A stretch of 64,000 bases of DNA from Deltaproteobacteria bacterium CG11_big_fil_rev_8_21_14_0_20_47_16 (GTDB lineage: Bacteria > UBA10199 > GCA-002796325 > 1-14-0-20-47-16). Positions 1 to 64,000 of this stretch are shown here, one piece after another (within the stretch, counting starts at the first letter, position 1; the number at the start of each line of letters is the position of its first letter). The position numbers and the translations under genes were made by a program. The notes below the pieces were generated by a model. It was not told the origin of the DNA. It ran no database searches and was given only the letters and a program-made list of their open reading frames with translations. The stretch is taken from contig PCXA01000001.1 of the NCBI GenBank assembly GCA_002796325.1, positions 260,838 to 324,837 of the forward strand, given 5' to 3'.

Positions 1-386
1 TCAAACGGCCCGCAGTCAGACCATGTAGAAGGATCCCAACTGTCGCCTTGCATTAATCTGGGGGTGACGTTGGGAGAGAATTTATGGGATTTTGCATCAG
101 CAATCTGGTCGCTATTAATATCAATGCCGCAGTAATCAAAATGCCGATCAGGAAAGGCCTTCATAAGTGCGCTTGGCACAATGGGTAGTCCGCCACACGC
201 CAGATCAAGAATTCGAAGCATAGCAGGTTGTTGGTCTGATTTGAGCCAGTTGCTTAACGAGGAAATTGCTGTGGCGATGACTTCTTTATGGAGCAGCATG
301 TCGCTATCGACGATCTCTTGATAACTGCCGCCCTTGCTAAACACCCTCGCGTGTTGCATGGGCTTGCCAGTTGAAGTTCGCGTCAT
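1..386 (-). CDS. class I SAM-dependent methyltransferase, partial (start codon ~384-386, continues past window start)
   Basis: Minus-strand translation from ATG 386-384 reads MTRTSTGKPMQHARVFSKGG...ILDLACGGLPIVPSAL, a glycine-rich SAM-binding motif I. The ORF runs off the window edge, so it is absent from the complete-ORF track. Confidence 0.55.
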   Translation of the reverse strand, partial: MTRTSTGKPMQHARVFSKGGSYQEIVDSDMLLHKEVIATAISSLSNWLKSDQQPAMLRILDLACGGLPIVPSALMKAFPDRHFDYCGIDINSDQIADAKSHKFSPNVTPRLMQGDSWDPSTWSDCGPF

Positions 387-491
387 GATCCCCTCTCGTT
401 TCTAGATCTATTATTGTGACGGAAACAGATCTGTGATGCAAGTGGCTTGCCTAATAAGTCATGACTGTGTAGGTATGAAATTACCAAGGAG

Positions 492-740
492 GTGGGTATG
501 AATTACCGAGTACATTACGAAGGGTCGTGGTTTTGGGTAATCTTTTGGGCCATTTTCTTTTTCCCTGTGGCATTGGTATTGCTCCTGACCAAGTGGAGTG
601 CCGAGGGTAGCGGCAAACGAATTGTTTGCGAGTACAACGGTAGCCGTTTTTGGTTGGGGTTTTGGGTGCTTCTATTTTTCCCAATTGCCATTATCTTACT
701 CATTAATTGTGGGTTGCGGGTGGATACGAGTGCGGTATGA
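492..740 (+). CDS. small membrane protein with internal tandem duplication
   Basis: AAGGAGG lies 6 nt upstream of the ATG. Two ~35-aa repeats each carry a hydrophobic segment: [24 protein letters not shown] and [24 protein letters not shown]. The stop overlaps the msrA start as ATGA. Confidence 0.5.
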
Positions 741-1213
741 CAACTGAGCTTGCAACATTTGGAGCAGGCTGTTTCTGGGGCGTCGAAGAGGCGTTTCGGA
801 ATGTGCCTGGTGTTGTTTCGACTTCTGTGGGCTACACTGGGGGAACAACAGAGAATCCCACTTATGAAGACGTGTGCGGAAAGAAGACCGGACATGCTGA
901 AGTGGTGCAGATTGTGTTTGATCCCGCAAAGATCACCTATGAGCAATTGTTGAATATTTTTTGGGAATGCCATGATCCCACAACGCTAAATCGACAGGGT
1001 CCAGATGTAGGGTCTCAATACCGATCAGCAATTTTTTATCATTCGCCCAACCAACAAAAAATTGCGGAACATTCCAAGGCCGTGTTGGCCAAAAGTGGGC
1101 TTCACGCCTTACCCATTGTTACCGAAATCGTGCCCGCCCAAGCGTATTGGCAGGCAGAGGATTACCATCAGCAGTATTTCGCCAAGCGGGGCGGAGGGAG
1201 TTGTCATTTATAG
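737..1213 (+). CDS. msrA: peptide-methionine (S)-S-oxide reductase MsrA
   Basis: GCFWG active-site motif near the N-terminus ([15 protein letters not shown]) and MsrA-like length. Confidence 0.9.
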
Positions 1214-1288
1214 GGTTTTTAGGAATTTGCTTGAGACTGGACGCGTCCTTAGTTACCATGTTGGTCCACATTCCAAAGGGGGAATCGT

Positions 1289-1678
1289 ATGAAGAAGGTA
1301 ATAGTTGGTTTGGCCATGGTTGCCATGGTCTTAAGTTTTGCGGCAAGCAGCGCTCGTGCTGAAGATGCCGTGTATCAAAATGAAGATGCAGGCGAAACAC
1401 ATTGCAAAGCAGATGAAGCTAACTTCTGTCCATTTGCAGTGAAAGACAGAGGGCATCGCATCGAATGTTTGAAAGCGCGTCAGTCTGAATTGTCAAAAGA
1501 GTGCGCCAAATGGGTTGATCGTCATCATGAAGTTTACAAAGCCCGCAACAAAGCTTGTAAAGACGATCAAAAGAAATTTTGTCCAAAAGATGGACATGAC
1601 TATGGTGCGCTTGTTCCATGTTTGAAATCCAACATGGATAAGTTGAGCGGCGATTGTAAGGCGACATTTACAATGTAA
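1289..1678 (+). CDS. secreted cysteine-rich repeat protein
   Basis: Signal peptide MKKVIVGLAMVAMVLSFAASSARA, RBS AAAGGGGGA, and repeated C-x(n)-FCP-x(n)-C-x(n)-C units. Confidence 0.65.
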   Translation: MKKVIVGLAMVAMVLSFAASSARAEDAVYQNEDAGETHCKADEANFCPFAVKDRGHRIECLKARQSELSKECAKWVDRHHEVYKARNKACKDDQKKFCPKDGHDYGALVPCLKSNMDKLSGDCKATFTM

Positions 1679-1702
1679 TTGAGTTATATGTGTTTATGTT
1701 CA

Positions 1703-1740
1703 AACAGCCCGCACTGTTTCCAGCGCGGGCTGTTTTATTT
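1703..1740. terminator. bidirectional rho-independent terminator between convergent genes
   Basis: Stem cagcccgc / gcgggctg followed by TTTTATTTT. Confidence 0.7.
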
Positions 1741-2379
1741 TGCAGTGGATAGTGCAACCTTGATGCCGAGGGCAATAAGAACAACACCCAGGACACGTTC
1801 TACATGATGTTGAATGCGGGTGAAGCGCTGTTTGATATGATGGTGTGAAAGAATGAGCGCCACAATTGTGAACCATACTGCAGTGGCGATCGCCATATAG
1901 GTACCATAGATGATTTGGATGGTAATAGGCGTCTGTGCGCTGATGACTTGAGTAAAGAGCGCAAAGAAGAAGAGTGTTGCTTTTGGATTTAGCACGTTTG
2001 TGAAAAAACCCATTCGGATTGCGCTGAGTGTGCTGGGATCTGGTTGACGGACCTCGTGGTGATTCTGCTGATGATGCGATTTGGACGTAATGGATTTCCA
2101 CCCAATATATAAAAGGTAGGCCGCACCCAGATATTTCATAATTGAAAAAAGCACGATGGATTTGGAAATGATTAGGCCAATTCCCAATAGACAATAGGTG
2201 ATATGCACCAATATGCCCAAGCCGAGTCCAATTGCTGAGCAGATTCCTGTTTTGCGCGAATAGACTAAGCTGTTGCGACTGATCATCACAAAGTCGGGCC
2301 CTGGACTCATGACTGCTAGTAGGTGGACTGTTGCAACCGTGAGAAATTCAGGAAGATAGGTGGTGAAGAGGATGGACAT
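1735..2379 (-). CDS. LysE/RhtB family amino-acid exporter
   Basis: Six predicted TM helices and the N-terminal MSPGPDF motif typical of the LysE/RhtB family. Confidence 0.85.
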   Translation of the reverse strand: MSILFTTYLPEFLTVATVHLLAVMSPGPDFVMISRNSLVYSRKTGICSAIGLGLGILVHITYCLLGIGLIISKSIVLFSIMKYLGAAYLLYIGWKSITSKSHHQQNHHEVRQPDPSTLSAIRMGFFTNVLNPKATLFFFALFTQVISAQTPITIQIIYGTYMAIATAVWFTIVALILSHHHIKQRFTRIQHHVERVLGVVLIALGIKVALSTAK

Positions 2380-2437
2380 GGCCTAGTAGATAAGGCGATC
2401 GAGTCGCATCGTCAATGTCCAATTATAAGGAGCCTAT

Positions 2438-2938
2438 ATGATGCCATTAATGTTGGGAGTAATGCTCACTACATCAACCATGCCTCAAGTTGGCCAAGTG
2501 GCACCGAATCTTCATGCAATGTCTACATCCGACAAAGTGATAACACTTTCAGAGCTGAAGGGCTCCTGGGTGGTGCTGTATTTTTACCCCAAAGCCTTTA
2601 CACCGGGTTGCACCAAAGAAGCGTGTTCGTTGCGCGACGGCTATTTTGGAATTCAAAAATTGGGTGCCGTAATTTTGGGTGTGAGTTTTGATAAAATCGC
2701 GACGCTTAAAAAGTTCAAAGCCGAATATCATCTGCCATTTGAATTGCTGAGTGACTCCGACAAAAGAATCGCCAAGGCTTACGATGTGGTTGGGTTGTTG
2801 GGTCTTTATGCAAAACGTAAAACCTTTATTATTGATCCCGATGGCAAAATCGCCTTCGTTTTTGATTCCGTTGATAGCGCGCATCATAATGCGGAAGTGA
2901 CCGAGAAGTTGAAGGCGTTAGTTGCAGCTTGGCAGTGA
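2438..2938 (+). CDS. bcp: thiol peroxidase Bcp (peroxiredoxin)
   Basis: YFYPKAFTPGCTKEAC motif and RBS AAGGAG. The catalytic domain may start at the internal MPQVGQ. Confidence 0.9.
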   Translation: MMPLMLGVMLTTSTMPQVGQVAPNLHAMSTSDKVITLSELKGSWVVLYFYPKAFTPGCTKEACSLRDGYFGIQKLGAVILGVSFDKIATLKKFKAEYHLPFELLSDSDKRIAKAYDVVGLLGLYAKRKTFIIDPDGKIAFVFDSVDSAHHNAEVTEKLKALVAAWQ

Positions 2939-3811
2939 TTGTGGCGATGTCCATTTTGTCAGTGCAACCCCACCAATAATAATGGCGGTGCCAACAAATG
3001 ATTGCCAATAGGGGATGCGATGTAAAAAGAGGGCATCAAGCACAATGGCGACAATGGGATAAAAAAAAGCAGCAGACGCAGTTGTTACGGTGCCCAATGT
3101 TTTAATGAGCTGGAACCAAATGATGTATCCCAAAACGATTACAACTAATGCCAGATATCCCATTGCAACCAGTGTTTGTGTGTCGCTGATTATAGTGGTC
3201 CACGTGGGCCACTTTTCGATGGCACGTGATAATATTGCAAGCATTAAAAATGCCGGGATCCCCTGATAAACAAGCAGTACCGAGCTGCTGACACGTTTTG
3301 TGATGGGATGCAAGATGGGTATGACAATACCAAAACTGATTGACGCACCCAGAATGGCGAGTAATCCCCATAGTTTGGTGTGAGAGTCCACCATTAATCG
3401 TGGTGATAGCACAAAAAGAATGCCGCAAAATCCCAATACGATGCCGATCCACTGTTGAAGGGTGGGTGAGGATGGTCGATCAAATAGTGGTTCAGCGAGT
3501 GTTGCAAAAATAGGGCTTGAGCAAAGAATGATTGCAGCGGGTGCTGGGGCCACTACGGTTTGTCCCCAAAAGATAAGTGCAGAGGGAATGGTTAAACAGA
3601 AAAATCCGGTCATCATGCATCGCATGGCCAGGTGTCCGCGGGGCCAATTGTTGCGATTGGTTTTCCATGCGTAGGGCAAAATCAAGAGTGTGGCGAGGCC
3701 AACGCGAATCATTGCACCAAAAATGGGTGGATAGGCGAGCACGACATAGTGAATGGCGAGAAAGCTGCTTCCTGTGATGAGTATGAGAAGAATGTAGAGG
3801 AGCGTGTTCAT
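2918..3811 (-). CDS. EamA/DMT family transporter
   Basis: Ten TM segments and a duplicated EamA architecture. The longer ORF extension to 3994 is non-membrane and overlaps the upstream gene. ATG at 3811-3809 overlaps the upstream stop as ATGA. Confidence 0.8.
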   Translation of the reverse strand: MNTLLYILLILITGSSFLAIHYVVLAYPPIFGAMIRVGLATLLILPYAWKTNRNNWPRGHLAMRCMMTGFFCLTIPSALIFWGQTVVAPAPAAIILCSSPIFATLAEPLFDRPSSPTLQQWIGIVLGFCGILFVLSPRLMVDSHTKLWGLLAILGASISFGIVIPILHPITKRVSSSVLLVYQGIPAFLMLAILSRAIEKWPTWTTIISDTQTLVAMGYLALVVIVLGYIIWFQLIKTLGTVTTASAAFFYPIVAIVLDALFLHRIPYWQSFVGTAIIIGGVALTKWTSPQSLPSCN

Positions 3812-4173
3812 AGTGATTGCACTCTTTTTGCCAGAGCCAGTTTCTGCTTGAGTTGCTTTGTTGTATATCTGCCATTTCTTGGTGTTAGTCGTTTGTAGTC
3901 TCTTAGAATTAGTTTTGCTCTTTTGTCTTTGATGAGGAGCCAAGGTAAAATTGATTCCATGAGGGCTAGAGCGGAGTTGCTTCTCAGTGTCCAAACATAA
4001 GAAGGAGTGTGATGGTTCTTATATACTTTCTTTAGATGTTGAAGTAGTCGAAGGCTGGTGTCGGCGACAGATATTTCGGGTGAGGGTGTTTGATTGCTAT
4101 GGTGACGTGATAAGGTGATTGTTCCTTCCCCATCAATAATGCCTGCAATGTAAGCAAGATCAGTCTTTGTCAT
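3808..4173 (-). CDS. LAGLIDADG-type homing-endonuclease-like protein (single-motif, 121 aa)
   Basis: N-terminal LAYIAGIIDGEGTI matches the LAGLIDADG/I-CreI motif LLYLAGFVDGDGSI, and the following alpha/beta pattern aligns with I-CreI. Translationally coupled to the EamA gene. Confidence 0.65.
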   Translation of the reverse strand: MTKTDLAYIAGIIDGEGTITLSRHHSNQTPSPEISVADTSLRLLQHLKKVYKNHHTPSYVWTLRSNSALALMESILPWLLIKDKRAKLILRDYKRLTPRNGRYTTKQLKQKLALAKRVQSL

Positions 4174-4210
4174 AAGTAATGCCTATTACACTGGCATTTA
4201 TTCGTCAAAA

Positions 4211-4247
4211 TCAAAAGCCCCTGCAACATAGGTTGCAGGGGCTTTTT
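4211..4247 (-). terminator. rho-independent terminator following ssrA exon 2
   Basis: gcccctgcaac / gttgcaggggc stem followed by a U-run on the minus strand. Confidence 0.7.
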
Positions 4248-4841
4248 GTGGAGGTGGGGGGACATGTGTTCCCGCGACTTTCGTTGCGGCATGGACTATC
4301 TCTTCATCCCAAAATCTGGGAGCTCAGCGTATTATGATGGACATAAATTTGCGTTGTCGCAGCATCCATCATCTTACAGTCTCTGCAGGGCTTTTGAATT
4401 TCATTACCCCTCAGGATTGCCCGTCTCTATTGAGGTGTGGGTTTCCCTGATATAAGCCGAGTTTTGCAATGGAAGTTGCCTTCCATGTCGACCAACTGAT
4501 CGAACCCCCGTCCGAAGACCTTTCATGCAATCATCTACGCAAGTAGTCCGTATTTTGTTTGGCAGTTGTAAGCTTCTACGAACAAAATTTTACAACCGCG
4601 AGCCCCGGCATATTCTCGCCAACACGCCCCGAGACAGAACGTGAAAGCCAACCCGCTGTCGGCGGTTCACATCTCCTAGCAGGTGGTCAGAGAGGAACCG
4701 TTAGCAGGGTTTTAGGCTGCTAAGGCAAAGTCAACGTTATCGTTGGCATTTGTGTTTTTTCCCGGCCAGTTTTGCGACTTGATTGGGTTGGTCGTTGCGC
4801 CGATTACACTACGGTGCCCCCGTCGAAACCGGTGCACCCCC
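4248..4841 (-). ncRNA. ssrA: tmRNA (ssrA) interrupted by an intron: exon 1 4499-4841, exon 2 4248-4262
   Basis: 5' end GGGGGUGCACCGGUUUCGACGGGGG resembles the tmRNA tRNA-like 5' end. Tag ORF ...GCC AAC GAT AAC GTT GAC TTT GCC TTA GCA GCC TAA encodes ANDNVDFALAA. Pseudoknot-rich body. The 3' T-arm GGACGGGGGUUCGAU is completed only by exon 2 UCCCCCCACCUCCAC. The spliced product has a 7-nt T-loop UUCGAUU, a 5-bp T-stem, an acceptor pairing with G3:U70, and is 357 nt. Confidence 0.85.
4263..4498 (-). other. group I intron (236 nt) in the tmRNA T-loop
   Basis: Exon U before the 5' splice site pairs as U·G with IGS GGUCGA (P1). The intron ends in G. P2 is a 7-bp hairpin with a GCAA tetraloop. The R-like element CAGAGACUG and S-like element AAGAGAUAGUCC (consensus AAGAUAUAGUCC) form P7. 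Confidence 0.75.
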
Positions 4842-4891
4842 GTCATCTCAATGAACTTCCTCCAGTATAGGATTGACAAGTGTTTCCGGGC

Positions 4892-4920
4892 AAGCAACTT
4901 CTGCTAAGAATTGCCGATAA
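4892..4920 (+). promoter_or_regulatory. sigma-28/FliA-like promoter motif AGCAACTTCT-N10-GCCGATAA
   Basis: -10-like GCCGATAA at 4913-4920, 17 nt before the ATG at 4938. Same bipartite motif as five other sites in the window. Confidence 0.5.
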
Positions 4921-4937
4921 TAGTATGTGGAGGAATT

Positions 4938-6221
4938 ATGTTAAGTGGTGAATTTGGGGATCCAAGATTATTCTTAGAATTCATGAAGTTAGGTGTTGGT
5001 TTGCTTGCGGATCGGAGTGGTGCCTTCCTACCCAAAAGCCGTACCCGTCCCGTGGTACAGGCCTGGCTTGCGCCACACCTGGATTCCTATAAGCAAGACT
5101 CACGGGCTAAGGCAGAGGGAGCTCCCTTTTTGCGTCGTGCGGAAATTGCGCTTTGCACCGGTACGGTGGGCTTCTTTGCACAATCTGCTGCTGCGTTAAT
5201 CGATTCGGTGGGACAGGCACTCACACAAGAAACGCCTGCAAAAGCATTACTGCGTACGGTTGAAGATATTGCGAATAGCACAGTTCATTTAACAGCTGGT
5301 GGTATCCGACTTGTGGTGCATCCCTCCCAAAATGACTATGACAATATGCTTGCCGCGACAGAAATTGCATGGTCGGTCGGTGCAGCTTACTACACAGCTA
5401 AGTCTGCTGGGAATGGAATGAATCAATTTAAAATGCCTGACTTGTCTCCAATGCCTGTCACCACAGATGGTGTGGCAATGGCTTCTACAGGTTTCTTTGC
5501 TGGTGAGAGACCCAATATATTTGCTGGCCCTTTGCTCATGGCCGCAGATGGCTCTGCTCCAAACGCAGTTGACCTTTTAGGAGAAGAGCTAGAGCACTTG
5601 GATCGCACAACTGTAGGACCATCAACTGAAGTTGGTTCGCATATTGTGGGTCCATGGAAAGTGCGTCTGGAAGCGTTACATGAAAGATTAATCTCATTTT
5701 TGGGATTGCGCCCTGATCAAGCCATTGTTGTTGAAATGGGTCCAGGTCCACAACACCGCATGATCAAGACGCTTGCACCAAGGGTGAGAAAATATATTGC
5801 TGTTGAGCCCCAACTATATTGTGCAAAGGCACTCGAGAGGTTGACTAGCAATTTAGAATGGGGAGATCGTCTCATTGTTTTTGGATCAGAGCTTTGGGAT
5901 ATACCCATAAGGACGTTTGCGGAAGGTGGCGCTGATATTGTGTATGCGTCTCATCCGCATCATGCAACCTCCAACAGTTGGGTGGGAATGGGTGTTGCGC
6001 CCCATAATCCCGTAAAATTAATTGATGCCTTAGGTGAAGGTGTTCGTGATGGCGGATTTTTAGTCATTCAAACAGATGATGCGGCATATGCTGCTGCTGT
6101 AACAAGTGGTGCTTCCCGTTGGCGCCCAGTGTTTGTGAAGCAGATCACCGAACCGTTCATGCCATCCATTCATTTTATAGAAACGGATCATATCATCGTG
6201 CTGCAGCGCATGGCTGAGTAG
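4938..6221 (+). CDS. hypothetical protein with C-terminal Rossmann/methyltransferase-like region
   Basis: RBS GGAGG is 7 nt upstream. VVEMGPGPQ...AVEP resembles SAM-MTase motifs I and II. No confident family assignment. Confidence 0.55.
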   Translation: MLSGEFGDPRLFLEFMKLGVGLLADRSGAFLPKSRTRPVVQAWLAPHLDSYKQDSRAKAEGAPFLRRAEIALCTGTVGFFAQSAAALIDSVGQALTQETPAKALLRTVEDIANSTVHLTAGGIRLVVHPSQNDYDNMLAATEIAWSVGAAYYTAKSAGNGMNQFKMPDLSPMPVTTDGVAMASTGFFAGERPNIFAGPLLMAADGSAPNAVDLLGEELEHLDRTTVGPSTEVGSHIVGPWKVRLEALHERLISFLGLRPDQAIVVEMGPGPQHRMIKTLAPRVRKYIAVEPQLYCAKALERLTSNLEWGDRLIVFGSELWDIPIRTFAEGGADIVYASHPHHATSNSWVGMGVAPHNPVKLIDALGEGVRDGGFLVIQTDDAAYAAAVTSGASRWRPVFVKQITEPFMPSIHFIETDHIIVLQRMAE

Positions 6222-6222
6222 T

Positions 6223-6675
6223 TCACCCTCTTTTACGCACAACCCGTGCCATTTCCCGATTGGTCTCACGCTTCTTGATGTCGTCGCGCTTGTCGTGCGT
6301 CTTTTTGCCTGCACCCAATGCCATTTCAATTTTGACACGACCATTTTTAAAATACATCTTGGTGGGAACGAGGGAGAGGCCCTTTTGTTGAAGTTGACCA
6401 ATGAGGCGCTGCAATTCGCGTTTGTGCACAAGCAGCTTTCGCATGCGCATGGGCTCATGGCCGGTGTAGCTGGCAGCCTTGTATTCACCAATGTGGCAAT
6501 TCACCAACCAGAGCTCACCCTTGTGCAACATGCCATAGGCATCGCCTAGGTTGGCTTTGCCGTCACGCAGTGATTTGACTTCGCTTCCCATAAGCACAAG
6601 CCCCGCTTCAAATTTGTCGCTTAAATGAAAGTTAAATCCGGCCTTGCGGTTCAATGAAATGATTTTTTCAGCCAT
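6223..6675 (-). CDS. smpB: SsrA-binding protein SmpB
   Basis: MAEKIISLNRKAGFNFHL...GSEVKSLR...ELWLVNCHIGEYK...LLVHKRE signature and the KKRD-rich tail. Confidence 0.9.
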   Translation of the reverse strand: MAEKIISLNRKAGFNFHLSDKFEAGLVLMGSEVKSLRDGKANLGDAYGMLHKGELWLVNCHIGEYKAASYTGHEPMRMRKLLVHKRELQRLIGQLQQKGLSLVPTKMYFKNGRVKIEMALGAGKKTHDKRDDIKKRETNREMARVVRKRG

Positions 6676-7297
6676 GGGACTTACCAGATACCAAGCCACC
6701 GCTAATAATGAGTTTGGATGCTTCGTCGACAGTGAGTGATGTGGGGATGACATCCTCTTCTTTCACCATCAACAAGTAGCCCGATGTGGGGTTGGGTGCC
6801 GTGGGAATGTAAACGCGAATGAAATGATCATCTGCCATTGCCTCGGGCATTTCGGTTGATTCCCCTGTGACAAACGCAATGGCGTATTGATTTTTGGATG
6901 GAAATTCGACGAGTACGACGCGCGAATATTTGGCGCTCTCTTGGCCAAACAAAGTTTGTAGGAGTTGCTTTAAACCTTTGTAGACTGCATTGCCCACTGG
7001 AATTTGGGAGAGCAGCCAATCACCCGCACGTAGTAGCTGTTTGCCCAGGTAGACGCGGGTTAGAACGCCAACAAACAAAATAATGGGAATAGTGAGGACG
7101 AGCCCCATGCCAGGAACGCTAAATCCAAACCACGCCTTGGGTTGCAGCGCATGAGGAATAAATTGAAAGAACATGTCATCTACGCCGACAACGATTGTTT
7201 TTAAAATCCAAAACGTACCATAGAGCGGCATAATAACGAGCAGCCCTGCGATAAAATATTTTCGAAACAGAAGTTTGAGTGTGCTCCAGAAACTCAT
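6668..7297 (-). CDS. DUF502 family membrane protein
   Basis: Two N-terminal TM helices followed by a conserved soluble domain; overlaps the smpB start. Confidence 0.7.
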   Translation of the reverse strand: MSFWSTLKLLFRKYFIAGLLVIMPLYGTFWILKTIVVGVDDMFFQFIPHALQPKAWFGFSVPGMGLVLTIPIILFVGVLTRVYLGKQLLRAGDWLLSQIPVGNAVYKGLKQLLQTLFGQESAKYSRVVLVEFPSKNQYAIAFVTGESTEMPEAMADDHFIRVYIPTAPNPTSGYLLMVKEEDVIPTSLTVDEASKLIISGGLVSGKSHG

Positions 7298-8562
7298 GGC
7301 GTTTGGTTTTTGAGAATATGGCCATTGACCATGCTGAGGCGCACATGGAGTGGCGTGGTTTGGCGGATGAGTGCATCGTATAGGAAATGTGCATCAGCCA
7401 TTTGAGGGGCATCAACGACAATAACGTCAGCGGACTTACCAACCGTTAAACTACCAATGCGGTGCTCTAGGCCCAATGCGCGTGCACCGCCCATCGTTGC
7501 CATATGCATCAAGTCCTTTGCTGTGGGAGTATCGGTTGAGAGTGTGCCTTCCAAAGCGGTTTTCATTTCCTGCCACAAATTAAAGTCGGGTGGTTGTGTA
7601 GTCGCTTCGGTGCCAAGTGCAACTGGGATGCCGTTGTCGTGGAGTTTGTTCCATGGGAACTTGCCATGACTGAACAGCTGGTTGGCGCGAGGGCAGAATA
7701 CGACGCGACACATGTGGCGCGCCAAGAGTGTAAAGTCACGTGCACCCAAGTGAATGCCACCAATAATCGTTGGGGATGCATCTAAGAAGCCAATGTCATT
7801 TAAATATTGAATCGGTGTCTTACGAAATGCAGGTGGTAAATCGTTGCCCCAGCCAATGCTTGGGAAAAGTTCTGTGCCGATGGCCCCTTGTGAATCAAAA
7901 AAGAACTCCATTTCAGAGAAAGATTCTGTGGCGTGAACCATCAGCGGTACACCCAACTCTTTGGCGTGCTGGCTGGTAACGCGTAGTAAGTGGCGTGAGA
8001 GAAGGTAGGGCGCAAATGGACCCAATCCTGCGTGAATAGTCGGGTCGTGTTCATCTAGATATTTTTCAACGAGCGCCAATGCACTTTCATAGCGGTCCTG
8101 AGACAGTGTGCCAGGTCCCCCTGCAATTGAAGGGAAAATAACAGTGCGAATACCCATTTCCTTAGCCAGTTGGAAGGTGGCTTCACTGCTGGCAAAATCC
8201 CCAACGCATGTGGTTCCCGAATCAATGACCTGTTTCATGCCACGCTGAATGGCGGGAATGAGTTGCGCCATTTGGGTACCGCGTTGGTACTTGAGCATGG
8301 AGACCAGCCAATTGACAAAATTACTATCATCGCCCAAAAAGTGAGTCAGGTCCAAGTGGGCATGAGCATTCACTAGCCCTGGCATCAGAACATGATTGTC
8401 GAAGTTGCGAATGGTGGCGTTGGGGTACTGAGTCTTGAGTTTTTCGGCGGTGCCCACGGCAGCAATGGTGCTGCCATCAATGGCAACTGCACCATCGGCA
8501 ATGGGATCATGATCAATGGTGATGACGTGTTTGGCAGTAATGAGTTCCATGTGGACAAGCAA
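7294..8562 (-). CDS. amidohydrolase family protein (nucleoside/aminofutalosine deaminase-like)
   Basis: Metal-binding motifs HAHLD and HATE, and amidohydrolase-family length. Confidence 0.8.
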   Translation of the reverse strand: MLVHMELITAKHVITIDHDPIADGAVAIDGSTIAAVGTAEKLKTQYPNATIRNFDNHVLMPGLVNAHAHLDLTHFLGDDSNFVNWLVSMLKYQRGTQMAQLIPAIQRGMKQVIDSGTTCVGDFASSEATFQLAKEMGIRTVIFPSIAGGPGTLSQDRYESALALVEKYLDEHDPTIHAGLGPFAPYLLSRHLLRVTSQHAKELGVPLMVHATESFSEMEFFFDSQGAIGTELFPSIGWGNDLPPAFRKTPIQYLNDIGFLDASPTIIGGIHLGARDFTLLARHMCRVVFCPRANQLFSHGKFPWNKLHDNGIPVALGTEATTQPPDFNLWQEMKTALEGTLSTDTPTAKDLMHMATMGGARALGLEHRIGSLTVGKSADVIVVDAPQMADAHFLYDALIRQTTPLHVRLSMVNGHILKNQTP

Positions 8563-8585
8563 TTACCAGAACTAATGCGGATTTC

Positions 8586-9470
8586 CTATGGAAAAATGAC
8601 GTTATCGATCAATCGAGTGGTGCCAATCCATGCCGCAATGGCCAGGACTGATGGGGCCTGCCACGTGTGAAGGGGGGTGAGTGTCTTGGCATCGCAGAGT
8701 GTGACATAGTCAATACGATCAGTAGCGCTTTGCACACATTCCATGGCGGCTTGGGTAATGCGTAGTGGATTGGTACACCCATTTGTAATTAATCTTTGGG
8801 CAGTCTGAATCGCCTGATATAGGCACAGTGCGCGTTTTCGGTCAGTTATCGATAAATAGGTATTGCGAGAACTCATTGCCAGGCCATCAGCTTCGCGAAC
8901 AATGGGACATCCTTTGATTTCCACAGGAACGTGAAGGTCGTCCACCATTCGGTGAATCACTTGCAGTTGTTGATAGTCCTTTTCACCAAAATAGGCGGTA
9001 TGGGGTTGGACCATATCAAAAAGTTTGGCCACAACAGTGGCCACACCCTGAAAATGTCCCGGCCGAAATTGTCCGCAGAGTTGATGGAGTAGGTCATGGC
9101 TGCCATTTGTATGGAGTGCGTTAATCCAAGTATGCACACGGTCTTCGATGGGGTTGGGTTTGTCAGATGTTGGATACATTCCCTCTGCATCAGGATGAAA
9201 GACAATATCGACGCCACACGTTTTGGCCCTGTCTAAGTCACCTTCCCAATTTTTGGGATAGCGATCAAAGTCTTCGTTGGGACCAAATTGCGTGGGATTT
9301 ACAAATATGCTGAGTACAAGTTGATCGCAATGCTGGCGAGCAGTCTTGAGGAGGCTGCAGTGACCTTCGTGCAAATATCCCATGGTGGGGACAAAGCCGA
9401 TGCGTTGATTTTGATTGCGAGCTGCTATTGCCCAGGATTGAATGTCATTTGGTGTTGTGATGATCTGCAT
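8586..9470 (-). CDS. panC: pantoate--beta-alanine ligase
   Basis: IGFVPTMGYLHEGH motif. Start taken at MQIITTP. Confidence 0.9.
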   Translation of the reverse strand: MQIITTPNDIQSWAIAARNQNQRIGFVPTMGYLHEGHCSLLKTARQHCDQLVLSIFVNPTQFGPNEDFDRYPKNWEGDLDRAKTCGVDIVFHPDAEGMYPTSDKPNPIEDRVHTWINALHTNGSHDLLHQLCGQFRPGHFQGVATVVAKLFDMVQPHTAYFGEKDYQQLQVIHRMVDDLHVPVEIKGCPIVREADGLAMSSRNTYLSITDRKRALCLYQAIQTAQRLITNGCTNPLRITQAAMECVQSATDRIDYVTLCDAKTLTPLHTWQAPSVLAIAAWIGTTRLIDNVIFP

Positions 9471-10305
9471 GGGATGAAGACTTTTCTTGGTGCACGGCAT
9501 TGGCATCGGTTGGGAAGTTTCCCATTTGAACATCAGCGATAAATTGTTGAGCAGCTTGAGTGATTATTCCGGCACCATCCACATATTTCTTGGCAAAGCG
9601 TGGATTCCAATCAGCCTGCATGCCTAAAATATCGTAACCCACGAGCACTTGTCCATTGCAATGGGGGCCAGAGCCAATACCAATGGTGGGAATTGAAACG
9701 GCATTGGTAATGTTGGCAGCTACCTCAAGGGCCACACCTTCTAAAAGCAATGCGTATGCGCCTGCAGTGGCCATGGTCATGGCGGTTTCCATGAGCTCTT
9801 CTTCGGCACTCACGGTTTTGCCTTGAATTTTATATCCACCCATTTGATGCACGCGTTGGGGACGTAGTCCAATGTGTGCCATCACTGGAATGCCCGCACG
9901 GACAAGGGCTGCAACAGTTGCGTCGTCTTCCAAACCCACTTCTAATTTTACAGATTCTGCCAGCCCTTCTTTGAGTAGGCGTGATGCATTAACAACAGCA
10001 TCGCGAATAGATGATTGATATGATCCAAATGGCATGTCTGCAATTAAGTGGGCACGTTCGGTGCCGCGGGCAACGCAACGGGTGTGGTAAATGATTTCAT
10101 CTAATGTAACTGGAATCGTATTGGCACGTCCTTGCACAACCATGCCCAAAGAATCACCCACTAAAATTGTATCCACCCCCGCTTGATCAAAGAGCTGCGC
10201 AAATGTAGCGTCATAGGCCGTGAGCATGCTGATCTTGCGGCCATCGCGTTTGGCACGTTGCAATTGTGGAATGGTGATTTTGCTGATTTCTCGATGAACG
10301 GACAT
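9445..10305 (-). CDS. panB: 3-methyl-2-oxobutanoate hydroxymethyltransferase
   Basis: MLTAYD...VGDSLGMV motifs. Confidence 0.9.
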   Translation of the reverse strand: MSVHREISKITIPQLQRAKRDGRKISMLTAYDATFAQLFDQAGVDTILVGDSLGMVVQGRANTIPVTLDEIIYHTRCVARGTERAHLIADMPFGSYQSSIRDAVVNASRLLKEGLAESVKLEVGLEDDATVAALVRAGIPVMAHIGLRPQRVHQMGGYKIQGKTVSAEEELMETAMTMATAGAYALLLEGVALEVAANITNAVSIPTIGIGSGPHCNGQVLVGYDILGMQADWNPRFAKKYVDGAGIITQAAQQFIADVQMGNFPTDANAVHQEKSSSHADHHNTK

Positions 10306-10306
10306 G

Positions 10307-10960
10307 TTAACCTCGGCTGACGTAGTGGTAGTGCGCAGTACCTTGCTTGTGTTCTAGAATGGCGCGCTTTAGATCTTCCCAGTCTTGTGCGTTTTTCACG
10401 TAATCCAAGTCACTAGAATTGACGACGAGTAATGGTGTTTCGTTGTAGTTAAAGAAATAATTGTTATAGGCTTCAGTGAGCATCTCTAAATAATCTTCGG
10501 TAATACCCTTTTCATAGGTTGCACCCCGCATCTTGATACGTTCGGTTAAGACTTTAGGATTGGCCTGCATATAAATGACGAAATCAGGCTTGGGCAGGCG
10601 TGCACTCAAGAGGGTGTAGATCATTTCATAGAGCTTCATTTCATCAGGGTTCAGATTGATTTGCGCAAAAATCAGATCCTTGGCGAATGTGTAATCGCAG
10701 AGGGTAATGTTGGAGAATAGATCTTGCTGAGCCAACTCAACTTGTTGCTGATAGCGGTTTAATAGGAAAAATAACTGGGTTTTGAAGGCATTTCGGGTTC
10801 GATCTTTGTAAAAATCACCCAAAAATGGGTTCTTTTCGGCTGGTTCGAAGATGGGTTGCCCCCCTAAATCTTCGGCCAGCATCTTGACCAGTGTCGTCTT
10901 ACCGGCACCAATAGGGCCATCGACAGCGATGTATCGGTGGTGGAGTTCAAGATCGGACAT
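10307..10960 (-). CDS. deoxynucleoside kinase (dAK/dGK family)
   Basis: P-loop VDGPIGAGKTTL and the dNK fold pattern. Confidence 0.85.
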   Translation of the reverse strand: MSDLELHHRYIAVDGPIGAGKTTLVKMLAEDLGGQPIFEPAEKNPFLGDFYKDRTRNAFKTQLFFLLNRYQQQVELAQQDLFSNITLCDYTFAKDLIFAQINLNPDEMKLYEMIYTLLSARLPKPDFVIYMQANPKVLTERIKMRGATYEKGITEDYLEMLTEAYNNYFFNYNETPLLVVNSSDLDYVKNAQDWEDLKRAILEHKQGTAHYHYVSRG

Positions 10961-10997
10961 GGCCGTATATAGCCACAGGGCCCAAAACTTGTCCAGC

Positions 10998-13826
10998 TTA
11001 AGAAGGGGTTACGAGTAGGCCATCAGGCAGTGTGAGAATGACGGTAGTGCCGTGGCCGGGTGTGCTATTAATGGTCCAGGTAATACCCAAGCTTGTTAGG
11101 TTTTGACGGATACTGGCCCAGCCGCGTCCCCTTGTTGTGGACGTGTCACTTTCCTCAATACGTTCGTCTTCACTGACACGTTGACCGGACCGAATGGCAT
11201 TAAGGGTGCTGCTCGGCATTCCAGCACCATCATCTTGGATGGTGATAATGTCACCTTGAATAGTAACATTAATGGTGCTCAGAGATTTGCCCGCAGTGGG
11301 ATGCATGGCAGCATTGCGTGCCAGGTTTTCAAAGACGGTGGCAAGGCGTTTTGCTTTTGCATGGTTTGTAATGGTGTAGTGGCCATTAAAATGGATGATC
11401 GCGCGGCCTTTAAGTTTTGAATGAAGCATTCTTAGGACACCATTTGAATGAGATAGGTTGGTATTTAATGTGTCGCGAACAGAAGCAACATCGTTACGTG
11501 CAAGGTCAAATGGCAGTGTAAATGTAAATGTCGTTAAGTCATGATTCAAGTCATGAATGAGATAGAAGTTGTTGGGATCGTTCTGTCTATATCGAATTGA
11601 CATGCTAGCTGTCGCCCAAGCATTGAATGTAGTAGATTTATCCTCAAGCCATAGTGCTACGACTGCGGGGTCTTCACCTGCATCAAGTTGTTGTAAAATT
11701 TCAGAACGCACACTCTCAAGTAGTTGAGATAGTGCGTTGTAGAATAGCTCTACGTCATTTCTATCAACAATCCGCTTGATGGTTTTGATGTGTTCGTCAG
11801 GTGTGAGTGTTGCCCAGTATTGGGCAAACAGCCCCTGTTCAATGATGCTTCGAAGTTGAGCTGCATTGATGGGTTTGTGTTTGTCTTCATGAAGTCTTGC
11901 GAGTGCTGTTGGCTGGCCATCATCTATCGCAGTCAGAACACCTGGAACGCGTACTGCCATATCTGGACTGTGAAGTTGTTGCCATAGGGTAAAGAGGCGT
12001 TGTCCATAAACGCTCGGATTACGTGGCGCCACTATAAATTGCCTACGAGTATGATAGCCCTCATTGGATAATGCCGCTGTAATAATGACGTAAACACGAC
12101 GATATAGTCGTGATGTCCATAGGGTTCTTATGGCTCTCGTGATGATGGTTGCAATATAGTGATCGGTCATTTCAAGTGTTACATGTCGGAGCGCATCTAA
12201 AAGTAGTTTAGTTGCCTTTTGGATGTTGTCTCCAGTTGGGCTTGAAAAAGCGGCAAGGTTTTCAATGGCCTCAATGGCAGCAATTTGAAGTGGAATATTG
12301 TCACGCTTAATTGCATCTTCAAATTGCACCAAAATGACATTAAGATGGCGCTCCGCGCGGCTGCCGATTCGTGACAGAGTATTTATGATAGCAACTTTGG
12401 CAACTAACGGTGTTTCTGGTTTGCTAAGTGCTTTGGCAAGTTGATCAATGTCTGAACCGTTGCTTTGATGAACGAGTGCAGATCTTGCAGAATCTCTAAT
12501 AGATTCATTTTGATCTGCAAGGTGGCGTTGTGTTGCTAGCATAAGATTATTTCGTAAATGAGAGTTTCTAATGCGGGGAATTATTGCCATCATACGTAGT
12601 GTGTTGATTACTACAGCCGGATTTGAATCTGTTAATCCACTCAGTAAGGTGGCTGTAAGTGATGGGCTATAACTAATGCGAGTATTGAAAATATATGCAT
12701 GGAGCAGGATTGCTGCTTGTGCCGTATTGCCAAGTACTGCTTCGCGAATGGCCATGCGCGCAATAAGGCTGCGGGCTGCATCTCGGACAGCCGGCTTTTG
12801 ACGAGATGATGCATTGGTTATTGTGAGTAGTAAATCGAGAATTCGGCCCGTCTCAGGGTGAGCAGCAATGCGAACTGCAGCAAGTAGTCGAACATCGTTG
12901 GAACCGTTTGATAGCGCCCAAATTAGTGTGGGAACAATGTCTTCACCGTCTTTGCCGCGTGCGCTTAATTCTTTCATTGCGCTTAGATGGGCACGTGTGC
13001 TGCGGCCTGAAAGCTTTTCTTTGATGTGTGCAAATGGATCTGGTGTGTCGTCATCATCACGTGCGCGAGATGCCGAGGTCCTGCTCCCTTTACTTGTTGT
13101 CTTGCCATTGCCATCAGCTGCGTTGGCACGGATTTCCAAACGACGTGTGCGCTCATAACGAAGCAGTTCACTTGCATCTTCAGCGCGTTCGCGAATGGAA
13201 ATTTCTCCATTCTTTTGCACATCCAATAGGCGTATATATCCAGTGCGTTGATGATCGCTCAGGGGGATATGAATTACACGGCCATCTTTGTCGCGGAGTT
13301 CAAGTATAGGATCTTCTTCAAATAGTGATCGTGGCTGAAAGCTTGCTTGTTTATTATAGATCCATTCATGAAGTGTGAGCTCTGTATCACTTAAATGACC
13401 AAAACGACTTTTTGCTTCCTTACGCATGGCATCTGGATTGGCTTGCGTGTCCGGTGACAACGCACGACCGGGCAACCATTCCACAATGCGGGGAGCTATT
13501 TTAATTTCCACATCTAGATCACGCTGCACTTCGTACATCATGATTGCAATACCCACCCATGGCAGACGTCGCATCAAAAGTGTGGCCCACGGTGAAGCGC
13601 TCGGTGTGCTTATTGGTAATGCTGGTGATTGCGGTTCTGTAGTAGGTGCGGGGAGACGCGGTTGTCGCATGGGGGATGCAGGTCTCTCAACGTACATGGC
13701 GCGTGGATTGGATCGAGGTGCGCGCGCAACACCTTGCGTGCTTCTGACTTTGACGTTGTCGTTGGCAGGGGCTATGTCCCAGGTTGTAGTTGGTGGTGCC
13801 GATGATTTATGGATTGGGTTTGTCAT
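10998..13826 (-). CDS. HEAT-repeat sensor histidine kinase
   Basis: Pro-rich disordered N-terminus, many HEAT/PBS-lyase-like repeats, an H-box-like LIHDLNHDL, and a C-terminal HATPase_c domain (IQDDGAGMP...GLGWA-like). Confidence 0.7.
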   Translation of the reverse strand: MTNPIHKSSAPPTTTWDIAPANDNVKVRSTQGVARAPRSNPRAMYVERPASPMRQPRLPAPTTEPQSPALPISTPSASPWATLLMRRLPWVGIAIMMYEVQRDLDVEIKIAPRIVEWLPGRALSPDTQANPDAMRKEAKSRFGHLSDTELTLHEWIYNKQASFQPRSLFEEDPILELRDKDGRVIHIPLSDHQRTGYIRLLDVQKNGEISIRERAEDASELLRYERTRRLEIRANAADGNGKTTSKGSRTSASRARDDDDTPDPFAHIKEKLSGRSTRAHLSAMKELSARGKDGEDIVPTLIWALSNGSNDVRLLAAVRIAAHPETGRILDLLLTITNASSRQKPAVRDAARSLIARMAIREAVLGNTAQAAILLHAYIFNTRISYSPSLTATLLSGLTDSNPAVVINTLRMMAIIPRIRNSHLRNNLMLATQRHLADQNESIRDSARSALVHQSNGSDIDQLAKALSKPETPLVAKVAIINTLSRIGSRAERHLNVILVQFEDAIKRDNIPLQIAAIEAIENLAAFSSPTGDNIQKATKLLLDALRHVTLEMTDHYIATIITRAIRTLWTSRLYRRVYVIITAALSNEGYHTRRQFIVAPRNPSVYGQRLFTLWQQLHSPDMAVRVPGVLTAIDDGQPTALARLHEDKHKPINAAQLRSIIEQGLFAQYWATLTPDEHIKTIKRIVDRNDVELFYNALSQLLESVRSEILQQLDAGEDPAVVALWLEDKSTTFNAWATASMSIRYRQNDPNNFYLIHDLNHDLTTFTFTLPFDLARNDVASVRDTLNTNLSHSNGVLRMLHSKLKGRAIIHFNGHYTITNHAKAKRLATVFENLARNAAMHPTAGKSLSTINVTIQGDIITIQDDGAGMPSSTLNAIRSGQRVSEDERIEESDTSTTRGRGWASIRQNLTSLGITWTINSTPGHGTTVILTLPDGLLVTPS

Positions 13827-13922
13827 ATCTGTGATGAAGGTATCGGTAGGTATTGAAATAAGTTGTGTATAATATTGTGACGACTGTGTGACAAGAATTG
13901 GTGCGCTGAAGTGGGAGTGTTG

Positions 13923-14738
13923 TTAGGAGGACTGCCTCAATTGTTGTCCGAGCGCAACCCAGTCGGCAAGGCTCAAGTTTTCGGGCCTCAACTTTGGGCT
14001 AATGGATAATAGTGTAAATACATTATCCACTGATTCAGCGGATGCGCCAACTCCTGACAGTGCATTCCTCAGTGTTTTTCGGCGCTGTTGAAAGGCCTTG
14101 CGTACAATTTTCATGGTTGGTGCATACACATCGGCAGGAAATGGTGTGGTCAGGCAGTCTAAAAATAATACGGCCGAATCCACTTTAGGTGGTGGCGTGA
14201 ATGATTTTCGGCCAACTGTAAAAAGGAGTTTGGGGGTGGTTGCTAATTGTACAGCAATCGACAGTACACCATAGGCCTTGTTATTATGCTTTGCTGCGAC
14301 ACGTTCAGCGACTTCCTTTTGCACCATAAACATGCCACACTCACAATGTTCACGTTGATCAATGAATCGAAAAAGTATTTCAGTTGAAATGTTGTAAGGA
14401 ATGTTACCCACTACTTGCCAGGGTTTATTACCAGTTAAAATTCTTGCCCAATCTTCTCGTAAGATATCGTTTTTAATGAGTGTGAGCTGACCGTCTGCAA
14501 GCTGGCTTTTGAAGCGGTTTTGCAGGTATGTAACCATATCTCGATCAGTTTCAATAGCAACGACCACGCAGCCATGGTTGAGCAAGGTCTGTGTGAGTTC
14601 GCCCGGGCCAGGGCCAATTTCCAAAACAGGCAAGTCGGCAGTAATTTTCCCCATGCGGATCATTTTTTCCAAAATGTTTTTATCGAAAAGAAAGTTTTGA
14701 CCGAGCGACTTTTTTGGCCGTGGGATGGATAGGCTCAT
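13923..14738 (-). CDS. rsmA: 16S rRNA (adenine1518/1519-N6)-dimethyltransferase
   Basis: LGQNFL motif and VLEIGPGPGELT SAM motif. Confidence 0.9.
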   Translation of the reverse strand: MSLSIPRPKKSLGQNFLFDKNILEKMIRMGKITADLPVLEIGPGPGELTQTLLNHGCVVVAIETDRDMVTYLQNRFKSQLADGQLTLIKNDILREDWARILTGNKPWQVVGNIPYNISTEILFRFIDQREHCECGMFMVQKEVAERVAAKHNNKAYGVLSIAVQLATTPKLLFTVGRKSFTPPPKVDSAVLFLDCLTTPFPADVYAPTMKIVRKAFQQRRKTLRNALSGVGASAESVDNVFTLLSISPKLRPENLSLADWVALGQQLRQSS

Positions 14739-15772
14739 GTGAGAATTCCGACAGCACCACTTGCAGTTGCATTTAAATCCCAATTACTTGTAACGCCACG
14801 TGCCAAGTATTGAGATCCAACATATGCAATCATTGCAGCGTTATCGACACAGAGTTTCATGGACGGAAAGTATGTCCGCACATTGTGTTGTATTCCCCAG
14901 TCCGTCATGGCTTTGCGTAGTGCGCTATTGGCGGCCACACCACCTGATACCACAACCGCTGGCAAGTTGTGGTCTGTAACGATTTGTGAAACAGAGCGCA
15001 TTAAAATTTCTACGGCGGTGTATTGAAAACTTGCTACCAAGTCGTTGATGGTATCAGCAGAGAGTGGCTGATCCGTTATGTCGTTTTGCTTTACCCATAA
15101 TGCAACGGCTGTTTTGAGTCCGCTAAAGCTGACATCATATTTTCCAATGCCAAATTTGCTACTCTCACTCATTTTGGGGAGTGAAAATCGAATGGCCTTT
15201 GGATTGCCAAGTGCGGCACGTTTGTCGACAATGGGACCACCAGGGTAGCCCAAATTTAAAAGCTTTGCGACTTTATCAAAGGCCTCCCCAGCCGCATCAT
15301 CACGTGTGGCGCCGAGTAATTGATAATCAGCAAAGCCTTTCACAATATAAAACTCAGTATGCCCTCCAGAAACAACCACACCCAAATGAGGGTAGGGTAC
15401 ATCATCGTGCTCCAAATGAACGGCGTTCAAGTGCCCTTCGATATGGTTGACACCAATGAATGGAAGATTGCGTCCCATCGCAAGCGATTTGGCAAAAGAG
15501 AGTCCAACAAGCAGTGCCCCAATCAATCCCGGTTTGCAGGTGGCGGCGATTCCAGTAACATCATCCAATGTAATGCCCGCTTCTACAAGTGCATCTTGAT
15601 AAAGCGGAACGATCACTTCCATGTGACGTCGCGCTGCAAGTTCGGGAACAACGCCACCAAAGGGGATGTGAATTTCATGTTGGGATGCCACAAGGCTGGC
15701 ACGCAATTGACGAGGTGGTGCCAATATAGCCACAGCGGTTTCGTCACACGACGATTCGAATGCAAGTATCAT
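14735..15772 (-). CDS. tsaD: tRNA N6-adenosine threonylcarbamoyltransferase
   Basis: MILAFESSCDETAVA...HIEGH motifs. Confidence 0.9.
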   Translation of the reverse strand: MILAFESSCDETAVAILAPPRQLRASLVASQHEIHIPFGGVVPELAARRHMEVIVPLYQDALVEAGITLDDVTGIAATCKPGLIGALLVGLSFAKSLAMGRNLPFIGVNHIEGHLNAVHLEHDDVPYPHLGVVVSGGHTEFYIVKGFADYQLLGATRDDAAGEAFDKVAKLLNLGYPGGPIVDKRAALGNPKAIRFSLPKMSESSKFGIGKYDVSFSGLKTAVALWVKQNDITDQPLSADTINDLVASFQYTAVEILMRSVSQIVTDHNLPAVVVSGGVAANSALRKAMTDWGIQHNVRTYFPSMKLCVDNAAMIAYVGSQYLARGVTSNWDLNATASGAVGILT

Positions 15773-16677
15773 TAGTATTTATCAGCAGAAGATGCCTTGC
15801 TCTGATTGAGTGGTTCGGGAGCACGACTAGCAGACGGTTTTTTAACACCTGGTGCAAGTGGGATATCATCCTTACTTGGAATTGGTTTCTTTTCAACAGA
15901 GGGTGGTGTTTTGCGGGTAAGATAGCGCAGTCGGTCCTGTGCCTTGTGGGCTTCAGGTGTGTTGGGATGATCCTTAACCAACTTCTCTAAAAAAAGTGTG
16001 GCTTCGCTGGTCATGCCAAGGTCAGCGAATGCCAAACCTTGTTTCAGTTTGGCACTTGGGATCTTGTCAAGACGAGGGTACTTGGTGATAACCGTTTGAT
16101 ATTCTTTGATGGCGCGCTGGTAATCCCGCTGGGCGTAGTAACATTCGGCCAGCCAATATTGGGAGTTACCAGCGAAGGTGCCGTTGGGATACTTTTGAAG
16201 GAGCTCCTTAAAAACCGTTGCACCTCGATTATAATCTGCATCACGAACAAATGTCAGACCGCGCTGATATAGAGCACCTTCTCCTTCGAGTTGTGCTGTT
16301 GGTGCGCCCGGCACAACGGGTGGTATAAGTGCAGTGCCACCACCTTGCTTATGCAGGATTTGTAGTTGCTCCTCTATGGTGCGTAGTCTTGAATCGGTGT
16401 CTTGCTGATATCGATCTAATGATTCCTGTAGGGTTTGAAGTTTGAACTGTAGTGAATCAAATGAACCCTGGAGCGTTTGAAATTCATGTCGCACTTTGTC
16501 GACATTGGCTGCGCCTTCTGCAGTCTGAATACCTTTTTCCATGCCTGCTTGCTGCATAGAACGTAAGGACTGCTGTAAGGCAGATACCTGCTGTTTAAGG
16601 CTGCTAATATCGTCCGCCTTGGCGGTTGGGGCCGCCAAGATTACGAAACAAGCTGCAAGTACAATGAGGGGTTTCAT
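15772..16677 (-). CDS. ybgF: Tol-Pal system protein YbgF/CpoB (coiled coil + TPR)
   Basis: Signal peptide, Q-rich coiled coil, C-terminal TPR repeats, and position adjacent to pal. Confidence 0.75.
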   Translation of the reverse strand: MKPLIVLAACFVILAAPTAKADDISSLKQQVSALQQSLRSMQQAGMEKGIQTAEGAANVDKVRHEFQTLQGSFDSLQFKLQTLQESLDRYQQDTDSRLRTIEEQLQILHKQGGGTALIPPVVPGAPTAQLEGEGALYQRGLTFVRDADYNRGATVFKELLQKYPNGTFAGNSQYWLAECYYAQRDYQRAIKEYQTVITKYPRLDKIPSAKLKQGLAFADLGMTSEATLFLEKLVKDHPNTPEAHKAQDRLRYLTRKTPPSVEKKPIPSKDDIPLAPGVKKPSASRAPEPLNQSKASSADKY

Positions 16678-16699
16678 GTCATACCTCCTGAAAGCAAAA

Positions 16700-16735
16700 G
16701 ACCCACCCCGTTTTACGAGGTGGGCCTTGATTTTG
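16700..16735 (-). terminator. stem-loop between pal and ybgF (attenuator or terminator)
   Basis: cccacc...ggtggg inverted repeat followed by a U-run on the minus strand. Confidence 0.4.
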
Positions 16736-16753
16736 CCAGAACTTTATCCAGAA

Positions 16754-17179
16754 TTACTTGTTTTTGAAATCATCGCGACGGTTTTGCTGCCAGCAGCTTT
16801 CGTTGTGCTGGGTGCAGACTGGCTTTTCTTTGCCATAGCTAATGGTCGAGATGCGGTCACCGGAGATTCCGAGGTTGACCAGGTAGCTCTTGGCTGATTT
16901 GGCACGACGATCACCAAGGGCGATGTTGTATTCTGAGCTGCCGCGTTCATCGCAATTTCCTTCAATCACAATTTTCTGGTTGGCGTTCGATTGAAGAACA
17001 GAGGCATTGGTCTTCATTGTGCCTTGTTGATCTGCGCGAACGTCATACTTGTCGAAATCAAAGTAGACACTGGAGATCTTCTTTGGTGATGTGGTCTGTT
17101 GTTGTGCGCATGCGCTGATCGCTACGGCTACGATAGCCACGGCTGCAACGGCGACAATTCGTCCCATTGATGTTTTCAT
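16754..17179 (-). CDS. pal: peptidoglycan-associated lipoprotein Pal (OmpA family)
   Basis: Lipoprotein signal ending ...ISAC, and an OmpA C-like domain (NIALGDRRAKSAKSYL). Confidence 0.85.
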   Translation of the reverse strand: MKTSMGRIVAVAAVAIVAVAISACAQQQTTSPKKISSVYFDFDKYDVRADQQGTMKTNASVLQSNANQKIVIEGNCDERGSSEYNIALGDRRAKSAKSYLVNLGISGDRISTISYGKEKPVCTQHNESCWQQNRRDDFKNK

Positions 17180-17349
17180 TTTACTGCCTCCTTTTATTTA
17201 CTAAAGTTTAGACGAAAGAGGAAAAAACACTTCTGACTTCAGACATTTATCCCCCATCGTGTTTGGTAATAGTCGCGGAATTATTTTACAAAGTCAAGAT
17301 TTTCTTCAATGACGTTGTTTTTTTGGAATTGTCTTGTTATGAGGAAGAC

Positions 17350-17733
17350 ATGCCAATCGTTGTCGTTGAACCATTGCCGTTAGTAAGTAATATCTTTAAA
17401 CTCTTGTGCGGTCGCTATCAGCGGCAACCAGTAGTTGCCTGTCAGGATTTTGACGAGGTTGATTCGGAATGGCTGAAGAAAACTCAAAAAAAAATAATGT
17501 GTATCATTGGTGGTTCAGCACTTCGTGGAGATGGAAAACGGTTTTTGCCACTTATTAGTGATTCGGATCTCTGGCAAACAATACCAAAGTTGGTAGTTGT
17601 GCCCCATGATGCAACTGCCGAAGAGTTAGCAAACTGGCAGAGATTGCCAATGGCCAAACTTATGGTGCGCCCATTTGCGCCAGATGATTTTTATGCATTA
17701 GTGGATCCTATGGTAAAGGGGCTTAAATTATGA
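17350..17733 (+). CDS. atypical receiver (REC)-like domain protein
   Basis: IVVVEP...VRPFAPDDFYALV resembles a degenerate CheY-like receiver. ATGA overlap with the downstream PilZ gene. Confidence 0.4.
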   Translation: MPIVVVEPLPLVSNIFKLLCGRYQRQPVVACQDFDEVDSEWLKKTQKKIMCIIGGSALRGDGKRFLPLISDSDLWQTIPKLVVVPHDATAEELANWQRLPMAKLMVRPFAPDDFYALVDPMVKGLKL

Positions 17734-18110
17734 ATGAGGTTGTTGTGGAGCCCTCTACTACGGGTAAGAATGGTTCAGAAAAGCGTCTTAATCCACGTAA
17801 GGACTGGGTGGGTAAGGTTGTTTTTGAAGATGAGCGTGGCGAGCCTCTCATTTATGTCTATTCAGAAAATATCAGTATTTCAGGAATTTATTTAGCCAGC
17901 GATATTCCGATGCAGCTTGGAAGTCGTGCCTTTTTGTCATTTACGCTGCCCAGCGGTGCTGAAATTCGAACAATTGGCGAGGTGGTACGGGTGAAGCGCG
18001 AAGAACGCAGCTCGTCACGGCAAGATCCGCCACGGATGGGAATGGGTATTCGATTTTTGGACTTAACTTTGGATCAGCGGCAACGGGTTACTTCTTTTTG
18101 TGAGTCTTAG
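17730..18110 (+). CDS. PilZ domain protein
   Basis: RKDWVGKVVF...ENISISGIYL...GIRFLDL pattern, consistent with RxxxR / DxSxxG motifs. Confidence 0.7.
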   Translation: MNEVVVEPSTTGKNGSEKRLNPRKDWVGKVVFEDERGEPLIYVYSENISISGIYLASDIPMQLGSRAFLSFTLPSGAEIRTIGEVVRVKREERSSSRQDPPRMGMGIRFLDLTLDQRQRVTSFCES

Positions 18111-18654
18111 AACGCTTTTGCTTAAATCCCTTCAGATGCTTTTCAATATGTGTCAACTTGGACTGGAGTTGTTTAATTTCGGATTTAACGGTTGGAATGT
18201 TTTGCACATTCTTAACGGTGGGCTTAATTTTCACTTCCACAAAATTTCGTATAATGGAGAGAAGATTGTGGCGATCATTGGCTGACAATTGGCCACGCGC
18301 ACTGATGCGATCAACAAAGTCCGTGACATCGTCGCGCACATGGCTGAATTCGCGGACGCTGTTTTCAACGGACTTTTGTACAAAATCTCGCAAGGTTTCC
18401 CCACTGCTTTGAATAATACCGCGTAAGGTTGTAAGTAATGCAGGGCTCTTTCTCTTCTTCTCTTCCTCAAAAATAATCTGTGCTAACGTCATGCTGGTAA
18501 GATCTTCATGAGTATTGTTGTCAATGACTTGAATATCTTCACCGGTTTTAATCATCTGGCCAATATCATCGAGGGTGACGTAACAGCTCTCGAGCGTGTC
18601 GTAGAGTTTGCGGTTGGGATAACGTTTGATAACACGTGTTGATTTTGTCGTCAT
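18088..18654 (-). CDS. phaR: polyhydroxyalkanoate synthesis repressor PhaR
   Basis: IKRYPNRKLYDT...YVTLDDI N-terminal PHB_acc_N signature. Confidence 0.75.
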   Translation of the reverse strand: MTTKSTRVIKRYPNRKLYDTLESCYVTLDDIGQMIKTGEDIQVIDNNTHEDLTSMTLAQIIFEEEKKRKSPALLTTLRGIIQSSGETLRDFVQKSVENSVREFSHVRDDVTDFVDRISARGQLSANDRHNLLSIIRNFVEVKIKPTVKNVQNIPTVKSEIKQLQSKLTHIEKHLKGFKQKRSKTHKKK

Positions 18655-18909
18655 GGGTGCAACTCCTTTGCAAAATAATGGTCCGAAGATCATTGTTCTG
18701 CAGCAATGTTGCCGCAGTTATGACGCGCTAACGGAATAGACGCTTGATATGGTGCCATTCCCGTGTTCCAGCGGTAATGCCCACAATGACGCACATCAGG
18801 ATTGTTTCTGTCCAGCCCCATTGCGTCAAAAAGTCGTTAATCGTTGGCATATGCGCACCATAGTAGAGTTTGGTTGCATTAATGTCTAGGGATAGTTTGC
18901 GAAGAGGGT

Positions 18910-19611
18910 TTAGAGAGAAAAGCCTGCCTTTTGAGCATCATTATAGAACATCTGCACAGTCTCTAGAGAGAACTGTGTCAAATCTTTCCCGAATGAGCTG
19001 GTGGCCTTTAGTATGTCCTGAGTAATGGTAATGATATGACAGCCACACTCGTCAGCCTGTATACAGTTGAAAGCTTCGCGTGGGCTGGCCCAAAGTACTT
19101 CACATTTTGGATTTACTTTTGCGATAGCAACGGACTCTTTCATGATTGGCATTGGATCAACGCCGGCGTTAGCAATGCGGCCTCCAAAGATGGAAATAAT
19201 AGAAGGTGTGTCTTTGGCAAGCGCTTCTACAACATGCTTTACCTGTTCAACTGTAAATATTGCAGTTACGTTTAGTGAAATACCCTTGTTGGATAGTCTT
19301 TGAATAATGGGAGCGGTTGACTGACCTTTCGTGTTGGTAACAGGAATTTTGACGTTTACGTTATTTCCCCATGTGGCGATCTTTTCAGCTTGGACTTCCA
19401 TCTCATTTAAATCATCTGAGAAAACTTCGAAAGAGATGGGGAGGTCTGAAATAGTTGCCAATACTTTCTTTGCAAACTCTTCATAGTTTGAAATGCCAGC
19501 TGCCCGCATTAAAGTTGGGTTTGTGGTGAAGCCTTTGACTTTGGGGTTGTTTTTGTAGCAATCAACCATTTGTTCATAGTTGGCACCATCTAAGAAATAT
19601 TTAACTGACAT
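18910..19611 (-). CDS. transaldolase/fructose-6-phosphate aldolase family protein (divergent)
   Basis: GFTTNPTLM motif and TIM-barrel length. Heads the sugar-oxidoreductase cluster. Confidence 0.7.
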   Translation of the reverse strand: MSVKYFLDGANYEQMVDCYKNNPKVKGFTTNPTLMRAAGISNYEEFAKKVLATISDLPISFEVFSDDLNEMEVQAEKIATWGNNVNVKIPVTNTKGQSTAPIIQRLSNKGISLNVTAIFTVEQVKHVVEALAKDTPSIISIFGGRIANAGVDPMPIMKESVAIAKVNPKCEVLWASPREAFNCIQADECGCHIITITQDILKATSSFGKDLTQFSLETVQMFYNDAQKAGFSL

Positions 19612-20539
19612 ATGTCCTCCGCGAGTTATTTTGGATTAAATTCACTGTTTGCATGACCTGTAATGCATGGGTATTCCAAGTCAAATCATTATTTGAGCAA
19701 AGATGCTCAAATGCCGTCCATTCATTGGCCCAGGATAAGTCACCTTCAAAAAATTCGGATTTCATAAGGGGAATTCCAGATGGGCGTACTCTTTGGCCAA
19801 TGCGAACCTCTTGTTTGCCCCATTTTGGTAAATTATGGATTTCAATGGATCCTTCGCTACCTGAGATTTCCAGATCAAAGTGGTTTCTCCATCGAATTAG
19901 GCTGCAGTGGGCTTGTCCAATGATGTTTTTGTGCTGAAATGAGAACATACAGTTATCGTCTTTGGAAAATTCGGCCTTTTGCATATGGCCAGTAACGTTT
20001 TCTGGATTGCCTACAAACCAATGGATGAGATCAATGACATGCGTTCCCATATCTAAAAGCGCGCCAACACCATTTGTGTTTACTAGGGCACAGCCATTAA
20101 CATAGTTGCACTTAAAAAAGTATGGGTCCCCAATGGCACCTTGTTTGACTAGCTCTGCAGCACGGTTGAGACCGGCATCATGACGCAGGTTGAAGCCACA
20201 TTTCAGAACACGTTTCCGCTCTTGAGATAGTCGTATTAGCGGTTCAATTTCCTCAGTCGAGTGTCCGATGGGTTTTTCACAAAGTACGTGCTTGTTATTT
20301 TCTAAACAGGCTTGGATTAGTTCAGTATGATTGTGGGGAGGAGTCGCAATGATAACAGCGTCAATTGTAGGATGGTTAATAATGTAGCCGGCATCATCAG
20401 TGATTTCGGTTTTAAATTTCTGTGTCAGTTCAGTCCACGCATCGCGATTGCTCTCTGCAATAGCAACAAGTTGATCTGTGGATGTTAACGCGGCTGCACG
20501 CTTCTTGCCAATATTGCCGCAGCCAATGATGCCAACTCT
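19601..20539 (-). CDS. Gfo/Idh/MocA family oxidoreductase
   Basis: MRVGIIGCGNIGKKR Rossmann N-terminus, then EKP motif. Confidence 0.8.
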   Translation of the reverse strand, partial: RVGIIGCGNIGKKRAAALTSTDQLVAIAESNRDAWTELTQKFKTEITDDAGYIINHPTIDAVIIATPPHNHTELIQACLENNKHVLCEKPIGHSTEEIEPLIRLSQERKRVLKCGFNLRHDAGLNRAAELVKQGAIGDPYFFKCNYVNGCALVNTNGVGALLDMGTHVIDLIHWFVGNPENVTGHMQKAEFSKDDNCMFSFQHKNIIGQAHCSLIRWRNHFDLEISGSEGSIEIHNLPKWGKQEVRIGQRVRPSGIPLMKSEFFEGDLSWANEWTAFEHLCSNNDLTWNTHALQVMQTVNLIQNNSRRTYVS

Positions 20540-20544
20540 CATGA

Positions 20545-21396
20545 TTACCAATCCAGCTTTCTATCCTGAGGCATAATGCGACGCATCGTATATACATCTG
20601 TGTCTGCAAACTCTTTGGATAATTCATCAAAAGATTTCCACTTGTCCCACTTTGCACTGATTACGCGACCTGTGATGGCAGCAATGGATGGGGTTTTTGC
20701 CAAGAAGCTGAGTAGTCCAACAACTGAATCCATTGAGTCCCCACCCGCATCTTTACGCTTCATGAAAGATTCCCAAATTTCTTTTGAGACAACATCTTGT
20801 CCTGGGGCCATCATATCATCAAACATGCGTGTGTTGACTCCGCCGGGGGCGATTGCGCAGACCATGATGTTTTTATCTTTCAATTCCAATGAGAGGTTTT
20901 CGGTTAATCGTACAATGGCTGCTTTTGTAAGGCTATAAGCATCGAAATAGGGAGAGGGCAACAAGGCTCCACCGCCCGAAAAATTGATAATGCGGCCAGA
21001 ATTGTTTTTGATCATGTTAGGCAAAATGCTTTTGATTGGAAATAATGTGCCATTTACGTTGATTTGAAATGTCCTATTCCACTCCTTCGTATCAACAGTA
21101 TGTAATGGACCAATGGGGCCAATAATTGCTGCGGCGTTAACAAGGATATCTACCTTTCCATACCGTTCTAAGACGAGGTCTGCGGCTTTTTGTACAGCAG
21201 CCTCATCACTTACATCAACAGACTGAAAGTCAGCCTTACCACCAGCAGCGCGAATTGATTGAGCTGTTTCTTCCAACTCAGTTTGCGAGCGAGACCAGAG
21301 TACAGTAGTGAAACCTTGTTGGGCATAGGCTTCAGCAATTGCTCTTCCAATGCCGCGCCCTCCGCCTGTAATAACAGCAACCTGAGTATTAGACAT
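20545..21396 (-). CDS. SDR family oxidoreductase
   Basis: VAVITGGGRGIGRAIA cofactor motif. Confidence 0.8.
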   Translation of the reverse strand: MSNTQVAVITGGGRGIGRAIAEAYAQQGFTTVLWSRSQTELEETAQSIRAAGGKADFQSVDVSDEAAVQKAADLVLERYGKVDILVNAAAIIGPIGPLHTVDTKEWNRTFQINVNGTLFPIKSILPNMIKNNSGRIINFSGGGALLPSPYFDAYSLTKAAIVRLTENLSLELKDKNIMVCAIAPGGVNTRMFDDMMAPGQDVVSKEIWESFMKRKDAGGDSMDSVVGLLSFLAKTPSIAAITGRVISAKWDKWKSFDELSKEFADTDVYTMRRIMPQDRKLDW

Positions 21397-22690
21397 GTTG
21401 TGGCACCCCCATACCGATGTATTTAACGGTATTGTCGCGTTGAATTGTTGTGCCCAGCATATGAACACCATCGATCAAAACTGGATCCTTCATGTTGTCG
21501 CGGAACGGTTTTGGATCATCTGTCTTAAATTCATCCCATTCAGTTAAGATGATTAGACCGTCCACATCTTTTAGTGCGTCAAATTTGTCATTGTAAACTT
21601 CAACGCCATTGAATGATTCTGGTAATTTGGCGACGGGATCGTAAACGCGAATATTGGCTTTTCCGATATAGTCACGAAACACTTTGAGACAATGGGAGTT
21701 GTGAAGGGAGTCGGTTCCCTTTTTATACGCCAATCCCCATAAACATATGGTTGGACGTTCCTTCTTAGAGAAAATGTGCTGATCCATGGCGGCTTTTAGC
21801 CACTGATAGCGCTGTTTGCTGTTGGTAATAATTGTGTCCAATAATTCCACTTTCATATCATTTTCGTTGGCAAGTTTTGTGAGGGACATAAGGTCGCGTT
21901 CTAGGTGGCCACCTGCAAATCCTAAGCCTGGACGCCAATATCCATATGGGCTGAAGCGTTTGTCGAGCTTCATGGCTGCAGTAATTTCTTGAATGTTAGC
22001 ACCCACTTTTTCGCAAAGATCAGAAATGGTATTCACAAAGGTGACCGATGTGGCCAAATAGATGTTGATTGCTGATTTTGCCAGCTCAGCACTTTCATAT
22101 GAACACATGGCTGCCGGACATTTGAATGGATCAATTAGCACGGACGTCATTCCGTTGCTAAGTGTGTCGCCGCTTTGTTTGGTTCCTACAATAATGCGAT
22201 CTGGGTGTAAAAAGTCGGGAACAGCCTGGCTGATGGTTAATGTTTCAACGCGGTAGATTAAATTAAATTTTAAGTCGGGACGTGCTTGATGAATGCGATT
22301 TTCGAGTTTTCGGGTGTATCCCACGGGCACCTGGCCCATGAAAATGATTTCAACTCCGGAGGATAGATGGGGAATGATGTTGTCCCAAAGAATTTCAATT
22401 TCAGTGAGATCAATACGTCCTTCTTCATCATATGGAACGTCGCGAGCAAAGAAAATATAGTTGCAACTAGCTAAATCTTCAGCATTTTTTGTAAAAGTTA
22501 GGCGTTCGCGAGCCCCCTGAAATTGTTCTTCTAGGCCGGGCTCAGGAATAAATACGTTACCTGCATTTAATAGGTCAACCGGGACAGGATCGCGATCATA
22601 TGCAACCACGTCAAATCCGAGTGAGGCATATCCTACACTCCAAATCACACCCAGGTGGGACAGTCCCACCACACCAATTGTAGTTTTCAT
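21389..22690 (-). CDS. nucleotide-sugar (UDP-glucose/GDP-mannose) dehydrogenase family protein
   Basis: N-terminal GLSHLG Rossmann and a central catalytic Cys region; 433 aa. Confidence 0.85.
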   Translation of the reverse strand: MKTTIGVVGLSHLGVIWSVGYASLGFDVVAYDRDPVPVDLLNAGNVFIPEPGLEEQFQGARERLTFTKNAEDLASCNYIFFARDVPYDEEGRIDLTEIEILWDNIIPHLSSGVEIIFMGQVPVGYTRKLENRIHQARPDLKFNLIYRVETLTISQAVPDFLHPDRIIVGTKQSGDTLSNGMTSVLIDPFKCPAAMCSYESAELAKSAINIYLATSVTFVNTISDLCEKVGANIQEITAAMKLDKRFSPYGYWRPGLGFAGGHLERDLMSLTKLANENDMKVELLDTIITNSKQRYQWLKAAMDQHIFSKKERPTICLWGLAYKKGTDSLHNSHCLKVFRDYIGKANIRVYDPVAKLPESFNGVEVYNDKFDALKDVDGLIILTEWDEFKTDDPKPFRDNMKDPVLIDGVHMLGTTIQRDNTVKYIGMGVPQHV

Positions 22691-22800
22691 AGGAGCTCCT
22701 TAAAAGTGAACGTGGGGTGGCACTAGTAGAGAATATGGAAGGCGTCAAGGACTGGGCCCTAGATTTTTGCGCGCCATCACGTGTTGGATGCTGCTTGGGT

Positions 22801-23244
22801 CTAAGTATCCTCGTTTATGAATTTACGATGGCTATAGAAGTTAACAGGTACGCGACTTGGGTCTTTATACCACAGGTATAGCAGTGTTGCGTTAATGGCA
22901 GAGACGGATGCCAACACGACTGCAATGGGATAAATTAGGAATGCCAAAATGTGGGATAGTGCTGCCAGGTTGGTTACTAGAAAGCCATAAATGGCTGCAA
23001 CGGCAACTTGTGTAAACTGTTGCTCAATACCTTCGCCACGTTTGGCTTGATGGTGCCAATGCCAGAGGCTGCAGAAGCGCATAAATAGGTAGCCTGCCCA
23101 GCTAATAATCAGAAAGATATGAGTGACAGTTGATAAGCCTATCCAACGATTCCAATAGAAGAAGGCAGCCAAGCTTAACCAGCCGACTAACTCACTGCTT
23201 CGGACGGTCCAACTCTGCGTGTTGAATGGGGTGGTGGGTTGCAT
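22801..23244 (-). CDS. hypothetical membrane protein (4 TM)
   Basis: Hydrophobicity pattern only. Confidence 0.45.
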   Translation of the reverse strand: MQPTTPFNTQSWTVRSSELVGWLSLAAFFYWNRWIGLSTVTHIFLIISWAGYLFMRFCSLWHWHHQAKRGEGIEQQFTQVAVAAIYGFLVTNLAALSHILAFLIYPIAVVLASVSAINATLLYLWYKDPSRVPVNFYSHRKFINEDT

Positions 23245-25129
23245 GGGTGATCTTGACTGGCTCCAATTGTTCTAAACGTTGAAGGTCCTCGTATGCGGTT
23301 TTAAGGGCCAGGTCAACCACTTCGCATGTGGATTCGCGCATTTTTTTGGGACGGTCGGGCTTGGTGAGTCGGTAGTCCACTTTTGTATTTTGGCAGCGGC
23401 TTACAATGGTTTGCAATTTTTGGATGCGGGCCTTTTCTTTTATAATTTGTGGTTTCAGATTAAAGTCGTGAGGTGGATCTGTTGCTTCAGTAGCATATTG
23501 AATTTCCAGTCGTGCAAGTGAAGCTTCCTTTGCTGTAGGAAGCGGGTCGGGCGCAAGTAGGTTCTGACCATCGCGATACGGGGTCGAACGATTATAAAAA
23601 GAGAGTATTGTAGGCATGACATCTACTGAACGTGCATAATTAATTTTTTGAGGCTTAATTCCTGGGCCATGCATCATGATGGGAATATGCATATCATCTT
23701 GCAATAACGTGCCATGCGTATTGGCTTTTTCGTGGCGGAACACCCAGTCGCGCTTAGCTACAATCACTATGTCGCCGATGCGTCCATCTGTAAATATCTG
23801 TCCAATCTGTACGATTGCATCACTATATGTCTTGTCGCTGGTGAGGGGGAGCCATTGCTGTGAAGTGAGTGGAATGTTCTTTGTAATGAGTGGCGCTAAT
23901 TTGGGATCTTCCATATAATGAATGGGATCCTTTCCCTTGAGCAGGTGATAACTGTACCAAAAGCGACCGCCACTCCATACTCGGACGACTTCGGATTCAC
24001 TGTCAGCATTGTAGACACGAACCTTGCTATTGCCGTCACGCACAAGGAGCAAGTCAGTTTCAGGCTGGCTGCGGAGATACTCAATCAAATCGACTTCGCC
24101 TTTTTTACGAACTGTTGGCACGTGATGTAAATCGTCAAGAGTGGGGCGTGATTTCCAACCATCTTTTCCTGCAACCGAAATGATGGCGGAGCTGACTCCT
24201 CGAGCATTAATAGACAATTTGTAAGGTGGGTGCATTTGGCGACTGCGAATGGCAATGCCGCGTTTGATTAGCCGTTCACGCAAAAAGCTACGATCTTTTA
24301 TGTCGTGATTCCCATGATCGCCTACCAACACTAGATATGTTTTGTCTGCAAGGCCACGTTTCTGTAGAAGTTCCCAAAAGTCACCAATAATACGGTCAAC
24401 TGTCTCGAATTGCTTGATGGTGCGTTGTGCAAAAGCACCCTCTTTGTGGGCAATTTCATCAACGGCTAAGAGGGCAGTGAGAGAGAGGTGTGGAATTTGG
24501 CTTATAGGTTTCTCGTATAATTTTTTGAGAGCCTTGTATGCTAAGATGTCCATATCCTCATAATTACCTAGAATAAAAGTGGCCCATGCCGCGCGCAGTG
24601 GCAGGCCTGGCTTCTGGATGGTTGCATCTCTGCGAAATGTGGAATACACCGATGCCGTTTTTAGGTCTGAGAGGTGATTAAATAACGACCCTTGGGCAAT
24701 GTCATAAGGATGGGTAGGGTCGTTCAATTGATACCAATTCAGAAGATCTGCATTGAGTATCTTGATTCCTTTAAGTGATAAATATTCAATCGACTCCTGA
24801 TCGGACCGAGAATAGCGGGCTAGGTAGGGTATGCCAGCATGTCCAGGATATAGGCCGGTCATAAAGCTTTGATAGGCGTTAGTGGAGGTCGTTGGAAATA
24901 CGGTTGTGGCTTGGACGACGTCCAAGCCTTGATCCATAAAAAGTGCTTTTATGTTCGGCAGTTTACCTTCATCGGCAAGTGTATGAATGAGGTCACCACG
25001 GGCGCCATCAATCAAAAACATGACGACATAAGGTGGGTCCTGCGTAGTGGGTAATTCAGCTGCTGCAAACGCAATTTTGTTATAAAAGGCGGCTAACCCA
25101 GCGATGAGGCAAAGCAAATAATAGCGCAT
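23192..25129 (-). CDS. alkaline-phosphatase-superfamily phosphodiesterase/nucleotide pyrophosphatase, secreted
   Basis: Signal peptide; FLIDGARGD...TTVFPTTSTNAYQSFMTGLYPGHAGIP and VLVGDHG motifs. Confidence 0.75.
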   Translation of the reverse strand: MRYYLLCLIAGLAAFYNKIAFAAAELPTTQDPPYVVMFLIDGARGDLIHTLADEGKLPNIKALFMDQGLDVVQATTVFPTTSTNAYQSFMTGLYPGHAGIPYLARYSRSDQESIEYLSLKGIKILNADLLNWYQLNDPTHPYDIAQGSLFNHLSDLKTASVYSTFRRDATIQKPGLPLRAAWATFILGNYEDMDILAYKALKKLYEKPISQIPHLSLTALLAVDEIAHKEGAFAQRTIKQFETVDRIIGDFWELLQKRGLADKTYLVLVGDHGNHDIKDRSFLRERLIKRGIAIRSRQMHPPYKLSINARGVSSAIISVAGKDGWKSRPTLDDLHHVPTVRKKGEVDLIEYLRSQPETDLLLVRDGNSKVRVYNADSESEVVRVWSGGRFWYSYHLLKGKDPIHYMEDPKLAPLITKNIPLTSQQWLPLTSDKTYSDAIVQIGQIFTDGRIGDIVIVAKRDWVFRHEKANTHGTLLQDDMHIPIMMHGPGIKPQKINYARSVDVMPTILSFYNRSTPYRDGQNLLAPDPLPTAKEASLARLEIQYATEATDPPHDFNLKPQIIKEKARIQKLQTIVSRCQNTKVDYRLTKPDRPKKMRESTCEVVDLALKTAYEDLQRLEQLEPVKITHATHHPIQHAELDRPKQ

Positions 25130-25233
25130 GGCCGTCGGCGACTAGCATGGGATTTGTATGGGCGCAATTTTTTCCTTGTCCTTTTAAGGGCCAAGTCCTA
25201 GTGCCCTATTATTAGGCAGAGGGTGATTATTTT

Positions 25234-26367
25234 ATGAGCTCCATTAATATTCAATTTGCAGAAACCACCACAACCTTGCCCCATTCCGCGGAGGCCCCCG
25301 TATTACGCCTTGCGGGTGGCGATGGGCATGTTGCGCAGGCCATTCGTCAGGTGACTAATGAATTTTTGCCGATCGTGAGTGAATCGCGCGCCATGCAAGA
25401 TGTGTTGCAGGCTCTGAAGGAAGAAGAAGGTCGAAGTGGCCCCGTTGTGTTTGTAGGAGAATCGGGTTCGGGTAAACAGTTTCTTGCACGCCATCTGCAT
25501 AGTCGTTGTTCTGGTGCTGCTGGTCCTTATCTTACAATCGATGCGCGGCGTATGGCAGTTGAAGCAATTGATCAAATTTTGTTGGGCTACTGGCACAAAC
25601 CACTTTTTGGTAAAGCGGAAGTCATCCCAGGAATGCTCGCAGAAGCTGCGGGTGGAACATTGGTGATTCGCGGTTTTGAAACAGTGCCGTGGCGTGTGCA
25701 AGAATTGTTGGTCCCGGTTGTGACGGATGGCCACTATCAGCCATTGAATGTTCAAGAGTCTTTACCAGTGCAATGTCGCATTGTTTTTGTGTTTGAATCG
25801 GCAGTATTTCCTCGTAGTAGCGAAAAAGTTTTGGCGCCACAGTTGTGGGAGGCATTGAAGGATCGCGTTGTGCAGGTTCCCACATTGCAAGCACGACGGG
25901 ATGACGTGTTGCCACTTGCTGAATATTTTTTGAATCGTCAGGCGCAAGAGTGGGGTCAACCCAGACGCGAACTGAGTACTGCTGCTCAGAAGGTCATTAA
26001 AAAATACCGATGGCCTGGTAATGTGAAAGAACTTCAGTGGGCTATGGCAACAGCGATGACATCGACGTCGCATGAAGTTTTGGATGTTCATCATTTTCCA
26101 CCACAGTTAGCCGCAGCAGGAGAGGTGCCATCACTCGACAATGTTGCTCTTGAGGATTTTGTAGAGCAAAAGCTGGCACAATTTCTGGAGCGTGTGGGGA
26201 GCTATGATGTGAGCGACTTGCATGATGCAATCGAAACGCAAATGGAGCGCCCACTATATAAATTGGTGCTGCAACACACCAATGGCAATCAAATCAAGGC
26301 AGCGCGTATTTTAGGAATTAATCGTAATACTCTTCGTACCAAACTTCGTAAGTATGGCCTCAAGTAA
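25234..26367 (+). CDS. sigma-54 activator-like AAA+ transcriptional regulator with Fis-type HTH (no receiver domain)
   Basis: Walker A GESGSGK, Walker B region, and C-terminal ILGINRNTLRTKLRKYGL. The GAFTGA position reads PLFGKA, a degenerate motif. Confidence 0.7.
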   Translation: MSSINIQFAETTTTLPHSAEAPVLRLAGGDGHVAQAIRQVTNEFLPIVSESRAMQDVLQALKEEEGRSGPVVFVGESGSGKQFLARHLHSRCSGAAGPYLTIDARRMAVEAIDQILLGYWHKPLFGKAEVIPGMLAEAAGGTLVIRGFETVPWRVQELLVPVVTDGHYQPLNVQESLPVQCRIVFVFESAVFPRSSEKVLAPQLWEALKDRVVQVPTLQARRDDVLPLAEYFLNRQAQEWGQPRRELSTAAQKVIKKYRWPGNVKELQWAMATAMTSTSHEVLDVHHFPPQLAAAGEVPSLDNVALEDFVEQKLAQFLERVGSYDVSDLHDAIETQMERPLYKLVLQHTNGNQIKAARILGINRNTLRTKLRKYGLK

Positions 26368-26986
26368 GTTATTCCCACAGGGATTATATGTTATTGTCGA
26401 CCCGCGGTTTTTGCCGCATGGCGTGGATTTGCTCGATTATGTGAGTGAGCTGGCCCATGCGCGTGCGCCCATTATTCAATTGCGTATGAAAGATGCATCT
26501 GCATCCCAAGTTTTGGAAGTCGCACGTCGAATGATCAAGATTCGTCGCAAACACAAGTTCTTCTTCGTTGTGAATGACTACCCCGAAATTGCCAAAGAAG
26601 TGGGTGCGGATGCGGTGCATGTGGGTAAGACAGATGCGGCAATTCGTGATGCGCGTGCTGTTGTGGGGCCCGATATGATGATTGGGTTTTCATCTCACTC
26701 ATTGTCAGAGGCGGTTGCGGCTGCTGAAAAGGGCGCGGATTACGTGGCTTTGGGGGCAATTTACCCAACTGCAACGAAAGGCCCTGGACATCCTGTGCAA
26801 GGCTTGGAAACGCTGCGCCAAGTGGTGGCGGCAGTTAGTAAACCCGTTGTGGCAATTGGTGGTATTAATCGCACGAATGCAGCAGATGTTAGGGCCTGTG
26901 GGCCAGCTGCAATTGCCATGATCACAGGGATTAGTCAGGCAGAGGACGTGGCGGCGGAGGTTCGGTGGTATCAGTCCTTACGATAG
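26354..26986 (+). CDS. thiE: thiamine-phosphate synthase
   Basis: LYVIVD...HVGKTD...ALGAIYPTATK motifs. Confidence 0.85.
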   Translation: MASSKLFPQGLYVIVDPRFLPHGVDLLDYVSELAHARAPIIQLRMKDASASQVLEVARRMIKIRRKHKFFFVVNDYPEIAKEVGADAVHVGKTDAAIRDARAVVGPDMMIGFSSHSLSEAVAAAEKGADYVALGAIYPTATKGPGHPVQGLETLRQVVAAVSKPVVAIGGINRTNAADVRACGPAAIAMITGISQAEDVAAEVRWYQSLR

Positions 26987-27687
26987 CGGGTTCTGACCCC
27001 AGTGGCTGTGCCGGGATCGAAGCCGATTTGGAAATGATTGCGCGTGCCGGTGTTGCGGCGCGCACAGCGATTACGGCGCTGACGGTGCAGGGTGTTACGT
27101 CAGGGCAAGCGGTGTATGCAACACCAAGAGATGTGCTGCGCGATATTTTGAAGCAGCATTCCCAAAATTTACCAAGCGTGGTGAAGATTGGTATGATTGC
27201 CACGCGCGATAATCTTGAAGTGATCTGTGATTTTTTAGAGCGCTATCCAAAATTGCCAGTGGTTTTAGACCCAGTGTTGCGTGCCACAAGTGGTCTTCAA
27301 TTATTGGAAATGTCTGCAATTCCCCTCTTAAAGGAACGGCTTCTGCCACGTGCAACAATAGTGACACCTAACCTGGACGAAGTTGAAATGTTGTTGGGCA
27401 AACGTCCGGCCACTGTTTCTGAAATGGAAACAGCTGCACGTGAATTGCAACGCGGTACGCAAGTGATGATGGTGAAGGGTGGGCACTTGCAAGGCGATCC
27501 CGTGGATGTCATTTGGGATGGCACGCAAATGAATCACTTATCATCACCACGCATTGGTACAACGTCGCCGCGCGGTACCGGGTGCCGACTGGCATCTGGT
27601 ATTGCCGCACAGATGGCGCTGGGAAAGTCCGCTATTCAAGCATGCGCTGAAGGGAAACAAATGCTGCTGCAATGGATTCGTTATTAA
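26965..27687 (+). CDS. thiD: hydroxymethylpyrimidine/phosphomethylpyrimidine kinase
   Basis: VLTIAGSDPSGCAGIEADL...KIGM motifs. Confidence 0.85.
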   Translation: MVSVLTIAGSDPSGCAGIEADLEMIARAGVAARTAITALTVQGVTSGQAVYATPRDVLRDILKQHSQNLPSVVKIGMIATRDNLEVICDFLERYPKLPVVLDPVLRATSGLQLLEMSAIPLLKERLLPRATIVTPNLDEVEMLLGKRPATVSEMETAARELQRGTQVMMVKGGHLQGDPVDVIWDGTQMNHLSSPRIGTTSPRGTGCRLASGIAAQMALGKSAIQACAEGKQMLLQWIRY

Positions 27688-28880
27688 CCTGGTGGTAAGA
27701 GTGGGTGTAGTTGTATCAATCTATTAAGTAAGTGTTTTTCTCGTGGATGAACCGTCAGTGAGTTAAGATTTTCAGGATCAATGTCAAACCGTGATCGATG
27801 GACTTCACCCCGTTTATAGTAAATAAGTGTCCTTATATAAATAGTTGAGACGCTTGTTCGAGCCACTAGATCAAACAGCTGCTTGTCACTTTCTGAACAG
27901 TCAAGGCACTTAATAATGCGGAATGCTTCATCGAATTGACCCCAGTGAAATGCATCAACGCTGCGTTGTAGTGTTTGGCTAGTAAACGAATCGAGACCAA
28001 TATCAACATTTTCTGGAAGTGGTGCATTCTCCATCCATTGTGCCAATTTTCTTCGACGCTCGCTGTCAGTATTTCCCGCAGCCAGAATATCATTCGATGA
28101 TGGGAATGAAGTATATTGAGGTCTTGGTGGAAGGCATTGGTAAGGGTTGCCGGTAGATAGTCGATATTGAATACGTTTACCCCTTAGTGCAATGGCTGCA
28201 TACTTGCGACTTTGTTTGAGTTCCAAGTCGGGTAGATCGTCAGTGATCTCTGGATTATCCGGGATTGCTGCATTGGCAAGATAGGTAATTTTGTGAGAAC
28301 CTGCTTTTCTAAAGAGCTCAGATGCAGATTTCCAGTAATAGCGAATTTGAGAGTTACAAATGCCGTAAAGACTGCTTGTGACATCAGTTTGTAGTTGAGG
28401 GTCTGATTGAAGAAGTGCAGCGCCAATTAACCCATTTTTTTCTACTGACGCGAGGCCATAGAATAGGAAATTAAGATCGTTGGTCATGTGATGTTGTTTA
28501 TAGAATTCTGCAATTGCAACATGGTGGCGAGTATCCAAAAAGAGTAATAGGCCGTTGGCAATTGGGGGCGGAAGGTATGAAAAGTGTGTGACCCATTCGG
28601 ATTGGCTGTTGCCGTTATCAATTCCCACGCGAAATAAAAGAGCGGCAGCGTTACGTGCAGAATTTGTTGTAGTGATGCGCTGGCCCGCGGTAGGTTTCTG
28701 TCCATTCGGATAACCTTGGAGTAGAGCAATTAATATATGATGTGAGATTTCATTGTTGGATAATATGCCGTCGTGACTTTTATCTAATAGTTGGATTTGA
28801 AGCCATGTTTCACCATCAGCACGTTGCTGATTGGCTTCCTTTTGGAGTGATTTTAGTGAAATTGGCGACATAGTCTCCAT
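27684..28880 (-). CDS. hypothetical protein, paralogue of 30963-31919
   Basis: Shares blocks LLFRVGIDNG/LLWRVSLNDP, FLFYGL/VIYGIP and IRYYWKSASELF/VRQYWCKAEF with the paralogue. No recognisable domain. Confidence 0.6.
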   Translation of the reverse strand: METMSPISLKSLQKEANQQRADGETWLQIQLLDKSHDGILSNNEISHHILIALLQGYPNGQKPTAGQRITTTNSARNAAALLFRVGIDNGNSQSEWVTHFSYLPPPIANGLLLFLDTRHHVAIAEFYKQHHMTNDLNFLFYGLASVEKNGLIGAALLQSDPQLQTDVTSSLYGICNSQIRYYWKSASELFRKAGSHKITYLANAAIPDNPEITDDLPDLELKQSRKYAAIALRGKRIQYRLSTGNPYQCLPPRPQYTSFPSSNDILAAGNTDSERRRKLAQWMENAPLPENVDIGLDSFTSQTLQRSVDAFHWGQFDEAFRIIKCLDCSESDKQLFDLVARTSVSTIYIRTLIYYKRGEVHRSRFDIDPENLNSLTVHPREKHLLNRLIQLHPLLPPG

Positions 28881-28897
28881 ACGCTATACTCATACTA

Positions 28898-28926
28898 TCA
28901 TCGGCAAATAACCAAAAAAGTTGCGG
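28898..28926 (-). promoter_or_regulatory. sigma-28-like motif GCAACTTTTTT-N-GCCGATGA
   Basis: Read in gene direction: cgccGCAACTTTTTTggttatttGCCGATGA, then 33 nt to the ATG at 28880. Confidence 0.5.
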
Positions 28927-29059
28927 CGATTGTAAGGTGAAGTGTTCTCATTTTGATAGAGCCGGTATGTTTTGACGCCAAAATTTGCCATATTCATTAA
29001 ATTTAACCAAATAGGGAATCCAATATTCATATAAATCAAGTGGTTATCGCCAAGTTGCC

Positions 29060-29075
29060 TGGTATGAATTTTGCT
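29060..29075 (+). promoter_or_regulatory. sigma-54-type -24/-12 element TGGTAT-N5-TTGCT
   Basis: GG-N10-GC spacing matching the TGGCAC-N5-TTGCA consensus, about 70 nt upstream of the secreted-protein gene. Confidence 0.4.
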
Positions 29076-29145
29076 CGTTTAAAGTCCATTCAGGTCGGGC
29101 ATGTATCCGTACCGGAACCATTGATAAGGAGTGCTTATGACGAAG

Positions 29146-30960
29146 CGTTATCTTCATATGGGAATTGCCGTTTCAGTTACTACTCTCATGATTTCATATG
29201 GGGCATTTGGGCAGGGGCGTCCGGCGGTGCCTGCACCTTCCTATTCCAACTCTGCACGGTCAACTTATGCGGCACCAAAACCAAACACTTCCACAACACG
29301 GGTTATTACCATTACCAATAAGCCGTCTGCGCGGTCTTCCGCCAATCAGCGCCCCACACAAGCGGAACAAAGGAAGAGTGTGAGTGTGTTTGATCGATTC
29401 TTCAATCTTCTCAATTCATTGGAAGTTCAACATGGGCGCTACCATGGTAAGCAAGAGGTGGCGGACATGCTGCACAATAGTTCCATCTTTGCGAGTGATG
29501 TGGGCCGTTATGCGGATGAGTTTGGCAATCCCGGCAACCTGGATAATTCAGATTCCGTCATGAACACAATTTATAAAGATGCATCTGATGCAGAGCTGGC
29601 ATCTTTTGCGATGGGATTAATCGCAGAACAGTCTGTGCAAAATAATCTGAAAAGTCAGTTTGAAAAGTATCAAGGTCAAGAAGCAGCCAATCTTCAGAAG
29701 CAACTCGCCATTGAAATGAATCCTACCTTGGCAATTCAAAAGTGGATTGAAATGGGGAAGAAGACCGAAGACGAAAACAAAAAGAAGGATGGCTCCGATC
29801 TGCCGGGATCTGTGCCAACATCCGTCGCAGGATTCAACAAATCACAACTGCCCCTTTCGGGTGGTGGCGCATCATTTATTTCTGGCAGTTGCCTCAAGAA
29901 ATTTGGTGCGGCGCTGCCATCTGGTATTAAGGGTGGTTCCGGAGGAAGTTCGTTTGCGGGTGATGTGCCGCCAGACTCCGGTGGTGCTGCGCCTGGTGGT
30001 ATGGGGCCCGACGGCAAGCCTGTAACGTTGGGACAGTCTGTAAAACAGGGAACCTTTAAAGCGGATTGTGGGGGATTCGATTATTCAAAAGCAGACAGCG
30101 ATGGTGCGGTGGGTAAGCCCCCTGAAGGTGCAAACGTATATAAGACATCAAACCATATATTTAAAGGCGAAGATGGCATGGGTAGACCCTATGCGACAAA
30201 AGTGGAGTTAACATCATACGAGCATTATTATCCAAGTGACCCTGCTACGAAACGTATCCAGATTGCTATGACAGTAACGGTGACGGACTTAAGTACAGGT
30301 AAAACCGCATTTTCAGATGGAAAAATCAGTCAGACGGTAGCTGGTGGGCCGGCAGCTGTGTCGGGTGAATGGAATATCGATACAGCGAGTGGAACCTTGC
30401 CAGTTAATATCCAAGTAAAACTTAATAATGATAATTACTTCGAGTATACGGCGAAAGGACTCATTTATGCGAGTGGTGGTTGGGGAAAAATTGAGAAGTG
30501 GTCATATTCCTCTTACGGCGAAAAGGGCAGTGGTTATCAGTGGATAAATGCGTCAAACAAGACTGAGAATCCCATGGATGAAAAAACATCCGGTGCCAAT
30601 GCGAAGCAACAATGTTTGAATGCTGCATTTCAAACGGCTGGTGACTGCGCCATGAGTTTTATTGCAGGTATTAAGGATGGGGTGACTGCCATACAGAGTT
30701 TGAATTGTATGGGGGTTGGTGGCGGGGGCGCTGCCGGCATGCCCGTGGATGGCAGTAATCCGGTGTTGGCATGTGCCAAGAAGATGGGTATTGAGGGATT
30801 GGACCAAATGAAGATGTTTATGAAGATGGGTGGTGGTTTTTCAGACCCTATTATTATGCAGCAGGTTCAGACCAACACCCCTTATAACAATACACGGGTC
30901 CAAACACCTCAGCAGAATCAGATGCGCAATCAACCCAGTAATGTTTGGTATAAACGCTAA
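29146..30960 (+). CDS. secreted Gly/Ser-rich low-complexity protein
   Basis: RBS AAGGAG, signal peptide MTKRYLHMGIAVSVTTLMISYGAFGQ, long GG/GS tracts and a Cys-containing C-terminal region. No known domain. Confidence 0.65.
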   Translation, partial: RYLHMGIAVSVTTLMISYGAFGQGRPAVPAPSYSNSARSTYAAPKPNTSTTRVITITNKPSARSSANQRPTQAEQRKSVSVFDRFFNLLNSLEVQHGRYHGKQEVADMLHNSSIFASDVGRYADEFGNPGNLDNSDSVMNTIYKDASDAELASFAMGLIAEQSVQNNLKSQFEKYQGQEAANLQKQLAIEMNPTLAIQKWIEMGKKTEDENKKKDGSDLPGSVPTSVAGFNKSQLPLSGGGASFISGSCLKKFGAALPSGIKGGSGGSSFAGDVPPDSGGAAPGGMGPDGKPVTLGQSVKQGTFKADCGGFDYSKADSDGAVGKPPEGANVYKTSNHIFKGEDGMGRPYATKVELTSYEHYYPSDPATKRIQIAMTVTVTDLSTGKTAFSDGKISQTVAGGPAAVSGEWNIDTASGTLPVNIQVKLNNDNYFEYTAKGLIYASGGWGKIEKWSYSSYGEKGSGYQWINASNKTENPMDEKTSGANAKQQCLNAAFQTAGDCAMSFIAGIKDGVTAIQSLNCMGVGGGGAAGMPVDGSNPVLACAKKMGIEGLDQMKMFMKMGGGFSDPIIMQQVQTNTPYNNTRVQTPQQNQMRNQPSNVWYKR

Positions 30961-30962
30961 GA

Positions 30963-31919
30963 TTATTCTTTGGGGAGGTCCTTCATGATTCTTCGAAGCA
31001 CTTCGATTCGATTCATCAAAGCTTGATTCTGGGCGTTGGGTGTAATGAATTCGATGCCGTCTTCATCACGAATTGAATCAATCTCATTTGGCACATACTC
31101 ATACTCCCCTTTGCCAATCCGAATGCGCATCATTAGGTAGTGATATTCGATAGTCCTATTTAATTCATTTGCAGTTTCATCGTCATATGCAGGGCTCAAA
31201 TGGATCGCTTGTCGCGCGGCTTCGTAACCGTCTGTATAATACGCTGCAAGTGCATTTCGTAAAAGGGCGTATGCCGTTTTGGATATTTGCATGCTACCGA
31301 TGTTGGGATCGGGAGAATCGACCAGCCACTGGTGAATGCGTGCTTTGAATGAGGCTATATTGTCGACTGCTGCAACACCGTGATTCGCCTTTTCGAGAGG
31401 ACAAATGTTGGGTTGGGTGCCAGTCGGATCAAATTCGGCCTTACACCAGTACTGGCGAACTTGCGGATCTCTGTTGTAACCATTGAGTGCATTATGAATG
31501 GCTGCTTTCATTTTGCGATTATTGAGAAATTGTGCCCCATATAAAAATGACAAGCCTGTTTGAGGAATGCCATAAATCACATGATTAAAATCGTTCGTTC
31601 TCTTGTTAACAAAATAATAATTGGCCAATGTCTTGATGTGTTCAACATCAAAGTAGGCCATGATGCCATTTGCCATATGAAGTGGTAGGAAGGCAAAGCG
31701 GTTCGCCCAATAGTTTAGACTCTTGGGGTCGTTGAGGCTGACCCGCCATAAAAGTGCTGCTGCGCGAGGCGATAATTTTAAAAGGGATTGAAACCCCAAT
31801 TCATCTTCATCAAGTTGGCGGTTATGACCTGCAAGCGTAAAGAGTGTTTGGCGATCCTTGTTGCTGAGGAATCCCCACTCGGCTGTGCGTTGAAGTGTAT
31901 TGAGGTTGATTGGTCTCAT
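30963..31919 (-). CDS. hypothetical protein, paralogue of 27684-28880
   Basis: See the paralogue. Convergent with the secreted-protein gene, 2 nt gap. Confidence 0.6.
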   Translation of the reverse strand: MRPINLNTLQRTAEWGFLSNKDRQTLFTLAGHNRQLDEDELGFQSLLKLSPRAAALLWRVSLNDPKSLNYWANRFAFLPLHMANGIMAYFDVEHIKTLANYYFVNKRTNDFNHVIYGIPQTGLSFLYGAQFLNNRKMKAAIHNALNGYNRDPQVRQYWCKAEFDPTGTQPNICPLEKANHGVAAVDNIASFKARIHQWLVDSPDPNIGSMQISKTAYALLRNALAAYYTDGYEAARQAIHLSPAYDDETANELNRTIEYHYLMMRIRIGKGEYEYVPNEIDSIRDEDGIEFITPNAQNQALMNRIEVLRRIMKDLPKE

Positions 31920-31946
31920 AATCTCCCATTGCTATATCTCTATTAT

Positions 31947-31973
31947 TATCGGGAAATCAGTAAAAAAGTTGCT
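31947..31973 (-). promoter_or_regulatory. sigma-28-like motif AGCAACTTTTTT-N-CCCGATAA
   Basis: Read in gene direction: catAGCAACTTTTTTactgatttCCCGATAA, 27 nt upstream of the ATG at 31919. Confidence 0.5.
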
Positions 31974-31992
31974 ATGGGGCCGTAAATGCTGA

Positions 31993-32844
31993 TTATCCGC
32001 GGGCCAGATGGGAGTAGGCAGTCATTAATTCTTTAGTGACGAGGCCTGGGGCCTTCTTTTTGCAAATTCCGGAAATCTCGGCGATGGGTAGGACTTCGCT
32101 GGTTGATCCTGTTATGAAAATCTCGTCTGCATCTTTAAGCGTTTTGACGGTGAAGTGGGTTTCCTTCCAGGGGATTTCGAGGGTGTCGGCGGCGCCAAGT
32201 ACGGCGCTTCGGGTGACCCCAGGCAAAATGCCATCCGAGATGGGTGGGGTCAAAAGGCGACCATTCTTAATAACGAATAAATTGGATGCACTGCCTTCCA
32301 AAATTTGTCCCGTATCATTGGTGAGTAAGGCGTCAGCGGCTTTAGCGGCATTGGCTTCGCGGCGTGCAAGCATCTTGGTTAAATAGTTGGTGGTTTTGAT
32401 GTTGGAAAGTCGTGGCTGATCGGCAACAACTGTTTCGGCAATCACCAGTTTTGCACCATGTGTATACCACCGTTGTGGTTTTCCTTCGAACGCTTTGCAA
32501 AATGCAACAACTTGCATCTTCATATGCTTGGGCATTTCCATGCCAGTGGATGCACCTACTGCGCTTATCGTGACGCGAATGTAGGCATTAGGTGTTTTGT
32601 TACGGTTGATGAGTTGTTTTAACATGCGGCCAAATGCGTATTCATCGAGAGGCATGTCGAGTCCAAGTGCTGAACAGTTTTCCAACAGACGATAATAGTG
32701 TAGTTTTAGAAATGAAATGTGCCCATCGTACGAACGCAATGTTTCGAAGCATCCTTCACCATACAAGTAGCTGCGATCAAATACGGAAATTTTGGCATCC
32801 TTCTCAGAAACAAAACGACCATTGAGATAAATTACTGTGGGCAT
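31993..32844 (-). CDS. class IV aminotransferase (aminodeoxychorismate lyase/BCAT-like)
   Basis: Fold-type IV PLP enzyme pattern (EGCFET...NLFVIKNGRLLTP); 283 aa. Confidence 0.8.
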   Translation of the reverse strand: MPTVIYLNGRFVSEKDAKISVFDRSYLYGEGCFETLRSYDGHISFLKLHYYRLLENCSALGLDMPLDEYAFGRMLKQLINRNKTPNAYIRVTISAVGASTGMEMPKHMKMQVVAFCKAFEGKPQRWYTHGAKLVIAETVVADQPRLSNIKTTNYLTKMLARREANAAKAADALLTNDTGQILEGSASNLFVIKNGRLLTPPISDGILPGVTRSAVLGAADTLEIPWKETHFTVKTLKDADEIFITGSTSEVLPIAEISGICKKKAPGLVTKELMTAYSHLARG

Positions 32845-33434
32845 AGCTGGTTTTGAATGTCCTCGATTGGCATAAACTGAATGGGGGATTCGTGATGGTT
32901 TTCTTCAGCGGATTTGTTGCGTGCAGCGTTGTATCGCACCATCTTTTGTGCCAGCTCTGTGGCCCGCTCTTCTGCCAGCGCTGCATTGGGGCGCAATTCC
33001 TTGTCCAATCCCATAGAGATAATTGTTAGTCGGCCTTCGATGGTATCGAAAACCAAAACAGGATCATACACACCAAACCAAGCATCTGGCTTATCTCCAT
33101 GATTGGGCGATTTGTCATTCGATGCGGCGCTAAATTCGGGCAGCATGTACCCCACGAGACCTGAATAAAATGGAAAGTACGGGTCCTTGGGCAGCTCTTT
33201 GAGCGGCGCCATAAATTTTTGTAGCGCATCAGACGGTGTATCAATGCGTGTGTGATCGTCGATGGATACAAACGCACCAGTAGACGAGAACTTTTTGAGT
33301 GGGTTCCATCCGATGAGTGTGTAGCGCTTGTCAATTTGAACCATGAATGCACCAGGTTGGCTTGCGAAAGGAGCATACGCATCCATTGCATCGCCATACC
33401 AGTGAATTGGAAATGTGTAGGGAAGTTCACTCAT
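32832..33434 (-). CDS. anthranilate/aminodeoxychorismate synthase component I N-terminal-domain-only protein
   Basis: Aligns to the first ~190 aa of PabB/TrpE (FPFYSGLVGYMLPEF ~ LPFQGGALGLFGYDLGRRFE; DAWFGVYDPVLVFD ~ DMAVGIYDWALIVD). It stops where the chorismate-binding domain should begin. Confidence 0.5.
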   Translation of the reverse strand: MSELPYTFPIHWYGDAMDAYAPFASQPGAFMVQIDKRYTLIGWNPLKKFSSTGAFVSIDDHTRIDTPSDALQKFMAPLKELPKDPYFPFYSGLVGYMLPEFSAASNDKSPNHGDKPDAWFGVYDPVLVFDTIEGRLTIISMGLDKELRPNAALAEERATELAQKMVRYNAARNKSAEENHHESPIQFMPIEDIQNQLCPQ

Positions 33435-34414
33435 ACGAGCACCTCACGATACCATTCAAAGATACGATCCCATGAATGGGTTTCAAATGCTGTTTGCAGT
33501 TTTTGAATGAGTGTAGAGAGCTCTTCGGGTTCGGAGAATTCGTATTGCAGTTTCATCTTGGAATCCTCAAAGTAAGGATCGGTTGCAATGCGTGCTGTTT
33601 CGGGGAGTCCCAAGCTCTTGATCAAATTGCTGAATTCTTGTTTGCGTTGAATCATCTGTGGCAAACGCACGCCCTTCAAGGTTTGGCGGAGGGCAGCAAT
33701 CTTTTCGGATGCGCTGACGCGGTTGTCGACCACGACCGACAGAAGTTGATAGCGTTGTAAGACTTCTTCGACGGTGATGGCGTCACGAGAAGCGATTTCG
33801 CGAATCAAGCAAAGCAGTTCGTTCAGTTTTGTTGAGTTGGGTTTAATGTGTTTGACCACATCCATCAATGCTTGTTGTGTGGACGGTGAAAATTCAGCAA
33901 TGCGTGCAGCGCATGTTAAGTTGATGCCCGTGGCTACAACGTGTTGCTTCATGGGTTCAATGAGGTGCTGAAGCCCTGATAGTAAATGAAGTGTTTTGTA
34001 GCTGGTGGATTCCCCCATGAGTGGCATGTATTGGCGGACAAAGTCATCTTCGTTAACACCATAGGTTTGGGTAAGGCGCACACAGACTATGCTCTTTTCC
34101 AAAAGGTTGAGTGAGCGGGTCAATACATTATCGTGCAGCGCTGTAATAAACGCCTGCATGGGGCTCATGTCGGTATGGGGTACGACTAAAACAGGAATGG
34201 TTTGGCGCCCCAATGCCTGACAGGCCAAAATGCGTTTGTAACCACAGACCACCTGATAGGCACCATCGACCGTATGACGTGCCAAAATGGGTTGGATGAC
34301 GCCGATCGATTTGATCGATTTTTTCAAGGCCTCGATATTGGGAGCAAAGGTAACGCGGAAGCTGTCATCCGCAACATTTAATTGTGTAAGCGGGAGATAT
34401 TGAAGTAGCATGTG
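33431..34414 (-). CDS. ParB/Srx-like N-terminal domain protein
   Basis: IQPILARHTVDGAYQVVCGYKRILACQALGRQTIPVLVV ParB-box region plus an HTH-like segment. No adjacent parA. ATGA-coupled to the downstream gene. Confidence 0.6.
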   Translation of the reverse strand, partial: HMLLQYLPLTQLNVADDSFRVTFAPNIEALKKSIKSIGVIQPILARHTVDGAYQVVCGYKRILACQALGRQTIPVLVVPHTDMSPMQAFITALHDNVLTRSLNLLEKSIVCVRLTQTYGVNEDDFVRQYMPLMGESTSYKTLHLLSGLQHLIEPMKQHVVATGINLTCAARIAEFSPSTQQALMDVVKHIKPNSTKLNELLCLIREIASRDAITVEEVLQRYQLLSVVVDNRVSASEKIAALRQTLKGVRLPQMIQRKQEFSNLIKSLGLPETARIATDPYFEDSKMKLQYEFSEPEELSTLIQKLQTAFETHSWDRIFEWYREVLV

Positions 34415-34897
34415 GGCGCTATGACAAATTTGACAAAAGATGGCAAGGCAAAGGATGTGGACTTCATGATTTTGGCGATGGATGAGGCTCAGCGGGCTGC
34501 TGACCTTGGTGAAGTCCCAATTGGCGCAGTCGCTGTGGTGGATGGGCAGGTTGTGGCGCGTGCGCACAATTTGCGCGAAGCCACGCATGACCCCTTGGGA
34601 CATGCAGAGTTGTTGCTCGTCCAGCAGCTTTCCAAAGAGGGAAAGCGGTGGCGTTTGTCAGATGTAACCATCTATGTCACCTGCGAACCCTGTCTGATGT
34701 GTATGGGGGCCATGTTGCAGGCGCGTATTGCGCGAATTGTATATGGTTGTCGCGACCCAAAAGCGGGGGCTTGCGGGTCGTTATATGATGTATCGAATGA
34801 TCCCCGCCTCAATCACAATATTCAAGTCACCCCGGATATTTTGGGAGTAGAATGTGGTCGACTGCTAAGCAATTTCTTCCGCGCACGCCGCAAATAA
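34412..34897 (+). CDS. tadA: tRNA adenosine(34) deaminase
   Basis: HAELLL and CEPCLMCMGAM zinc-binding motifs. Confidence 0.85.
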   Translation: MGAMTNLTKDGKAKDVDFMILAMDEAQRAADLGEVPIGAVAVVDGQVVARAHNLREATHDPLGHAELLLVQQLSKEGKRWRLSDVTIYVTCEPCLMCMGAMLQARIARIVYGCRDPKAGACGSLYDVSNDPRLNHNIQVTPDILGVECGRLLSNFFRARRK

Positions 34898-34936
34898 TGC
34901 GTTGCATCTTTTAATTCTCCCCACTAGGAAGGGCCC

Positions 34937-35599
34937 ATGCACGGACACGATATCGCGCGCACTGAGCGCATGGAAATGTACCTAAAAGCAGTGTATCAAC
35001 TGCAATCTGCGGGCACTCCCCCCACTGTTTCGCGCGTAGCAGAATATCTGGGGCTGTCTGCAGCATCGGCCTCCGAAATGCTCAAGCGTTTGGATCAGCA
35101 GAAGTTGATTGTGAGTGATAACGATGGTTGGCATCTATCCAAGCAGGGGTTGAAGGTCGCTAATCAAGTGGTACGGCGTCTGCGATTGGCGGAATGCATG
35201 TTGGTTAACTTGTTGGAAATACCATTGCCCCATGCGTACACCGAGGCTTGCAAATGGGAGCATGTCATTAGCCCCGAGGTTGAAGCGCGCTTGGCGGTGG
35301 TTTTGAAACGTCCTAAAATCTGCCCCCACGGATATCCCATTCCATACGATGACAACGAAGATCCGGTTCATTCACAGACCTTTCTGCACGAAGCCAAGGA
35401 TAACCAGAAAGTCACGGTTTGTCAGATCCCCGAGGCTGATGAGAAATTGGTGTCGTATTTGGAAGGTATTGGTGTGTTGCCTGGGGTGAGTTTGACGATT
35501 AAGTCGGTGGGCCCATTCAAGGGGCCGATTATGTTTTCATCGAAGACTGGTGACCATGCCATTGGTCAAGAGCTTGCCTCGCAAATTGCGATTAAATAA
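34937..35599 (+). CDS. DtxR/MntR family metal-dependent repressor with C-terminal FeoA/SH3-like domain
   Basis: MEMYLKAVYQL...VSRVAEYLGLSAASASEMLKRL HTH and a C-terminal SH3-like region. Confidence 0.85.
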   Translation: MHGHDIARTERMEMYLKAVYQLQSAGTPPTVSRVAEYLGLSAASASEMLKRLDQQKLIVSDNDGWHLSKQGLKVANQVVRRLRLAECMLVNLLEIPLPHAYTEACKWEHVISPEVEARLAVVLKRPKICPHGYPIPYDDNEDPVHSQTFLHEAKDNQKVTVCQIPEADEKLVSYLEGIGVLPGVSLTIKSVGPFKGPIMFSSKTGDHAIGQELASQIAIK

Positions 35600-35648
35600 G
35601 TCCTTGCGGCTTTGAGGTTGCTGATTTAGGCAGAGCCTCCGATTTTAT

Positions 35649-35735
35649 GGAAAGATGGCCGAGTGGCTGAAGGCGCACGCTTGGAAAGCGTGTATACGGT
35701 AAAACGTATCGAGGGTTCGAATCCCTCTCTTTCCG
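35649..35735 (+). tRNA. tRNA-Ser (anticodon GGA)
   Basis: Cloverleaf with acceptor GGAAAGA/UCUUUCC, anticodon loop UUGGAAA, long variable arm, T-loop UUCGAAU and discriminator G. Confidence 0.85.
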
Positions 35736-35775
35736 CAAATACTGTTAACTTTTTGAGGGGAAAAGGAGATGTGTC

Positions 35776-36495
35776 ATGTCCTCGCCAAGACGAACAGATT
35801 CTTCGGGTGGTTTTGCTGTTGATCCTAGGGTTGCCCAGCTTGAAGCCTTGAATGCTCAGACGCGCGCTGATAAACAGGCGGTGGTACCACATAGTGCTGT
35901 AGACCCCGCCCCATCGGTTCGCCCGACAGCGCCACAGTTGGATATCGAGACTCGCATTGTGAGACCTGTGCCACAAGTTCGCGTCGGTGAGGCTGGAGAA
36001 GTTAGCGATGAGAGGGATACTGAGCCAATGCGGGGTGGCTCAACGCCAGTTCCTCATGACCCCCAACCTTTAGACATTGAGCCTATTGAGCCAAAGACAT
36101 CTGTTGTTGGCCCACGCACGCGACCCTCACAAACAAAATATGGGTTGGCTGGATCTAATGTTCCGATACCAAAAGATGATATTAGCCCGTTTGGCTCACG
36201 TACAAAGTTTGAGTTTGTTGCAGTGGATCTGCCAGAAACAGGGTTTGAAGCTGATTGGCAAAGTGTGGGAATTTTTAGTTTGCCGCCGACTATTTCTGCA
36301 GCTCCTCTGGATTTGGTACTCATAAATAAGGGTGTACAATCAGTAGGGTTCGTTGCTGCGTTTGGTGCTGTGTGTGTATATGCAACATCTGTGGTAGAGT
36401 CGTTGGCTGGTAGTGTTGTGGGTATGGCAGCCATTCTTACGCCACCATCAGTGTGGGATTCTTTGTTGGCGCCACAATCTCCAATAATAAGCTAG
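35776..36495 (+). CDS. hypothetical Pro-rich protein with C-terminal hydrophobic region
   Basis: RBS AAAAGGAGA. Compositional evidence only. Confidence 0.45.
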   Translation: MSSPRRTDSSGGFAVDPRVAQLEALNAQTRADKQAVVPHSAVDPAPSVRPTAPQLDIETRIVRPVPQVRVGEAGEVSDERDTEPMRGGSTPVPHDPQPLDIEPIEPKTSVVGPRTRPSQTKYGLAGSNVPIPKDDISPFGSRTKFEFVAVDLPETGFEADWQSVGIFSLPPTISAAPLDLVLINKGVQSVGFVAAFGAVCVYATSVVESLAGSVVGMAAILTPPSVWDSLLAPQSPIIS

Positions 36496-36510
36496 CGTTA
36501 ATCTGACTCA

Positions 36511-36729
36511 ATGAAATACATACTCCAAGTCAAACCCAATTCCCGTCATGAAAAAGTAGAATTGTTGCCGGATGGCAGCTTGAAGGTTCATGTGAATGCG
36601 CCGGCTCATGAGGGGCGTGCGAATGACGCCGTTATCGCGCTTTTGGCTCGGCATTTCAAAGTACCCAAATCATCGATTACCATTTTGCATGGTTCTGCAG
36701 GGCGACGTAAAGTTGTTGAAATTATCTGA
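36511..36729 (+). CDS. DUF167 (YggU) family protein
   Basis: LQVKPNSRHEKV...VNAPAHEGRANDAVIALLARHFKV pattern; 72 aa. Confidence 0.75.
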   Translation: MKYILQVKPNSRHEKVELLPDGSLKVHVNAPAHEGRANDAVIALLARHFKVPKSSITILHGSAGRRKVVEII

Positions 36730-36738
36730 ATCATTTTA

Positions 36739-36766
36739 AGCAACTTTTTGGGCATATATCCGATAG
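36739..36766 (+). promoter_or_regulatory. sigma-28-like motif AGCAACTTTTT-N10-TCCGATAG
   Basis: Same bipartite motif, 22 nt upstream of the ATG at 36789. Confidence 0.45.
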
Positions 36767-36788
36767 TAGCCTATAAGGAGTATCGCCT

Positions 36789-37301
36789 ATGGTTATTATC
36801 CTACCACTATTGTTATTGGCTGCTGCGGGGTGTTCAGCCTCTGTTCGGCGCGAAGAAAAGAAAGCCAAACCTCCAAAGGTAAGTGAAAGTGCTGACCAAA
36901 AAGATTCAGTAACGGTTCAAGAGATGGTTGCACGTTACCAAAAGAAATTTCCTGTTCCAGATTGGGCAAAAAAATCATCATCGCTACTCACGGTTGGCAA
37001 AGGTCACTGTCTTGCAATTCAGTCAACGTCTCAAAACGAGGTTAAGTTGAAAATGATTGTAAGTGCTCAAATGGCACTTGTTAATGCCATTACGGAAAGG
37101 TGCTTTCAGTCACCTGGATATTCCAGTGATCCCATTGGTCGTTTTCAAAGTAAGGCTGTTCATGATGTAGAGTCTTGGAACACCAAGTGGGAGAAAACAA
37201 TGTTGTATGGTCGGATGTGTGAAACGTTTGATCATCAAATTGGTATTGAAGCGTTTGTGGGTCTGCCCCAAAATCTTATTCCGTGCATTATCTTTATATA
37301 G
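36789..37301 (+). CDS. hypothetical lipoprotein
   Basis: Lipobox LLLAAAGC. Confidence 0.6.
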   Translation: MVIILPLLLLAAAGCSASVRREEKKAKPPKVSESADQKDSVTVQEMVARYQKKFPVPDWAKKSSSLLTVGKGHCLAIQSTSQNEVKLKMIVSAQMALVNAITERCFQSPGYSSDPIGRFQSKAVHDVESWNTKWEKTMLYGRMCETFDHQIGIEAFVGLPQNLIPCIIFI

Positions 37302-37318
37302 AATAGGATAGAATGTTG

Positions 37319-40300
37319 TTACCAAGTTATATTAACAAAGTTAGAAATGTATTCAGCATCACCATCAGGCAAAAACCCAAGTACCCATAGAGATCCATCA
37401 TTCTTGATGAATGAGCTGAGTCCAACACTACTCACGTTGCTCAAGTATCCCGAACCTTCTGGGTTTGGAATCAACTGAGGATCCCAAATCGCAATTGTAT
37501 TGCCAATCCCCAATTCACCAATGGCGTTGCTACCCCAAGTCCAGGCCTGACCATCATTCGTTAGTGCCAAGTAACTGCGTCCGCTGTCACAACCCAGTTG
37601 AACGGCATTGGTGATCTGGTGAACTGGCATGATGATGTTGAGTGGGTTTGCAGTTGATGAAACACCCAAGGGTTGGATGGAAGCGTTGACACCCCAGCCC
37701 AGAACAGTACCATTGCTCAAAAGTACTAATGTATCTGCAGCACCTGTACAGGTATCAATTGCTGTATCAATAGTGCCACCATCATAGCTTGTAATCTGGG
37801 TGGGCTTATTGACGTGGTTTGTATTAGCGAGATTGCCTGCACGATATGCGGAGTTGTTGCCCCAACCAAATAGGGTGCCAGATTCTGTGATGACCATATA
37901 TTGTGCAGAGCCACTGGAGATCTTTTTAACATTGGTGGGCAGGTCAGGTATGAGTGTGGGCGTCGCTGTGCTTGTGAAAGAACCAATGCCCAATTGACCG
38001 TCGCCGTTATATCCGGCTGCATAGCCTGTTGTCACACTGGTCGCAGGATCCTTTTTGATAAATACAGAACTTTCAAAGCCAGCCGATATGGATGTCACAC
38101 CTGACATTTCTCCAGAGCCGCTGGGGTCGATGACTTTCACAGGGTCACAAGTCGGTGTGGAAGATGCGCTGCCGTTACCCAGTTGGCCAGAAGAATTTTT
38201 CCCCCATGCCCACACCGTTCCATCGTCTGCCAGTGCTAGAGAATGGAAACCGCCGCGCGAAATGGCGACAATGTTTTTCAATTTTGTGGGCGCAACTTGT
38301 ACTGGTGAATTGAAGAGAAGCTTCGTGCCAGATTTGTCAGACATTCCCATTTCACATTGATAGTTGCTGCCCCATGCCCACACCGTTCCATCGTCTGCCA
38401 AAAGCAGGTAGCTGTTTTTCCCAGCGTATCCGGTGTTGGCCAATGAGACGCTAATGGCGGCTGCAGGGGGCACTGAAAGCATGTGATAGGGGTTGTAAGT
38501 TGCAAATGAAGCACTGCCATTGCCAAGTTGACCATTCAAATTGTATCCGGCGGTGATAATGCTGCCGTCCGTTTTAAGAATGGCCGTTCCTTGTGCAGAG
38601 CCGACGACAGATGCAATGTCTTTAATGGCACCCATTTTGAGCGGGGACTTCTGGACCGCATTAGCATTGGTGTTGGCAATGCCCAACTGACCAAAGCTAT
38701 CATCTCCCCACATCCATAGGTTGCCATCTGCCTTGATTGTATAGATCTGACGTGAATAACTACCCATGAATGCCTTAACGACATTTTCCATGGCCAAATA
38801 GGGTGTATTTGTAAAGCTGCTGCCAGAGCCAACCGATAGAGATTGATTGCCCGTTTGCCCATATCGATTATCTCCCCACGTGTAGAGTTTTCTATCGTTG
38901 GTCAATGCAGCAAATGTATTGCTGCCGGAAATAATCGTTTTGATGTCAGTCAGAGGGTTTCCCGATACCATTAACTGAACCGGGAGGCTGCGAATTGTTG
39001 TGGTACCATCACCAATTTGTCCTGAGTTATTGTTGCCCCACAACCATGCAGTGGTTGTGGTTGGATCCTGTGGGTCTGTTTGTGTAAGGACAATTGCTGT
39101 GCCAACACCCGCTGCAATTTGTTTGATGGTACCACTCAGGCCCTGTACTTGTACGGGTGTTGGATTGGGGTTAACGCTCGATGTGGTGCCATTGCCCAGG
39201 TTCCCCTGCAAATTTAGGCCCCACGCCCAGAGTGTGCCATCGGATTTAAGTGCATAGACTGTATATGAGGCTGCTGCAATTTGAGCGACATCGCTTATTG
39301 TAGTAATTTGCGTTGGTACCAACCGAAGGCTATTAGAGCCATCTCCCTGTTGGCCGAATCGATTATCTCCCCATCCCCACACAGTGCCATCATTTTTAAG
39401 AGCGAAAGTGGATGTTGCACCCTGTGCAACATCTTTGACATCGCTGATGTTGATTCGAACAGGGAGGCTGCGAATTGTTGTGGTACCATCACCAATTTGA
39501 CCAGAATGATTTTTGCCCCATCCCCAGAGCGTTCCATTTTCTTTGAGTGCATAGAAGGTGTAAGGCCCAGTAATGACTTGAACCACTTTTGAACTATTTG
39601 TCTTGAATGTGTAGGAATAATTGTGCGTCATGGCGTTGCCAGCACTGTCTTTGATGCCTGTCGTTGCGACAACCAAATACGCTTCACTATCCAATAGTGA
39701 ACTGTCTGGCGTAAAGGTAATGCTGGTGCCGCTGACGTCTAATGCGATGCTACCGCTTACGCTGTTGCCAAGGCTGTCTGTAACGGTCAATGTTTGTGTG
39801 TTGGCGGTATCTGCCGCAATCGCCTCGCTGAATTGAATTTGGATGGTTGATGTAAGTGGTGTGGCCGCATTGCCAAGTGCGGGTGATGTACTCGTTACAT
39901 AAGGTGGTGTTAAATCCGTTGTGCTCGGGATGGGATTCCCAATGACGAAGCTCCATATATAGGGTGCCGCCAATGCGTTTCCAGCAAGATCGGTTACGGT
40001 TGCTTTAAGTGAAGCGGTATATATTTCAGCCTGCTTTAATGATGATGTGGGTGTGAAAATAATATTAAGTTGCAGTGCATCCAGGCTCACCGTGCCGGCA
40101 ATGGCGGCACCTGCGCTGTCGACAACTGAAATGCTGTCGGTCGCAATTGAATTGATATCCATGGATTCACTAAATTGAACCGAAATGGAGGAACTTGCGA
40201 GTGCGCCCTTGCTTCCGAGGGTAGGGGTGGTGGAGGTAATGTAGGGTGCCACCTTGTCGCTTTTATTGGAAGTGGATGCGGTGTTTGAAGAGTTACCGCT

Positions 40301-40435
40301 ATTGCCTGTACTGTCTGTGGTGCTCAATGGAGTATCAGACGCGCCGTCCGCGCCAGAAGGGGAAGAGGAGCACCCACAGAAGAGGAGTGCTGTACAGAGG
40401 CCGAGTGTGATGGAGTTTTGTATAATTTTAAACAT
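37319..40435 (-). CDS. large lipoprotein with Ig-like (Big) domains and RCC1/alpha-tubulin-suppressor-like beta-propeller repeats
   Basis: Lipobox LLFCGC, Ser/Thr linker, Ig-like repeats (SESMD..., IQFSEAI...), and more than ten WGxNxxGQLG repeats. Confidence 0.8.
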   Translation of the reverse strand: MFKIIQNSITLGLCTALLFCGCSSSPSGADGASDTPLSTTDSTGNSGNSSNTASTSNKSDKVAPYITSTTPTLGSKGALASSSISVQFSESMDINSIATDSISVVDSAGAAIAGTVSLDALQLNIIFTPTSSLKQAEIYTASLKATVTDLAGNALAAPYIWSFVIGNPIPSTTDLTPPYVTSTSPALGNAATPLTSTIQIQFSEAIAADTANTQTLTVTDSLGNSVSGSIALDVSGTSITFTPDSSLLDSEAYLVVATTGIKDSAGNAMTHNYSYTFKTNSSKVVQVITGPYTFYALKENGTLWGWGKNHSGQIGDGTTTIRSLPVRINISDVKDVAQGATSTFALKNDGTVWGWGDNRFGQQGDGSNSLRLVPTQITTISDVAQIAAASYTVYALKSDGTLWAWGLNLQGNLGNGTTSSVNPNPTPVQVQGLSGTIKQIAAGVGTAIVLTQTDPQDPTTTTAWLWGNNNSGQIGDGTTTIRSLPVQLMVSGNPLTDIKTIISGSNTFAALTNDRKLYTWGDNRYGQTGNQSLSVGSGSSFTNTPYLAMENVVKAFMGSYSRQIYTIKADGNLWMWGDDSFGQLGIANTNANAVQKSPLKMGAIKDIASVVGSAQGTAILKTDGSIITAGYNLNGQLGNGSASFATYNPYHMLSVPPAAAISVSLANTGYAGKNSYLLLADDGTVWAWGSNYQCEMGMSDKSGTKLLFNSPVQVAPTKLKNIVAISRGGFHSLALADDGTVWAWGKNSSGQLGNGSASSTPTCDPVKVIDPSGSGEMSGVTSISAGFESSVFIKKDPATSVTTGYAAGYNGDGQLGIGSFTSTATPTLIPDLPTNVKKISSGSAQYMVITESGTLFGWGNNSAYRAGNLANTNHVNKPTQITSYDGGTIDTAIDTCTGAADTLVLLSNGTVLGWGVNASIQPLGVSSTANPLNIIMPVHQITNAVQLGCDSGRSYLALTNDGQAWTWGSNAIGELGIGNTIAIWDPQLIPNPEGSGYLSNVSSVGLSSFIKNDGSLWVLGFLPDGDAEYISNFVNITW

Positions 40436-40595
40436 ACCTATATAGGCGTAAGCAAATTAGGTGCCATGACGTCAAGGATGTAAATGAAAAAACGCCTTGT
40501 TTTTTGAGTGCTTACATTAATCTAAATAAACCATTTTACAGTCGTTTTGAGAATAACGGGTATTTGAGTGGATTTCAGGGTGTTTTTCACCCATT

Positions 40596-41198
40596 TTAGT
40601 CGCGTTTGAGGCTAAATCGCTCGGTGGTTCGACAGTAATCTAAGCCCCCCATGCGGCCAATAGCATCCAATAGGTCAGAGTCCACCTTACCCTCTTTCAG
40701 AATGGAATCACTGAGGTGCATGGCCACAATTTCACCAATCACAATGTTGCCGGCGCTGGGGCCCTCTGCCAGGTGAATCACTTTGAGCACTTTACACTCC
40801 AAAGCAGCAGGTGCATTTTTGACGCGGGGTGGTTGAACGACGTGACTTTTTTCAGATGCAATGCCCACTTCTGAAAATTCACTCACTTCCGCTGGGAAGT
40901 GATGTGCACTGCCGATCATTTTTTGTCGCTGCGCAAATGACACCACGTTGCAGACATATTCCCCTGTTTCCATCGCGTTGCGTAGAGAGTCTTTGTAGCT
41001 ACCGTCTTCGTGATTGGCTGGGCAAAATAAATGTGCTGGTGGGCGAGATGAAACGGCGTTGGCAAAGCTGTACGGTGCCAAGTTGGTGACGCCATCTTTT
41101 GAAATGGTGGAGACCCATGCAATGGGACGTGGCACAATGATGCGTAAGAGATGTTTGTAGAAGTCGCCGATGTCTTTCGGGTCGGGCGTTAAGATCAT
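40596..41198 (-). CDS. flavin reductase-like (FMN-binding split barrel) protein
   Basis: VPRPIAWVST...TNLAPYSF pattern. Confidence 0.75.
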   Translation of the reverse strand: MILTPDPKDIGDFYKHLLRIIVPRPIAWVSTISKDGVTNLAPYSFANAVSSRPPAHLFCPANHEDGSYKDSLRNAMETGEYVCNVVSFAQRQKMIGSAHHFPAEVSEFSEVGIASEKSHVVQPPRVKNAPAALECKVLKVIHLAEGPSAGNIVIGEIVAMHLSDSILKEGKVDSDLLDAIGRMGGLDYCRTTERFSLKRD

Positions 41199-41200
41199 GG

Positions 41201-42292
41201 TTAAATCCCAAATGAGGTACCCACAGCCATGGCGGCACGGACCTCATCCCCTTTGGGGCTTACGCGGTGAAGTTTATGAACCGCTTGCGCCAATGGAATC
41301 GTGATGATGTTGCCATGCTGCACTGCCACCATGCGTCCTGATTGTCCGGAAGCCAGTGTTTCAACTGCTTTGACGCCAAATTGTGTGGCAATCCATCGAT
41401 CAAATGCAGTGGGGGTGCCGCCACGTTGGAGATGCCCTAGAACAGTAACGCGACTTTCATAACCTGCAGTTTCCAGTTGGTTGGCCACATATTTTCCAAT
41501 ACCACCCAGGCGGATGGGGTCCGGTGACTTTTTGTCGATATGATCCACAACCATCTTTCCTTTTTTGGGATGCGCACCTTCGGCAACCACCACAATACTG
41601 AAGCGACGATTATGGTGGAGACGTCGCTCGATGGTCGCAGCGACACATTTGGGATCATACGGAATTTCCGGAATTAAAATCACATCACCGCCGCCCGCAA
41701 TGCCAGAGCGCAGCGCAATCCAACCCGCATAACGGCCCATGACTTCGACTACCATGACCCGGTGATGGGCTTCGGCTGTTGTGTGCAGACGATCGATTGA
41801 GTCGGTGGCAATGGTGAGTGCAGAATTAAATCCAATGGTGACATCAGTGCCACGTAAATCGTTATCAATTGTTTTGGGAATGGCAACGACAGGTACACCC
41901 AGCTTGTGAAGTTTTGCAGCAGATGTAAGTGTTCCATCGCCGCCAATGATCACCAGGCCATCCAGGCCGTGGCGTTTGATGGTTTGTAGCAAGTCTTTCA
42001 CATGGTTGCTGGTCTTTTTGCTGTTGTGAAGATGGTAGTGAAAGGGGTCGGCACGATTGGATGTGCCCAGCATTGTGCCTCCGCGCGAAATGATGCCTGA
42101 GACGCGATCTGATGTGAGCGGTGTCCAGCGATCTTCTACAAGGCCTTCGTAGCCATCTAAAAAGCCAAACACCTCCCATCGATGTTCGTTGATAGCCGCC
42201 CGTGTCACTGCGCGGATGGCAGCGTTGAGTCCTGGGCAGTCGCCGCCACCGGTGATGAGTCCAATGCGTTGAATTTTATGTTTGCGAGTCAT
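41201..42292 (-). CDS. pfkA: 6-phosphofructokinase
   Basis: GLITGGGDCPGLNAAIRAV and IIGGDGT motifs. Confidence 0.9.
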   Translation of the reverse strand: MTRKHKIQRIGLITGGGDCPGLNAAIRAVTRAAINEHRWEVFGFLDGYEGLVEDRWTPLTSDRVSGIISRGGTMLGTSNRADPFHYHLHNSKKTSNHVKDLLQTIKRHGLDGLVIIGGDGTLTSAAKLHKLGVPVVAIPKTIDNDLRGTDVTIGFNSALTIATDSIDRLHTTAEAHHRVMVVEVMGRYAGWIALRSGIAGGGDVILIPEIPYDPKCVAATIERRLHHNRRFSIVVVAEGAHPKKGKMVVDHIDKKSPDPIRLGGIGKYVANQLETAGYESRVTVLGHLQRGGTPTAFDRWIATQFGVKAVETLASGQSGRMVAVQHGNIITIPLAQAVHKLHRVSPKGDEVRAAMAVGTSFGI

Positions 42293-42298
42293 AGAGTT

Positions 42299-43432
42299 TT
42301 ATAGCGCAGGTGCGCCCCAATGTTCAGGATTGAGATGTTCTAGTTCTGGTACAACAAACTGGCCATCTTTGCGAATCAACTTATCATCGAAGTAAAGCTC
42401 ACCACCGCCATAATCTTTGCGTTGGATTAATACAAGATCCCAGTGAACAGCGGAGTCGTTGCCGTTGGATGCGTCGTCGTAACATTTGCCGGGTGTGAAA
42501 TGGATGCTGCCGGCAATTTTTTCATCAAACAAGATGTCCTTCATGGGTTTGCGAATCCATGGATGGAATCCAATCGCAAACTCACCCACGTAACGTGCGC
42601 CCTCATCGGTATCGAAGATTTTGTTAAGCGCATCATTATCACCATCGCATTTGGCTTCTACAATTTTGCCATCACGGAATGTGAGGCAGACATTGTTGTA
42701 AAGTCCACCCATGTAAGGTGATGGTGTGTTGTATTGAATGGTGCCATTAACAGAGTTGCGAACTGGTGCTGTAAATACTTCGCCATCTGGAATGTTTACT
42801 TTTCCATCGCACGGAATTGCAGGGATTCCCTTAATTGAAAAACGCAAGTCAGTGCCAGGCGCGGTAATGCGAACCGTGTCTGTTTTTTCCATTAAATCCT
42901 TTAATGGGCGCATTGCTTTTTGGAACGCTTTGTAATCCAAAAGACAGGTTTTAAAATAAAAGTCAGTGAATGCTTCAACTGAAGTTTCGGCGAGTTGCGC
43001 CATGGAGTTGTTGGGGTAGCGCATGATGCACCAACGGGTTTTTTTGACCCGCTGTTCCATGTGAACCGGTGTCATGTAATGTTGCATGTACCACTTGCGA
43101 CGTTCAGCGGGGACATCATTCATTTCAAAAATATTGTCTTGGCCTCGAATCGCAACATAGGCTTGTACACGCGCCATTTCTTCGCGATGCAATTTGCCCA
43201 ACTCAATCATTTGCTGTTCTGTGCCGTTTAATAAAATTTGCCGCATGAAGCTGTCTTCATTGTGCCACCACACGGGTGTAGCACCAATTTTTGCGGCCCC
43301 GCCAATGAGTGCGGATACGAGAGGTTGGGGTGCATCACCTGCCCAGTGAATCATGAAGCGTTCGCCAGGTTTGAGTTCGATGGAATAGTTGAGAATTAAA
43401 TCAGCTAACTGTTGCACGTGTGGATTTGTCAT
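42299..43432 (-). CDS. M29 family aminopeptidase (AmpS/PepS-like)
   Basis: Length and conserved blocks of thermophilic metalloprotease M29. Confidence 0.8.
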   Translation of the reverse strand: MTNPHVQQLADLILNYSIELKPGERFMIHWAGDAPQPLVSALIGGAAKIGATPVWWHNEDSFMRQILLNGTEQQMIELGKLHREEMARVQAYVAIRGQDNIFEMNDVPAERRKWYMQHYMTPVHMEQRVKKTRWCIMRYPNNSMAQLAETSVEAFTDFYFKTCLLDYKAFQKAMRPLKDLMEKTDTVRITAPGTDLRFSIKGIPAIPCDGKVNIPDGEVFTAPVRNSVNGTIQYNTPSPYMGGLYNNVCLTFRDGKIVEAKCDGDNDALNKIFDTDEGARYVGEFAIGFHPWIRKPMKDILFDEKIAGSIHFTPGKCYDDASNGNDSAVHWDLVLIQRKDYGGGELYFDDKLIRKDGQFVVPELEHLNPEHWGAPAL

Positions 43433-43441
43433 GCCCCAGCT

Positions 43442-44038
43442 CTACTTTTGCTCGGGGAGTGATGCAAGGTATTTTGCGCGCAGTCGTTTGAAATGCGCAG
43501 TGCTGGTGTGAATGCGTTTGTGTCGTAGTTTGATCAGATAGTTTTGTACGGCCCAGATATTCCCTTTGGCGAATCGCCAGTCGGTGCGTGGGATGTCATC
43601 GAGACTTGCGGTCCCATAACCGGTGATGCGTCCTGTTTTATCAATGAACGGCGTATAGTAACTCATGACCAAGTGATACAAACTGCGGTAGCGTGCCGGG
43701 CGCCCATAGAGACCTGTGCAGCGGGAAAAACCGATAGTGCCGTAGCGGCCATTTTTCTTATAAAGGAAGAGCACATGATCCAGGTGGTCCTTTGAGGTAA
43801 TATCCAAAACCGTTGGCGGATAGCCGTGCTCGCCTAAGATAGTGGCCGCAATAAAGACAGCTTCGAGGCAGTGGGCGCTTTGGTGTTTGAGGGATTGGCG
43901 AAAAGAACGGAGCGTTTCGCCGCGGGATTCCTTGTTATAGCGAAAATGGGAAATAATGAATTTCTGGACCTGCGCGGGTGTCTTAAGGTGACGGATTAGG
44001 CGTTTTTCGGTGGGGGTAAAGGGGTGGTTAAACCGCAT
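43442..44038 (-). CDS. hypothetical protein (possible Cys/His hydrolase fold)
   Basis: ORF only. Conserved-looking SAHCLEAVFIAATIL. Translationally coupled to the upstream small ORF. Confidence 0.45.
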   Translation of the reverse strand: MRFNHPFTPTEKRLIRHLKTPAQVQKFIISHFRYNKESRGETLRSFRQSLKHQSAHCLEAVFIAATILGEHGYPPTVLDITSKDHLDHVLFLYKKNGRYGTIGFSRCTGLYGRPARYRSLYHLVMSYYTPFIDKTGRITGYGTASLDDIPRTDWRFAKGNIWAVQNYLIKLRHKRIHTSTAHFKRLRAKYLASLPEQK

Positions 44039-44041
44039 GGC

Positions 44042-44221
44042 TTAGGCCACTTGAATCTCAATAACTGTCGGGGGTTCACTTTTTGAACTATCTGATTTTT
44101 CAGGAGATTTTCTTGGTTTTTCGGAGTGTGGCAGGTCCCGAATGGCCGGTAGCCGTTCCCCTTCGGGCTGGGTCTTTTCTTGGCGCTTATCCTGGATCTT
44201 TTTAATCATGCTTGGATCCAT
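44042..44221 (-). CDS. small Lys/Glu-rich protein (59 aa)
   Basis: RBS GGAGGGG 5 nt upstream, a sigma-28-like motif upstream, and stop-start coupling to the downstream gene. No homology recognised. Confidence 0.35.
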   Translation of the reverse strand: MDPSMIKKIQDKRQEKTQPEGERLPAIRDLPHSEKPRKSPEKSDSSKSEPPTVIEIQVA

Positions 44222-44252
44222 AACCCCTCCAAGTCTCTAGTTTCTATTATTA

Positions 44253-44280
44253 TTATCGGCAAAACAACTGAAAAGTTGCT
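44253..44280 (-). promoter_or_regulatory. sigma-28-like motif AAGCAACTTTT-N10-GCCGATAA
   Basis: Exact GCCGATAA box, 32 nt upstream of the ATG at 44221. Confidence 0.5.
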
Positions 44281-44333
44281 TGGGGGCTATTTAATTTTGA
44301 GGATGTTGGCAGATCGTTTGCGAACATCTCTGG

Positions 44334-44891
44334 TTACTTCCTACAAAAGTTGCCTTCCTTTTGACCAGCGGGAATTTCGCGTGATGGGGCTTTGTCTGCA
44401 AAAGCCTGCTTAGGATTGTGAAAGGGAAGTTCTGTTGCATCAAGATCGGTAGCCCTTAAGCGTTCGCTAACTGTTCTGCATATGATGTTGCCACTTGCAT
44501 CATACTCGATAGTTGCTCCGTCTTCATTGCCATGCACATCATTGATCTTTATGTAAAGTGATCGCAGCTCTCCATGTTCATCATAGTAACCTGTTTTACG
44601 CTCAGCATGATCGTCGGAACCCCCTTCGCTCGTATAAACGCGTGGATGTCCTGCCGAATCGCTCCACAATGTGCGGGTTGTTTCCTGTGGCTGTTCATAA
44701 CAGAATTGTCGTTGCTCTTGGCTTAACGCATGCTTACGCATCGCAGCTTGGAGTTGTTTCACTAGTGTTTGGTTAGTCTTTATGGTTGAGCTGCCACGCA
44801 AGGAAGCGCATGATGGAAGTGGTTTGTCATTTGCCCAAAGAGAAGTGCTTACTAGTATCAATATAATAAGGATTGTGTTTTTCATCATAGT
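44334..44891 (-). CDS. secreted hypothetical protein
   Basis: RBS AAGGAG and signal peptide MMKNTILIILILVSTSLWA. The longer ORF extension is not supported. Confidence 0.55.
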   Translation of the reverse strand, partial: TMMKNTILIILILVSTSLWANDKPLPSCASLRGSSTIKTNQTLVKQLQAAMRKHALSQEQRQFCYEQPQETTRTLWSDSAGHPRVYTSEGGSDDHAERKTGYYDEHGELRSLYIKINDVHGNEDGATIEYDASGNIICRTVSERLRATDLDATELPFHNPKQAFADKAPSREIPAGQKEGNFCRK

Positions 44892-45011
44892 TGTACTCCT
44901 TGGGGTGCTAGGCAAAGGCCAAAGAGAAGGTAATGATACTACATAATAACCAGAGAATAAATAGGCGAATCCCGTACAAAATTGCCACGCAATGCGACGC
45001 AACAGGATTTT

Positions 45012-45064
45012 TATCCCCCAAATAACAGAAACGGGAAACCAAATGGCTTCCCGTTTCTGTTATG
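45012..45064. repeat. 53-bp hairpin repeat, copy 1 (atcccccaaataacagaaacgggaaaccaaaTggcttcccgtttctgttatgc)
   Basis: Matches copy 2 at 52/53 positions. Contains a 14-bp inverted repeat, aacagaaacgggaa / ttcccgtttctgtt. Confidence 0.8.
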
Positions 45065-45107
45065 CGGACGTTAGCGGATAATTTTCGAATCTATAATTGT
45101 GGCCCCT

Positions 45108-46046
45108 TCATAACGTCGCCCGACCTTCAATAATTGTGGGATATTCTAGAGTGGGTAACAGCTCAGCTCGCATTCGTGTGGTATCACCATAATAGGACAC
45201 TCGCCCAATATCGATAAAGTCTTTGGTAAGGGGGGCGCGGGTGTTGAAACACTTGGAAAACAATTCAAAAAAATTGGCAGCCATATAAATCAGGCCGAGT
45301 GGCATTTTCCACGGTGGTCGAACGCCCCACTGCTGGCAGGCAATTGATAGGAATTCTTGCAAGGTAATCTTGCCCTCGTCACCCAGGTGATAAATTCCAT
45401 GAATGTTCGGTTTTGAGATCGCGGCTGCTACTGCCCTGCAAAAGTCAATTTTGGATATCAGATGGATCTGAGTAGGTTGCCGCCACACGCCCAGCATATG
45501 GTGTTTGGCGAACCAGTGGGCCGCATCGACCATCAAAACACCCTTTCCATAGACCATGCCCACACGCAGGACAATTGAGCTTGGCATTTGCGATAGAAGG
45601 TATTTTTCCTCTGCGAGTCGGGTTTGCGCATGAACGGATATCGGATGGCCATCTAGTGTGCCCCTGGCCGGATGATCAAAGCTGGTAGGGCCTTCGACGT
45701 GGGGAAAACTGATCAGGATAATCTTTTTCACACCGCATTCTTTGGCAACATCCACCAGATTCTGAAAATATTTTACATTGGTCGTTGGTAAAAATGTTTC
45801 GGGATTGGCCTTAAAAAGTACGCCTGCAAAATGCACAATGGTATCTACCCCATCCACGGCATTGCGCAGTGTATTGGGTTGGGCAAGATCCGCCTTAACT
45901 ACCTCAGTTCGTCCATCGACTTTAAGTGTAGATAACACATCCTTCTGATGGACCATCAGCCGCAAAGGAACGTCCGAGTGTGTCAGTAAATGAGCCGCCA
46001 ACAGTGCCCCTAAATTGCCTGCAGCTCCAGTAATGAGTGTTGTCAT
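45108..46046 (-). CDS. NAD-dependent epimerase/dehydratase family protein
   Basis: MTTLITGAAGNLGALLAAHLL Rossmann motif and the extended SDR pattern. Confidence 0.8.
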   Translation of the reverse strand: MTTLITGAAGNLGALLAAHLLTHSDVPLRLMVHQKDVLSTLKVDGRTEVVKADLAQPNTLRNAVDGVDTIVHFAGVLFKANPETFLPTTNVKYFQNLVDVAKECGVKKIILISFPHVEGPTSFDHPARGTLDGHPISVHAQTRLAEEKYLLSQMPSSIVLRVGMVYGKGVLMVDAAHWFAKHHMLGVWRQPTQIHLISKIDFCRAVAAAISKPNIHGIYHLGDEGKITLQEFLSIACQQWGVRPPWKMPLGLIYMAANFFELFSKCFNTRAPLTKDFIDIGRVSYYGDTTRMRAELLPTLEYPTIIEGRATL

Positions 46047-46243
46047 GCTGAACCCTCTGTATATCAACATTAAATGACAGACAAGATGGATCCTTCACTT
46101 CCCTCCGGGTGTCATATCCTGATAACTCGCTTCCCACTTAAACTTTCTGTCTCAATAAACACAAAACCCCCGTCCTTGACTCACCAGAACGAGGGTTCTA
46201 CCCGTTGTGCGTTTGCGAATCTTGTTTCAGAACAAACGGTTTG

Positions 46244-47227
46244 TTAAAGTGTTGGACCGCCGATTTGATAGTGCAGAAAATACATCATAGAGCTCCAAGT
46301 TTCTTCCATCATGCGACATGTGGCTGCAATACTGGGTTGCGTTTGAATGCCCAGGTTTTGAGCAGTATAAGATGCCACTTCGCGGGTACGTTCGTGTTGA
46401 TCTTCTATGCCCTGTTGTAGAATCGCCGCTTGATCCTTCTTCTTTAGATAGTGGACTTGTTCCAAAACGCAAGCGCGCACGAAACCATTAGAATCATTCA
46501 TGCCACGTTGGGCGATAGCTAAGCGGTCTTCAGGTTTCAGGTACTTGAGTTGTCGAACTGCGGTGCTGCGAGTTGCCGCATTCTCAGAGTCTAGCCCTTG
46601 TTGCACGAATGCCCGTCGGTCTTCCAGTTTTAAGCAAAACGTTTGTGCTGCCGCCACTTCTGTAATTCTGCCATCCCAGCTGGCAGTGAATTTTGTGCCC
46701 TCTTCAAGAAATTCGAGGTGGTTCGCAATTGGCAAGTATTGCACTGCAGTTATTGCGGATATCATGAGTTCAACACTATAAGGATGATCAAACCGATTCT
46801 GGGTAACTGCTGCTTTATAATAGTCAAATATCTGTCGAATAACTGTGATGCGTTCTGTAATTGGTAAATATTGTATGTTCTGCCCAAGCATATAAAGATG
46901 ACTAGGGGTACAGAAAAGAAGTGCCGAATCGAGAGTGGATGAGTTTGCACAAATTGCTTCAGCTGGACGATCCTCGTGCTTAGCTATGCGAAATAATTGT
47001 TTGGCTTCAGCTTGCGAAAAGAGCTTTTGGAGTTGCGCCACGCTTGGCCACCGCTCACCTGTAAGGGCTGGCGATATTTCTTCATAAGTTAGAAAGCCGT
47101 CACCGTTTTTGTCGGCGACAAGGAGTGATTCCAGCCACGCCCGTTCATCGGCAGATATCAAAGGATTGTTGAGCCATTTCGCAGCGGAAGCAATATCTAC
47201 GCTATCACTATTAAGTGGTTTAACCAT
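46244..47227 (-). CDS. HEAT-repeat protein
   Basis: C-terminal HEAT/PBS-lyase-like repeats (DSENAATRSTAVRQL..., DSNGFVRACVLEQV...). Confidence 0.6.
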   Translation of the reverse strand: MVKPLNSDSVDIASAAKWLNNPLISADERAWLESLLVADKNGDGFLTYEEISPALTGERWPSVAQLQKLFSQAEAKQLFRIAKHEDRPAEAICANSSTLDSALLFCTPSHLYMLGQNIQYLPITERITVIRQIFDYYKAAVTQNRFDHPYSVELMISAITAVQYLPIANHLEFLEEGTKFTASWDGRITEVAAAQTFCLKLEDRRAFVQQGLDSENAATRSTAVRQLKYLKPEDRLAIAQRGMNDSNGFVRACVLEQVHYLKKKDQAAILQQGIEDQHERTREVASYTAQNLGIQTQPSIAATCRMMEETWSSMMYFLHYQIGGPTL

Positions 47228-47268
47228 AAGAACAGCCTCCTAGGGCGGTATTTGAACTACTCATAATG

Positions 47269-47296
47269 TTATCGGCTATCCATTAAAAAGGTTGCT
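47269..47296 (-). promoter_or_regulatory. sigma-28-like motif AGCAACCTTTTT-N-GCCGATAA
   Basis: Exact GCCGATAA box, 41 nt upstream of the ATG at 47227. Confidence 0.5.
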
Positions 47297-47446
47297 TATT
47301 ATTATTTTGCCAAGGCGTACCACCATCCTTGGTTCACCAGAGCGAGGAGGCTACCGCTTTTGTACGGTTCCGCCATTTATTCTAACGGCCTCCGCATGTG
47401 CTCTGGCACGCGGTCGAACCTGTGGGGTCTTTGACCTCAGGTTCTC

Positions 47447-47499
47447 ATCCCCCAAATAACAGAAACGGGAAACCAAAGGGCTTCCCGTTTCTGTTATGC
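47447..47499. repeat. 53-bp hairpin repeat, copy 2
   Basis: Direct repeat of copy 1 at 45012-45064, 2.38 kb away. Confidence 0.8.
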
Positions 47500-47658
47500 T
47501 GAGAGGGGGATTGATGTGCTGCGCACATCGTTCCGCAATGTGCCTTGTGACCACCCGCTTCGCGGGTTCCCGGTCACTTCGGATCATTATGGTTTTTGCG
47601 TAATCGAACCCAATGAAGCCTTTGGCTTCATTGGGTTCGCATCCGCGCACTAGACAGA

Positions 47659-47692
47659 AATAAAAATGCCCCTTTTGGGGCATTTTTATTTC
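47659..47692 (-). terminator. rho-independent terminator after tRNA-Ser
   Basis: aaatgcccc tttt ggggcattt hairpin with flanking T/A runs, so it can act bidirectionally. Confidence 0.7.
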
Positions 47693-47694
47693 TG

Positions 47695-47781
47695 CGGAGA
47701 GGGGGGGATTCGAACCCCCGATACCCGTAAGGGTACGCCTGATTTCGAGTCAGGTACATTCAACCACTCTGCCACCTCTCC
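47695..47781 (-). tRNA. tRNA-Ser (anticodon CGA)
   Basis: Acceptor GGAGAGG/CCUCUCC, anticodon stem-loop CCUGA-CUCGAAA-UCAGG, long variable arm, T-arm GGGGGUUCGAAUCCCCC and discriminator G. Confidence 0.85.
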
Positions 47782-47889
47782 AAACTGCAGGTGGGGCACT
47801 AGCAGGGACGGGTCGTGGTGGGCAACGAATTTTCGCGCTTGTGATTTTTAGCCATACCTCTATAGGAACGCCATCAATAGGAGGGGATT

Positions 47890-48210
47890 ATGAAAATACC
47901 TACAGCGTTGGGGCTACTTTTACTATCGACAACGGCGTTGGCCTCAGGTGTGGGCGAACCCTGTGCCACCAACAAGGATTGCGACAGTCATATTTGCTTG
48001 GATTTGGCTGCCACCAAAGACACCTGCAAAGGCATCAAAGTGTGTGCAACCGCGTGCAATGAAAAGACCAATAATGTCTGCACACGCGCACTTCCCGATG
48101 GCAAAACCGAAAAGGGCGATTGCGACCCCGTCAAAATGAATGGCAAAAGGAAAGACTATTGCCTGTACCGCTCCTTTCTTGCATTGTGCCACCATGAAGA
48201 CCGAAATTGA
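47890..48210 (+). CDS. small secreted cysteine-rich protein
   Basis: RBS GGAGGGG, signal peptide MKIPTALGLLLLSTTALA, and 12 Cys in 87 aa. Confidence 0.55.
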   Translation: MKIPTALGLLLLSTTALASGVGEPCATNKDCDSHICLDLAATKDTCKGIKVCATACNEKTNNVCTRALPDGKTEKGDCDPVKMNGKRKDYCLYRSFLALCHHEDRN

Positions 48211-48427
48211 CCTGCATGGATTAAAGCTGGATGAAGCAGAGCGCGAAGTGATGCGTTTCATCGATCAACTTTACTACAACGGTGAAACCAGTGGGCGCAT
48301 TATTCATGGCATGGGCGTCATTGCCGAGCACCTTCCGCATTGGTTGGAAAGTTACCCATTTATTGCACGCTTTGAACGTTCAACATTCAATGCAGGTGCC
48401 ACAATGGTTTATATGGACATTGCCTAG
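48194..48427 (+). CDS. Smr domain protein
   Basis: MKTEIDLHGLKLDEAEREV...GRIIHGMG Smr signature. Confidence 0.7.
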   Translation: MKTEIDLHGLKLDEAEREVMRFIDQLYYNGETSGRIIHGMGVIAEHLPHWLESYPFIARFERSTFNAGATMVYMDIA

Positions 48428-48450
48428 TAAGTTGTGTTTGAACCAGTTCC

Positions 48451-50244
48451 ATGGATCTGGCCCTTCAAACTATTATCTTTGCAGTTGGTGCTGGAATTTT
48501 TTGCCAACTCATTTCTGAAAAAGTCAAAATCCCCAGCATCTTCTTTTTGTTGATTGCCGGTGTTTTGTTGGGCCCTATGTACGCAGGTTTGGTACGGCCA
48601 GAAACAATTCGTGGTGGGCTTCCAATTGTAATTGAAATTGGTGTCGCCATTATTTTGTTTGAAGGTGGCCTCTCGCTACGTTTCAATCAAATACAGGCGG
48701 TGACTCGTCCGATTCAAAAGTTACTCACTGTGGGCGCCCTTATTACTTTTATTGGGGTGTTTCTTTCTTGTCGCTGGATAGTCGGTCTCAGTTGGAACTA
48801 TTGTTTTATGATCGGTGCGCTCATGGTGGTTACGGGCCCCACGGTGATTGGGCCCATTATCAAGCGGCTTCCCTTGCGTCGGGATTTGGCGACCATCATG
48901 AACTGGGAATCCCTTTTGTTGGATCCCATCGGTGTGATTTTAGTGGTGCTCATTGCTGATTTTATTATGGCAGAAGACGCTAATCTCTTTCTGACGTTCG
49001 TTCAGTTTTTCAAAATTATTTTAGTGGGCGCTGTGGTGGGTGCAGCCTTTGGTGGTATCCTGTATTTGTTTTTGCGATTTGTTGTGGATGTTTCACGCGA
49101 AACGGTAAACTTGTTTGTTTTAGCAGGCGCGCTACTTTCATTTGAATGCGCTGAAATGGTGGCGAATAATTCCGGGTTGCTTGCAGTTGTATGCACCGGA
49201 GTTTTTTTGGCAAACGTGCGGTTTCCAAGGCAGCATCGCAAAACGATTTTGGAATTTAAAGGAACGTTGGCGTCACTTTGGATCGCATTTATCTTTGTCT
49301 TGTTGGCGGCACGCCTGGATGTGCATCGTGTGTTTGGTTGGGGTAATGCGGGTTGGATGTTCTTAGGCGTATTGATTTTTGTAATTCGTCCACTCGATGT
49401 GTTTGTTTCAACGTGGAAAAGTGCCATTACATTTAAGGAGAAAATCTTTCTGTCGTGGGTAGCCCCACGGGGCATTATTGCTGCATCTGCTGCATCATTC
49501 TTCGCAATCACATTTGAAGAAAAGGGTTTTATCAATGCGTCTGCACTTGAAAATTTAAGTTACCTTGTGATTGCAACAACGGTTGCGCTGCAAGGTCTTA
49601 CCGCTGGAATATTCGCATGGATGTTGGGGTTACTCGAGGTTAAGAAGTCAGGTACTTTGATTGTGGGCGCCCATTCCTTGGCGCGGCACGTGGCAAGGGC
49701 ACTCAAAAAACAGAATGTTGATGTAAGACTTGTTGATACTGATTATTTCAACGTGGAGGCAGCCATTCAAGAGGGGCATGAGGCGTTTTGCGGTGATGCC
49801 CTTGATCAATCATTTTTGGAAGAGCTGCAATTAAAGCAGATGGGCAATTTTGTTGCGCTGACCCCCAATAACAAGGTGAACATTTTAGCATGTCAGTTGG
49901 CCCAAAAAATCATACCATCCAAATCAGTGTATCAGTTGTTGCCACAACAAGCCAAGTCAGGCGTTGCGCTGGCCCAAAAAATTGGTGGCGTTACCATTTT
50001 GCCGTTACTGCCATATCTAGATGTTGTGAATATTGGTTTGGAAGATGGAACATTTGAGTTTGTTGAACGCACGATTCCAAAGGGTACCATTTATAGAGGT
50101 GCAATAGTAGTGTCAGATAGTGAGTTTTGGCCGCTGCTGCAAATCCATAAAAATAATACTGTGTCGTGGATACCCCAAGATCATCACTTTCAATCAGAGA
50201 CCGTTGTGTTGGGTGTGCGACATGCTCGGAGTAGTATTGCATGA
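48451..50244 (+). CDS. cation:proton antiporter (CPA family) with C-terminal TrkA-N/RCK domain
   Basis: About 12 TM helices and a C-terminal GTLIVGAHSLARHVARALKKQNVDVRLVD Rossmann. Confidence 0.85.
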   Translation: MDLALQTIIFAVGAGIFCQLISEKVKIPSIFFLLIAGVLLGPMYAGLVRPETIRGGLPIVIEIGVAIILFEGGLSLRFNQIQAVTRPIQKLLTVGALITFIGVFLSCRWIVGLSWNYCFMIGALMVVTGPTVIGPIIKRLPLRRDLATIMNWESLLLDPIGVILVVLIADFIMAEDANLFLTFVQFFKIILVGAVVGAAFGGILYLFLRFVVDVSRETVNLFVLAGALLSFECAEMVANNSGLLAVVCTGVFLANVRFPRQHRKTILEFKGTLASLWIAFIFVLLAARLDVHRVFGWGNAGWMFLGVLIFVIRPLDVFVSTWKSAITFKEKIFLSWVAPRGIIAASAASFFAITFEEKGFINASALENLSYLVIATTVALQGLTAGIFAWMLGLLEVKKSGTLIVGAHSLARHVARALKKQNVDVRLVDTDYFNVEAAIQEGHEAFCGDALDQSFLEELQLKQMGNFVALTPNNKVNILACQLAQKIIPSKSVYQLLPQQAKSGVALAQKIGGVTILPLLPYLDVVNIGLEDGTFEFVERTIPKGTIYRGAIVVSDSEFWPLLQIHKNNTVSWIPQDHHFQSETVVLGVRHARSSIA

Positions 50245-50957
50245 TTGTGGTGGCGATCATTACTGCTTTTGCAGCGTCACTTCTCACATTCTTTTCAGGT
50301 TTTGGTCTGGGCACCATTTTAATGCCGGTCATGGCGATATTCTTCCCTGTGGAAGTGGCAATTGCATTAACGGCAATCGTACATTTTCTTAATAACCTGT
50401 TTAAATTAATTTTGATTGGTCGGCATGCACGATGGATGGTGGTATTCCGGTTTGGGATCCCGGCAATGCTTGCTGCCTACTTGGGTGCGAAGTTGCTATT
50501 CGACCTGCCACACATCAAACAAGTGGTAGCAGTGTTGATGATTATTTTTGTGCTGCTTGAACTCTTGCCACAATTTAAAAAAGTGACGCTGGGTCTTAAG
50601 TGGATGCCATTGGGTGGTTTGCTCAGTGGCTTTTTTGGTGGATTGTCCGGGCATCAAGGTGCGTTACGTAGTATGTTCCTGATCCGAGCGGGCCTTTCCA
50701 AAGAAATGTTTATTGCAACAGGTGTGGTGATTGCGTGTGTGATAGATGTGACGCGTCTCTCTGTTTACACCGCACAATTTTCCCACGATGGGTTGTATCG
50801 GGAATGGCCACTCATTGCATCTGCAACAGTCAGCGCTTTTGTTGGCAGCTATGTGGGTAGTCGTTTGTTAAAGAAGGTCACCATTTCCACACTTCAAGTG
50901 GGTGTTGCGATTGCCATTATGATCTTTGCGATTCTGCTTGCTTTGAACGTTGTCTGA
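50241..50957 (+). CDS. TauE/SafE (DUF81) family membrane transporter
   Basis: Gly-rich TM pattern with an internal repeat. Confidence 0.75.
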   Translation: MIVVAIITAFAASLLTFFSGFGLGTILMPVMAIFFPVEVAIALTAIVHFLNNLFKLILIGRHARWMVVFRFGIPAMLAAYLGAKLLFDLPHIKQVVAVLMIIFVLLELLPQFKKVTLGLKWMPLGGLLSGFFGGLSGHQGALRSMFLIRAGLSKEMFIATGVVIACVIDVTRLSVYTAQFSHDGLYREWPLIASATVSAFVGSYVGSRLLKKVTISTLQVGVAIAIMIFAILLALNVV

Positions 50958-51032
50958 GAATTGTGGGGCACGCACTTTATACTTGCTGTTTGTGCTGGGA
51001 GTGGTTTAGAGCAAGCTTGGAGGTTTTCAATA

Positions 51033-51458
51033 ATGTCTGTTCCGATCTTAATTTGGGTGGTGCTCGGTCTAGTCTTGCTTGCCGCTGAAATGATGACGTT
51101 GACCTTTGTCCTTGTTTTTTTTGGGGTGGGGGCGTTGGTTGTGGCCATTCTCAAATGGCTTTTGGGATTAGAATCCATCCCGTTTGAAATTCTGATTTTT
51201 TCAGGCATTAGTGTTGGTGGTCTGTTGTGCTTTCGTCGAAAATTTCGGGAAAGCTGGTCACATAAAGAAGGTGCTGCAATTGATGTGGGCAAGGTCATTA
51301 TTCTCAATCGTGATGTGCCTGCTTGTGGTCGGGCCCAAGTTGAATATCAGGGAACAACATGGACAGCCGAAAATGAATCTGACGTTCTTTTATCTAAAGG
51401 GTCGCGTGCTGTTATTGTGCGTGTCGATGGGCTAACGCTCATTGTTAAGGGGGTTTAA
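51033..51458 (+). CDS. NfeD-like membrane protein
   Basis: RBS GGAGG, N-terminal TM helices, a C-terminal OB-like domain, and position adjacent to the SPFH gene. Confidence 0.7.
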   Translation: MSVPILIWVVLGLVLLAAEMMTLTFVLVFFGVGALVVAILKWLLGLESIPFEILIFSGISVGGLLCFRRKFRESWSHKEGAAIDVGKVIILNRDVPACGRAQVEYQGTTWTAENESDVLLSKGSRAVIVRVDGLTLIVKGV

Positions 51459-52390
51459 TGGGAATCACGACGTCACTTGTTATTATAGGGTTTGCATTGA
51501 TTTTTTTGCTGCGGACTGTGCGTATTGTCCCTCAGCAAAATGCCTTTGTGGTGGAGAGGCTGGGGAAATATCATAGGACCTTAAATGCTGGTTTGCATAT
51601 TGTGGTGCCATTTATTGATGCGATCCGATATAAACATAATCTGAAAGAGGTCGTCCTTGATATTCCAGAGCAAATTTGTATTACAAAAGATAACGTACAG
51701 GTCGGTGTAGATGGTGTGCTTTTCTTTCGTGTTACCGATCCTGCTAAGGCGTCATATGGTGTTGCCAATTATGCGCCAGCGATTGTGCAGCTTGCACAGA
51801 CAACACTTCGTTCTGAAATTGGCAAACTGGATCTTGATCGTACCTTCGAAGAGCGTCAACATATTAACAACTCAATCGTTTTGGAAATTGACAAGGCCAC
51901 AGATCCTTGGGGTGTAAAGGTGTTACGTTACGAAATTAAATCAATTACACCGCCGCATGATGTGATTGCTGCCATGGAAAAGCAGATGCGCGCAGAGCGT
52001 GAAAAGCGCGCAAAAATTTTGGAATCAGAAGGAGATCGTGATTCTAAGATCAATCGTGCAGAAGGTGAAAAGCAGCAGGTTATCAAAAATTCAGAAGCTT
52101 CGCGTCAGCAGAAAATTAACGAAGCAGAAGGTCAGGCATCTGCCATTTTAGCTGTGGCCAAGGCAACCTCTGATGGTCTTAAAATGGTTTCCTCTGTGCT
52201 GGCTGCTCCAGGTGGTCAGGATGCTGCACGACTCCGCGTGGCAGAAGAATATGTAAAGCAGTTTGGTGAGTTGGCTAAGGAATCCAATACTATGATCATT
52301 CCAGCGAGTGTCTCTGAAGTCAGTGGCATGATCGCAACTGCCATGTCTGTTTTTGAAAAAACACGTATTGATCGTAACGCTACTGAATAA
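51458..52390 (+). CDS. SPFH/band-7 (stomatin-like) protein
   Basis: N-terminal TM helix, SPFH core (VRIVPQQNAFVVERLGKY...), and a coiled-coil tail. Confidence 0.85.
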   Translation: MGITTSLVIIGFALIFLLRTVRIVPQQNAFVVERLGKYHRTLNAGLHIVVPFIDAIRYKHNLKEVVLDIPEQICITKDNVQVGVDGVLFFRVTDPAKASYGVANYAPAIVQLAQTTLRSEIGKLDLDRTFEERQHINNSIVLEIDKATDPWGVKVLRYEIKSITPPHDVIAAMEKQMRAEREKRAKILESEGDRDSKINRAEGEKQQVIKNSEASRQQKINEAEGQASAILAVAKATSDGLKMVSSVLAAPGGQDAARLRVAEEYVKQFGELAKESNTMIIPASVSEVSGMIATAMSVFEKTRIDRNATE

Positions 52391-52394
52391 TTCT

Positions 52395-53135
52395 ATGCCT
52401 GGATCCGACAAAATCCTCGTCGCTTTAGATGTCCCTGACATTCCCGCTGCCCAATCGTTGGTAAAGCAGTTGGCGCCGCACGTGGGCGGATTCAAGGTGG
52501 GGTTGGAACTCATGAACCATGTGGGTGCCCCGCAAATTGTCGAGGCAGTGCGTGATGCGGGTGGCATGTTATTCTTCGATGGAAAATTTCACGACATTCC
52601 CAATACAGTTGCAGGTGCGGTGCGCGGCGCCATACTGCCGGGCATCGGTTTGTTGAATGTGCATTGTTTGGGTGGGCCGGCCATGATGAAGGGTGCAAAA
52701 GAGGCCGCTATTACTGAAGCCTCTGCACAAAAAATTCCAGTGCCCAAAGTAATTGGGGTGACCATTCTCACAAGTATGAATGTTGCAGAACTGCAAGCGA
52801 TTGGGATGCAACAAATCAAAGAGTCGCGCGACATCACTATTTTAGTGGGACATCTGGCACTTGAGGCCAAAAAAGCGGGGCTTGATGGTGTGGTGTCTTC
52901 GCCGCAAGAAATTTCACTGATCCGTGAGTTGTGTGGACCTGATTTCTTAATTGTAACACCCGGTGTGCGTCCGACCTGGGCCGCTACTGGTGACCAAAAA
53001 CGTGTTATGACCCCCAAGGATGCGGTGGCTGCGGGCGCGGATTATTTGGTAATTGGTCGCCCTATTACCAATCCCCCCAAAGAGATCGGCAGCCCCGCAG
53101 ATGCAGCACAAAAAATCATCGCAGAATTGCAGTAA
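52395..53135 (+). CDS. pyrF: orotidine-5'-phosphate decarboxylase
   Basis: ILVALDV...DGKFHDIPNTV motifs. Confidence 0.85.
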   Translation: MPGSDKILVALDVPDIPAAQSLVKQLAPHVGGFKVGLELMNHVGAPQIVEAVRDAGGMLFFDGKFHDIPNTVAGAVRGAILPGIGLLNVHCLGGPAMMKGAKEAAITEASAQKIPVPKVIGVTILTSMNVAELQAIGMQQIKESRDITILVGHLALEAKKAGLDGVVSSPQEISLIRELCGPDFLIVTPGVRPTWAATGDQKRVMTPKDAVAAGADYLVIGRPITNPPKEIGSPADAAQKIIAELQ

Positions 53136-53191
53136 ATCCGCTTTTTCTAATTGGGTTGCGCCAGAGCGAATGGCCTGTTAGAGCGCCCGGC

Positions 53192-53806
53192 ATGGAACCC
53201 AAGCAATTATTCGAGTCCTGCGGGGCAATCATTACCAACTCCCATTTTGTCTACACCTCCGGTAAGCATGGTGAGAACTATATCAATAAAGATGCGGTTT
53301 ATCCCCATACTGCGATTGTCAAACAGCTCTGCGAGGAAATTGCACGCCAGTGCCCTTGGCAGGTGGACGTAGTGGCTGGTCCAACAATGGGGGCGGTCAT
53401 TCTGTCCCAATGGGTGGCGCATGCGTTATCTGAAATGACGGGTCGCGAAATTTTGGGCGTTTATGCCGAAGAGGATGCCGACAAAAACCGTGCTTTTCGC
53501 CGAGGCTATGATGCACTGATTCGCGGTAAACGGGTTTTGGTGGTGGAAGATATCTTAACCACAGGAGGCTCAGCACTCAAGGTGGTAGAGGCTGTGAAGA
53601 AAGCGGGCGGAAAGCTTGCAGGGGTCTTTGGTCTGTGTAATCGAGGGGGGATTGGCGAGGACGCGGTTGGTGGTGTTCCTCTCATGAGTCTTTTGAATTT
53701 GAATTTCCAAATGTGGGAAGCGAGTGATTGTCCGCTCTGCGCAAAAGGTGTTCCTGTGAATACCACAGTTGGCAAAGGCCGCGAATTTCTGGCTGCAAAA
53801 AAGTAG
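53192..53806 (+). CDS. pyrE: orotate phosphoribosyltransferase
   Basis: PRPP-binding loop VLVVEDILTTGGS. Confidence 0.8.
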   Translation: MEPKQLFESCGAIITNSHFVYTSGKHGENYINKDAVYPHTAIVKQLCEEIARQCPWQVDVVAGPTMGAVILSQWVAHALSEMTGREILGVYAEEDADKNRAFRRGYDALIRGKRVLVVEDILTTGGSALKVVEAVKKAGGKLAGVFGLCNRGGIGEDAVGGVPLMSLLNLNFQMWEASDCPLCAKGVPVNTTVGKGREFLAAKK

Positions 53807-53815
53807 TGTTACTTG

Positions 53816-53925
53816 AATGGGTGGTCGGGCCCTGTGCAATGAACGGGTGGCGAACCCCGCCAGGCCCGGAAGGGAGCAACGGTACCCGCTTTGGTCATGT
53901 GCCGCAGTCAGCCTGGCTATCCATT
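53816..53925 (+). ncRNA. ffs: signal recognition particle RNA (4.5S/ffs)
   Basis: Domain IV motif CCGCCAGGCCCGGAAGGGAGCAACGGUA, 5'/3' complementarity (AAUGG...CCAUU), and the conserved position immediately upstream of dnaX. Confidence 0.75.
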
Positions 53926-53936
53926 GAGGTAACACA

Positions 53937-55589
53937 ATGACATATCAAGCATTTGCCCGAAAATATCGCCCACAAACCTGGGCAGCGGTGATGGGTCAAG
54001 ACCATGTCACACGCACTCTTGCCAACGCAATCCAGTTGGGACGCGTGCATCATGCCTACTTGCTTTGCGGTGCGCGTGGGATTGGTAAAACCACTATTGC
54101 GCGTCTATTGGCCAAGACAGTCAACTGTACCAATCGTGATGCCAAAACGATGGAGCCGTGCAACACGTGCCCGTCCTGTCTGGAAATTACTGAAGGGCGT
54201 TCGCTGGATGTGCAGGAAATCGACGGTGCATCCAATACCAGTGTGGATGATGTTCGCGAAATTCGAGAACGCGTCAAGTTTTTGCCTGCATCAGGAACAT
54301 ACAAAGTTTATATCATCGACGAAGTGCACATGCTCTCGACGAGCGCATTCAACGCTCTGCTCAAAACGCTCGAAGAACCACCGCCACACGTGATTTTTGT
54401 ATTTGCCACAACAGAAGTACATAAAATTCCAGCTACGATTTTGTCACGTTGTCAGCGGTTTGATCTGCGTCGCTTGTCGCCTGCTGCAGTTATTCAAGAG
54501 TTGGATCGTATTGCCACAAATGAAAATGTAAAATTGGATCCTGTCGCTGCAGCAATCATATCGAGGGAATCCGAAGGCAGTATGCGCGATGCAGAATCAC
54601 TATTTGATCAGGCGGTAGCCTGTGGCGGTAAAGAAGTTTCAGCCGAGACAATTGAGCAGTTGTTGGGGTTGTGTGATCGGGCATCTGTGTTACGCGTTGT
54701 TGCAGCTATTTTGGCGCGTGATGGATCAACGCTGTTGGATCATGCCGGGCAATTATTTGAACGTGGGGTGCAGTTGCCACGCTATGTGCAAGAAGTGCTC
54801 ACTATTTTTCGTCATATGTGGGTTGTTTTGGCCAGTGGCAAGCCGGTTGGCATGGAAGATTTGACTGCTGATGAAGTGGCACAGATTGAAGCGATGGCCA
54901 AGCAGGTAAAGCCGGAAGAACTGTTACAGTATATTCGTATTCTATCCGATGGTGTGGAGCGCCTTGCACGATCCCGTACGCCACGCATTACATTTGAAAC
55001 ACTTCTGTTGCAAACCACATTGGTTCAGCCTGTGATTCCCATTGCATCACTCATTGATCGGCTTGAAAAAATGGAATCAACAAGCGCGTCGCGCCAACAG
55101 GTTGAGACCCATACTCAAGTGGCTCCGACCCGCACTGAAATGGCTGGCGTTGCGGCGCCGGTGCGTTCGTCAGTAACACCCGTAGCGGTTGACGCCTCAT
55201 GGGAAACACTCCTGTCACGTTTAAGTCAGGATAAACCACAGATGGCGTCGATTCTGTCGCATAGTTTGAGTCATTCGGTGTCAGCCAATGGGATCTCCGT
55301 CGTTTTTCCAAAGGGCTCCGTGTATGCTGACATGTTGAAAGAGAGTGATCGACAGACGCTACTCAAGGGCTTGATAAGCACCTACTTTGGAAAGCCAATG
55401 GCATTGAATGTGGGTGTGGATGATGCTCAGTCCGTGGATCGCAATGCCGAGGTGCGTGCCCAAGTGCGTGAAGAAAAGCGCGAACAAAATCGACAAATTA
55501 AAACAGATGCTGTGCAGCATTCATTGGTTAAAGATGCCATGAATATTCTGCAGGCAGAAATTAAAGAAATCAAACCCCTTAAGGAGTAG
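53937..55589 (+). CDS. dnaX: DNA polymerase III subunits gamma/tau
   Basis: AAA+ motifs GARGIGKTT, the zinc module CNTCPSC, and DEVHML. Confidence 0.9.
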   Translation: MTYQAFARKYRPQTWAAVMGQDHVTRTLANAIQLGRVHHAYLLCGARGIGKTTIARLLAKTVNCTNRDAKTMEPCNTCPSCLEITEGRSLDVQEIDGASNTSVDDVREIRERVKFLPASGTYKVYIIDEVHMLSTSAFNALLKTLEEPPPHVIFVFATTEVHKIPATILSRCQRFDLRRLSPAAVIQELDRIATNENVKLDPVAAAIISRESEGSMRDAESLFDQAVACGGKEVSAETIEQLLGLCDRASVLRVVAAILARDGSTLLDHAGQLFERGVQLPRYVQEVLTIFRHMWVVLASGKPVGMEDLTADEVAQIEAMAKQVKPEELLQYIRILSDGVERLARSRTPRITFETLLLQTTLVQPVIPIASLIDRLEKMESTSASRQQVETHTQVAPTRTEMAGVAAPVRSSVTPVAVDASWETLLSRLSQDKPQMASILSHSLSHSVSANGISVVFPKGSVYADMLKESDRQTLLKGLISTYFGKPMALNVGVDDAQSVDRNAEVRAQVREEKREQNRQIKTDAVQHSLVKDAMNILQAEIKEIKPLKE

Positions 55590-55591
55590 TT

Positions 55592-55906
55592 ATGGATATT
55601 CAAAAAATGATGAAGGAAGCGCGCAAGCTACAAGCCCAAATGGCGGCCAAACAAGAAGAACTCGCCAGCCAAAATTTTGAAGCCTCCAGTGGTGGTGGCA
55701 TGGTAACAGTCACTGTTTCCGGAAAAATGGAAGTGAAGGGCGTCAAAATTGATCCCACGATTTTAAAACCTGAAGACGTTGATATGGTGCAAGACTTGGT
55801 AATGGCGGCGACTAATGAAGCTGTGAACAAGGCACAAGAGGCTGCCCAAAATTTGATGGGTGGTATGTTGGGTGGAATGGGTGGCGGAATTCCAGGTCTG
55901 TTCTAG
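55592..55906 (+). CDS. ybaB: nucleoid-associated protein YbaB/EbfC
   Basis: 104 aa with MMKEARKLQAQM...GGGMVTVTVSG pattern, in dnaX-ybaB-recR synteny. Confidence 0.85.
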   Translation: MDIQKMMKEARKLQAQMAAKQEELASQNFEASSGGGMVTVTVSGKMEVKGVKIDPTILKPEDVDMVQDLVMAATNEAVNKAQEAAQNLMGGMLGGMGGGIPGLF

Positions 55907-55962
55907 TTCATCTTGTGCAAAGTGCGCTTTAACGTAACCCAAAGTTGTGATAGAAGACACGT

Positions 55963-56556
55963 ATGCCCACAAATCCCATTGATCGATTAACACATGCATT
56001 TTCAAAATTGCCCGGCATTGGCGAAAAATCCGCGGCGCGTTTGGCCTTTCATGTATTTAAAGGGGATCCCAAAATTGCGGAAGAATTGGCGCAGGCCCTG
56101 TTGGCCATCAAGTGCACAACCGCGCTGTGTGCCCATTGTTTTGGTATTACCGCAGACGATGTGTGCACTATTTGCAGTGATGATCGTCGCAATCGCCAGA
56201 CCATCTGTGTGGTAGAAGAACCCAAGGATATGGCCGCCATTGAAAAAACGCGGGCATTTCAGGGAATTTATCATGTGCTTCATGGGGTGCTGTCACCATT
56301 GGATGGTGTGGGTCCCAGCGACTTGCGCATTGCCGAACTGGTTAATCGGTTAGAGGCATCTCCAGCTGTTGAAATCATTCTGGCCACTAATCCAACGGTG
56401 GAGGGTGAGGCCACCTCTCATTATATAGCCGATATTTTGCGTCCGCGGGGGATGCGCATTACCCGCTTGGCCAGCGGTATTCCGATGGGCGCATTTCTGG
56501 AGTACACCGATCAACAAACCCTGGCACTTGCCATCAATCGTCGCCGCGAGCTGTAA
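55963..56556 (+). CDS. recR: recombination protein RecR
   Basis: HhH KLPGIGEKSAARLAFH, a C4 zinc finger, and a Toprim domain. Confidence 0.9.
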   Translation: MPTNPIDRLTHAFSKLPGIGEKSAARLAFHVFKGDPKIAEELAQALLAIKCTTALCAHCFGITADDVCTICSDDRRNRQTICVVEEPKDMAAIEKTRAFQGIYHVLHGVLSPLDGVGPSDLRIAELVNRLEASPAVEIILATNPTVEGEATSHYIADILRPRGMRITRLASGIPMGAFLEYTDQQTLALAINRRREL

Positions 56557-56561
56557 TTGTA

Positions 56562-56591
56562 TTGACACATCGGCGGCAAGCCCCCTAGAAT
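56562..56591 (+). promoter_or_regulatory. sigma-70-type promoter TTGACA-N18-TAGAAT upstream of mglA
   Basis: Consensus-like -35 and -10 hexamers. The ATG is 8 nt after the -10, which may give a leaderless or short-leader transcript. Confidence 0.4.
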
Positions 56592-56598
56592 CCCGCAC

Positions 56599-57192
56599 AT
56601 GTCATTTATCAACGAACAAACCAAAGAAGTGAATTTCAAAATTGTGTATTTTGGGCCAGCCCGCAGTGGCAAGTCCACCAGTCTGCGCCAGATTTATACG
56701 GCAGCTCGCGGTAACGCCAAATCCAAGACCAAGTCGCCAGAACCGCTTTCTCTGACCAGCGAAAGTGACAGTACACTGTATTTTGACTTCATTCCGCTCT
56801 CGTTGGGGGAAGTGAAGGGCTATAAGATCCGCCTCCATATATATACGGTGCCGGGAGAGGTGGCTTATGAGGCCAATCGCAAGATTATCTCCAAGGGTGT
56901 GGATGGTGTGGTCTTTGTGGCAGACTCTCAATTGGAAAAATTAGACCACAATTTGCAAAGTTTGAATGATTTAGGCCGAATTTTGGCCCAAGAAGGGGTT
57001 GAATTGCAGGAAATCCCCCATGTTATTCAATATAATAAGCGTGATCTCAAAACTGCAGTGCCAACTGAGCAGCTGCAATCAATCCTCAATAAGCACGATG
57101 CCCCCTGGTTTGAGACGACTGCCACCAACGGTGATGGGGTGATGGATGCCTTGCGTGCTATTGGTGCTCAAGTACTCGCCAAAAATGACTAA
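56599..57192 (+). CDS. mglA: Ras-like small GTPase MglA (motility/polarity regulator)
   Basis: P-loop GPARSGKST; switch regions and length (197 aa) typical of MglA. No mglB (roadblock/LC7) gene is adjacent. Confidence 0.8.
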   Translation: MSFINEQTKEVNFKIVYFGPARSGKSTSLRQIYTAARGNAKSKTKSPEPLSLTSESDSTLYFDFIPLSLGEVKGYKIRLHIYTVPGEVAYEANRKIISKGVDGVVFVADSQLEKLDHNLQSLNDLGRILAQEGVELQEIPHVIQYNKRDLKTAVPTEQLQSILNKHDAPWFETTATNGDGVMDALRAIGAQVLAKND

Positions 57193-57313
57193 GTTTTGAC
57201 GTTTCTTTATTCCAAATACCCACCTTCTCATTTTTGAATTGTTCAGCTGCCTAAAAAGTTGAAGCCCATTGACTTAATTTTTGGCATGGATGTTGCTTTG
57301 TAATTGGGCAACC

Positions 57314-57964
57314 ATGATACGCACTACACTTGTTGTACTTGGCACTTTGGTTGGATTAATGGCCCATGCAGAACAAGCTGTCCCTGCAAATCCAACGCCA
57401 CCACCCCAGTTAAATGATGCAACTACTGAGCAACCCGACCCACAAAAAATGTCACCTGGTGAACAATACGTGCTGGCTTGCGCTACTGAGCTTGCAAAGT
57501 TGGGGCGGCCCAATGCCGCAACAGATTGTGAACAATTAATTCGCCACAGCCATTTGATTCAGAGTGATGCCATCCGATATCTGACAGCTGCCTCTGATAA
57601 GGAGCGTCAGGCGTTTGCAGAACTTTCGACACTGGGGCGATTTGAAGTTTTGGAGCCAGATGTGGATCCCAGCAAGATAACCCTATTAATCCTGTCGGAG
57701 CATAAGGCACCTGGTTCGCGTATGGCTGTTCAGCTCGCTAAAGATGTGATGCAGCCTGGTTGTGGCTATTATCAGATTGAGTTGATGCTTAAGGCGCTCG
57801 ACAATGCGCATGCGTTGCCACAAGTGAAAGTGGCGCGCGTCGGTAAGGGTAAAGATCGTCAAGTCGCGTATGAAAGTTGTGTGAGTAAATCACAAGATGC
57901 AGCGCAAGAATGTCTCAACCCTGTCTTTCAAGTTGTTACTTCGGAACCTTCTCCCAATCCTTAA
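57314..57964 (+). CDS. secreted hypothetical protein
   Basis: Signal peptide [19 protein letters not shown]. No recognisable domain. Confidence 0.45.
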
Positions 57965-58580
57965 GAAATTTGGAAAGTCCGCTGTCAGTGAGTGGATGCT
58001 TAGCGAGCTGTTGAATGACGCTAAATGGAATGGTGCATACGTCTGCGCCAATGAGAGCAGCGTCACGTACGTGAACAGGATTGCGTACGCTGGCTACAAG
58101 CACCTCAGTTTTGAAATTGTAATTGCGATAGATCGTGACGATGTCTTGAATCAAACGCATGCCTTCTTCAGAAATGTCATCTAGGCGTCCAATAAATGGG
58201 CTGATGTAAGTAGCGCCCGCTTTTGCAGCCAGGAGTGCCTGATTGGGTGAAAAGCAAAGTGTGACGTTTGTTTTGATGCCCATTTCAGAGAACTTTTTGG
58301 TGGCTTTGAGGCCTTCTTCAATCAATGGGACTTTGACAACGACGTTGGGTCCAAATTCGGCAAGCTTTTTTCCTTCAGCAACAATTTCATCGCAGGTGGT
58401 GCTAACAACTTCCAGGCTTACAGGCCCTTTGACTTCGCCCAAAACCTCTTTAATGACAGTTTTAAAATCTTTACCTGTTTTGGCAACTAGTGAGGGGTTG
58501 GTGGTGACGCCATCCAAAACGCCCATGGCGTTGGCGGCACGGATTTCATTGATATCAGCGCTATCGATAAAGAATTTCAT
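57936..58580 (-). CDS. tal: transaldolase (short, Fsa/TalC type)
   Basis: [13 protein letters not shown]...GVTTNPSL motifs; 214 aa. Confidence 0.9.
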
Positions 58581-58588
58581 AAAGCCTC

Positions 58589-58828
58589 CTAGGATTTAAA
58601 TTTTGCTGCACAGGTTTCACTGCAAAAATAATTACCGCTGCGAAATATGGCGGTCGTTTTTTCTATATACATATCACATACGGGATCACGAACCAGTTCT
58701 GTCATGGCCTGTGACGTGCCAGTTGTTGCATGGGGCGGTGCATAGTGGTGTCGTGTGGGTTGGTTCATTTTTCGTAAAAACTTAAATGTCCAGTAGACAC
58801 ACAGGATAATAAGTAATGTTCTTAGCAT
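58589..58828 (-). CDS. small membrane-anchored protein with YHS/TRASH-like Cys motif
   Basis: N-terminal TM helix and a C-terminal DPVCDM...FCSETC motif. Confidence 0.45.
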
Positions 58829-59322
58829 GATATTTTTTCAATCTGTAATGCATGCTCTCTTTGGCATGTGTGAATCAATTGATCAATGGTTTCACCACTC
58901 TTTGGATGAATCCATGTGGGGGCTATATCACGCAAGGGTAGGAGCACAAACAGTCTTTTTGGTATTTCGGGGTGTGGCAATGTGAGAGTGGGAGTGGTTT
59001 TGAGGGTATCTCCATAACTTAGGATATCCAGGTCAATACAACGCGGGGACCATTTTGCATGGTGTTCGGGACGTCCCATTTGCTGTTCAATGGATTGTAG
59101 TGAGAGTAATAACATTTCGGCATCGAGCGCTGTTTCCAATTCAACCACACCATTAATATAGTCATCTTGCTGTTCACCTAAAGTGACTGCTGCTGACTGA
59201 TACCATGGTGATTGTTGTGTCACGGTTGTGTGTAGCAAGGTGCCGAGTTTTTCCACTGCAGCTTGGCACTGGTGTAATGGTTGGCCTTGGTTACTGCCAA
59301 TAGCAATCAACGCAGTCGTCAT
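58822..59322 (-). CDS. folK: 2-amino-4-hydroxy-6-hydroxymethyldihydropteridine diphosphokinase
   Basis: IAIGSNQG...RCIDLDIL motifs. Confidence 0.85.
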   Translation of the reverse strand: MTTALIAIGSNQGQPLHQCQAAVEKLGTLLHTTVTQQSPWYQSAAVTLGEQQDDYINGVVELETALDAEMLLLSLQSIEQQMGRPEHHAKWSPRCIDLDILSYGDTLKTTPTLTLPHPEIPKRLFVLLPLRDIAPTWIHPKSGETIDQLIHTCQREHALQIEKISC

Positions 59323-59324
59323 GT

Positions 59325-60488
59325 TTATAACTTTTGCAACCGATGCACCGCTTCTTCCAACTTTTCAGGTGGTGCTGTGAGGGAAAAGCGCACATAGCCT
59401 TCACCGTAATCACCAAATCCAGTGCCAGGGGTAATGACGACACCGGTTTGCTCCATGACTTTGACAGCAAAGTCTTTTGCCTTAACGCCCTTGGGGGTGG
59501 CTGCCCATACATAGAACGTAGCTTCGGGAACCATAATGTCCCAACCGTGGGCTTTCAGAACGCTTACCAACTTGTCGCGGCGTTGTTGGTAGATATTGCG
59601 AATTTCGGTGAGTACAGATTCTGGAGATTGTAATGCGGCAACGCCCGCATCTTGAATGGCAACAAAGGCGCCGGAATCCAAATGAGTTTTCATTTTGGCC
59701 AGGCTTTGCACAATAGCTTTATTGCCAACTGCAAATCCAAGTCGCCATCCGGTCATGTTAAATGTTTTGGAAAGTGAGTGCATTTCAATGGCCACGTCTT
59801 TGGCGCCTTCAACTTGAAAAATTGAAAGAGGACGTTTACCGTCATAGAAAATTTCCATATAGGCGGCGTCGTGGCAGATGATAAAATTGTATTTTTTGGC
59901 AAGTGCAACCACGTCCTGGAAAAATTCACGCGTGGCAACTGCAGATGTGGGATTGTTGGGGTAGTTCAAGAACATGATCTTTGTTTTCTTTAAAATGTCT
60001 TCAGGAATCTTTTTCAAATCCGGCAAGAACTTGTTTTCACGTGTGAGTGGCATGAAATGTGGAATACCGCCGCAAAAAGTTGTGGCGCTGGAATAGACGG
60101 GGTATCCAGGTGATGGTACTAGAACCGCATCACCGGGATTTACAAACGTCCATGGAATGTGAGCGATACCTTCTTTGGAACCAATGAGTGTGAGGCATTC
60201 GGTGCTGGGATCAAACTCCACATTGTAATATTTTTTCATCCACGCGCATGCCGCCTTCTTAAATTGGGGGGCGCCATCGTATGGTGGATAGGGATGGGTC
60301 TCTGGATTTGCAGCGGCCTTTTGCATGGCTTCGACAATATGCTTGGGTGTGGGCATGTCAGGGTCGCCAATGCCAAGGCTAATTAAATCCATTCCCTTGG
60401 CGCGCAATTCGGCCTTCTTTTTGTCAATTTCGGCAAATAGATATGGTGGCAATTCTTGCAGTCGTGCCGCTTCTTTAAATGTAGTCAT
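59325..60488 (-). CDS. class I aminotransferase, probable LL-diaminopimelate aminotransferase (DapL-type)
   Basis: PLP fold type I; N-terminus LPPYLFAEIDKKK...LGIGDPDMPTP. Immediately upstream of dapB, dapA and dapF. No dapD/dapE-type genes are seen nearby. Confidence 0.7.
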   Translation of the reverse strand: MTTFKEAARLQELPPYLFAEIDKKKAELRAKGMDLISLGIGDPDMPTPKHIVEAMQKAAANPETHPYPPYDGAPQFKKAACAWMKKYYNVEFDPSTECLTLIGSKEGIAHIPWTFVNPGDAVLVPSPGYPVYSSATTFCGGIPHFMPLTRENKFLPDLKKIPEDILKKTKIMFLNYPNNPTSAVATREFFQDVVALAKKYNFIICHDAAYMEIFYDGKRPLSIFQVEGAKDVAIEMHSLSKTFNMTGWRLGFAVGNKAIVQSLAKMKTHLDSGAFVAIQDAGVAALQSPESVLTEIRNIYQQRRDKLVSVLKAHGWDIMVPEATFYVWAATPKGVKAKDFAVKVMEQTGVVITPGTGFGDYGEGYVRFSLTAPPEKLEEAVHRLQKL

Positions 60489-60500
60489 GGTGTCTCCAAT

Positions 60501-61163
60501 TTATTTTTTGAGATTTAATACGTCTTGCATGTCGTAGAGCCCTGCAGGTTTGTTGCAAGTCCAGCGTGCTGCTTGCAGTGCGCCTTCAGCGAACAGCTTC
60601 TGATCCAACGCTTCATGTCGTACCGTAATTTTTTCAAACGGTCCTTCAAACGTAATAGTGTGAATACCCACAACATCACCTTCACGAATGGATTCAATGG
60701 GCATTTCTTTGCCGAACGCCTTGGCAAGTCGGGCTGCAGTACCGCTGGGTGCATCCTTTTTGCGCGTGTGATGTACTTCGATCATACTTGCTTTATAGTC
60801 TGGTCCCAGAACGGCTGCCGCTTGTGCCATCCAGTTAAGGAGCATGTTGACGCCCAAGCTTGTATTGGGTGTGAAAACGACAGCAGATTTTTTGGAGGCT
60901 TCCTGAATTTTTGTCTCTTGGTCTTTTGTAAAGCCAGTGGTGGCAATAATGATGGGTACGCCATGCTGCGCACACACTTCAGCGTTATGCACGCTCGCCT
61001 CAGGTGTTGAAAAGTCAATCACCACGACGCCGGATTGAATGCATTTTTCAATCGGCATGCCACTATGGACTTCTCCCATAATCTCACATTGCTTGGATGC
61101 ACGTGCAAGTTCCAACACCTTCTGCCCATATTTTCCAGTGGAGCCACAGACGATTAGTTTTAA
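60501..61163 (-). CDS. dapB: 4-hydroxy-tetrahydrodipicolinate reductase
   Basis: MLKLIVCGSTGKYGQ Rossmann N-terminus and the DapB C-terminal pattern. Confidence 0.85.
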   Translation of the reverse strand, partial: LKLIVCGSTGKYGQKVLELARASKQCEIMGEVHSGMPIEKCIQSGVVVIDFSTPEASVHNAEVCAQHGVPIIIATTGFTKDQETKIQEASKKSAVVFTPNTSLGVNMLLNWMAQAAAVLGPDYKASMIEVHHTRKKDAPSGTAARLAKAFGKEMPIESIREGDVVGIHTITFEGPFEKITVRHEALDQKLFAEGALQAARWTCNKPAGLYDMQDVLNLKK

Positions 61164-62029
61164 CATAATTTGTATTGTTGGAGACACTGCTGTAGTTGCG
61201 CGCGGTTAGCAGGTTGCATTTCACACAATGGCAGGCGAAATTCTTCGCGCATTCGTCCCATTATGGCGAGCGCGGTCTTGACGGGGATGGGGTTGCTTTC
61301 AATAAATAAAATTTTGTTCAGTGGCTGCAATTTTTCTTGAACGGTTGCCGCGTCCTGTAGCTTACCCTCTGCAAACAGATCCCAAACTTGTGAGAGCATC
61401 TGGGGTGCGACATTTCCGGTCACAGAAATGCATCCCTTGGCACCTGCTTGGTACATGTCGTAGTTCAATCCATCTTCACCTGAGATAACAGTTAGATCGG
61501 GAATCATTTTGCAGAGTGTTTTGCAGCGCTCCACACCCATGCACTCCTTGATGGCAACAATATTTGAAATCTTGGCCAGGCGTGCTGCTGTTTCGGGTAG
61601 CAGGTCCACGCCTGTACGCCCCGGTACATTGTACAAAATAATGGGCAGCGCTGTGGCTTTGGCAATGGCTTCAAAGTGTAAATACAGTCCTTGTTGCGTG
61701 GGCTTGTTGTAATAAGGGGTAACGTGAAGAAGGGCATCTACACCAACTGTTTCCAGCTTTTTGGATAATTCAATTGCGTGATGAGTGTCATTGCTGCCTG
61801 CGCCACCTGTTACGGGAACGCGACCAGCAACATGTTTGACGCAGAGTTCAACGGCATGGATGTGTTCTTCGTCGTTGAGAGTGGATGCTTCACCGGTAGT
61901 GCCACATGCAACAATACCATCGATGCCATTTTCAATCAGGAAATCAATTTGTCGATTCAGTGCGGTTTCATCAACTTTGCCATGATTGAATGGCGTTACA
62001 ATTGCGACATGTGCCCCTGAAAGTCTCAT
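61160..62029 (-). CDS. dapA: 4-hydroxy-tetrahydrodipicolinate synthase
   Basis: GTTGE motif and the Lys-containing IVAIKE block. Confidence 0.9.
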   Translation of the reverse strand: MRLSGAHVAIVTPFNHGKVDETALNRQIDFLIENGIDGIVACGTTGEASTLNDEEHIHAVELCVKHVAGRVPVTGGAGSNDTHHAIELSKKLETVGVDALLHVTPYYNKPTQQGLYLHFEAIAKATALPIILYNVPGRTGVDLLPETAARLAKISNIVAIKECMGVERCKTLCKMIPDLTVISGEDGLNYDMYQAGAKGCISVTGNVAPQMLSQVWDLFAEGKLQDAATVQEKLQPLNKILFIESNPIPVKTALAIMGRMREEFRLPLCEMQPANRAQLQQCLQQYKLC

Positions 62030-62032
62030 AAG

Positions 62033-62869
62033 TTACATTGAAAATGTGCCGGTATAGACTGTTTCCGCCGGTCCGGTCATGTAAACGTGATTATCGTCCT
62101 TGTCCCACACCACTTCAACTTTACCGCCCGGTTGTGCAACAGTTACTTTGCGTCCAGTGAATCCATTGAGCACGCTAGCAAGCGCTACTGCACAAGCGCC
62201 TGTGCCACATCCATCCGTTTCGCCGGTACCACGCTCCCAAACACGCATAGACACTTCTTTGTCTGATGTGGCGTTGGCAAATTCCACGTTAATCTTACGA
62301 GGGAAAAGATGGAATGTCTCAATGATGGGGCCGTATTTGGTGAGTGGAAAGTTTGCTAAATCTTCAACAAAAATAACAGCATGCGGATTACCCATCGATA
62401 AACAGGTCATGCGCAATTCTTTATTTTCCAATTTAAGTGGGCGATTGATGATGCGGCCGCTTAGGTTAACCGGGATTTCTTTGCCCTTCATTTTGGGTTC
62501 GCCCATGTCGACTGTGAATGTCTTGCTGGTACCCTTTAGGGTTTTAATACCTGCCAAAGTTTCAACTGTGATTTCTTTTTTACGGGTGAGGCCTGCGGTG
62601 GCCACATAGCGGGCCACACATCGAATGCCGTTGCCGCACATTTCTGCTTCAGACCCATCGGGGTTGAATGCCTGCATGCGAAAATCTGCCTTGCGGGATT
62701 TGTGAACCAAGAGCAGTTGGTCACCACCAACGCCATATCGGCGGCTGAGAATCTGGCGTGCAAGTGATGCGGGCTTCTCGGGTTTCCACTTCAAACAGTC
62801 AATGAGCACGAAATCATTGCCAGTGGCGGTCATTTTGACGAATGGACGTTCTTTGGTTTTTGCTGCCAT
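62033..62869 (-). CDS. dapF: diaminopimelate epimerase
   Basis: Catalytic-Cys motifs MCGNGIRC and GCGTGACA. Confidence 0.9.
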   Translation of the reverse strand: MAAKTKERPFVKMTATGNDFVLIDCLKWKPEKPASLARQILSRRYGVGGDQLLLVHKSRKADFRMQAFNPDGSEAEMCGNGIRCVARYVATAGLTRKKEITVETLAGIKTLKGTSKTFTVDMGEPKMKGKEIPVNLSGRIINRPLKLENKELRMTCLSMGNPHAVIFVEDLANFPLTKYGPIIETFHLFPRKINVEFANATSDKEVSMRVWERGTGETDGCGTGACAVALASVLNGFTGRKVTVAQPGGKVEVVWDKDDNHVYMTGPAETVYTGTFSM

Positions 62870-63050
62870 ATCGACTCCTTTTTACGCGATCTGTGGATAA
62901 AGTCCTGTAACTGCTTGATTTTTATAGCCTAAAATTCGCGCGACTTTATCAGGCAGGGTGGGTTTCTGTCAACATATTTACGTTTGAGCCCCCATATTAG
63001 ATGCTTGGGGCTGTATTTTATATGATGATTGTTTGGCAATTGGGAAAAAT

Positions 63051-64000
63051 ATGCTAAGTCGGGCCTCAAAAGGGGGCAAAGTGCCTGAAAAAATCATTAA
63101 AGCACTCGTAATATTGCTATTTATGACCAGAATTGCCTCTGCGGAGGCTTATGCCCCTTTCTTTTTATCGGGCGATGGGTGTCTCTATTTTCAAAAGGCA
63201 AAGGGGGTAGAGAAACAATGCTTCATGTCCCCAGATGGTGGCATCAACGATGTAGGACTGAAGCGAATCAATCAAATCTTTGGTGCACATTATGGGGATG
63301 GTGTGCGCTCACAAAACATGTCGCTGCGATTCCTAACATTCTTGAGTTTTCTGCAAGGCCACTATGATCGCGCGCCGATTAAGCTATTGTCTGGTTTTCG
63401 TCCGCCGAAATACAATCAATCGCTGCGCGACAAAGGTCGTCTCGCCGCACAAACCAGCATGCACATTGAAGGTGCTGCAGCGGACATTATATTGGCTGGG
63501 GTGCCATCATCTGAGGTGTATGCATTTGTAAAATCCTTAAACTGCTGTGGTGTCGGGTACTATCATGGCAACGCCGTGCATGTGGATACGGGACCCGCAC
63601 GCTACTGGGATGAAACCACATCGGGCACAGAGAGCAAAGAGCCACAGCTCAATGAAAAGATTATCGTCCAATCCACATTTGATCGTTACTACCCAGGTTC
63701 TGATATTGTATTTCAATTGATGCGCGTGACCAATTACCCCGTGGATATGCCAGTTAAGTGGTTCCTGGTTCATGAAAATGATGGGAAACTATATCCGATT
63801 ATTGTGCAAGATGAGCTGGCTGGCGAAGTTGTGAAGGGATGTCGGTTAATACCAAATCGTGTTGCCGCCCGGCAGATTTTGGCGGCAATTCCGGAGACAG
63901 TGCCTGCCGGAAAATACCATGCCACCCTTAAATTCTGCTCCCGAATCAGCGACAAAATGCCCGAGTCCATTGATAGTAACGTGATTGAGGTGTTGGAGTA
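63051..64000 (+). CDS. peptidase M15A/DUF882 (YcbK-like) family protein, partial (runs off window end)
   Basis: Own translation of the open frame gives SGFRPPKYNQSLRDKGRLAAQTSMHIEGAAADI...GVGYYHGNAVHVDTGP, a Hedgehog/DD-peptidase-fold signature, after a signal peptide. Confidence 0.6.
   Translation, partial: MLSRASKGGKVPEKIIKALVILLFMTRIASAEAYAPFFLSGDGCLYFQKAKGVEKQCFMSPDGGINDVGLKRINQIFGAHYGDGVRSQNMSLRFLTFLSFLQGHYDRAPIKLLSGFRPPKYNQSLRDKGRLAAQTSMHIEGAAADIILAGVPSSEVYAFVKSLNCCGVGYYHGNAVHVDTGPARYWDETTSGTESKEPQLNEKIIVQSTFDRYYPGSDIVFQLMRVTNYPVDMPVKWFLVHENDGKLYPIIVQDELAGEVVKGCRLIPNRVAARQILAAIPETVPAGKYHATLKFCSRISDKMPESIDSNVIEVLE

Follow-up and report, generated by a model that had tools for sequence, protein, structure and literature searches.

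A compact LAGLIDADG endonuclease family linked to intron-bearing tmRNA genes and its probably inactive member in a bacterial chromosome

Why should a gene that resembles those of homing endonucleases stand just outside, and not inside, the intron of a bacterial tmRNA gene? The 64,000-nt stretch of DNA analysed here (the window) carries on its minus strand, in this order, smpB, a promoter-like site, ssrA exon 1, an intron, exon 2, a terminator, a 121-aa ORF and an EamA-family transporter gene (Table 1). The window derives from a groundwater metagenome-assembled genome (MAG), 'Deltaproteobacteria bacterium CG11'. A preliminary description of the locus had offered two readings of the ORF, namely a free-standing LAGLIDADG endonuclease that mobilises the intron/ssrA locus in trans, or a domesticated LAGLIDADG protein in an operon with the transporter. 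The reading that we prefer, with a probability of roughly 0.6, is that the ORF belongs to a compact I-CreI-like family at home beside or inside tmRNA T-loop introns and that the window copy is most likely an inactive, decaying remnant.

Table 1. Coordinates of the ssrA region within the window
Feature	Position	Strand	Remarks
smpB (tmRNA partner)	6223..6675	minus	served as bait for same-clade genomes
436-aa ORF	between smpB and the ssrA promoter-like site	opposite to both	
ssrA promoter-like site TTGCCC-18-TATACT	4864..4893	minus	also present in L002
ssrA exon 1	4499..4841	minus	tRNA-like 5' end, tag ORF, pseudoknots, 5' half of T-arm
ORF-less group I intron, 236 nt	4263..4498	minus	in tmRNA T-loop after UUCGAU, last base G
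ssrA exon 2, UCCCCCCACCUCCA, 14 nt	4249..4262	minus	pairing search
ssrA intrinsic terminator	4209..4242	minus	11-bp G+C-rich stem (4242..4217), then U-run
Spacer, ssrA terminator to ATG	4174..4212	minus	contains TTGACG (4208..4203)
LAGLIDADG homing-endonuclease gene, 121 aa	3808..4173	minus	ORF, Pfam, PHROG, fold match, homologues
33-nt in-frame deletion junction, after Leu47	4030..4036	minus	between AAGAAA microhomologies; protein and DNA alignment with L002–L005
EamA-family transporter gene	2918..3811	minus	Pfam EamA, E=1e-27

The tmRNA gene of the window is recognized by the Rfam model RF00023 (4497–4833, 112 bits, E=1e-43) and encodes the tag peptide ANDNVDFALAA. ARAGORN reported no tmRNA in the window, where the intron causes it to miss the gene, nor in the other intron-form loci, and intron-form ssrA genes were located instead with Rfam and with motif and pairing searches; a clade-specific tmRNA pattern yielded no match in a metagenome scan. 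The intron matches RF00028 (4272–4508, E=7e-9) with 44.8 bits, slightly short of the gathering score of 50, and is 93% identical to the introns of the close relatives L002–L004, one of which scores 54.5 bits.

Exon 2 comprises the last T-loop base, the 3' strands of the T-stem and acceptor stem and the discriminator A and, according to sequence and pairing rules, restores the T-stem as well as an acceptor stem that includes G3:U70. Alignment of the window with its intron-less relative L087 extends up to 4499 and picks up again at 4261, the intron being precisely absent; because the alignment breaks exactly there, the predicted exon boundaries are confirmed. The intron-less ssrA 3' region, i.e. 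the spliced junction (shown by the dash), reads …GGACGGGGGTTCGAT–TCCCCCCACCTCCA…. We also considered whether a longer intron could enclose the ORF, the true exon 2 lying beyond it; this is ruled out by the L087 breakpoints together with the occurrence of exon 2 in a single copy within the window. Further downstream, the changes that distinguish the terminator stem in L002–L005 preserve its pairing (one-sided G-C to G-U replacements and one double change).

The ORF starts past exon 2 and the terminator; it is therefore a free-standing gene that the intron does not enclose, and it shares the strand of ssrA, as had been claimed. The preliminary description placed it 75 nt beyond the ssrA terminator; the distance is real but separates the ATG (4173) from the tmRNA 3' end (4249), with the terminator hairpin falling within it. 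The ATG itself lies ∼43 nt past the terminator stem and ∼35 nt past the U-run. Its distance from the intron insertion site is 325 nt in the DNA and 89 nt in the intron-less allele, and the same spacing is found in L002–L004.

The assignment of the 121-aa protein, which begins with MTKTDLAYIAGIIDGEGTITL, to the LAGLIDADG endonucleases draws on several kinds of comparison. A profile search, proposed earlier as a check, gave a mixed outcome, with 21.8 bits (E=2e-4) against PF14528 (LAGLIDADG_3; cut-off 22.5) and 14.3 bits against PF00961 (cut-off 23.1). Such below-threshold scores are peculiar to the window copy, unlike the intact relatives tested, which pass: the full-length protein P0002, which is encoded by the L005 gene and 79% identical to that of the window, reaches 23.8 bits with PF00961 and 22.5 bits (equal to the cut-off) with PF14528, L045 scores 33.4 and 30.0 bits, respectively, and L035 scores 25.3 bits. 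None of the NCBIfam profiles matched the window protein. PHROG 5046, however, did so with E=7e-19, and database searches with the window protein returned 172 homologues, many of which have precomputed PF00961 or PF14528 matches; the modal length in the family is 135–136 aa.

A sequence search of the PDB gave matches at the motif level only, and a fold search was added. The AlphaFold model of the window protein (overall pLDDT 88.9) was matched by Foldseek to I-CvuI, I-MsoI and I-CreI with probability 1.0 and TM scores of 0.76–0.82, which agrees with the I-CreI-like, single-motif character already proposed for this gene. The motif LAYIAGIIDGEGTI aligns with those of I-MsoI and I-CreI, its E16 corresponding to I-CreI D20. 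Residues D14, G15, E16 and G17 are invariant in the homologue alignments (n=20 and n=31), and the other invariant features of the family are K82, H55 and a C-terminal LTPRNGRY motif. The model of P0002 (pLDDT 94.5) displays the canonical alpha-beta-beta-alpha-beta-beta-alpha topology, with the elements a1, b1, b2, a2, b3, b4 and a3–a5. Thus, the Pfam score, the full-length homologues and the fold match put the LAGLIDADG identity of the ORF beyond chance, and the family consists of compact (∼135 aa) single-motif homing endonucleases of the I-CreI/I-MsoI type. As a class, single-motif LAGLIDADG enzymes act as homodimers and cleave specific sites leaving 4-nt 3' overhangs.

The genomic distribution of this family is tightly linked to ssrA. 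Four close relatives (L002–L005), which come from other metagenomes, are 66–79% identical to the window protein by BLASTP, and in L002, L003 and L004 the gene follows, after 75–77 nt, a 93%-identical ssrA with its intron. With each species represented by one genome, a scan detected 310 loci encoding relatives, and in 59 of the best 80 of these 310, the ones examined, the gene is either less than 220 nt from an intron-bearing ssrA or within the intron. In 35 of the best 80 (31+4), from Clostridia and other Firmicutes, it is convergent with ssrA and 38–100 nt from its 3' end; 21 (17+4), from Gammaproteobacteria, other Proteobacteria MAGs and one Nitrospiraceae MAG, have it on the same strand, 48–219 nt downstream. 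In three of the best 80, all from Elusimicrobia, the intron itself contains the gene, which sits between its J6/7 and J8/7 motifs; the L035 copy occupies this interval of a 654-nt intron. Protein clusters follow these locus arrangements.

The T-loop insertions in the flanked ssrA genes measure 250–460 nt and follow UUCGAU. Among 54 such insertions (51 from the species loci plus those of L002–L004), a J8/7-P7 motif is found ∼40 nt from the 3' end in 47 and a terminal G in all 54. With RF00028, introns outside the window's clade did not reach E≤1e-3, and their probable group I nature is indicated by position, boundaries, motifs and the literature.

Some ∼11 further loci of the best 80 have, adjoining the gene, a displaced remnant of the ssrA 3' end (…CGCCTCCACCA and the terminator hairpin), and most of the loci with no ssrA within 3 kb retain such a remnant. 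These remnants are the footprint of islands that integrate into ssrA and displace its old 3' end; in Clostridia, the gene is often parted from ssrA by island insertion. The family can serve as a useful marker for annotating ssrA-linked islands. In four gammaproteobacterial loci, a second T-loop-to-CCA segment, spare and intron-less, lies beyond the block from intron to endonuclease gene; L045 has such a downstream repeat. The recurrence of these arrangements across species identifies the intron-bearing tmRNA gene as the conserved partner of the family, whose natural home is the 3' flank, and occasionally the interior, of tmRNA T-loop group I introns. The arrangement had been called unusual in a bacterial chromosome, yet it recurs in dozens of species; as far as we could find, the breadth of the association has gone undescribed.

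Within the window's own clade, genomes were retrieved through SmpB (79–87% identity across the clade), and the sample is small: five genomes with the endonuclease gene, one with the intron only and one with neither. Both intron and endonuclease gene are present in the window, L002 and L004, and likewise in L003, whose contig lacks smpB. The other two genomes, L086 and L087, are among the SmpB-retrieved members (79–85% identical). In L086, the same ssrA carries the same intron (RF00028, 50.4 bits), the endonuclease gene is absent from the locus, and similarity to the window stops at the terminator U-run. The ssrA of L087 is intron-less (137 bits) and has a variant T-loop, UGCGAUG (GAGGGTGCGATGCCCTC); this genome, too, has no endonuclease gene. 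An endonuclease gene next to an intron-less ssrA was seen in none of the clade genomes examined. Intron and endonuclease gene thus co-vary among related genomes, with three of the four possible states represented, and the check proposed earlier, whether relatives lacking the intron also lack the gene, turned out as the mobile-element reading would have it, a pattern consistent with trans homing.

Among the five genomes with the endonuclease gene, dN/dS is 0.04–0.10 at saturated dS (>1), and their SmpB proteins are 83–87% identical; taken together, these values indicate that the gene has long been kept with the locus under constraint. Purifying selection of this kind exceeds the prediction of the simplest 'selfish, then decays' scheme and leaves room for a role that benefits the host, which is the main rival reading. 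LAGLIDADG proteins can be maturases, some of them for their own introns, and the family, perhaps including the window copy, might have been co-opted as a maturase or chaperone for the tmRNA intron or as a DNA- or RNA-binding factor at ssrA. The low dN/dS over saturated dS, the inheritance with the locus across genomes whose SmpB identity is so limited and the invariant LTPRNGRY motif would all fit such a role. We nevertheless regard it as improbable: the catalytic acid is invariant, whereas pure maturases usually lose it, and the intron persists in L086, where the locus has no endonuclease gene. Frequent separation of the gene from ssrA by islands in Clostridia would also be odd for a dedicated cofactor, although such a factor could act in trans. 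Finally, internal genes occur in just 36 of 883 tmRNA introns, according to a survey outside whose scope the flanking genes fall (PMC11915505).

The window member of the family is damaged in several places. Compared with its relatives, the window gene has an in-frame deletion (Table 1) that removes 11 residues (KKxxGxGxIxK; P0002 48–58) present in every homologue. In the P0002 model, the lost segment corresponds to the last part of alpha2, a loop and strand beta3. The four-stranded DNA-binding sheet of the LAGLIDADG core is complete in that model and incomplete in that of the window protein, which has only three strands and a truncated alpha2, with pLDDT falling to 61–69 at the scar. Thus, the window protein is homologous to the family and, as modelled, structurally incomplete. 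Its length of 121 aa is unique among the complete copies in ∼85 loci. An assembly artefact was considered as the source of the deletion and is ruled out by the independent NCBI, JGI and Logan assemblies, which contain the same 121-aa sequence.

The damage extends beyond the coding deletion. In L002–L005, the alignment shows that the spacer directly after the ssrA terminator contains TTGACG-17-TATAAG/A with a GTG or ATG start 6–9 nt further on, which may be a promoter-like element of the endonuclease gene. A 2-nt deletion in the window spacer destroys the −10-like hexamer. A promoter scanner did not flag the conserved TTGACG-17-TATAAG element, because its −10 hexamer rule demands T at position 6. 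At the other end of the gene, the C-terminus of the window protein is unlike those of all relatives exactly where EamA abuts.

Could the shortened protein nevertheless tolerate the deletion and still mobilise the intron/ssrA locus? The ORF is intact, E16 and all the invariant residues outside the deletion are kept, the model retains its overall confidence and its resemblance to I-CreI-type enzymes, and the sequence is identical in several assemblies. We consider continued activity unlikely, since the deletion takes a strand from the four-stranded DNA-binding sheet, together with a near-invariant Gly and Ile, model confidence drops at the scar, no equally short complete copy occurs among the ∼85 loci, the promoter-like element of the relatives is broken and the C-terminal residues have been replaced. 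The window copy is a deletion derivative that is most likely inactive and degenerating, at a late stage of the homing-element life cycle, although this falls short of proof because the reading frame is open, the catalytic Glu and the invariant residues outside the deletion persist and the model is confident beyond residues 41–60. Caution is accordingly advisable against annotating it either as an active enzyme or as a member of an EamA operon.

The second of these annotations would treat the two genes as a functional operon in which ATGA-mediated translational coupling gives the LAGLIDADG protein some role in transport or regulation. The same-strand overlap is as had been described, the EamA ATG at 3811..3809 sharing the tetranucleotide 3811..3808 with the endonuclease TGA at 3810..3808. 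The arrangement is absent from all four close relatives, however, and the genes downstream of the endonuclease gene in these genomes are different (acetyltransferase, YcxB or unidentified genes), which marks EamA as an accidental neighbour. The only EamA gene near any of them is that in L003, which is encoded on the opposite strand and has an unrelated sequence, and the conserved neighbour across the best 80 of the 310 species loci is ssrA. The deviation of the window C-terminus from all relatives exactly at the EamA junction points to a rearrangement. By these sequence comparisons, the abutment of the two genes appears to be a rearrangement accident, and the domesticated-operon reading can be set aside as extremely improbable.

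How, then, might an intact member of the family work? The linkage to ssrA suggests the T-loop insertion site as the cleavage target. An intact homodimer would cut, at or near this site, ssrA alleles devoid of the intron and the endonuclease gene; the T-loop segment, conserved and inherently of inverted-repeat character, would suit a homodimeric enzyme, and carrier genomes would be protected by the intron that splits the target. Repair of the double-strand break would then copy as one tract the intron, exon 2 with its 14 nt, the terminator and the endonuclease gene next to it, in the mode known as trans or 'collaborative' homing. The window presents both elements of such a system, an ORF-less intron in a conserved gene (236 nt, with an RF00028 match and exact boundaries) and an endonuclease gene that lies beyond the intron but close enough to the insertion site for co-conversion, and trans homing would be feasible here because the gene is only ∼90 nt from that site in spliced coordinates. 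The spare T-loop-to-CCA copies may represent the displaced 3' end of the recipient and a possible downstream homology arm. In the lineage of the window, the gene would have been inherited with ssrA under purifying selection, and the window copy would then have decayed. The proposal that the gene mobilises the intron/ssrA locus in trans is thus supported at the level of the family, which tracks intron-bearing ssrA across phyla, and not for the window copy, which its 33-nt deletion has probably inactivated.

Introns of tmRNA genes have been found in 21 phyla, with an internal LAGLIDADG gene in 36 of 883 cases (PMC11915505). Such internal genes are therefore rare, and because 96% of the introns lack one, their spread has been a puzzle (PMC11915505), to which a LAGLIDADG family just outside ssrA offers a concrete and testable answer. 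We tentatively suggest, at somewhat less than even odds, that the flanking genes, more than the rare internal ones, are a main engine that spreads ORF-less tmRNA introns across phyla and that the mobile unit at the DNA level is the intron, exon 2, terminator and endonuclease gene, moving as one block at the T-loop. If true, this would explain why only 4% of tmRNA introns contain an internal endonuclease gene and would represent the first chromosomal, RNA-gene and LAGLIDADG case of collaborative homing. The survey of tmRNA introns makes no mention of flanking endonuclease genes (PMC11915505), and our search of the literature, incomplete in coverage and no proof of absence, brought up neither an endonuclease gene flanking ssrA nor trans homing of tmRNA introns. 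The small size of the family proteins (∼135 aa) and the near-universal putative target also make them candidate scaffolds for meganuclease engineering.

The enzymes closest in structure, I-CreI, I-MsoI and I-CvuI, are homodimeric LAGLIDADG endonucleases of algal chloroplast rRNA introns. The family shares with them the single LAGLIDADG helix with its catalytic acid and the alpha-beta-beta-alpha-beta-beta-alpha core followed by C-terminal helices, but sequence identity is just 17–22% and the window gene is free-standing, not intron-encoded. The family proteins are also shorter, ∼135 aa with shorter beta-hairpins compared with 150–170 aa in the algal enzymes, and the window copy additionally lacks beta3. 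Distant relatives also occur in phages, namely the genes of PHROG 5046, mostly labelled 'HNH endonuclease', which are likewise free-standing and homologous over nearly the full length at 28–39% identity; unlike the window gene, they reside in phage genomes.

The LAGLIDADG genes encoded within tmRNA introns (PMC11915505), in the P7.1 region or after P9, have the host gene and the insertion site (after UUCGAU) in common with the window locus, and the in-intron copies L035, L011 and L040 belong to the same family, being ∼133–136 aa long and 40–44% identical to the window protein. Unlike these, the window gene and most of its relatives are outside the intron, past exon 2 and the terminator, and the flanking genes are oriented either on the ssrA strand (Proteobacteria, the Nitrospiraceae MAG and the window's clade) or convergently (Clostridia).

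Homing in trans by free-standing endonucleases is established in phages, where F-CphI is paired with the ORF-less psbA intron found in cyanophage S-PM2, and the T4 nrdB intron has MobE as its partner (PMC3984707, PMC2790892). As in these systems, the ssrA loci place a free-standing endonuclease gene near enough for recombination to a group I intron that is ORF-less or defunct and interrupts a highly conserved host gene. The logic would be the same as well, with the intron protecting the allele that carries it and the endonuclease mobilising both, and intron-only and empty states coexist among relatives. The differences are that ssrA is a structural-RNA gene on a bacterial chromosome and that its enzyme would be of the homodimeric LAGLIDADG type, whereas the phage enzymes are Endo VII-like or HNH endonucleases. 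The ssrA arrangement, unlike the phage cases, recurs in several phyla and in two orientations. It would extend collaborative homing, so far a matter of a few phage examples, to the chromosomes of bacteria and to a gene for an RNA.

In some Clostridium loci the endonuclease gene occurs without ssrA within 1–3 kb and instead adjoins an ssrA 3'-end remnant (…TCGCCTCCACCA) together with a terminator hairpin (see table). These remnants look like the old 3' end of ssrA, pushed away by islands that integrated into that gene. The endonuclease locus of Clostridium collagenovorans (L012) has no ssrA remnant; a match to a group II intron domain lies ∼ 1 kb from its endonuclease homologue.

Four gammaproteobacterial loci encoding family members (L045, L069, L074 and L085) carry an additional, intron-less copy of the tmRNA segment from the T-loop to CCA, (GGG)TTCGATTCCCGCCGCCTCCACCA, which is 21–26 nt long and lies 20–60 nt past the stop codon of the endonuclease gene. 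Thus, the unit consisting of the intron, exon 2, the terminator and the endonuclease gene is flanked there by ssrA 3'-end sequence, and the additional copy may be either the displaced 3' end of the recipient or a homology arm used in mobilising the whole cassette. No second T-loop-to-CCA copy was found in the 64-kb window. The locus L067 is rearranged: an intact intron-less tmRNA gene (4941–5288, 195 bits) adjoins a C-terminal, frameshifted fragment of an endonuclease gene (inside the ORF at 4590–4904). A complete endonuclease gene (137 aa) is found 1.5 kb away, past a gene for a 291-aa protein, together with exon 2 and the 3' portion of the intron. This locus may represent a case of intron loss.

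Analysis of L087, a relative from the clade of the window that has neither the intron nor the endonuclease gene, revealed an unusual T-arm (2660–2690), GAGGG-UGCGAUG-CCCUC in place of GGGGG-UUCGAUU-CCCCC. It could be a cleavage-resistant variant of the target. T-loops with TGCGA are also present in the Elusimicrobia loci L011 and L040.

In the window and its close relatives L002–L005, the ssrA terminator is directly followed by an invariant TTTTGATTTTGACGAA. In the relatives, a TATAAG/A hexamer is located 17 nt beyond this motif and the GTG or ATG start codon another 6–9 nt further on, a putative promoter layout that suggests a near-leaderless endonuclease transcript. Compared with the relatives, the spacer in the window has a 2-nt deletion; it also contains a small hairpin (AATGCC…GGCATT) immediately 5' of the ATG. 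On the other side of ssrA, the window contains a 436-aa ORF that had no match in a Pfam search and looks like a lineage-specific insertion, as the gap between smpB and ssrA is only ∼ 70 nt in L002, L004 and the intron-bearing L086 of the same clade.

Matches to RF04321 (tmRNA_permuted) were sub-threshold or marginal and overlapped tmRNA genes of the standard or intron form in their 5' portion; they appear to be cross-matches and not permuted tmRNA genes. In L056, a Nitrospiraceae MAG, a second, weaker tmRNA-like match (1650–1941, 39 bits, below the gathering threshold) lies ∼ 330 nt 5' of the genuine ssrA, which bears the intron, and may be a partial duplication.

Coordinates of features at ssrA and endonuclease loci
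Feature	Location	Strand	Remarks
ssrA 3'-end remnant	L001, L014, L019, L025, L027, L032, L041, L050, L065	opposite	∼ 30–70 nt past endonuclease stop
Rearranged locus	L067:2995–5288		
Group II intron domain (RF01998)	L012:4449–4542	(-)	47 bits
Additional T-loop-to-CCA copy	L045:3431–3456; L074:3443–3466; L069:3473–3496; L085:∼3445–3465		
RF04321 match	window 4712–4915	(-)	same region in L002–L004, L024
TTTTGATTTTGACGAA-containing spacer	window 4174–4212; L002:4255–4310	(-) in window	equivalent regions in L003–L005
436-aa ORF	window 4911–6221	(+)	between smpB and ssrA, opposite strand
Phage homologues (examples)	NC_041927.1:74393–74797; MK376956.1:5991–6398		

The ssrA-linked LAGLIDADG family also has phage homologues (PHROG 5046), which are 28–39% identical to it. 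They are mostly annotated as 'HNH endonuclease' or even as 'DNA methyltransferase', labels that look wrong for these LAGLIDADG proteins.

Follow-up and report, generated by a model that had tools for sequence, protein, structure and literature searches.

A tmRNA gene split in its T-loop by a group I intron and flanked by a LAGLIDADG endonuclease-like gene, a possible trans mobility partner

Intron-form tmRNA genes represent an already catalogued gene form. A census from 2025 lists 883 unique intron-form sequences from 21 phyla (0.9 % of unique tmRNA sequences), most of them interrupted at T-loop position 7, with positions 2, 3 and 8 being the other known subsites; counts include 10 of 52 tmRNA genes in UBA10199, four genes in Myxococcota and two in Bdellovibrionota (PMC11915505). 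The tmRNA intron of Clostridium botulinum, the founding case, is cited as self-splicing (PMC2729099). Homing endonuclease genes (HEGs) have been reported only within the introns (36 of 883), and more than 95 % of tmRNA introns carry no internal ORF (PMC11915505). Recent surveys sought HEGs solely within bacterial tRNA and tmRNA introns and, finding few, judged intron mobility to be limited (PMC11915505; PMC13011429).

Free-standing endonuclease genes adjoining ORF-less introns are known from phage collaborative homing (F-CphI at cyanophage psbA; T4 mobE with I-TevIII; PMC3984707; PMC2790892). The locus described here shares this arrangement, and its intron would likewise split the target site. 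It differs from the phage systems in (i) its occurrence in cellular chromosomes of several phyla plus some phages, (ii) a structural RNA as product of the host gene, and (iii) a putative enzyme of the LAGLIDADG rather than the HNH or Endo VII type.

The window, i.e., the whole 64-kb stretch of DNA analyzed, belongs to a Crystal-Geyser-type 'Deltaproteobacteria' metagenome-assembled genome, whereas the founding intron-form hosts are Bacillota. Its ssrA gene is an instance of the intron-form tmRNA, accompanied by an endonuclease-like gene outside the tmRNA gene, an arrangement undescribed in PMC11915505 (Table 1). Taken as a whole, the locus is explained, with a probability of roughly 0.85, by an intron-form ssrA and an adjacent LAGLIDADG gene as trans mobility partner. 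As to its parts, the splitting of the tmRNA gene by a T-loop group I intron is highly probable, while the odds are about even that the neighbouring gene, judged from its sequence, would be a collaborative homing partner that is decaying in this genome.

Table 1 Features of the ssrA locus (positions refer to the window)
Feature	Position	Strand	Evidence
smpB, protein partner of tmRNA, upstream of ssrA	6223..6675	-	Pfam SmpB E 1.3e-56; NCBI SsrA-binding protein
Promoter-like site TTGCCC-18 nt-TATACT	4864..4893	-	consensus scan only, 9/12 matches
ssrA exon 1, 343 nt (acceptor 5' strand, tag frame, pseudoknot body, T-stem 5' strand, T-loop bases 1-6, UUCGAU)	4499..4841	-	RF00023 112 bits; ARAGORN tmRNA on joined exons
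Acceptor 5' strand GGGGGUG	4841-4835	-	
Tag frame GCC...TAA (ANDNVDFALAA + stop)	4712..4747	-	ARAGORN, tmRNA positions 95-130
Exon 1 end ...GGACGGGGGUUCGAU	4499	-	
Group I intron, 236 nt, without ORF, at T-loop position 7	4263..4498	-	RF00028 full model, 44.8 bits
P1	4502-4498/4493-4489	-	
P2, GCAA loop	4486-4480/4475-4469	-	
P3	4461-4456/4328-4323	-	
P4	4450-4445/4416-4411	-	
P5	4441-4440/4421-4420	-	
P6	4410-4406/4391-4387	-	
P7	4383-4378/4297-4293	-	
Single peripheral hairpin	4373-4334	-	
P8	4321-4307	-	
P9, GAAA loop	4288-4283/4278-4273	-	
Omega-G, terminal G of the intron	4263	-	
ssrA exon 2, 14 nt, U-CCCCC-CACCUCC-A (last T-loop base, T-stem 3' strand CCCCC, acceptor 3' strand CACCUCC, discriminator A)	4262-4249	-	direct sequence reading
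Predicted splice junction, exon 1 ...GGGGGUUCGAU + exon 2 UCCCCCCACCUCCA			
DNA of the predicted spliced junction ...GGACGGGGGTTCGATTCCCCCCACCTCCA...			
ssrA intrinsic terminator, 15-bp hairpin + U-run UUUUGAUUUUG	4205..4246	-	fold -26.7 kcal/mol, z -6.9
TTGACG, -35-like element of LAGLIDADG cassette, in block TTTTGATTTTGACGAA	4203..4208	-	conserved in four ORF-bearing relatives
Free-standing LAGLIDADG homing-endonuclease-like gene, 121 aa	3808..4173	-	Pfam LAGLIDADG_3 21.8 bits, cutoff 22.5

In the minus-strand ssrA gene (4841-4249), an insert of 236 nt (4498-4263) separates the sixth from the seventh base of the T-loop. A preliminary description had claimed such an interruption, and all of its sequence statements check out. 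The single Rfam tmRNA match in the window covers exon 1 alone (4833-4497; 112 bits, gathering score 47), the alignment lacking the model positions of the 3' T-stem and acceptor strand. The tRNA-like 5' end, tag frame and pseudoknot body that had been recognized beforehand are all present. ARAGORN reports no tmRNA in the 64-kb window or in the unspliced region, but accepts the joined exons as a tmRNA with the tag ANDNVDFALAA once 4263-4498 is deleted. Joining of the exons yields a mature RNA of 343 + 14 = 357 nt with the T-loop UUCGAUU, the 5-bp T-stem GGGGG/CCCCC and the acceptor stem GGGGGUG/CACCUCC, which contains a G3:U70 wobble, just as originally described. Since exon 2 runs directly into CAA, the CCA tail is not genome-encoded. 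The locus displays an acceptor stem with G3:U70 and a T-arm, a tag frame with resume codon ending in ALAA, an above-threshold covariance-model score for tmRNA (exon 1), and smpB.

The promoter-like -10 element ends 23 nt ahead of the tmRNA 5' end. Exon 2 lies directly before a rho-independent terminator, as had been stated; the latter was not listed by a simple consensus terminator scan, but its hairpin is supported by folding, and its stem carries compensatory changes among four relatives. No uninterrupted tmRNA 3' end was found elsewhere in the 64 kb, and tmRNA production should therefore depend on splicing. The structural reading agrees in this respect with the preliminary description, which had pointed out this dependence for the locus; since the intron-form is widely catalogued, however, dependence of trans-translation on splicing is a property of the whole gene form. 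Likewise, the suggestion that such introns beyond the clostridia would be new does not hold in view of the 21 phyla in the census.

The insert matches the Rfam model Intron_gpI from end to end with 44.8 bits (E 4.3e-10 in a 751-nt search), a full-length match that stays below the gathering score of 50. Among the orthologous introns, two reach this score (L084, 54.5 bits; L176, 50.4 bits) and two do not (L086, 48.8 bits; L085, 47.8 bits). The Rfam group I intron seed contains no bacterial introns (10.1101/2020.01.27.920355). L088, L089 and L092 have introns that align and covary with the family, yet give no Rfam match at E <= 1e-3; hence, an Rfam miss does not signify absence of a tmRNA intron.

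P1 pairs exon bases CGAU and the intron base C with GGUCG, placing the wobble U4499.G4492 at the splice site, P2 is formed by AUGGAAG-GCAA-CUUCCAU and P7 by GAGACU/AGUCC. These hallmarks, including the terminal G, had been noticed before and are now backed by covariation. When 33 related tmRNA introns are aligned, covariation supports the T-stem as well as P1-P7 and P9: 98.7 % of cells are paired (78.7 % when shuffled, 35-47 % with partners slid), compensatory changes occur in 30 of 50 pairs, and the covariation score of 0.553 (0.165 shuffled, <=0.122 slid) is reached by none of 500 shuffles. P3, P4, P5, P6, P7 and P9 are paired to 91-100 %, and U(-1), the U.G pair, omega-G as well as GNRA loops of P2 and P9 are each present in all 33 introns. 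P8 was read in the window clade only; MAFFT shifts its register.

The arrangement UUCGAU-intron-U corresponds to position 7, one of the known intron-form subsites. Splice subsites 2 and 3, proposed by the detector for some loci, turn up solely where the T-stem is GGGGG; scoring of P1 rejects them, and each of the 37 introns is consistent with position 7. As in other intron-form tmRNA genes (PMC11915505), U(-1) is paired to a G of P1, the intron ends in G, its removal restores a 7-nt loop, and an internal ORF is lacking. The intron (236 nt) is shorter than the mean of the founding set (293 nt), and gene plus intron (593 nt) compare with 545 nt for the smallest intron-form gene reported (PMC11915505). 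One hairpin is located between P7 and P3', as opposed to two in related introns. Anticodon-loop introns, too, are small ribozymes lacking an ORF that sit in one of the loops of a tRNA-like domain and use loop nucleotides to build a short P1; they differ from the present intron, which resides in the T-loop and has IA-like peripheral helices between P7 and P3'.

The same split of ssrA is found at four diverged orthologous loci (92 % identical), where ARAGORN recognizes a tmRNA only after removal of a 233-237-nt insert; this likewise applies to a fifth relative. The tag of the relatives is identical or near-identical (ANNNVEFALAA). The search for an intron-less allele in the clade yielded none, only an outgroup (61 % SmpB identity) being uninterrupted. 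An SmpB-based genome scan provided no close relative (<=59 % identity) and 80 loci without related intron or ORF, which serve as a small control set only.

The preliminary description had overlooked the LAGLIDADG gene just downstream of ssrA, the more informative feature of the locus. With its start 75 nt downstream of the tmRNA discriminator base, the ORF lies outside the intron and beyond the terminator, and it ends in a stop codon that overlaps the start (ATG) of the following gene, EamA. The protein has 172 homologs, and the family profile matches I-MsoI, I-CreI and I-CvuI, as well as the bI3 maturase and I-AniI. As in I-CreI, I-MsoI and I-CvuI, a single LAGLIDADG motif (YIAGIIDGEG; D14, G15, E16 and G17 invariant family-wide), the conserved acidic residue and an alpha-beta-beta-alpha-beta-beta-alpha core are present in the family. 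In contrast to these enzymes (152-170 aa), the tmRNA-flanking family is shorter (~135 aa), has the C-terminal motif LTPRNGRY and is mostly not intron-encoded. The AlphaFold2 model of the full-length relative P0002 (pLDDT 93) matches I-CreI with a probability of 1.00 (TM 0.76-0.80) and contains the four-stranded DNA-binding sheet. This sheet is incomplete in the window copy, where alignment reveals an in-frame deletion of 11 residues and the AlphaFold2 model comprises beta1, beta2 and beta4, with alpha2 truncated and beta3 missing.

Within the clade, a decay series is apparent: the ORF is intact in L084, L085 and L086, shortened by 11 residues in the window, and absent from L176, which retains the intron and has its cassette boundary directly after the terminator. 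The block TTTTGATTTTGACGAA is also missing from L176. As judged from its sequence, the TTGACG block may act as promoter of the LAGLIDADG cassette; where the relatives have TATAA(A/G) at the corresponding -10 position, the window has TAGGCA.

The association of this gene family with ssrA extends far beyond the clade. In seven informative contexts of close or named homologs, the ORF adjoins an intron-form ssrA, except for C. botulinum L087. Of 80 metagenome loci, 47 were informative, about 45 of which contain a tmRNA gene within ~200 nt; ~34 of the informative ORF-bearing loci (~72 %) are intron-form, as compared to 0.9 % of unique tmRNA sequences overall. The ORF was mapped outside the intron in 28 metagenome loci and six other loci, and is invariably located on the T-arm side of the gene; in two permuted tmRNA genes it abuts the end encoding the T-arm. 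It is located inside P7.1/7.2 in L098 and L116, whose introns are the closest relatives of the window intron outside its own clade. No tmRNA was found near the ORF in L087 and the metagenome loci L124 and L161, and none is annotated within 2 kb of the homolog in Caulobacter phage CcrRogue. A supposed 2291-nt-intron gene at L105, proposed by the detector, was rejected as a standard tmRNA. At ten loci the ORF adjoins an uninterrupted tmRNA gene, and thus an intron is not obligatory for carriage of the ORF. The T-loop of these neighbours is canonical in 2 of 9 cases versus 7 of 7 controls, the samples being small and phylogenetically non-independent; most show either an altered T-loop or a broken ORF. 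Such a pattern would be expected if the intact canonical T-arm were the target and were disrupted in carriers.

From these data the following course of events may be envisaged. A primary transcript from ~4857 to the terminator near 4205 would carry the 236-nt ribozyme, whose guide GGUCG would pair with exon CGAU and the first intron base so that the U.G wobble comes to lie at the 5' splice site. There, exogenous guanosine would attack, the terminal G (4263) would then occupy the G-site of P7, and exon ligation would rebuild T-loop UUCGAUU, T-stem and acceptor stem. Processing by RNase P and addition of CCA would complete the 357-nt tmRNA, to be partnered by SmpB. The LAGLIDADG product, in turn, would be a homodimer-type endonuclease cutting the T-arm DNA of uninterrupted tmRNA genes, the pseudo-palindrome GGGGG-T-TCGA-TT-CCCCC possibly suiting a homodimer. 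Carriers would be protected, as the intron splits the target, and when a cut allele is repaired, intron, 3' exon, terminator and ORF would be copied as one unit. In the genome of the window, the endonuclease gene would decay after fixation, while the intron has to stay. On a broader scale, one may tentatively suppose, at slightly less than even odds, that small LAGLIDADG proteins of the homodimer type make up a dedicated family, encoded just outside the T-arm ends of tmRNA genes in several phyla and some phages, which mobilises ORF-less T-loop introns in trans.

Alternatively, the ORF could be a free-standing selfish endonuclease gene that undergoes intronless homing to the ssrA flank, its co-occurrence with the intron being incidental because both independently exploit the same conserved DNA. 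Its presence beside uninterrupted and permuted tmRNA genes and the cassette boundary of L176 directly after the terminator agree with this explanation. The pairwise identities of ORF, intron and exon all correlate (rho 0.68 for ORF-intron, 0.70 for ORF-host exon and 0.57 for the remaining pair); thus, the ORF tracks host-exon as well as intron divergence, and the comparison provides no positive evidence for joint horizontal transfer. However, incidental co-occurrence is difficult to reconcile with the high share of intron-form genes among ORF-bearing loci (~72 % vs ~1 % of tmRNA sequences in general) and with the altered T-loops or broken ORFs at most uninterrupted neighbours, rendering independent intronless homing unlikely.

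It is considerably less likely that the LAGLIDADG protein is a maturase that aids folding or splicing of the tmRNA intron rather than DNA mobility. LAGLIDADG maturases do exist, one of them (bI3) being matched by the family profile together with I-AniI, and the strong association of the ORF with intron-form genes would fit such a role. Yet the ORF also resides beside uninterrupted and permuted tmRNA genes with nothing to splice, the catalytic acidic residue is invariant, and the intron is kept with compensatory changes both in ORF-less L176 and in the window with its damaged ORF. Moreover, self-splicing without protein is cited for the tmRNA intron of C. botulinum.

That ssrA is a pseudogene with a dead intron remnant or some other insertion, trans-translation being lost or served elsewhere, is very improbable. 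An intron score below the Rfam gathering score and a gene not called by ARAGORN might be taken as signs of degeneration, but the core helices, U(-1), omega-G and GNRA loops are all intact and covarying, exons, intron and tag frame are kept in five diverged relatives, and smpB is intact. In addition, the exon T-stem covaries across the intron (column 3/371 of the 33-intron alignment: GC 17, CG 15, UA 1). Although genomic islands commonly integrate at the 3' ends of tmRNA genes (PMC11915505), an assembly artefact or an island-integration scar duplicating the ssrA 3' end can be dismissed, since the 593 nt including the insert are identical in three independent metagenome assemblies, the insert is no longer than 236 nt and adopts a group I intron fold, neither integrase nor 3'-end direct repeat is present, and the 64 kb hold one copy of the 3' exon, the lone 2-mismatch match being unrelated.

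The intron itself is one more instance of a catalogued form and carries little weight alone. The locus demonstrates that standard tools fail with such genes: the gene escapes ARAGORN, and in Rfam the tmRNA match is truncated and the intron stays below threshold. Consequently, genomes with an intron-form tmRNA can seem to lack ssrA. More weight attaches to the flanking endonuclease gene, which recurs in many lineages beside tmRNA genes interrupted in this way. Should the external LAGLIDADG family work in trans, the verdict of limited mobility would need to be revised for tmRNA introns, and the occurrence of these introns in 21 phyla, despite more than 95 % of them lacking an internal endonuclease gene, would be accounted for. 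The loci would then provide a series of states for the endonuclease-invasion model, from an external ORF and an ORF in P7.1/7.2 (L098, L116) to a decaying (window) and a lost ORF (L176). Collaborative homing, documented so far in two phage systems, would thereby gain a widespread cellular example with testable intermediates.

The ssrA gene on the minus strand is genuinely split, since its 3' exon and the tmRNA each occur only once within the 64 kb and the same 593 nt (100 % identity) are found in three independent metagenome assemblies. The 5' part begins with GGGGGUG and comprises the tag frame and the pseudoknot body up to ...GGACGGGGGUUCGAU; the 3' exon is followed by a 15-bp hairpin with U-run (dG -26.7 kcal/mol, z -6.9 by folding). 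CCA is absent from the encoded 3' end, and the mature tmRNA amounts to 343 + 14 = 357 nt. Against the Rfam tmRNA model, 4833-4497 gives 112 bits; the alignment shows the 3' T-stem and acceptor as deletions. ARAGORN reports no tmRNA in the whole window nor in the unspliced ssrA region, and calls one once 4263-4498 is deleted. The interrupted tmRNA proposed in the preliminary description is thus borne out in its exon coordinates and by acceptance of the joined exons by ARAGORN (the Rfam hit pertains to the unspliced gene only), and the 64 kb hold no intact tmRNA 3' end elsewhere.

Positions of the split ssrA gene, its intron and neighbouring features in the window
Feature	Position	Strand	Remarks
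436-aa ORF	4911-6221	+	between smpB and ssrA; no Pfam match
ssrA 5' part	4841-4499	-	
Tag reading frame	4747-4712	-	encodes ANDNVDFALAA
Group I intron	4263-4498	-	
Putative guide GGUCG	4493-4489	-	
P7 strands	4383-4378 with 4297-4293	-	
Hairpin between P7 and P3'	4373-4334	-	
ssrA 3' exon U-CCCCC-CACCUCC-A	4262-4249	-	matches 5' T-stem/acceptor strands
LAGLIDADG ORF	4173-3808	-	75 nt past discriminator, directly after terminator, outside intron; begins MTKTDLAYIAGIIDGEG
ORF stop/EamA transporter gene start	3808-3811	-	stop overlaps downstream ATG (ATGA)
Small bacterial SRP RNA	53823-53921	+	
tRNA-Ser	35649-35736	+	anticodon GGA
tRNA-Ser	47694-47781	-	anticodon CGA

Rfam Intron_gpI spans its full model (1-253) on the insert with 44.8 bits versus a gathering score of 50 (E 4.3e-10 in a 751-nt search). 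Since this sub-threshold score alone is inconclusive, relatives were sought. Three diverged ones (L084, L085 and L086), found via the neighbouring ORF, share the synteny panC, amidohydrolase, DUF502, smpB, ssrA and carry inserts of 233-237 nt at the identical site (Rfam intron scores of 54.5, 47.8 and 48.8 bits, respectively); here, too, ARAGORN finds the tmRNA only with the insert deleted. For the intron of L176, a fifth relative, the score is 50.4 bits. From a metagenome scan came about 30 further members of this tmRNA intron family, more distantly related, and 33 distinct sequences were aligned. The RNAalifold consensus contains an exon T-stem whose strands pair across the intron, a P1 that includes the U.G at the splice site, as well as P2, P3, P4, P5, P6, a P7.1 helix and P9. 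With P7 added as pseudoknot, 98.7 % of cells are paired (78.7 % shuffled, 35-47 % with slid partners), compensatory changes occur at 30 of 50 pairs, and the covariation score is 0.553 versus 0.165 shuffled and ≤0.122 slid; none of 500 shuffles attained these figures. All 33 introns have U(-1), the U.G pair, the terminal G and GNRA loops on P2 and P9. This covariation bears out the earlier group I assignment, and on comparative sequence grounds the insert qualifies as a group I intron whose core is intact. The window clade forms a compact branch of the family, in which P7 and P3' flank a single hairpin instead of the two seen in the others.

If splicing follows the known group I pathway, the guide would pair with the exon bases CGAU and the first base of the intron, guanosine would attack after U4499, G4263 would then dock in P7, and the ligated exons would rebuild the T-loop UUCGAUU. 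The tmRNA intron of Clostridium botulinum is referred to as self-splicing in a passage of PMC2729099.

Three gene forms of tmRNA are recognised, among them the intron form, for which a 2025 database expansion comprises 883 unique sequences from 21 phyla and four T-loop subsites (PMC11915505). The great majority interrupt position 7, i.e., between the sixth and seventh T-loop bases (PMC11915505), and the window intron shares this subsite. Intron-form genes number 10 of 52 tmRNA genes in UBA10199, 4 in Myxococcota, 2 in Bdellovibrionota, 21 in Nitrospirota and 159 in Pseudomonadota (PMC11915505). The supposition that such an intron is unusual for the lineage of 'Deltaproteobacteria bacterium CG11_big_fil_rev_8_21_14_0_20_47_16' therefore fails, and the present ssrA belongs to a known gene form, either as a new member or, probably, as one catalogued before.

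The downstream ORF encodes a LAGLIDADG protein with one copy of the motif. Its score against Pfam LAGLIDADG_3 is 21.8 bits versus a cutoff of 22.5, the family profile matches I-MsoI, I-CreI and I-CvuI, and a full-length relative modelled with AlphaFold2 (pLDDT 93) resembles I-CreI-type enzymes with probability 1.00 and TM 0.76-0.80. The 172 homologs typically comprise 135-150 aa.

The arrangement recurs in three distant genomes: Desulfonispora (L088), a Clostridium MAG (L092) and a gammaproteobacteria-like MAG (L089) each have an ssrA with an intron at position 7. The ORF, which is not part of the intron, follows shortly after the 3' end of this ssrA, either in tandem with it or convergently. 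Our own detector called intron-form tmRNA at 30 of 80 metagenome loci, with the ORF 44-203 nt outside the gene in 28 and inside the intron, between P7 and P3', in the other two; three further loci are split at the same T-loop site. Other tmRNA forms beside the ORF are uninterrupted (ten loci) or permuted (one), and two loci contain no tmRNA near the ORF despite good flanks. A tmRNA gene thus adjoins the ORF at about 45 of 47 informative metagenome loci; about 72 % of the informative loci are intron-form, versus 0.9 % among unique tmRNA sequences overall. Where the tmRNA gene is permuted (L173, phage Lacusarx), the ORF directly adjoins its 5' end, the one that encodes the T-arm. Judged from gene positions, the external LAGLIDADG gene, which recurs beside tmRNA in many lineages, is solid as a genomic association. 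Within the literature searched, which leaves out subscription journals, only PMC11915505 was found to link tmRNA and LAGLIDADG, namely for genes inside introns; there and in a 2026 tRNA-intron survey (PMC13011429), endonuclease genes were sought only within introns.

In Sphingobium phage Lacusarx (L175; NC_041927.1, record 74324-75212), a homolog labelled 'HNH endonuclease' is actually LAGLIDADG-like and overlaps the 5' end of the annotated permuted ssrA; several more phage homologs are misannotated likewise. At locus L094 (1-970), the LAGLIDADG ORF probably lies within an intron that is followed by a proper 3' exon (TCCCGCCACCTCCACCA); the sequence 5' of ...TTCGAT resembles protein-coding sequence rather than tmRNA, and the locus may be an assembly chimera or else an ectopic copy. 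A family member on a C. botulinum contig (L087 5001-5411) has neither tmRNA nor intron within 5 kb, although tmRNA introns were originally described from this species.

Collaborative (trans) homing, as documented in two phage systems (PMC3984707), is the simplest account of the ORF, to which we assign a probability of about 0.5. Cleavage would fall on T-arm DNA that no intron interrupts and whose sequence around TCGA forms a natural pseudo-palindrome; with the intron in place this site would be split, and repair would copy intron and ORF jointly. Uninterrupted tmRNAs adjoining the ORF have mostly unusual T-loops (ATCAACA, TGCGACT, ATCATTC, TTCAAGT and others), whereas SmpB-selected controls have canonical ones (7 of 7) and no ORF, both samples being small and non-independent. 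The one canonical T-loop among them, that of L117, goes along with a stop codon within the LAGLIDADG motif of its ORF. Independent, intronless homing of the ORF is rather doubtful, at half that weight. A maturase function is very improbable, since L176 retains a conserved intron without ORF and some ORF copies adjoin intron-free genes. Among ORFs beside uninterrupted tmRNA in tRNA-gene-packed, phage-like loci, premature stops occur in L117 (1879-2268; TAG in the motif) and in L141, L148 and L157 (2501-2893; after 64 aa); these are either pseudogenes or contain a recoded stop codon.

The window copy of the ORF is damaged. An 11-residue block (KKxxGxGxIxx) present in all homologs is missing by in-frame deletion, which is real, since the identical 121-aa sequence is recorded on contigs from four sources; according to predicted structures, the end of helix α2 and strand β3 would be lacking. 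Upstream of the ORF, the pattern in relatives is TTGACG-17 nt-TATAA(A/G), followed after 6-7 nt by the start codon; in the window, TAGGCA occupies the -10 position. The ORF is intact in L084, L085 and L086 and absent from L176, whose sequence becomes divergent immediately past the terminator; the nearest outgroup, L178 (SmpB 61 % identical, same synteny) has neither intron nor LAGLIDADG ORF. These states resemble the typical life cycle of an endonuclease, which runs from invasion through fixation to decay and loss; the intron would stay because only precise removal leaves ssrA functional. The uninterrupted tmRNA of L178 (6581-6934), missed by ARAGORN, has the T-loop GGCAGUA instead of UUCGAUU, which could be a cleavage-resistant allele or a scar of imprecise intron loss. 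Since the nearest kin of the window intron outside its own clade (L116, L098) are introns with internal ORF, the ORF appears to have switched between sites inside and outside the intron in a single intron lineage. The damaged ORF may persist partly through now carrying the translation start region of the EamA gene. The 436-aa ORF on the opposite strand looks like a lineage-specific insertion, since ssrA directly follows smpB in L084, L086 and L176.

The split of ssrA itself is ordinary; the added value lies in the recurrent external LAGLIDADG gene. Rfam Intron_gpI misses the introns of L088, L089 and L092 or scores them below threshold, as is the case for the window intron, and all four split tmRNA genes escape ARAGORN. 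Routine annotation would therefore call ssrA absent or truncated in such genomes.

Follow-up and report, generated by a model that had tools for sequence, protein, structure and literature searches.

The analysed stretch of 64,000 nucleotides (the window) originates from the genome of an uncultured bacterium, 'Deltaproteobacteria bacterium CG11'. Six copies of a bipartite motif with the consensus AGCAACTTTT-N10-GCCGATAA-TA were identified in it, all of them intergenic and co-oriented with the following gene, and with a Shine-Dalgarno sequence between the motif and the start codon (Table 1). The original prediction had placed six such sites in gene orientation 17–41 nt before start codons, and all were recovered at these positions; the distances from the end of the downstream box to the start codon are 17, 17, 26, 22, 31, and 41 nt for sites 1–6, respectively.

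Table 1. Predicted promoter sites, their target genes and neighbouring features in the window.
Feature	Position	Strand	Description
ssrA	4497..4833	-	upstream neighbour of site 1
Predicted promoter site 1	4893..4922	+	AGCAACTTCT-N10-GCCGATAA-TA; 33.4 bits; between ssrA and t1; predicted transcription start about 4927–4928
Target t1	4938..6221	+	orphan, 427 aa; monocistronic; convergent with smpB
Predicted promoter site 2	28896..28925	-	CGCAACTTTT-N10-GCCGATGA-TA; predicted transcription start about 28890–28891
Target t2	27684..28880	-	orphan, 398 aa; distant paralogue of t3
Predicted promoter site 3	31944..31973	-	AGCAACTTTT-N10-CCCGATAA-TA
Target t3	30963..31919	-	orphan, 318 aa; paralogue of t2
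Class IV aminotransferase gene	31993..32844		directly precedes site 3
Predicted promoter site 4	36739..36768	+	AGCAACTTTT-N10-TCCGATAG-TA
Target t4	36789..37301	+	predicted lipoprotein, 170 aa; LLLAAAGC lipobox
Predicted promoter site 5	44251..44280	-	AGCAACTTTT-N10-GCCGATAA-TA (exact consensus)
Probable five-gene operon	40596..44221	-	downstream of site 5
Operon gene	44042..44221	-	59-aa ORF
Operon gene	43442..44038	-	vasohibin-like protein
Operon gene	42299..43432	-	M29 aminopeptidase
Operon gene	41201..42292	-	6-phosphofructokinase
Operon gene	40596..41198	-	flavin reductase
Predicted promoter site 6	47267..47296	-	AGCAACCTTT-N10-GCCGATAA-CA
Target t6	46244..47227	-	327 aa; HEAT-repeat region and EF-hand-like motif

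Most of the target genes encode proteins of obscure affiliation. No Pfam domain was found in t1 or t4, a homologue search with t1 returned only t1 itself, and a full-length homologue of t6 was absent from 1.84 billion representative proteins; for three target families, full-length homologues are essentially lacking. The products of t2 and t3 share 33% identity over 110 aa, and sites 2 and 3 have 5'UTR sequence in common. The arrangement in which site 3 follows the aminotransferase gene is kept in an orthologous contig (L120), and the sole t2/t3 homologue (45% identity) is preceded, in the same synteny, by GGCAACTTTT-N10-GCCGATAC located 30 nt before its ATG. Given the common descent of sites 2 and 3, the six sites, although all present, count as five independent ones. 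The five genes behind site 5 probably form one operon, judging by intergenic gaps of only 2–9 nt.

A comparison of a position weight matrix (PWM) with shuffled sequence, which the original prediction had proposed for the whole genome, was run on the window. With a 30-nt PWM in which the spacer was masked, the six sites scored 32.2–35.5 bits and no other position, of 128,000 scored, exceeded 15.1 bits, while in 50 shuffles the per-shuffle maximum averaged 12.8 bits and peaked at 18.5. A 37-nt PWM gave 37–46 bits for the six sites, against 13.8 for the next best, and 15–33 bits in leave-one-out tests, the weakest being site 4 (15.4 bits). In an alignment of the sites only the two boxes are conserved, the spacer and the flanks being variable. 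GCCGATAA by itself is not enriched in the window (three matches versus 1.5 expected), and the signal resides in the bipartite motif, not in this box alone. The six-site PWM was also applied to 17 kb of extra flanking sequence from the same genome, where a seventh site (32.8 bits) was found 3.7 kb outside the window; here, the GTG start codon of a 195-aa ORF without Pfam domains coincides with the eighth nucleotide after the box.

The downstream box had been assigned to the -10 element of FliA promoters, and it does equal the sigma-28 consensus GCCGATAA, as given in PMC12784957 and PMC8325347. In the window, three sites match this octamer exactly, two deviate from it at one position and one at two positions, with CCGAT invariant; the claim that no site departs by more than one nucleotide thus holds for five sites and fails for site 4 (TCCGATAG). 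In all seven sites known from the genome, AACTTT and GCCGATAA are separated by 11 nt, not 12 nt as first reported, which equals the canonical sigma-28 spacing, in which TAAAG ends 14 nt before GCCGATAA.

The resemblance of the upstream box to a sigma-28 -35 element proved to be partial, and the original prediction had played down the difference. In all sites this box reads GCAAC(T/C)TT(T/C), with the general form GCAACTTT instead of the sigma-28 TAAAGTTT, and the two share only AA and TTT. The difference affects three of eight positions, GCAAC replacing TAAAG, and the canonical TAAA is missing from every site. Six of the seven sites show the deviation in unchanged form, the sole change in the -35 box of the seventh being a C for T in the T run, and it is also present in most of the relatives' non-exact sites. 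Because the -35 box lacks TAAA(GTTT), the motif is treated as a variant and not as a canonical member of the sigma-28 class.

The distribution of the motif was then considered on a broader scale. The nearest relatives according to Rho are all uncultured genomes; CP064976, whose Rho is 80% identical, belongs to the GTDB candidate phylum UBA10199; the literature gives a GTDB position for no other relative. At least 240 recurrences of the motif were found in sampled DNA of related uncultured bacteria, with the spacing fixed in the search pattern that recovered these >240 sites. An exact 18-base pattern occurred in >117 genome stretches, compared with about 17 expected by chance, and in >119 metagenome stretches. 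The genome matches come nearly all from similar uncultured lineages and are concentrated in genomes labelled 'Deltaproteobacteria/Myxococcales', three of which carry at least 10 exact-pattern sites each. Another 29 sites were non-exact, versus about 0.8 in shuffles. The motif is kept across genomes with G+C contents between about 40% and 62%. Its density is about 1 site per 12 kb. In relatives the density varies, with 3, 1, and 0 sites in unbiased rho-centred loci of 21 kb, which weighs against the interpretation proposed below.

The description of the targets as non-flagellar, lineage-specific hypothetical genes was borne out in the window and also applies to about 200 genes located next to copies of the motif in the genomes and metagenomes of relatives. 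These are mostly orphans, but also include genes for PAAR and sheath proteins, M23 peptidases, and eukaryote-like proteins. Flagellar Pfam families were absent from 99 + 101 downstream proteins and from 79 small ones, and the targets comprised no flagellin, motAB, flgM, flgKL, or chemotaxis genes, which sets them apart from a flagellar class III regulon. A tblastn search with approximate E. coli FliC, MotA, and FliP sequences gave no match in the motif-bearing loci, which total about 1.5 Mb. Genes for FliA/WhiG, FlgM, flagellin, MotA, or FliP were likewise not detected in the window, its flanks, and the same 1.5 Mb; the DNA inspected for a FliA/WhiG-family sigma gene (such as TIGR02479) comprised the window, some 17 kb on its flanks, and 8–21 kb loci of relatives. 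None of the roughly 200 downstream proteins contained a sigma or anti-sigma domain, and the sole sigma genes in the vicinity of sites, which are RpoH-like, come before the motif rather than after it.

The position of the motif relative to gene starts is promoter-like. In a set of 226 sites, nucleotide 7 after the box is mostly T and nucleotide 8 is a purine in 79% of cases (Y/R at 7/8). Among long ORFs, the start codon is most often found at the eighth nucleotide, and 46 of 175 start at nucleotides 3–10. Sigma-28 transcription in Pseudomonas and Bdellovibrio starts at the eighth base after the box (PMC12784957, PMC3627812, PMC5430801), and the register of the two boxes equals that of E. coli, TAAAGTTT-N11-GCCGATAA, and of P. 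aeruginosa, (-36)TCTAAAG(-30)...(-15)GCCGATAA(-8) (PMC12784957). The mapped attack-phase starts of B. bacteriovorus lie 7–8 nt after GCCGATAA, and many of its transcripts are leaderless (PMC3627812, PMC5430801). By analogy, the exact start at the sites described here is predicted, from sequence, to fall within the same interval.

We consider it probable that the sites are promoters of one sigma-28 (FliA/WhiG)-type regulon uncoupled from flagella. RNA polymerase carrying a sigma factor of this family would recognise GCAACTTT as the -35 and (G)CCGATAA as the -10 element, 11 bp apart, and would begin transcription 7–8 nt past the -10 box. The transcripts of the window would have 5' leaders of about 10–35 nt, while many transcripts elsewhere would be leaderless. 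The regulon would drive numerous lineage-specific genes, often for secreted or eukaryote-like proteins, with no detectable flagellar link, which points to one specialised sigma factor running a large non-flagellar gene programme. A single sigma/anti-sigma switch could activate the whole programme jointly, and its expression may be phase-specific, plausibly associated with a dispersal, attack, or host-contact state. The promoter behaviour, the -10 box, the spacing, and the targets agree with the sigma-28-type non-flagellar regulon that had been proposed, while the -35 box speaks against plain FliA; we infer a FliA/WhiG-family sigma factor nonetheless.

The -35 box could also indicate a different alternative sigma factor, either ECF-type (group 4) or an undescribed member of group 3, whose -10 preference converged on CCGATAA. 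The generic ECF promoter has an AAC at -35 followed, after about 16 nt, by CG, and GCAAC-N16-CGA fits this layout. The absence of TAAA from the sites, of flagellar genes and FlgM from about 200 downstream genes, and of FliA from the fetched DNA would also suit such a factor. However, ECF -10 boxes are short CGT-type motifs, whereas the box found here, CCGATAA(TA), is 8–10 nt long and has the complete GCCGATAA that is the hallmark of sigma-28, ATAA part included. An ECF factor usually controls a small regulon to which its own operon belongs; the regulon considered here would be far larger, no autoregulated sigma/anti-sigma operon occurs among the roughly 200 genes behind the sites, and the RpoH-like genes are on the wrong side of the motif to be its targets. 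We regard this explanation as unlikely.

Considerably less probable is that the boxes form the site of a transcription factor, an activator or a repressor, overlying sigma-70 promoters with GATAAT as the -10 hexamer. GATAAT-like hexamers do occur within CCGATAAT in five of the six window sites, and one weak sigma-70-like match overlaps site 5. Yet the T(-7), which should be near-invariant, directly follows GATAA in only 43% of 121 sites, and AGCAAC, the hexamer 17 bp upstream, fits TTGACA at one of six positions. Sigma-70-like matches in the region are no more numerous than in shuffled sequence (7 versus 9.5 expected), and an asymmetric, strictly oriented motif at a fixed distance from leaderless starts behaves as a core promoter, not as an operator. 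The common descent of sites 2 and 3 by gene duplication, with their shared 5'UTR sequence, is what could recommend a dispersed repeat (REP, MITE-like, or a duplication remnant), or chance, without any role in transcription. This reading is effectively refuted by the PWM scores, which far exceed those of shuffles, by the strict orientation and the distances to start codons, and by conservation confined to the boxes and maintained over the whole G+C range of the genomes.

A regulon of the sigma-28 type without flagellar targets, which the original prediction had implied to be novel, would not be without precedent, as non-flagellar or large sigma-28 regulons are known (PMC3627812, PMC5430801, PMC5655016, PMC8325347). 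The closest parallel is the attack-phase FliA (sigma-28, Bd3318) of Bdellovibrio bacteriovorus (Karunker et al. 2013, PMC3627812; Avidan et al. 2017, PMC5430801), which also uses a bipartite motif with a CCGATA(A) -10 box at many genes, has mostly hypothetical, surface, or secreted proteins as targets, and belongs, like the host of the window, to a former 'deltaproteobacterial' lineage. Its -35 element is TTAAG/TAAAG-like and loosely conserved, in contrast to the nearly invariant AGCAACTTTT, and its regulon includes flagellins, fliL, and chemotaxis genes. The Bdellovibrio sigma factor and transcription starts were demonstrated experimentally, whereas those proposed here are deduced from DNA. 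The window does not represent a Bdellovibrio-like predator with TTAAG-N16-CCGATA promoters, since the nearest Rho relatives are all uncultured genomes, one of them (CP064976) placed in UBA10199, and the -35 box differs.

The canonical flagellar class III promoters that sigma-28 reads in E. coli, Salmonella, and Pseudomonas (TAAAGTTT-N11-GCCGATAA; PMC12784957) have the same -10 octamer, the 11-bp spacing, the TTT half of the -35 box, and the implied start at the eighth nucleotide. They differ in the other half of the -35 box, in their flagellar and chemotaxis targets, and in number, an E. coli genome having a few dozen such sites as compared with about 1 per 12 kb here. FliA of Legionella oakridgensis (PMC5655016), WhiG of Streptomyces and Rubrobacter (PMC8325347), and Chlamydia sigma-28 (cited in PMC3627812) were kept in the absence of flagella and offer precedents for a wholly non-flagellar regulon tied to a life-cycle or surface-structure switch. 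These regulons are small (about 10–20 promoters) with a canonical TAAA -35, while the one described here is apparently large and its -35 is altered. As the recruitment of sigma-28 for non-flagellar programmes is known from Bdellovibrio, Chlamydia, Legionella, and actinobacteria, the finding is an incremental advance unless the sigma factor turns out to be unusual.

A bolder possibility, which we put forward tentatively and hold to be rather doubtful, is that UBA10199 and its neighbours ('bacteriap25'/'0319-6G20') use a sigma-28-derived factor with a re-tuned -35 preference (AGCAAC for TAAAG) as a flagella-free master regulator of hundreds of orphan, secreted, PAAR/contractile-injection, and eukaryote-like genes. 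If so, this group of obscure biology would possess a developmental or attack/host-contact switch. Under the main sigma-28 interpretation, the altered -35 box would already offer a natural example of co-evolution of a sigma-28-type factor with its promoters. The motif provides a handle, from sequence alone, on gene regulation in this barely characterised uncultured group, in which a single information-rich promoter would mark perhaps a few hundred co-regulated genes in each genome, mostly orphans. Motif scanning would yield a list of candidate 'attack/contact-phase' genes and, because many transcripts appear to be leaderless, would also correct gene starts. The motif-rich members of the group include, besides the CG11 genome, JAHFSU01, JAUSII01, and MGRG01.

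The bipartite motif very probably marks the promoters of a single regulon read by an alternative sigma factor, as judged from its sequence and placement. The original prediction, that the motif occurs six times in gene orientation, 17-41 nt before start codons, was borne out by a mismatch search and by comparison of a position weight matrix (PWM) with shuffled sequence. In the window, AACTTTT-N10-GCCGATAA was matched 10 times with up to three mismatches (2.3 expected) and by the six reported sites alone with up to two; GCCGATAA by itself was not enriched. Read in gene orientation, the sites share the consensus AGCAAC(T/C)TT(T/C)-N10-(G/C/T)CCGAT(A/G)(A/G)-(T/C)A. A 37-nt PWM scored them at 37-46 bits (15-33 bits in leave-one-out), compared to 13.8 for the runner-up among 128,000 positions. 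With the non-conserved spacer masked, the scores were 32.2-35.5 bits, against 15.1 for the next best position and a mean top score of 12.8 (maximum 18.5) in 50 shuffles. The two boxes carry all the identity in a multiple alignment, and the motif is therefore not a dispersed repeat.

Some details required correction. The gap between AACTTT and GCCGATAA, given as 12 nt, measures 11 nt, and the description of the -10 box as exact or with one mismatch does not hold for site 4, which has two. All six occurrences are present, but the genes behind sites 2 and 3 are distant paralogues with common 5'UTR sequence, and these two sites are therefore not independent. Each site is intergenic and aimed at the following gene, with a GGAG-type ribosome-binding site between motif and start codon. 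Since only about 2% of window positions meet such placement by our own estimate, six out of six is not due to chance.

Motif sites and other features in the window and in additional loci (L-numbers; L001 is a flank of the same genome)
Feature	Location (strand)	Description
Site 1	4893-4922 (+)	427-aa orphan (t1) adjoining ssrA
Site 2	28896-28925 (-)	t2, paralogue of t3 (33% identity)
Site 3	31944-31973 (-)	t3
Site 4	36739-36768 (+)	170-aa lipoprotein (t4)
Site 5	44251-44280 (-)	59-aa ORF first in tight five-gene operon: vasohibin-like protein, M29 aminopeptidase, phosphofructokinase, flavin reductase
Site 6	47267-47296 (-)	HEAT/EF-hand-like protein (t6)
Seventh site	L001 5134-5163 (-)	~3.7 kb to the right of the window, flanked by rho and a 195-aa ORF without Pfam domain
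5'UTR string	28881-28897; 31920-31945; L120 224-253	t2, t3 and their homologue
~60-aa ORFs	44042-44221 (-); L064 140-322 (-); L084 243-422 (-)	behind exact motifs
RCC1 protein	37319-40435 (-)	1038 aa, nine RCC1 repeats + Big_5
Vasohibin-like protein	43442-44038 (-)	PF14822
HEAT/EF-hand-like protein	46244-47227 (-)	t6
GTPase	56599-57192 (+)	weak Arf/Ras-like match
tmRNA	4497-4833 (-)	Rfam 112 bits, full length; missed by ARAGORN
Sigma-54-type activator	25234-26367 (+)	AAA+ and HTH_8, no receiver or sensor domain
Transaldolase/FSA family	18910-19611 (-); 57936-58580 (-)	two genes
RpoH-like loci	L096 6434-7855; L141 778-2295	recG, lipA, glpX, RpoH-like sigma, exact motif, small secreted/membrane ORF
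Doubled promoter	L220 683-710; 1304-1331	identical promoter and 5'UTR before two neighbouring genes
Tandem repeat	L232 1180-1500	33-nt unit incidentally including the search pattern

Five of the six first genes lack a Pfam domain. The ∼50 window genes without a motif include housekeeping genes (among them smpB, panBC, tsaD, ksgA, thiDE, dnaX, recR and dap genes) and transporters, and Pfam annotation of the ∼55 genes in the window revealed no sigma factor or flagellar gene. Database searches indicate that the target genes, deposited like the other window proteins with COV45_ locus tags, are lineage-specific: t1 had no homologue in a word-seeded search of 5.8 billion proteins, t6 gave only repeat-level matches and no full-length homologue among 1.84 billion representatives, and a t2/t3 profile found a single homologue. 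The latter (45% protein identity) retains GGCAACTTTT-N10-GCCGATAC 30 nt 5' of its ATG, in the same place after a class IV aminotransferase gene. The 5'UTRs of these three genes, whose proteins are 33-45% identical, also have in common the string TATAG...GGAGAyTATG, which may be an additional post-transcriptional signal. The ∼60-aa ORFs of the window, L064 and L084 look alike by eye (N-terminal ...VIEKLxK..., C-terminal ...VIEIDL); the BLASTP E value of 2.6 leaves homology unproven and none is therefore claimed. Third-position G+C averages 0.39 in the motif-driven genes and 0.47 ± 0.05 in the other window genes, a difference that is not large enough to make a case for horizontal transfer.

Application of the PWM to 17 kb of extra flank of the same genome identified a seventh site, AGCAACTTTTTTCAAAATCTGCCGATAAGA (32.8 bits), giving seven sites in ∼81 kb. 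The GTG start of the adjacent 195-aa ORF is exactly the 8th nt after its box, and from this position the transcript is probably leaderless. The site was not conserved at the orthologous rho-adjacent position in three relatives.

The top matches to Rho (80-87% identity) all belong to uncultured 'Deltaproteobacteria', 'Myxococcales' or unclassified bacteria. Among the best is the closed genome CP064976, classified as p__UBA10199;o__2-02-FULL-50-16 by GTDB, as Myxococcota 'bacteriap25' by SILVA and as Oligoflexales '0319-6G20' by MiDAS. A Legionellales or Chlamydiae origin, which the eukaryote-like domains (RCC1, vasohibin, Arf-like, HEAT/EF-hand) and the DAP aminotransferase pathway had suggested, was rejected in view of these Rho matches and of the deposition of the window proteins under the name 'Deltaproteobacteria bacterium CG11_big_fil_rev_8_21_14_0...'. 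We found no paper on transcription in UBA10199, and the name of the source genome is absent from the relevant literature. A scan of 596 Gb (one genome per species) for exact AGCAACTTTT-N10-GCCGATAA gave at least 117 stretches, compared to ∼17 expected by chance according to our own calculation, and a metagenome scan with the same pattern gave at least 119 more. Among the genome matches listed, ∼100 were from uncultured delta-labelled genomes, with 5-7 exact sites each in MGRG01, CAIPVD01 and JACPAJ01; the rest (Bacillota, archaea, cyanobacteria and others) were about as numerous as predicted by chance. At least 10 exact sites each were found in JAUSII01, JAHFSU01 and SBBF01. The window-derived PWM detected 29 further, non-exact sites in 824 kb of genome loci (∼0.8 in shuffles), and 3, 1 and 0 sites per 21 kb in unbiased rho-centred loci of three relatives. 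By these counts the motif is a lineage-wide feature. SBBF01 is labelled 'Nitrospira sp. isolate Bin_29_2_1', probably wrongly; its exact sites, of which there are at least 12, show the usual arrangement downstream (L005, L011, L019, L032, L040, L061, L069, L075, L078, L110). The tandem repeat in L232, which probably lies in a coding sequence of an unrelated organism, was counted as a chance match.

The collected sites also suggest promoters with a fixed start point of transcription. In 121 sites, an A/T-rich stretch precedes AGCAAC; T predominates at the 7th base past the box and purines (79%) at the 8th. For 226 non-redundant sites, long ORFs most often have their first start codon at the 8th nt past the box; start codons at nt 3-10 (46 of 175) imply leaderless mRNAs, while a second, broad peak at nt 18-28 implies short leaders. 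Sequencing of 5' ends in B. bacteriovorus has located transcription starts of the attack phase 7-8 nt downstream of GCCGATAA, many of them coinciding with the start codon (Table S2, PMC3627812).

The E. coli sigma-28 consensus comprises a -35 box TAAAGTTT, a gap of N11 and a -10 box GCCGATAA; the P. aeruginosa fliC promoter has (-36)TCTAAAG(-30) and (-15)GCCGATAA(-8), with transcription starting at the 8th nt after the box (PMC12784957). The motif of the window sites reads GCAACTTT-N11-GCCGATAA. Aligned in the same register, it has the canonical sigma-28 spacing and -10 octamer and also the TTT of the -35 octamer, but carries GCAAC in place of TAAAG in its -35 box. Tested on this box, the motif fails to match the sigma-28 promoter class and is therefore not a canonical member of it. 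The missing TAAA, the compatibility of GCAAC...CG with ECF architecture and the lack of a FliA gene in the loci searched by tblastn would suit another alternative sigma factor, ECF-like or undescribed, which we consider unlikely. A FliA/WhiG-family factor is the probable reader of these promoters; in its favour are the long -10 box identical to that of sigma-28, a spacing of canonical length, the start point suggested by the collected sites and the large size of the regulon. Recognition by sigma-70, taken together with all remaining explanations, is very improbable: only 43% of sites have a T at the position that would be T(-7), AGCAAC agrees with TTGACA at one of six positions, and sigma-70-like matches are not above chance.

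The use of sigma-28 in non-flagellar programmes is already known. In Bdellovibrio, FliA is essential and drives some two thirds of the promoters active in attack phase (PMC3627812, PMC5430801), the non-flagellated L. oakridgensis has kept functional FliA and FlgM (PMC5655016), and WhiG controls sporulation or pili (PMC8325347). The motif probably works like the attack-phase FliA regulon of Bdellovibrio. What appears to be new is (i) the re-tuned, very strongly conserved -35 box, (ii) the apparently complete absence of flagellar targets, and (iii) the occurrence in an uncultured lineage of phylum rank, whose co-regulated orphan genes the motif seems to tag. A tblastn search of ∼1.5 Mb of motif-bearing loci for sigma factor candidates, with an approximate E. 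coli FliA query, returned only two RpoH-like genes, located 5' of a motif and not behind it; their two contigs (L096, L141) are unrelated but have the same gene order.

The prediction that the controlled genes are non-flagellar was upheld, with no flagellar family in the window or, by Pfam, among the 99 + 101 genes that come first after an exact site (genome and metagenome matches listed). A separate scan of 79 proteins of up to 200 aa revealed no FlgM, FlaG or FliS, and tblastn with approximate sequences of E. coli FliC, FliP and MotA gave no match in ∼1.5 Mb. The motif-linked gene set is not a flagellar regulon. Only a minority of the 99 + 101 genes have a Pfam domain, the families including PAAR, phage-sheath-like, FGE-sulfatase, MopE-type repeats, M23 peptidase, TPR and HEAT. 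In high-GC 'Myxococcales'/'Polyangia' genomes, PAAR genes (106 aa; L070, L085, L188, L238) and phage-tail-sheath-like genes (L087, L109, L191) lie directly 3' of the motif, which suggests that a contractile injection system is part of the regulon.

Four window genes (RCC1, vasohibin-like, HEAT/EF-hand-like and GTPase) form a eukaryote-like cluster that hints at an association with eukaryotes; only the vasohibin-like and HEAT genes lie behind a motif.
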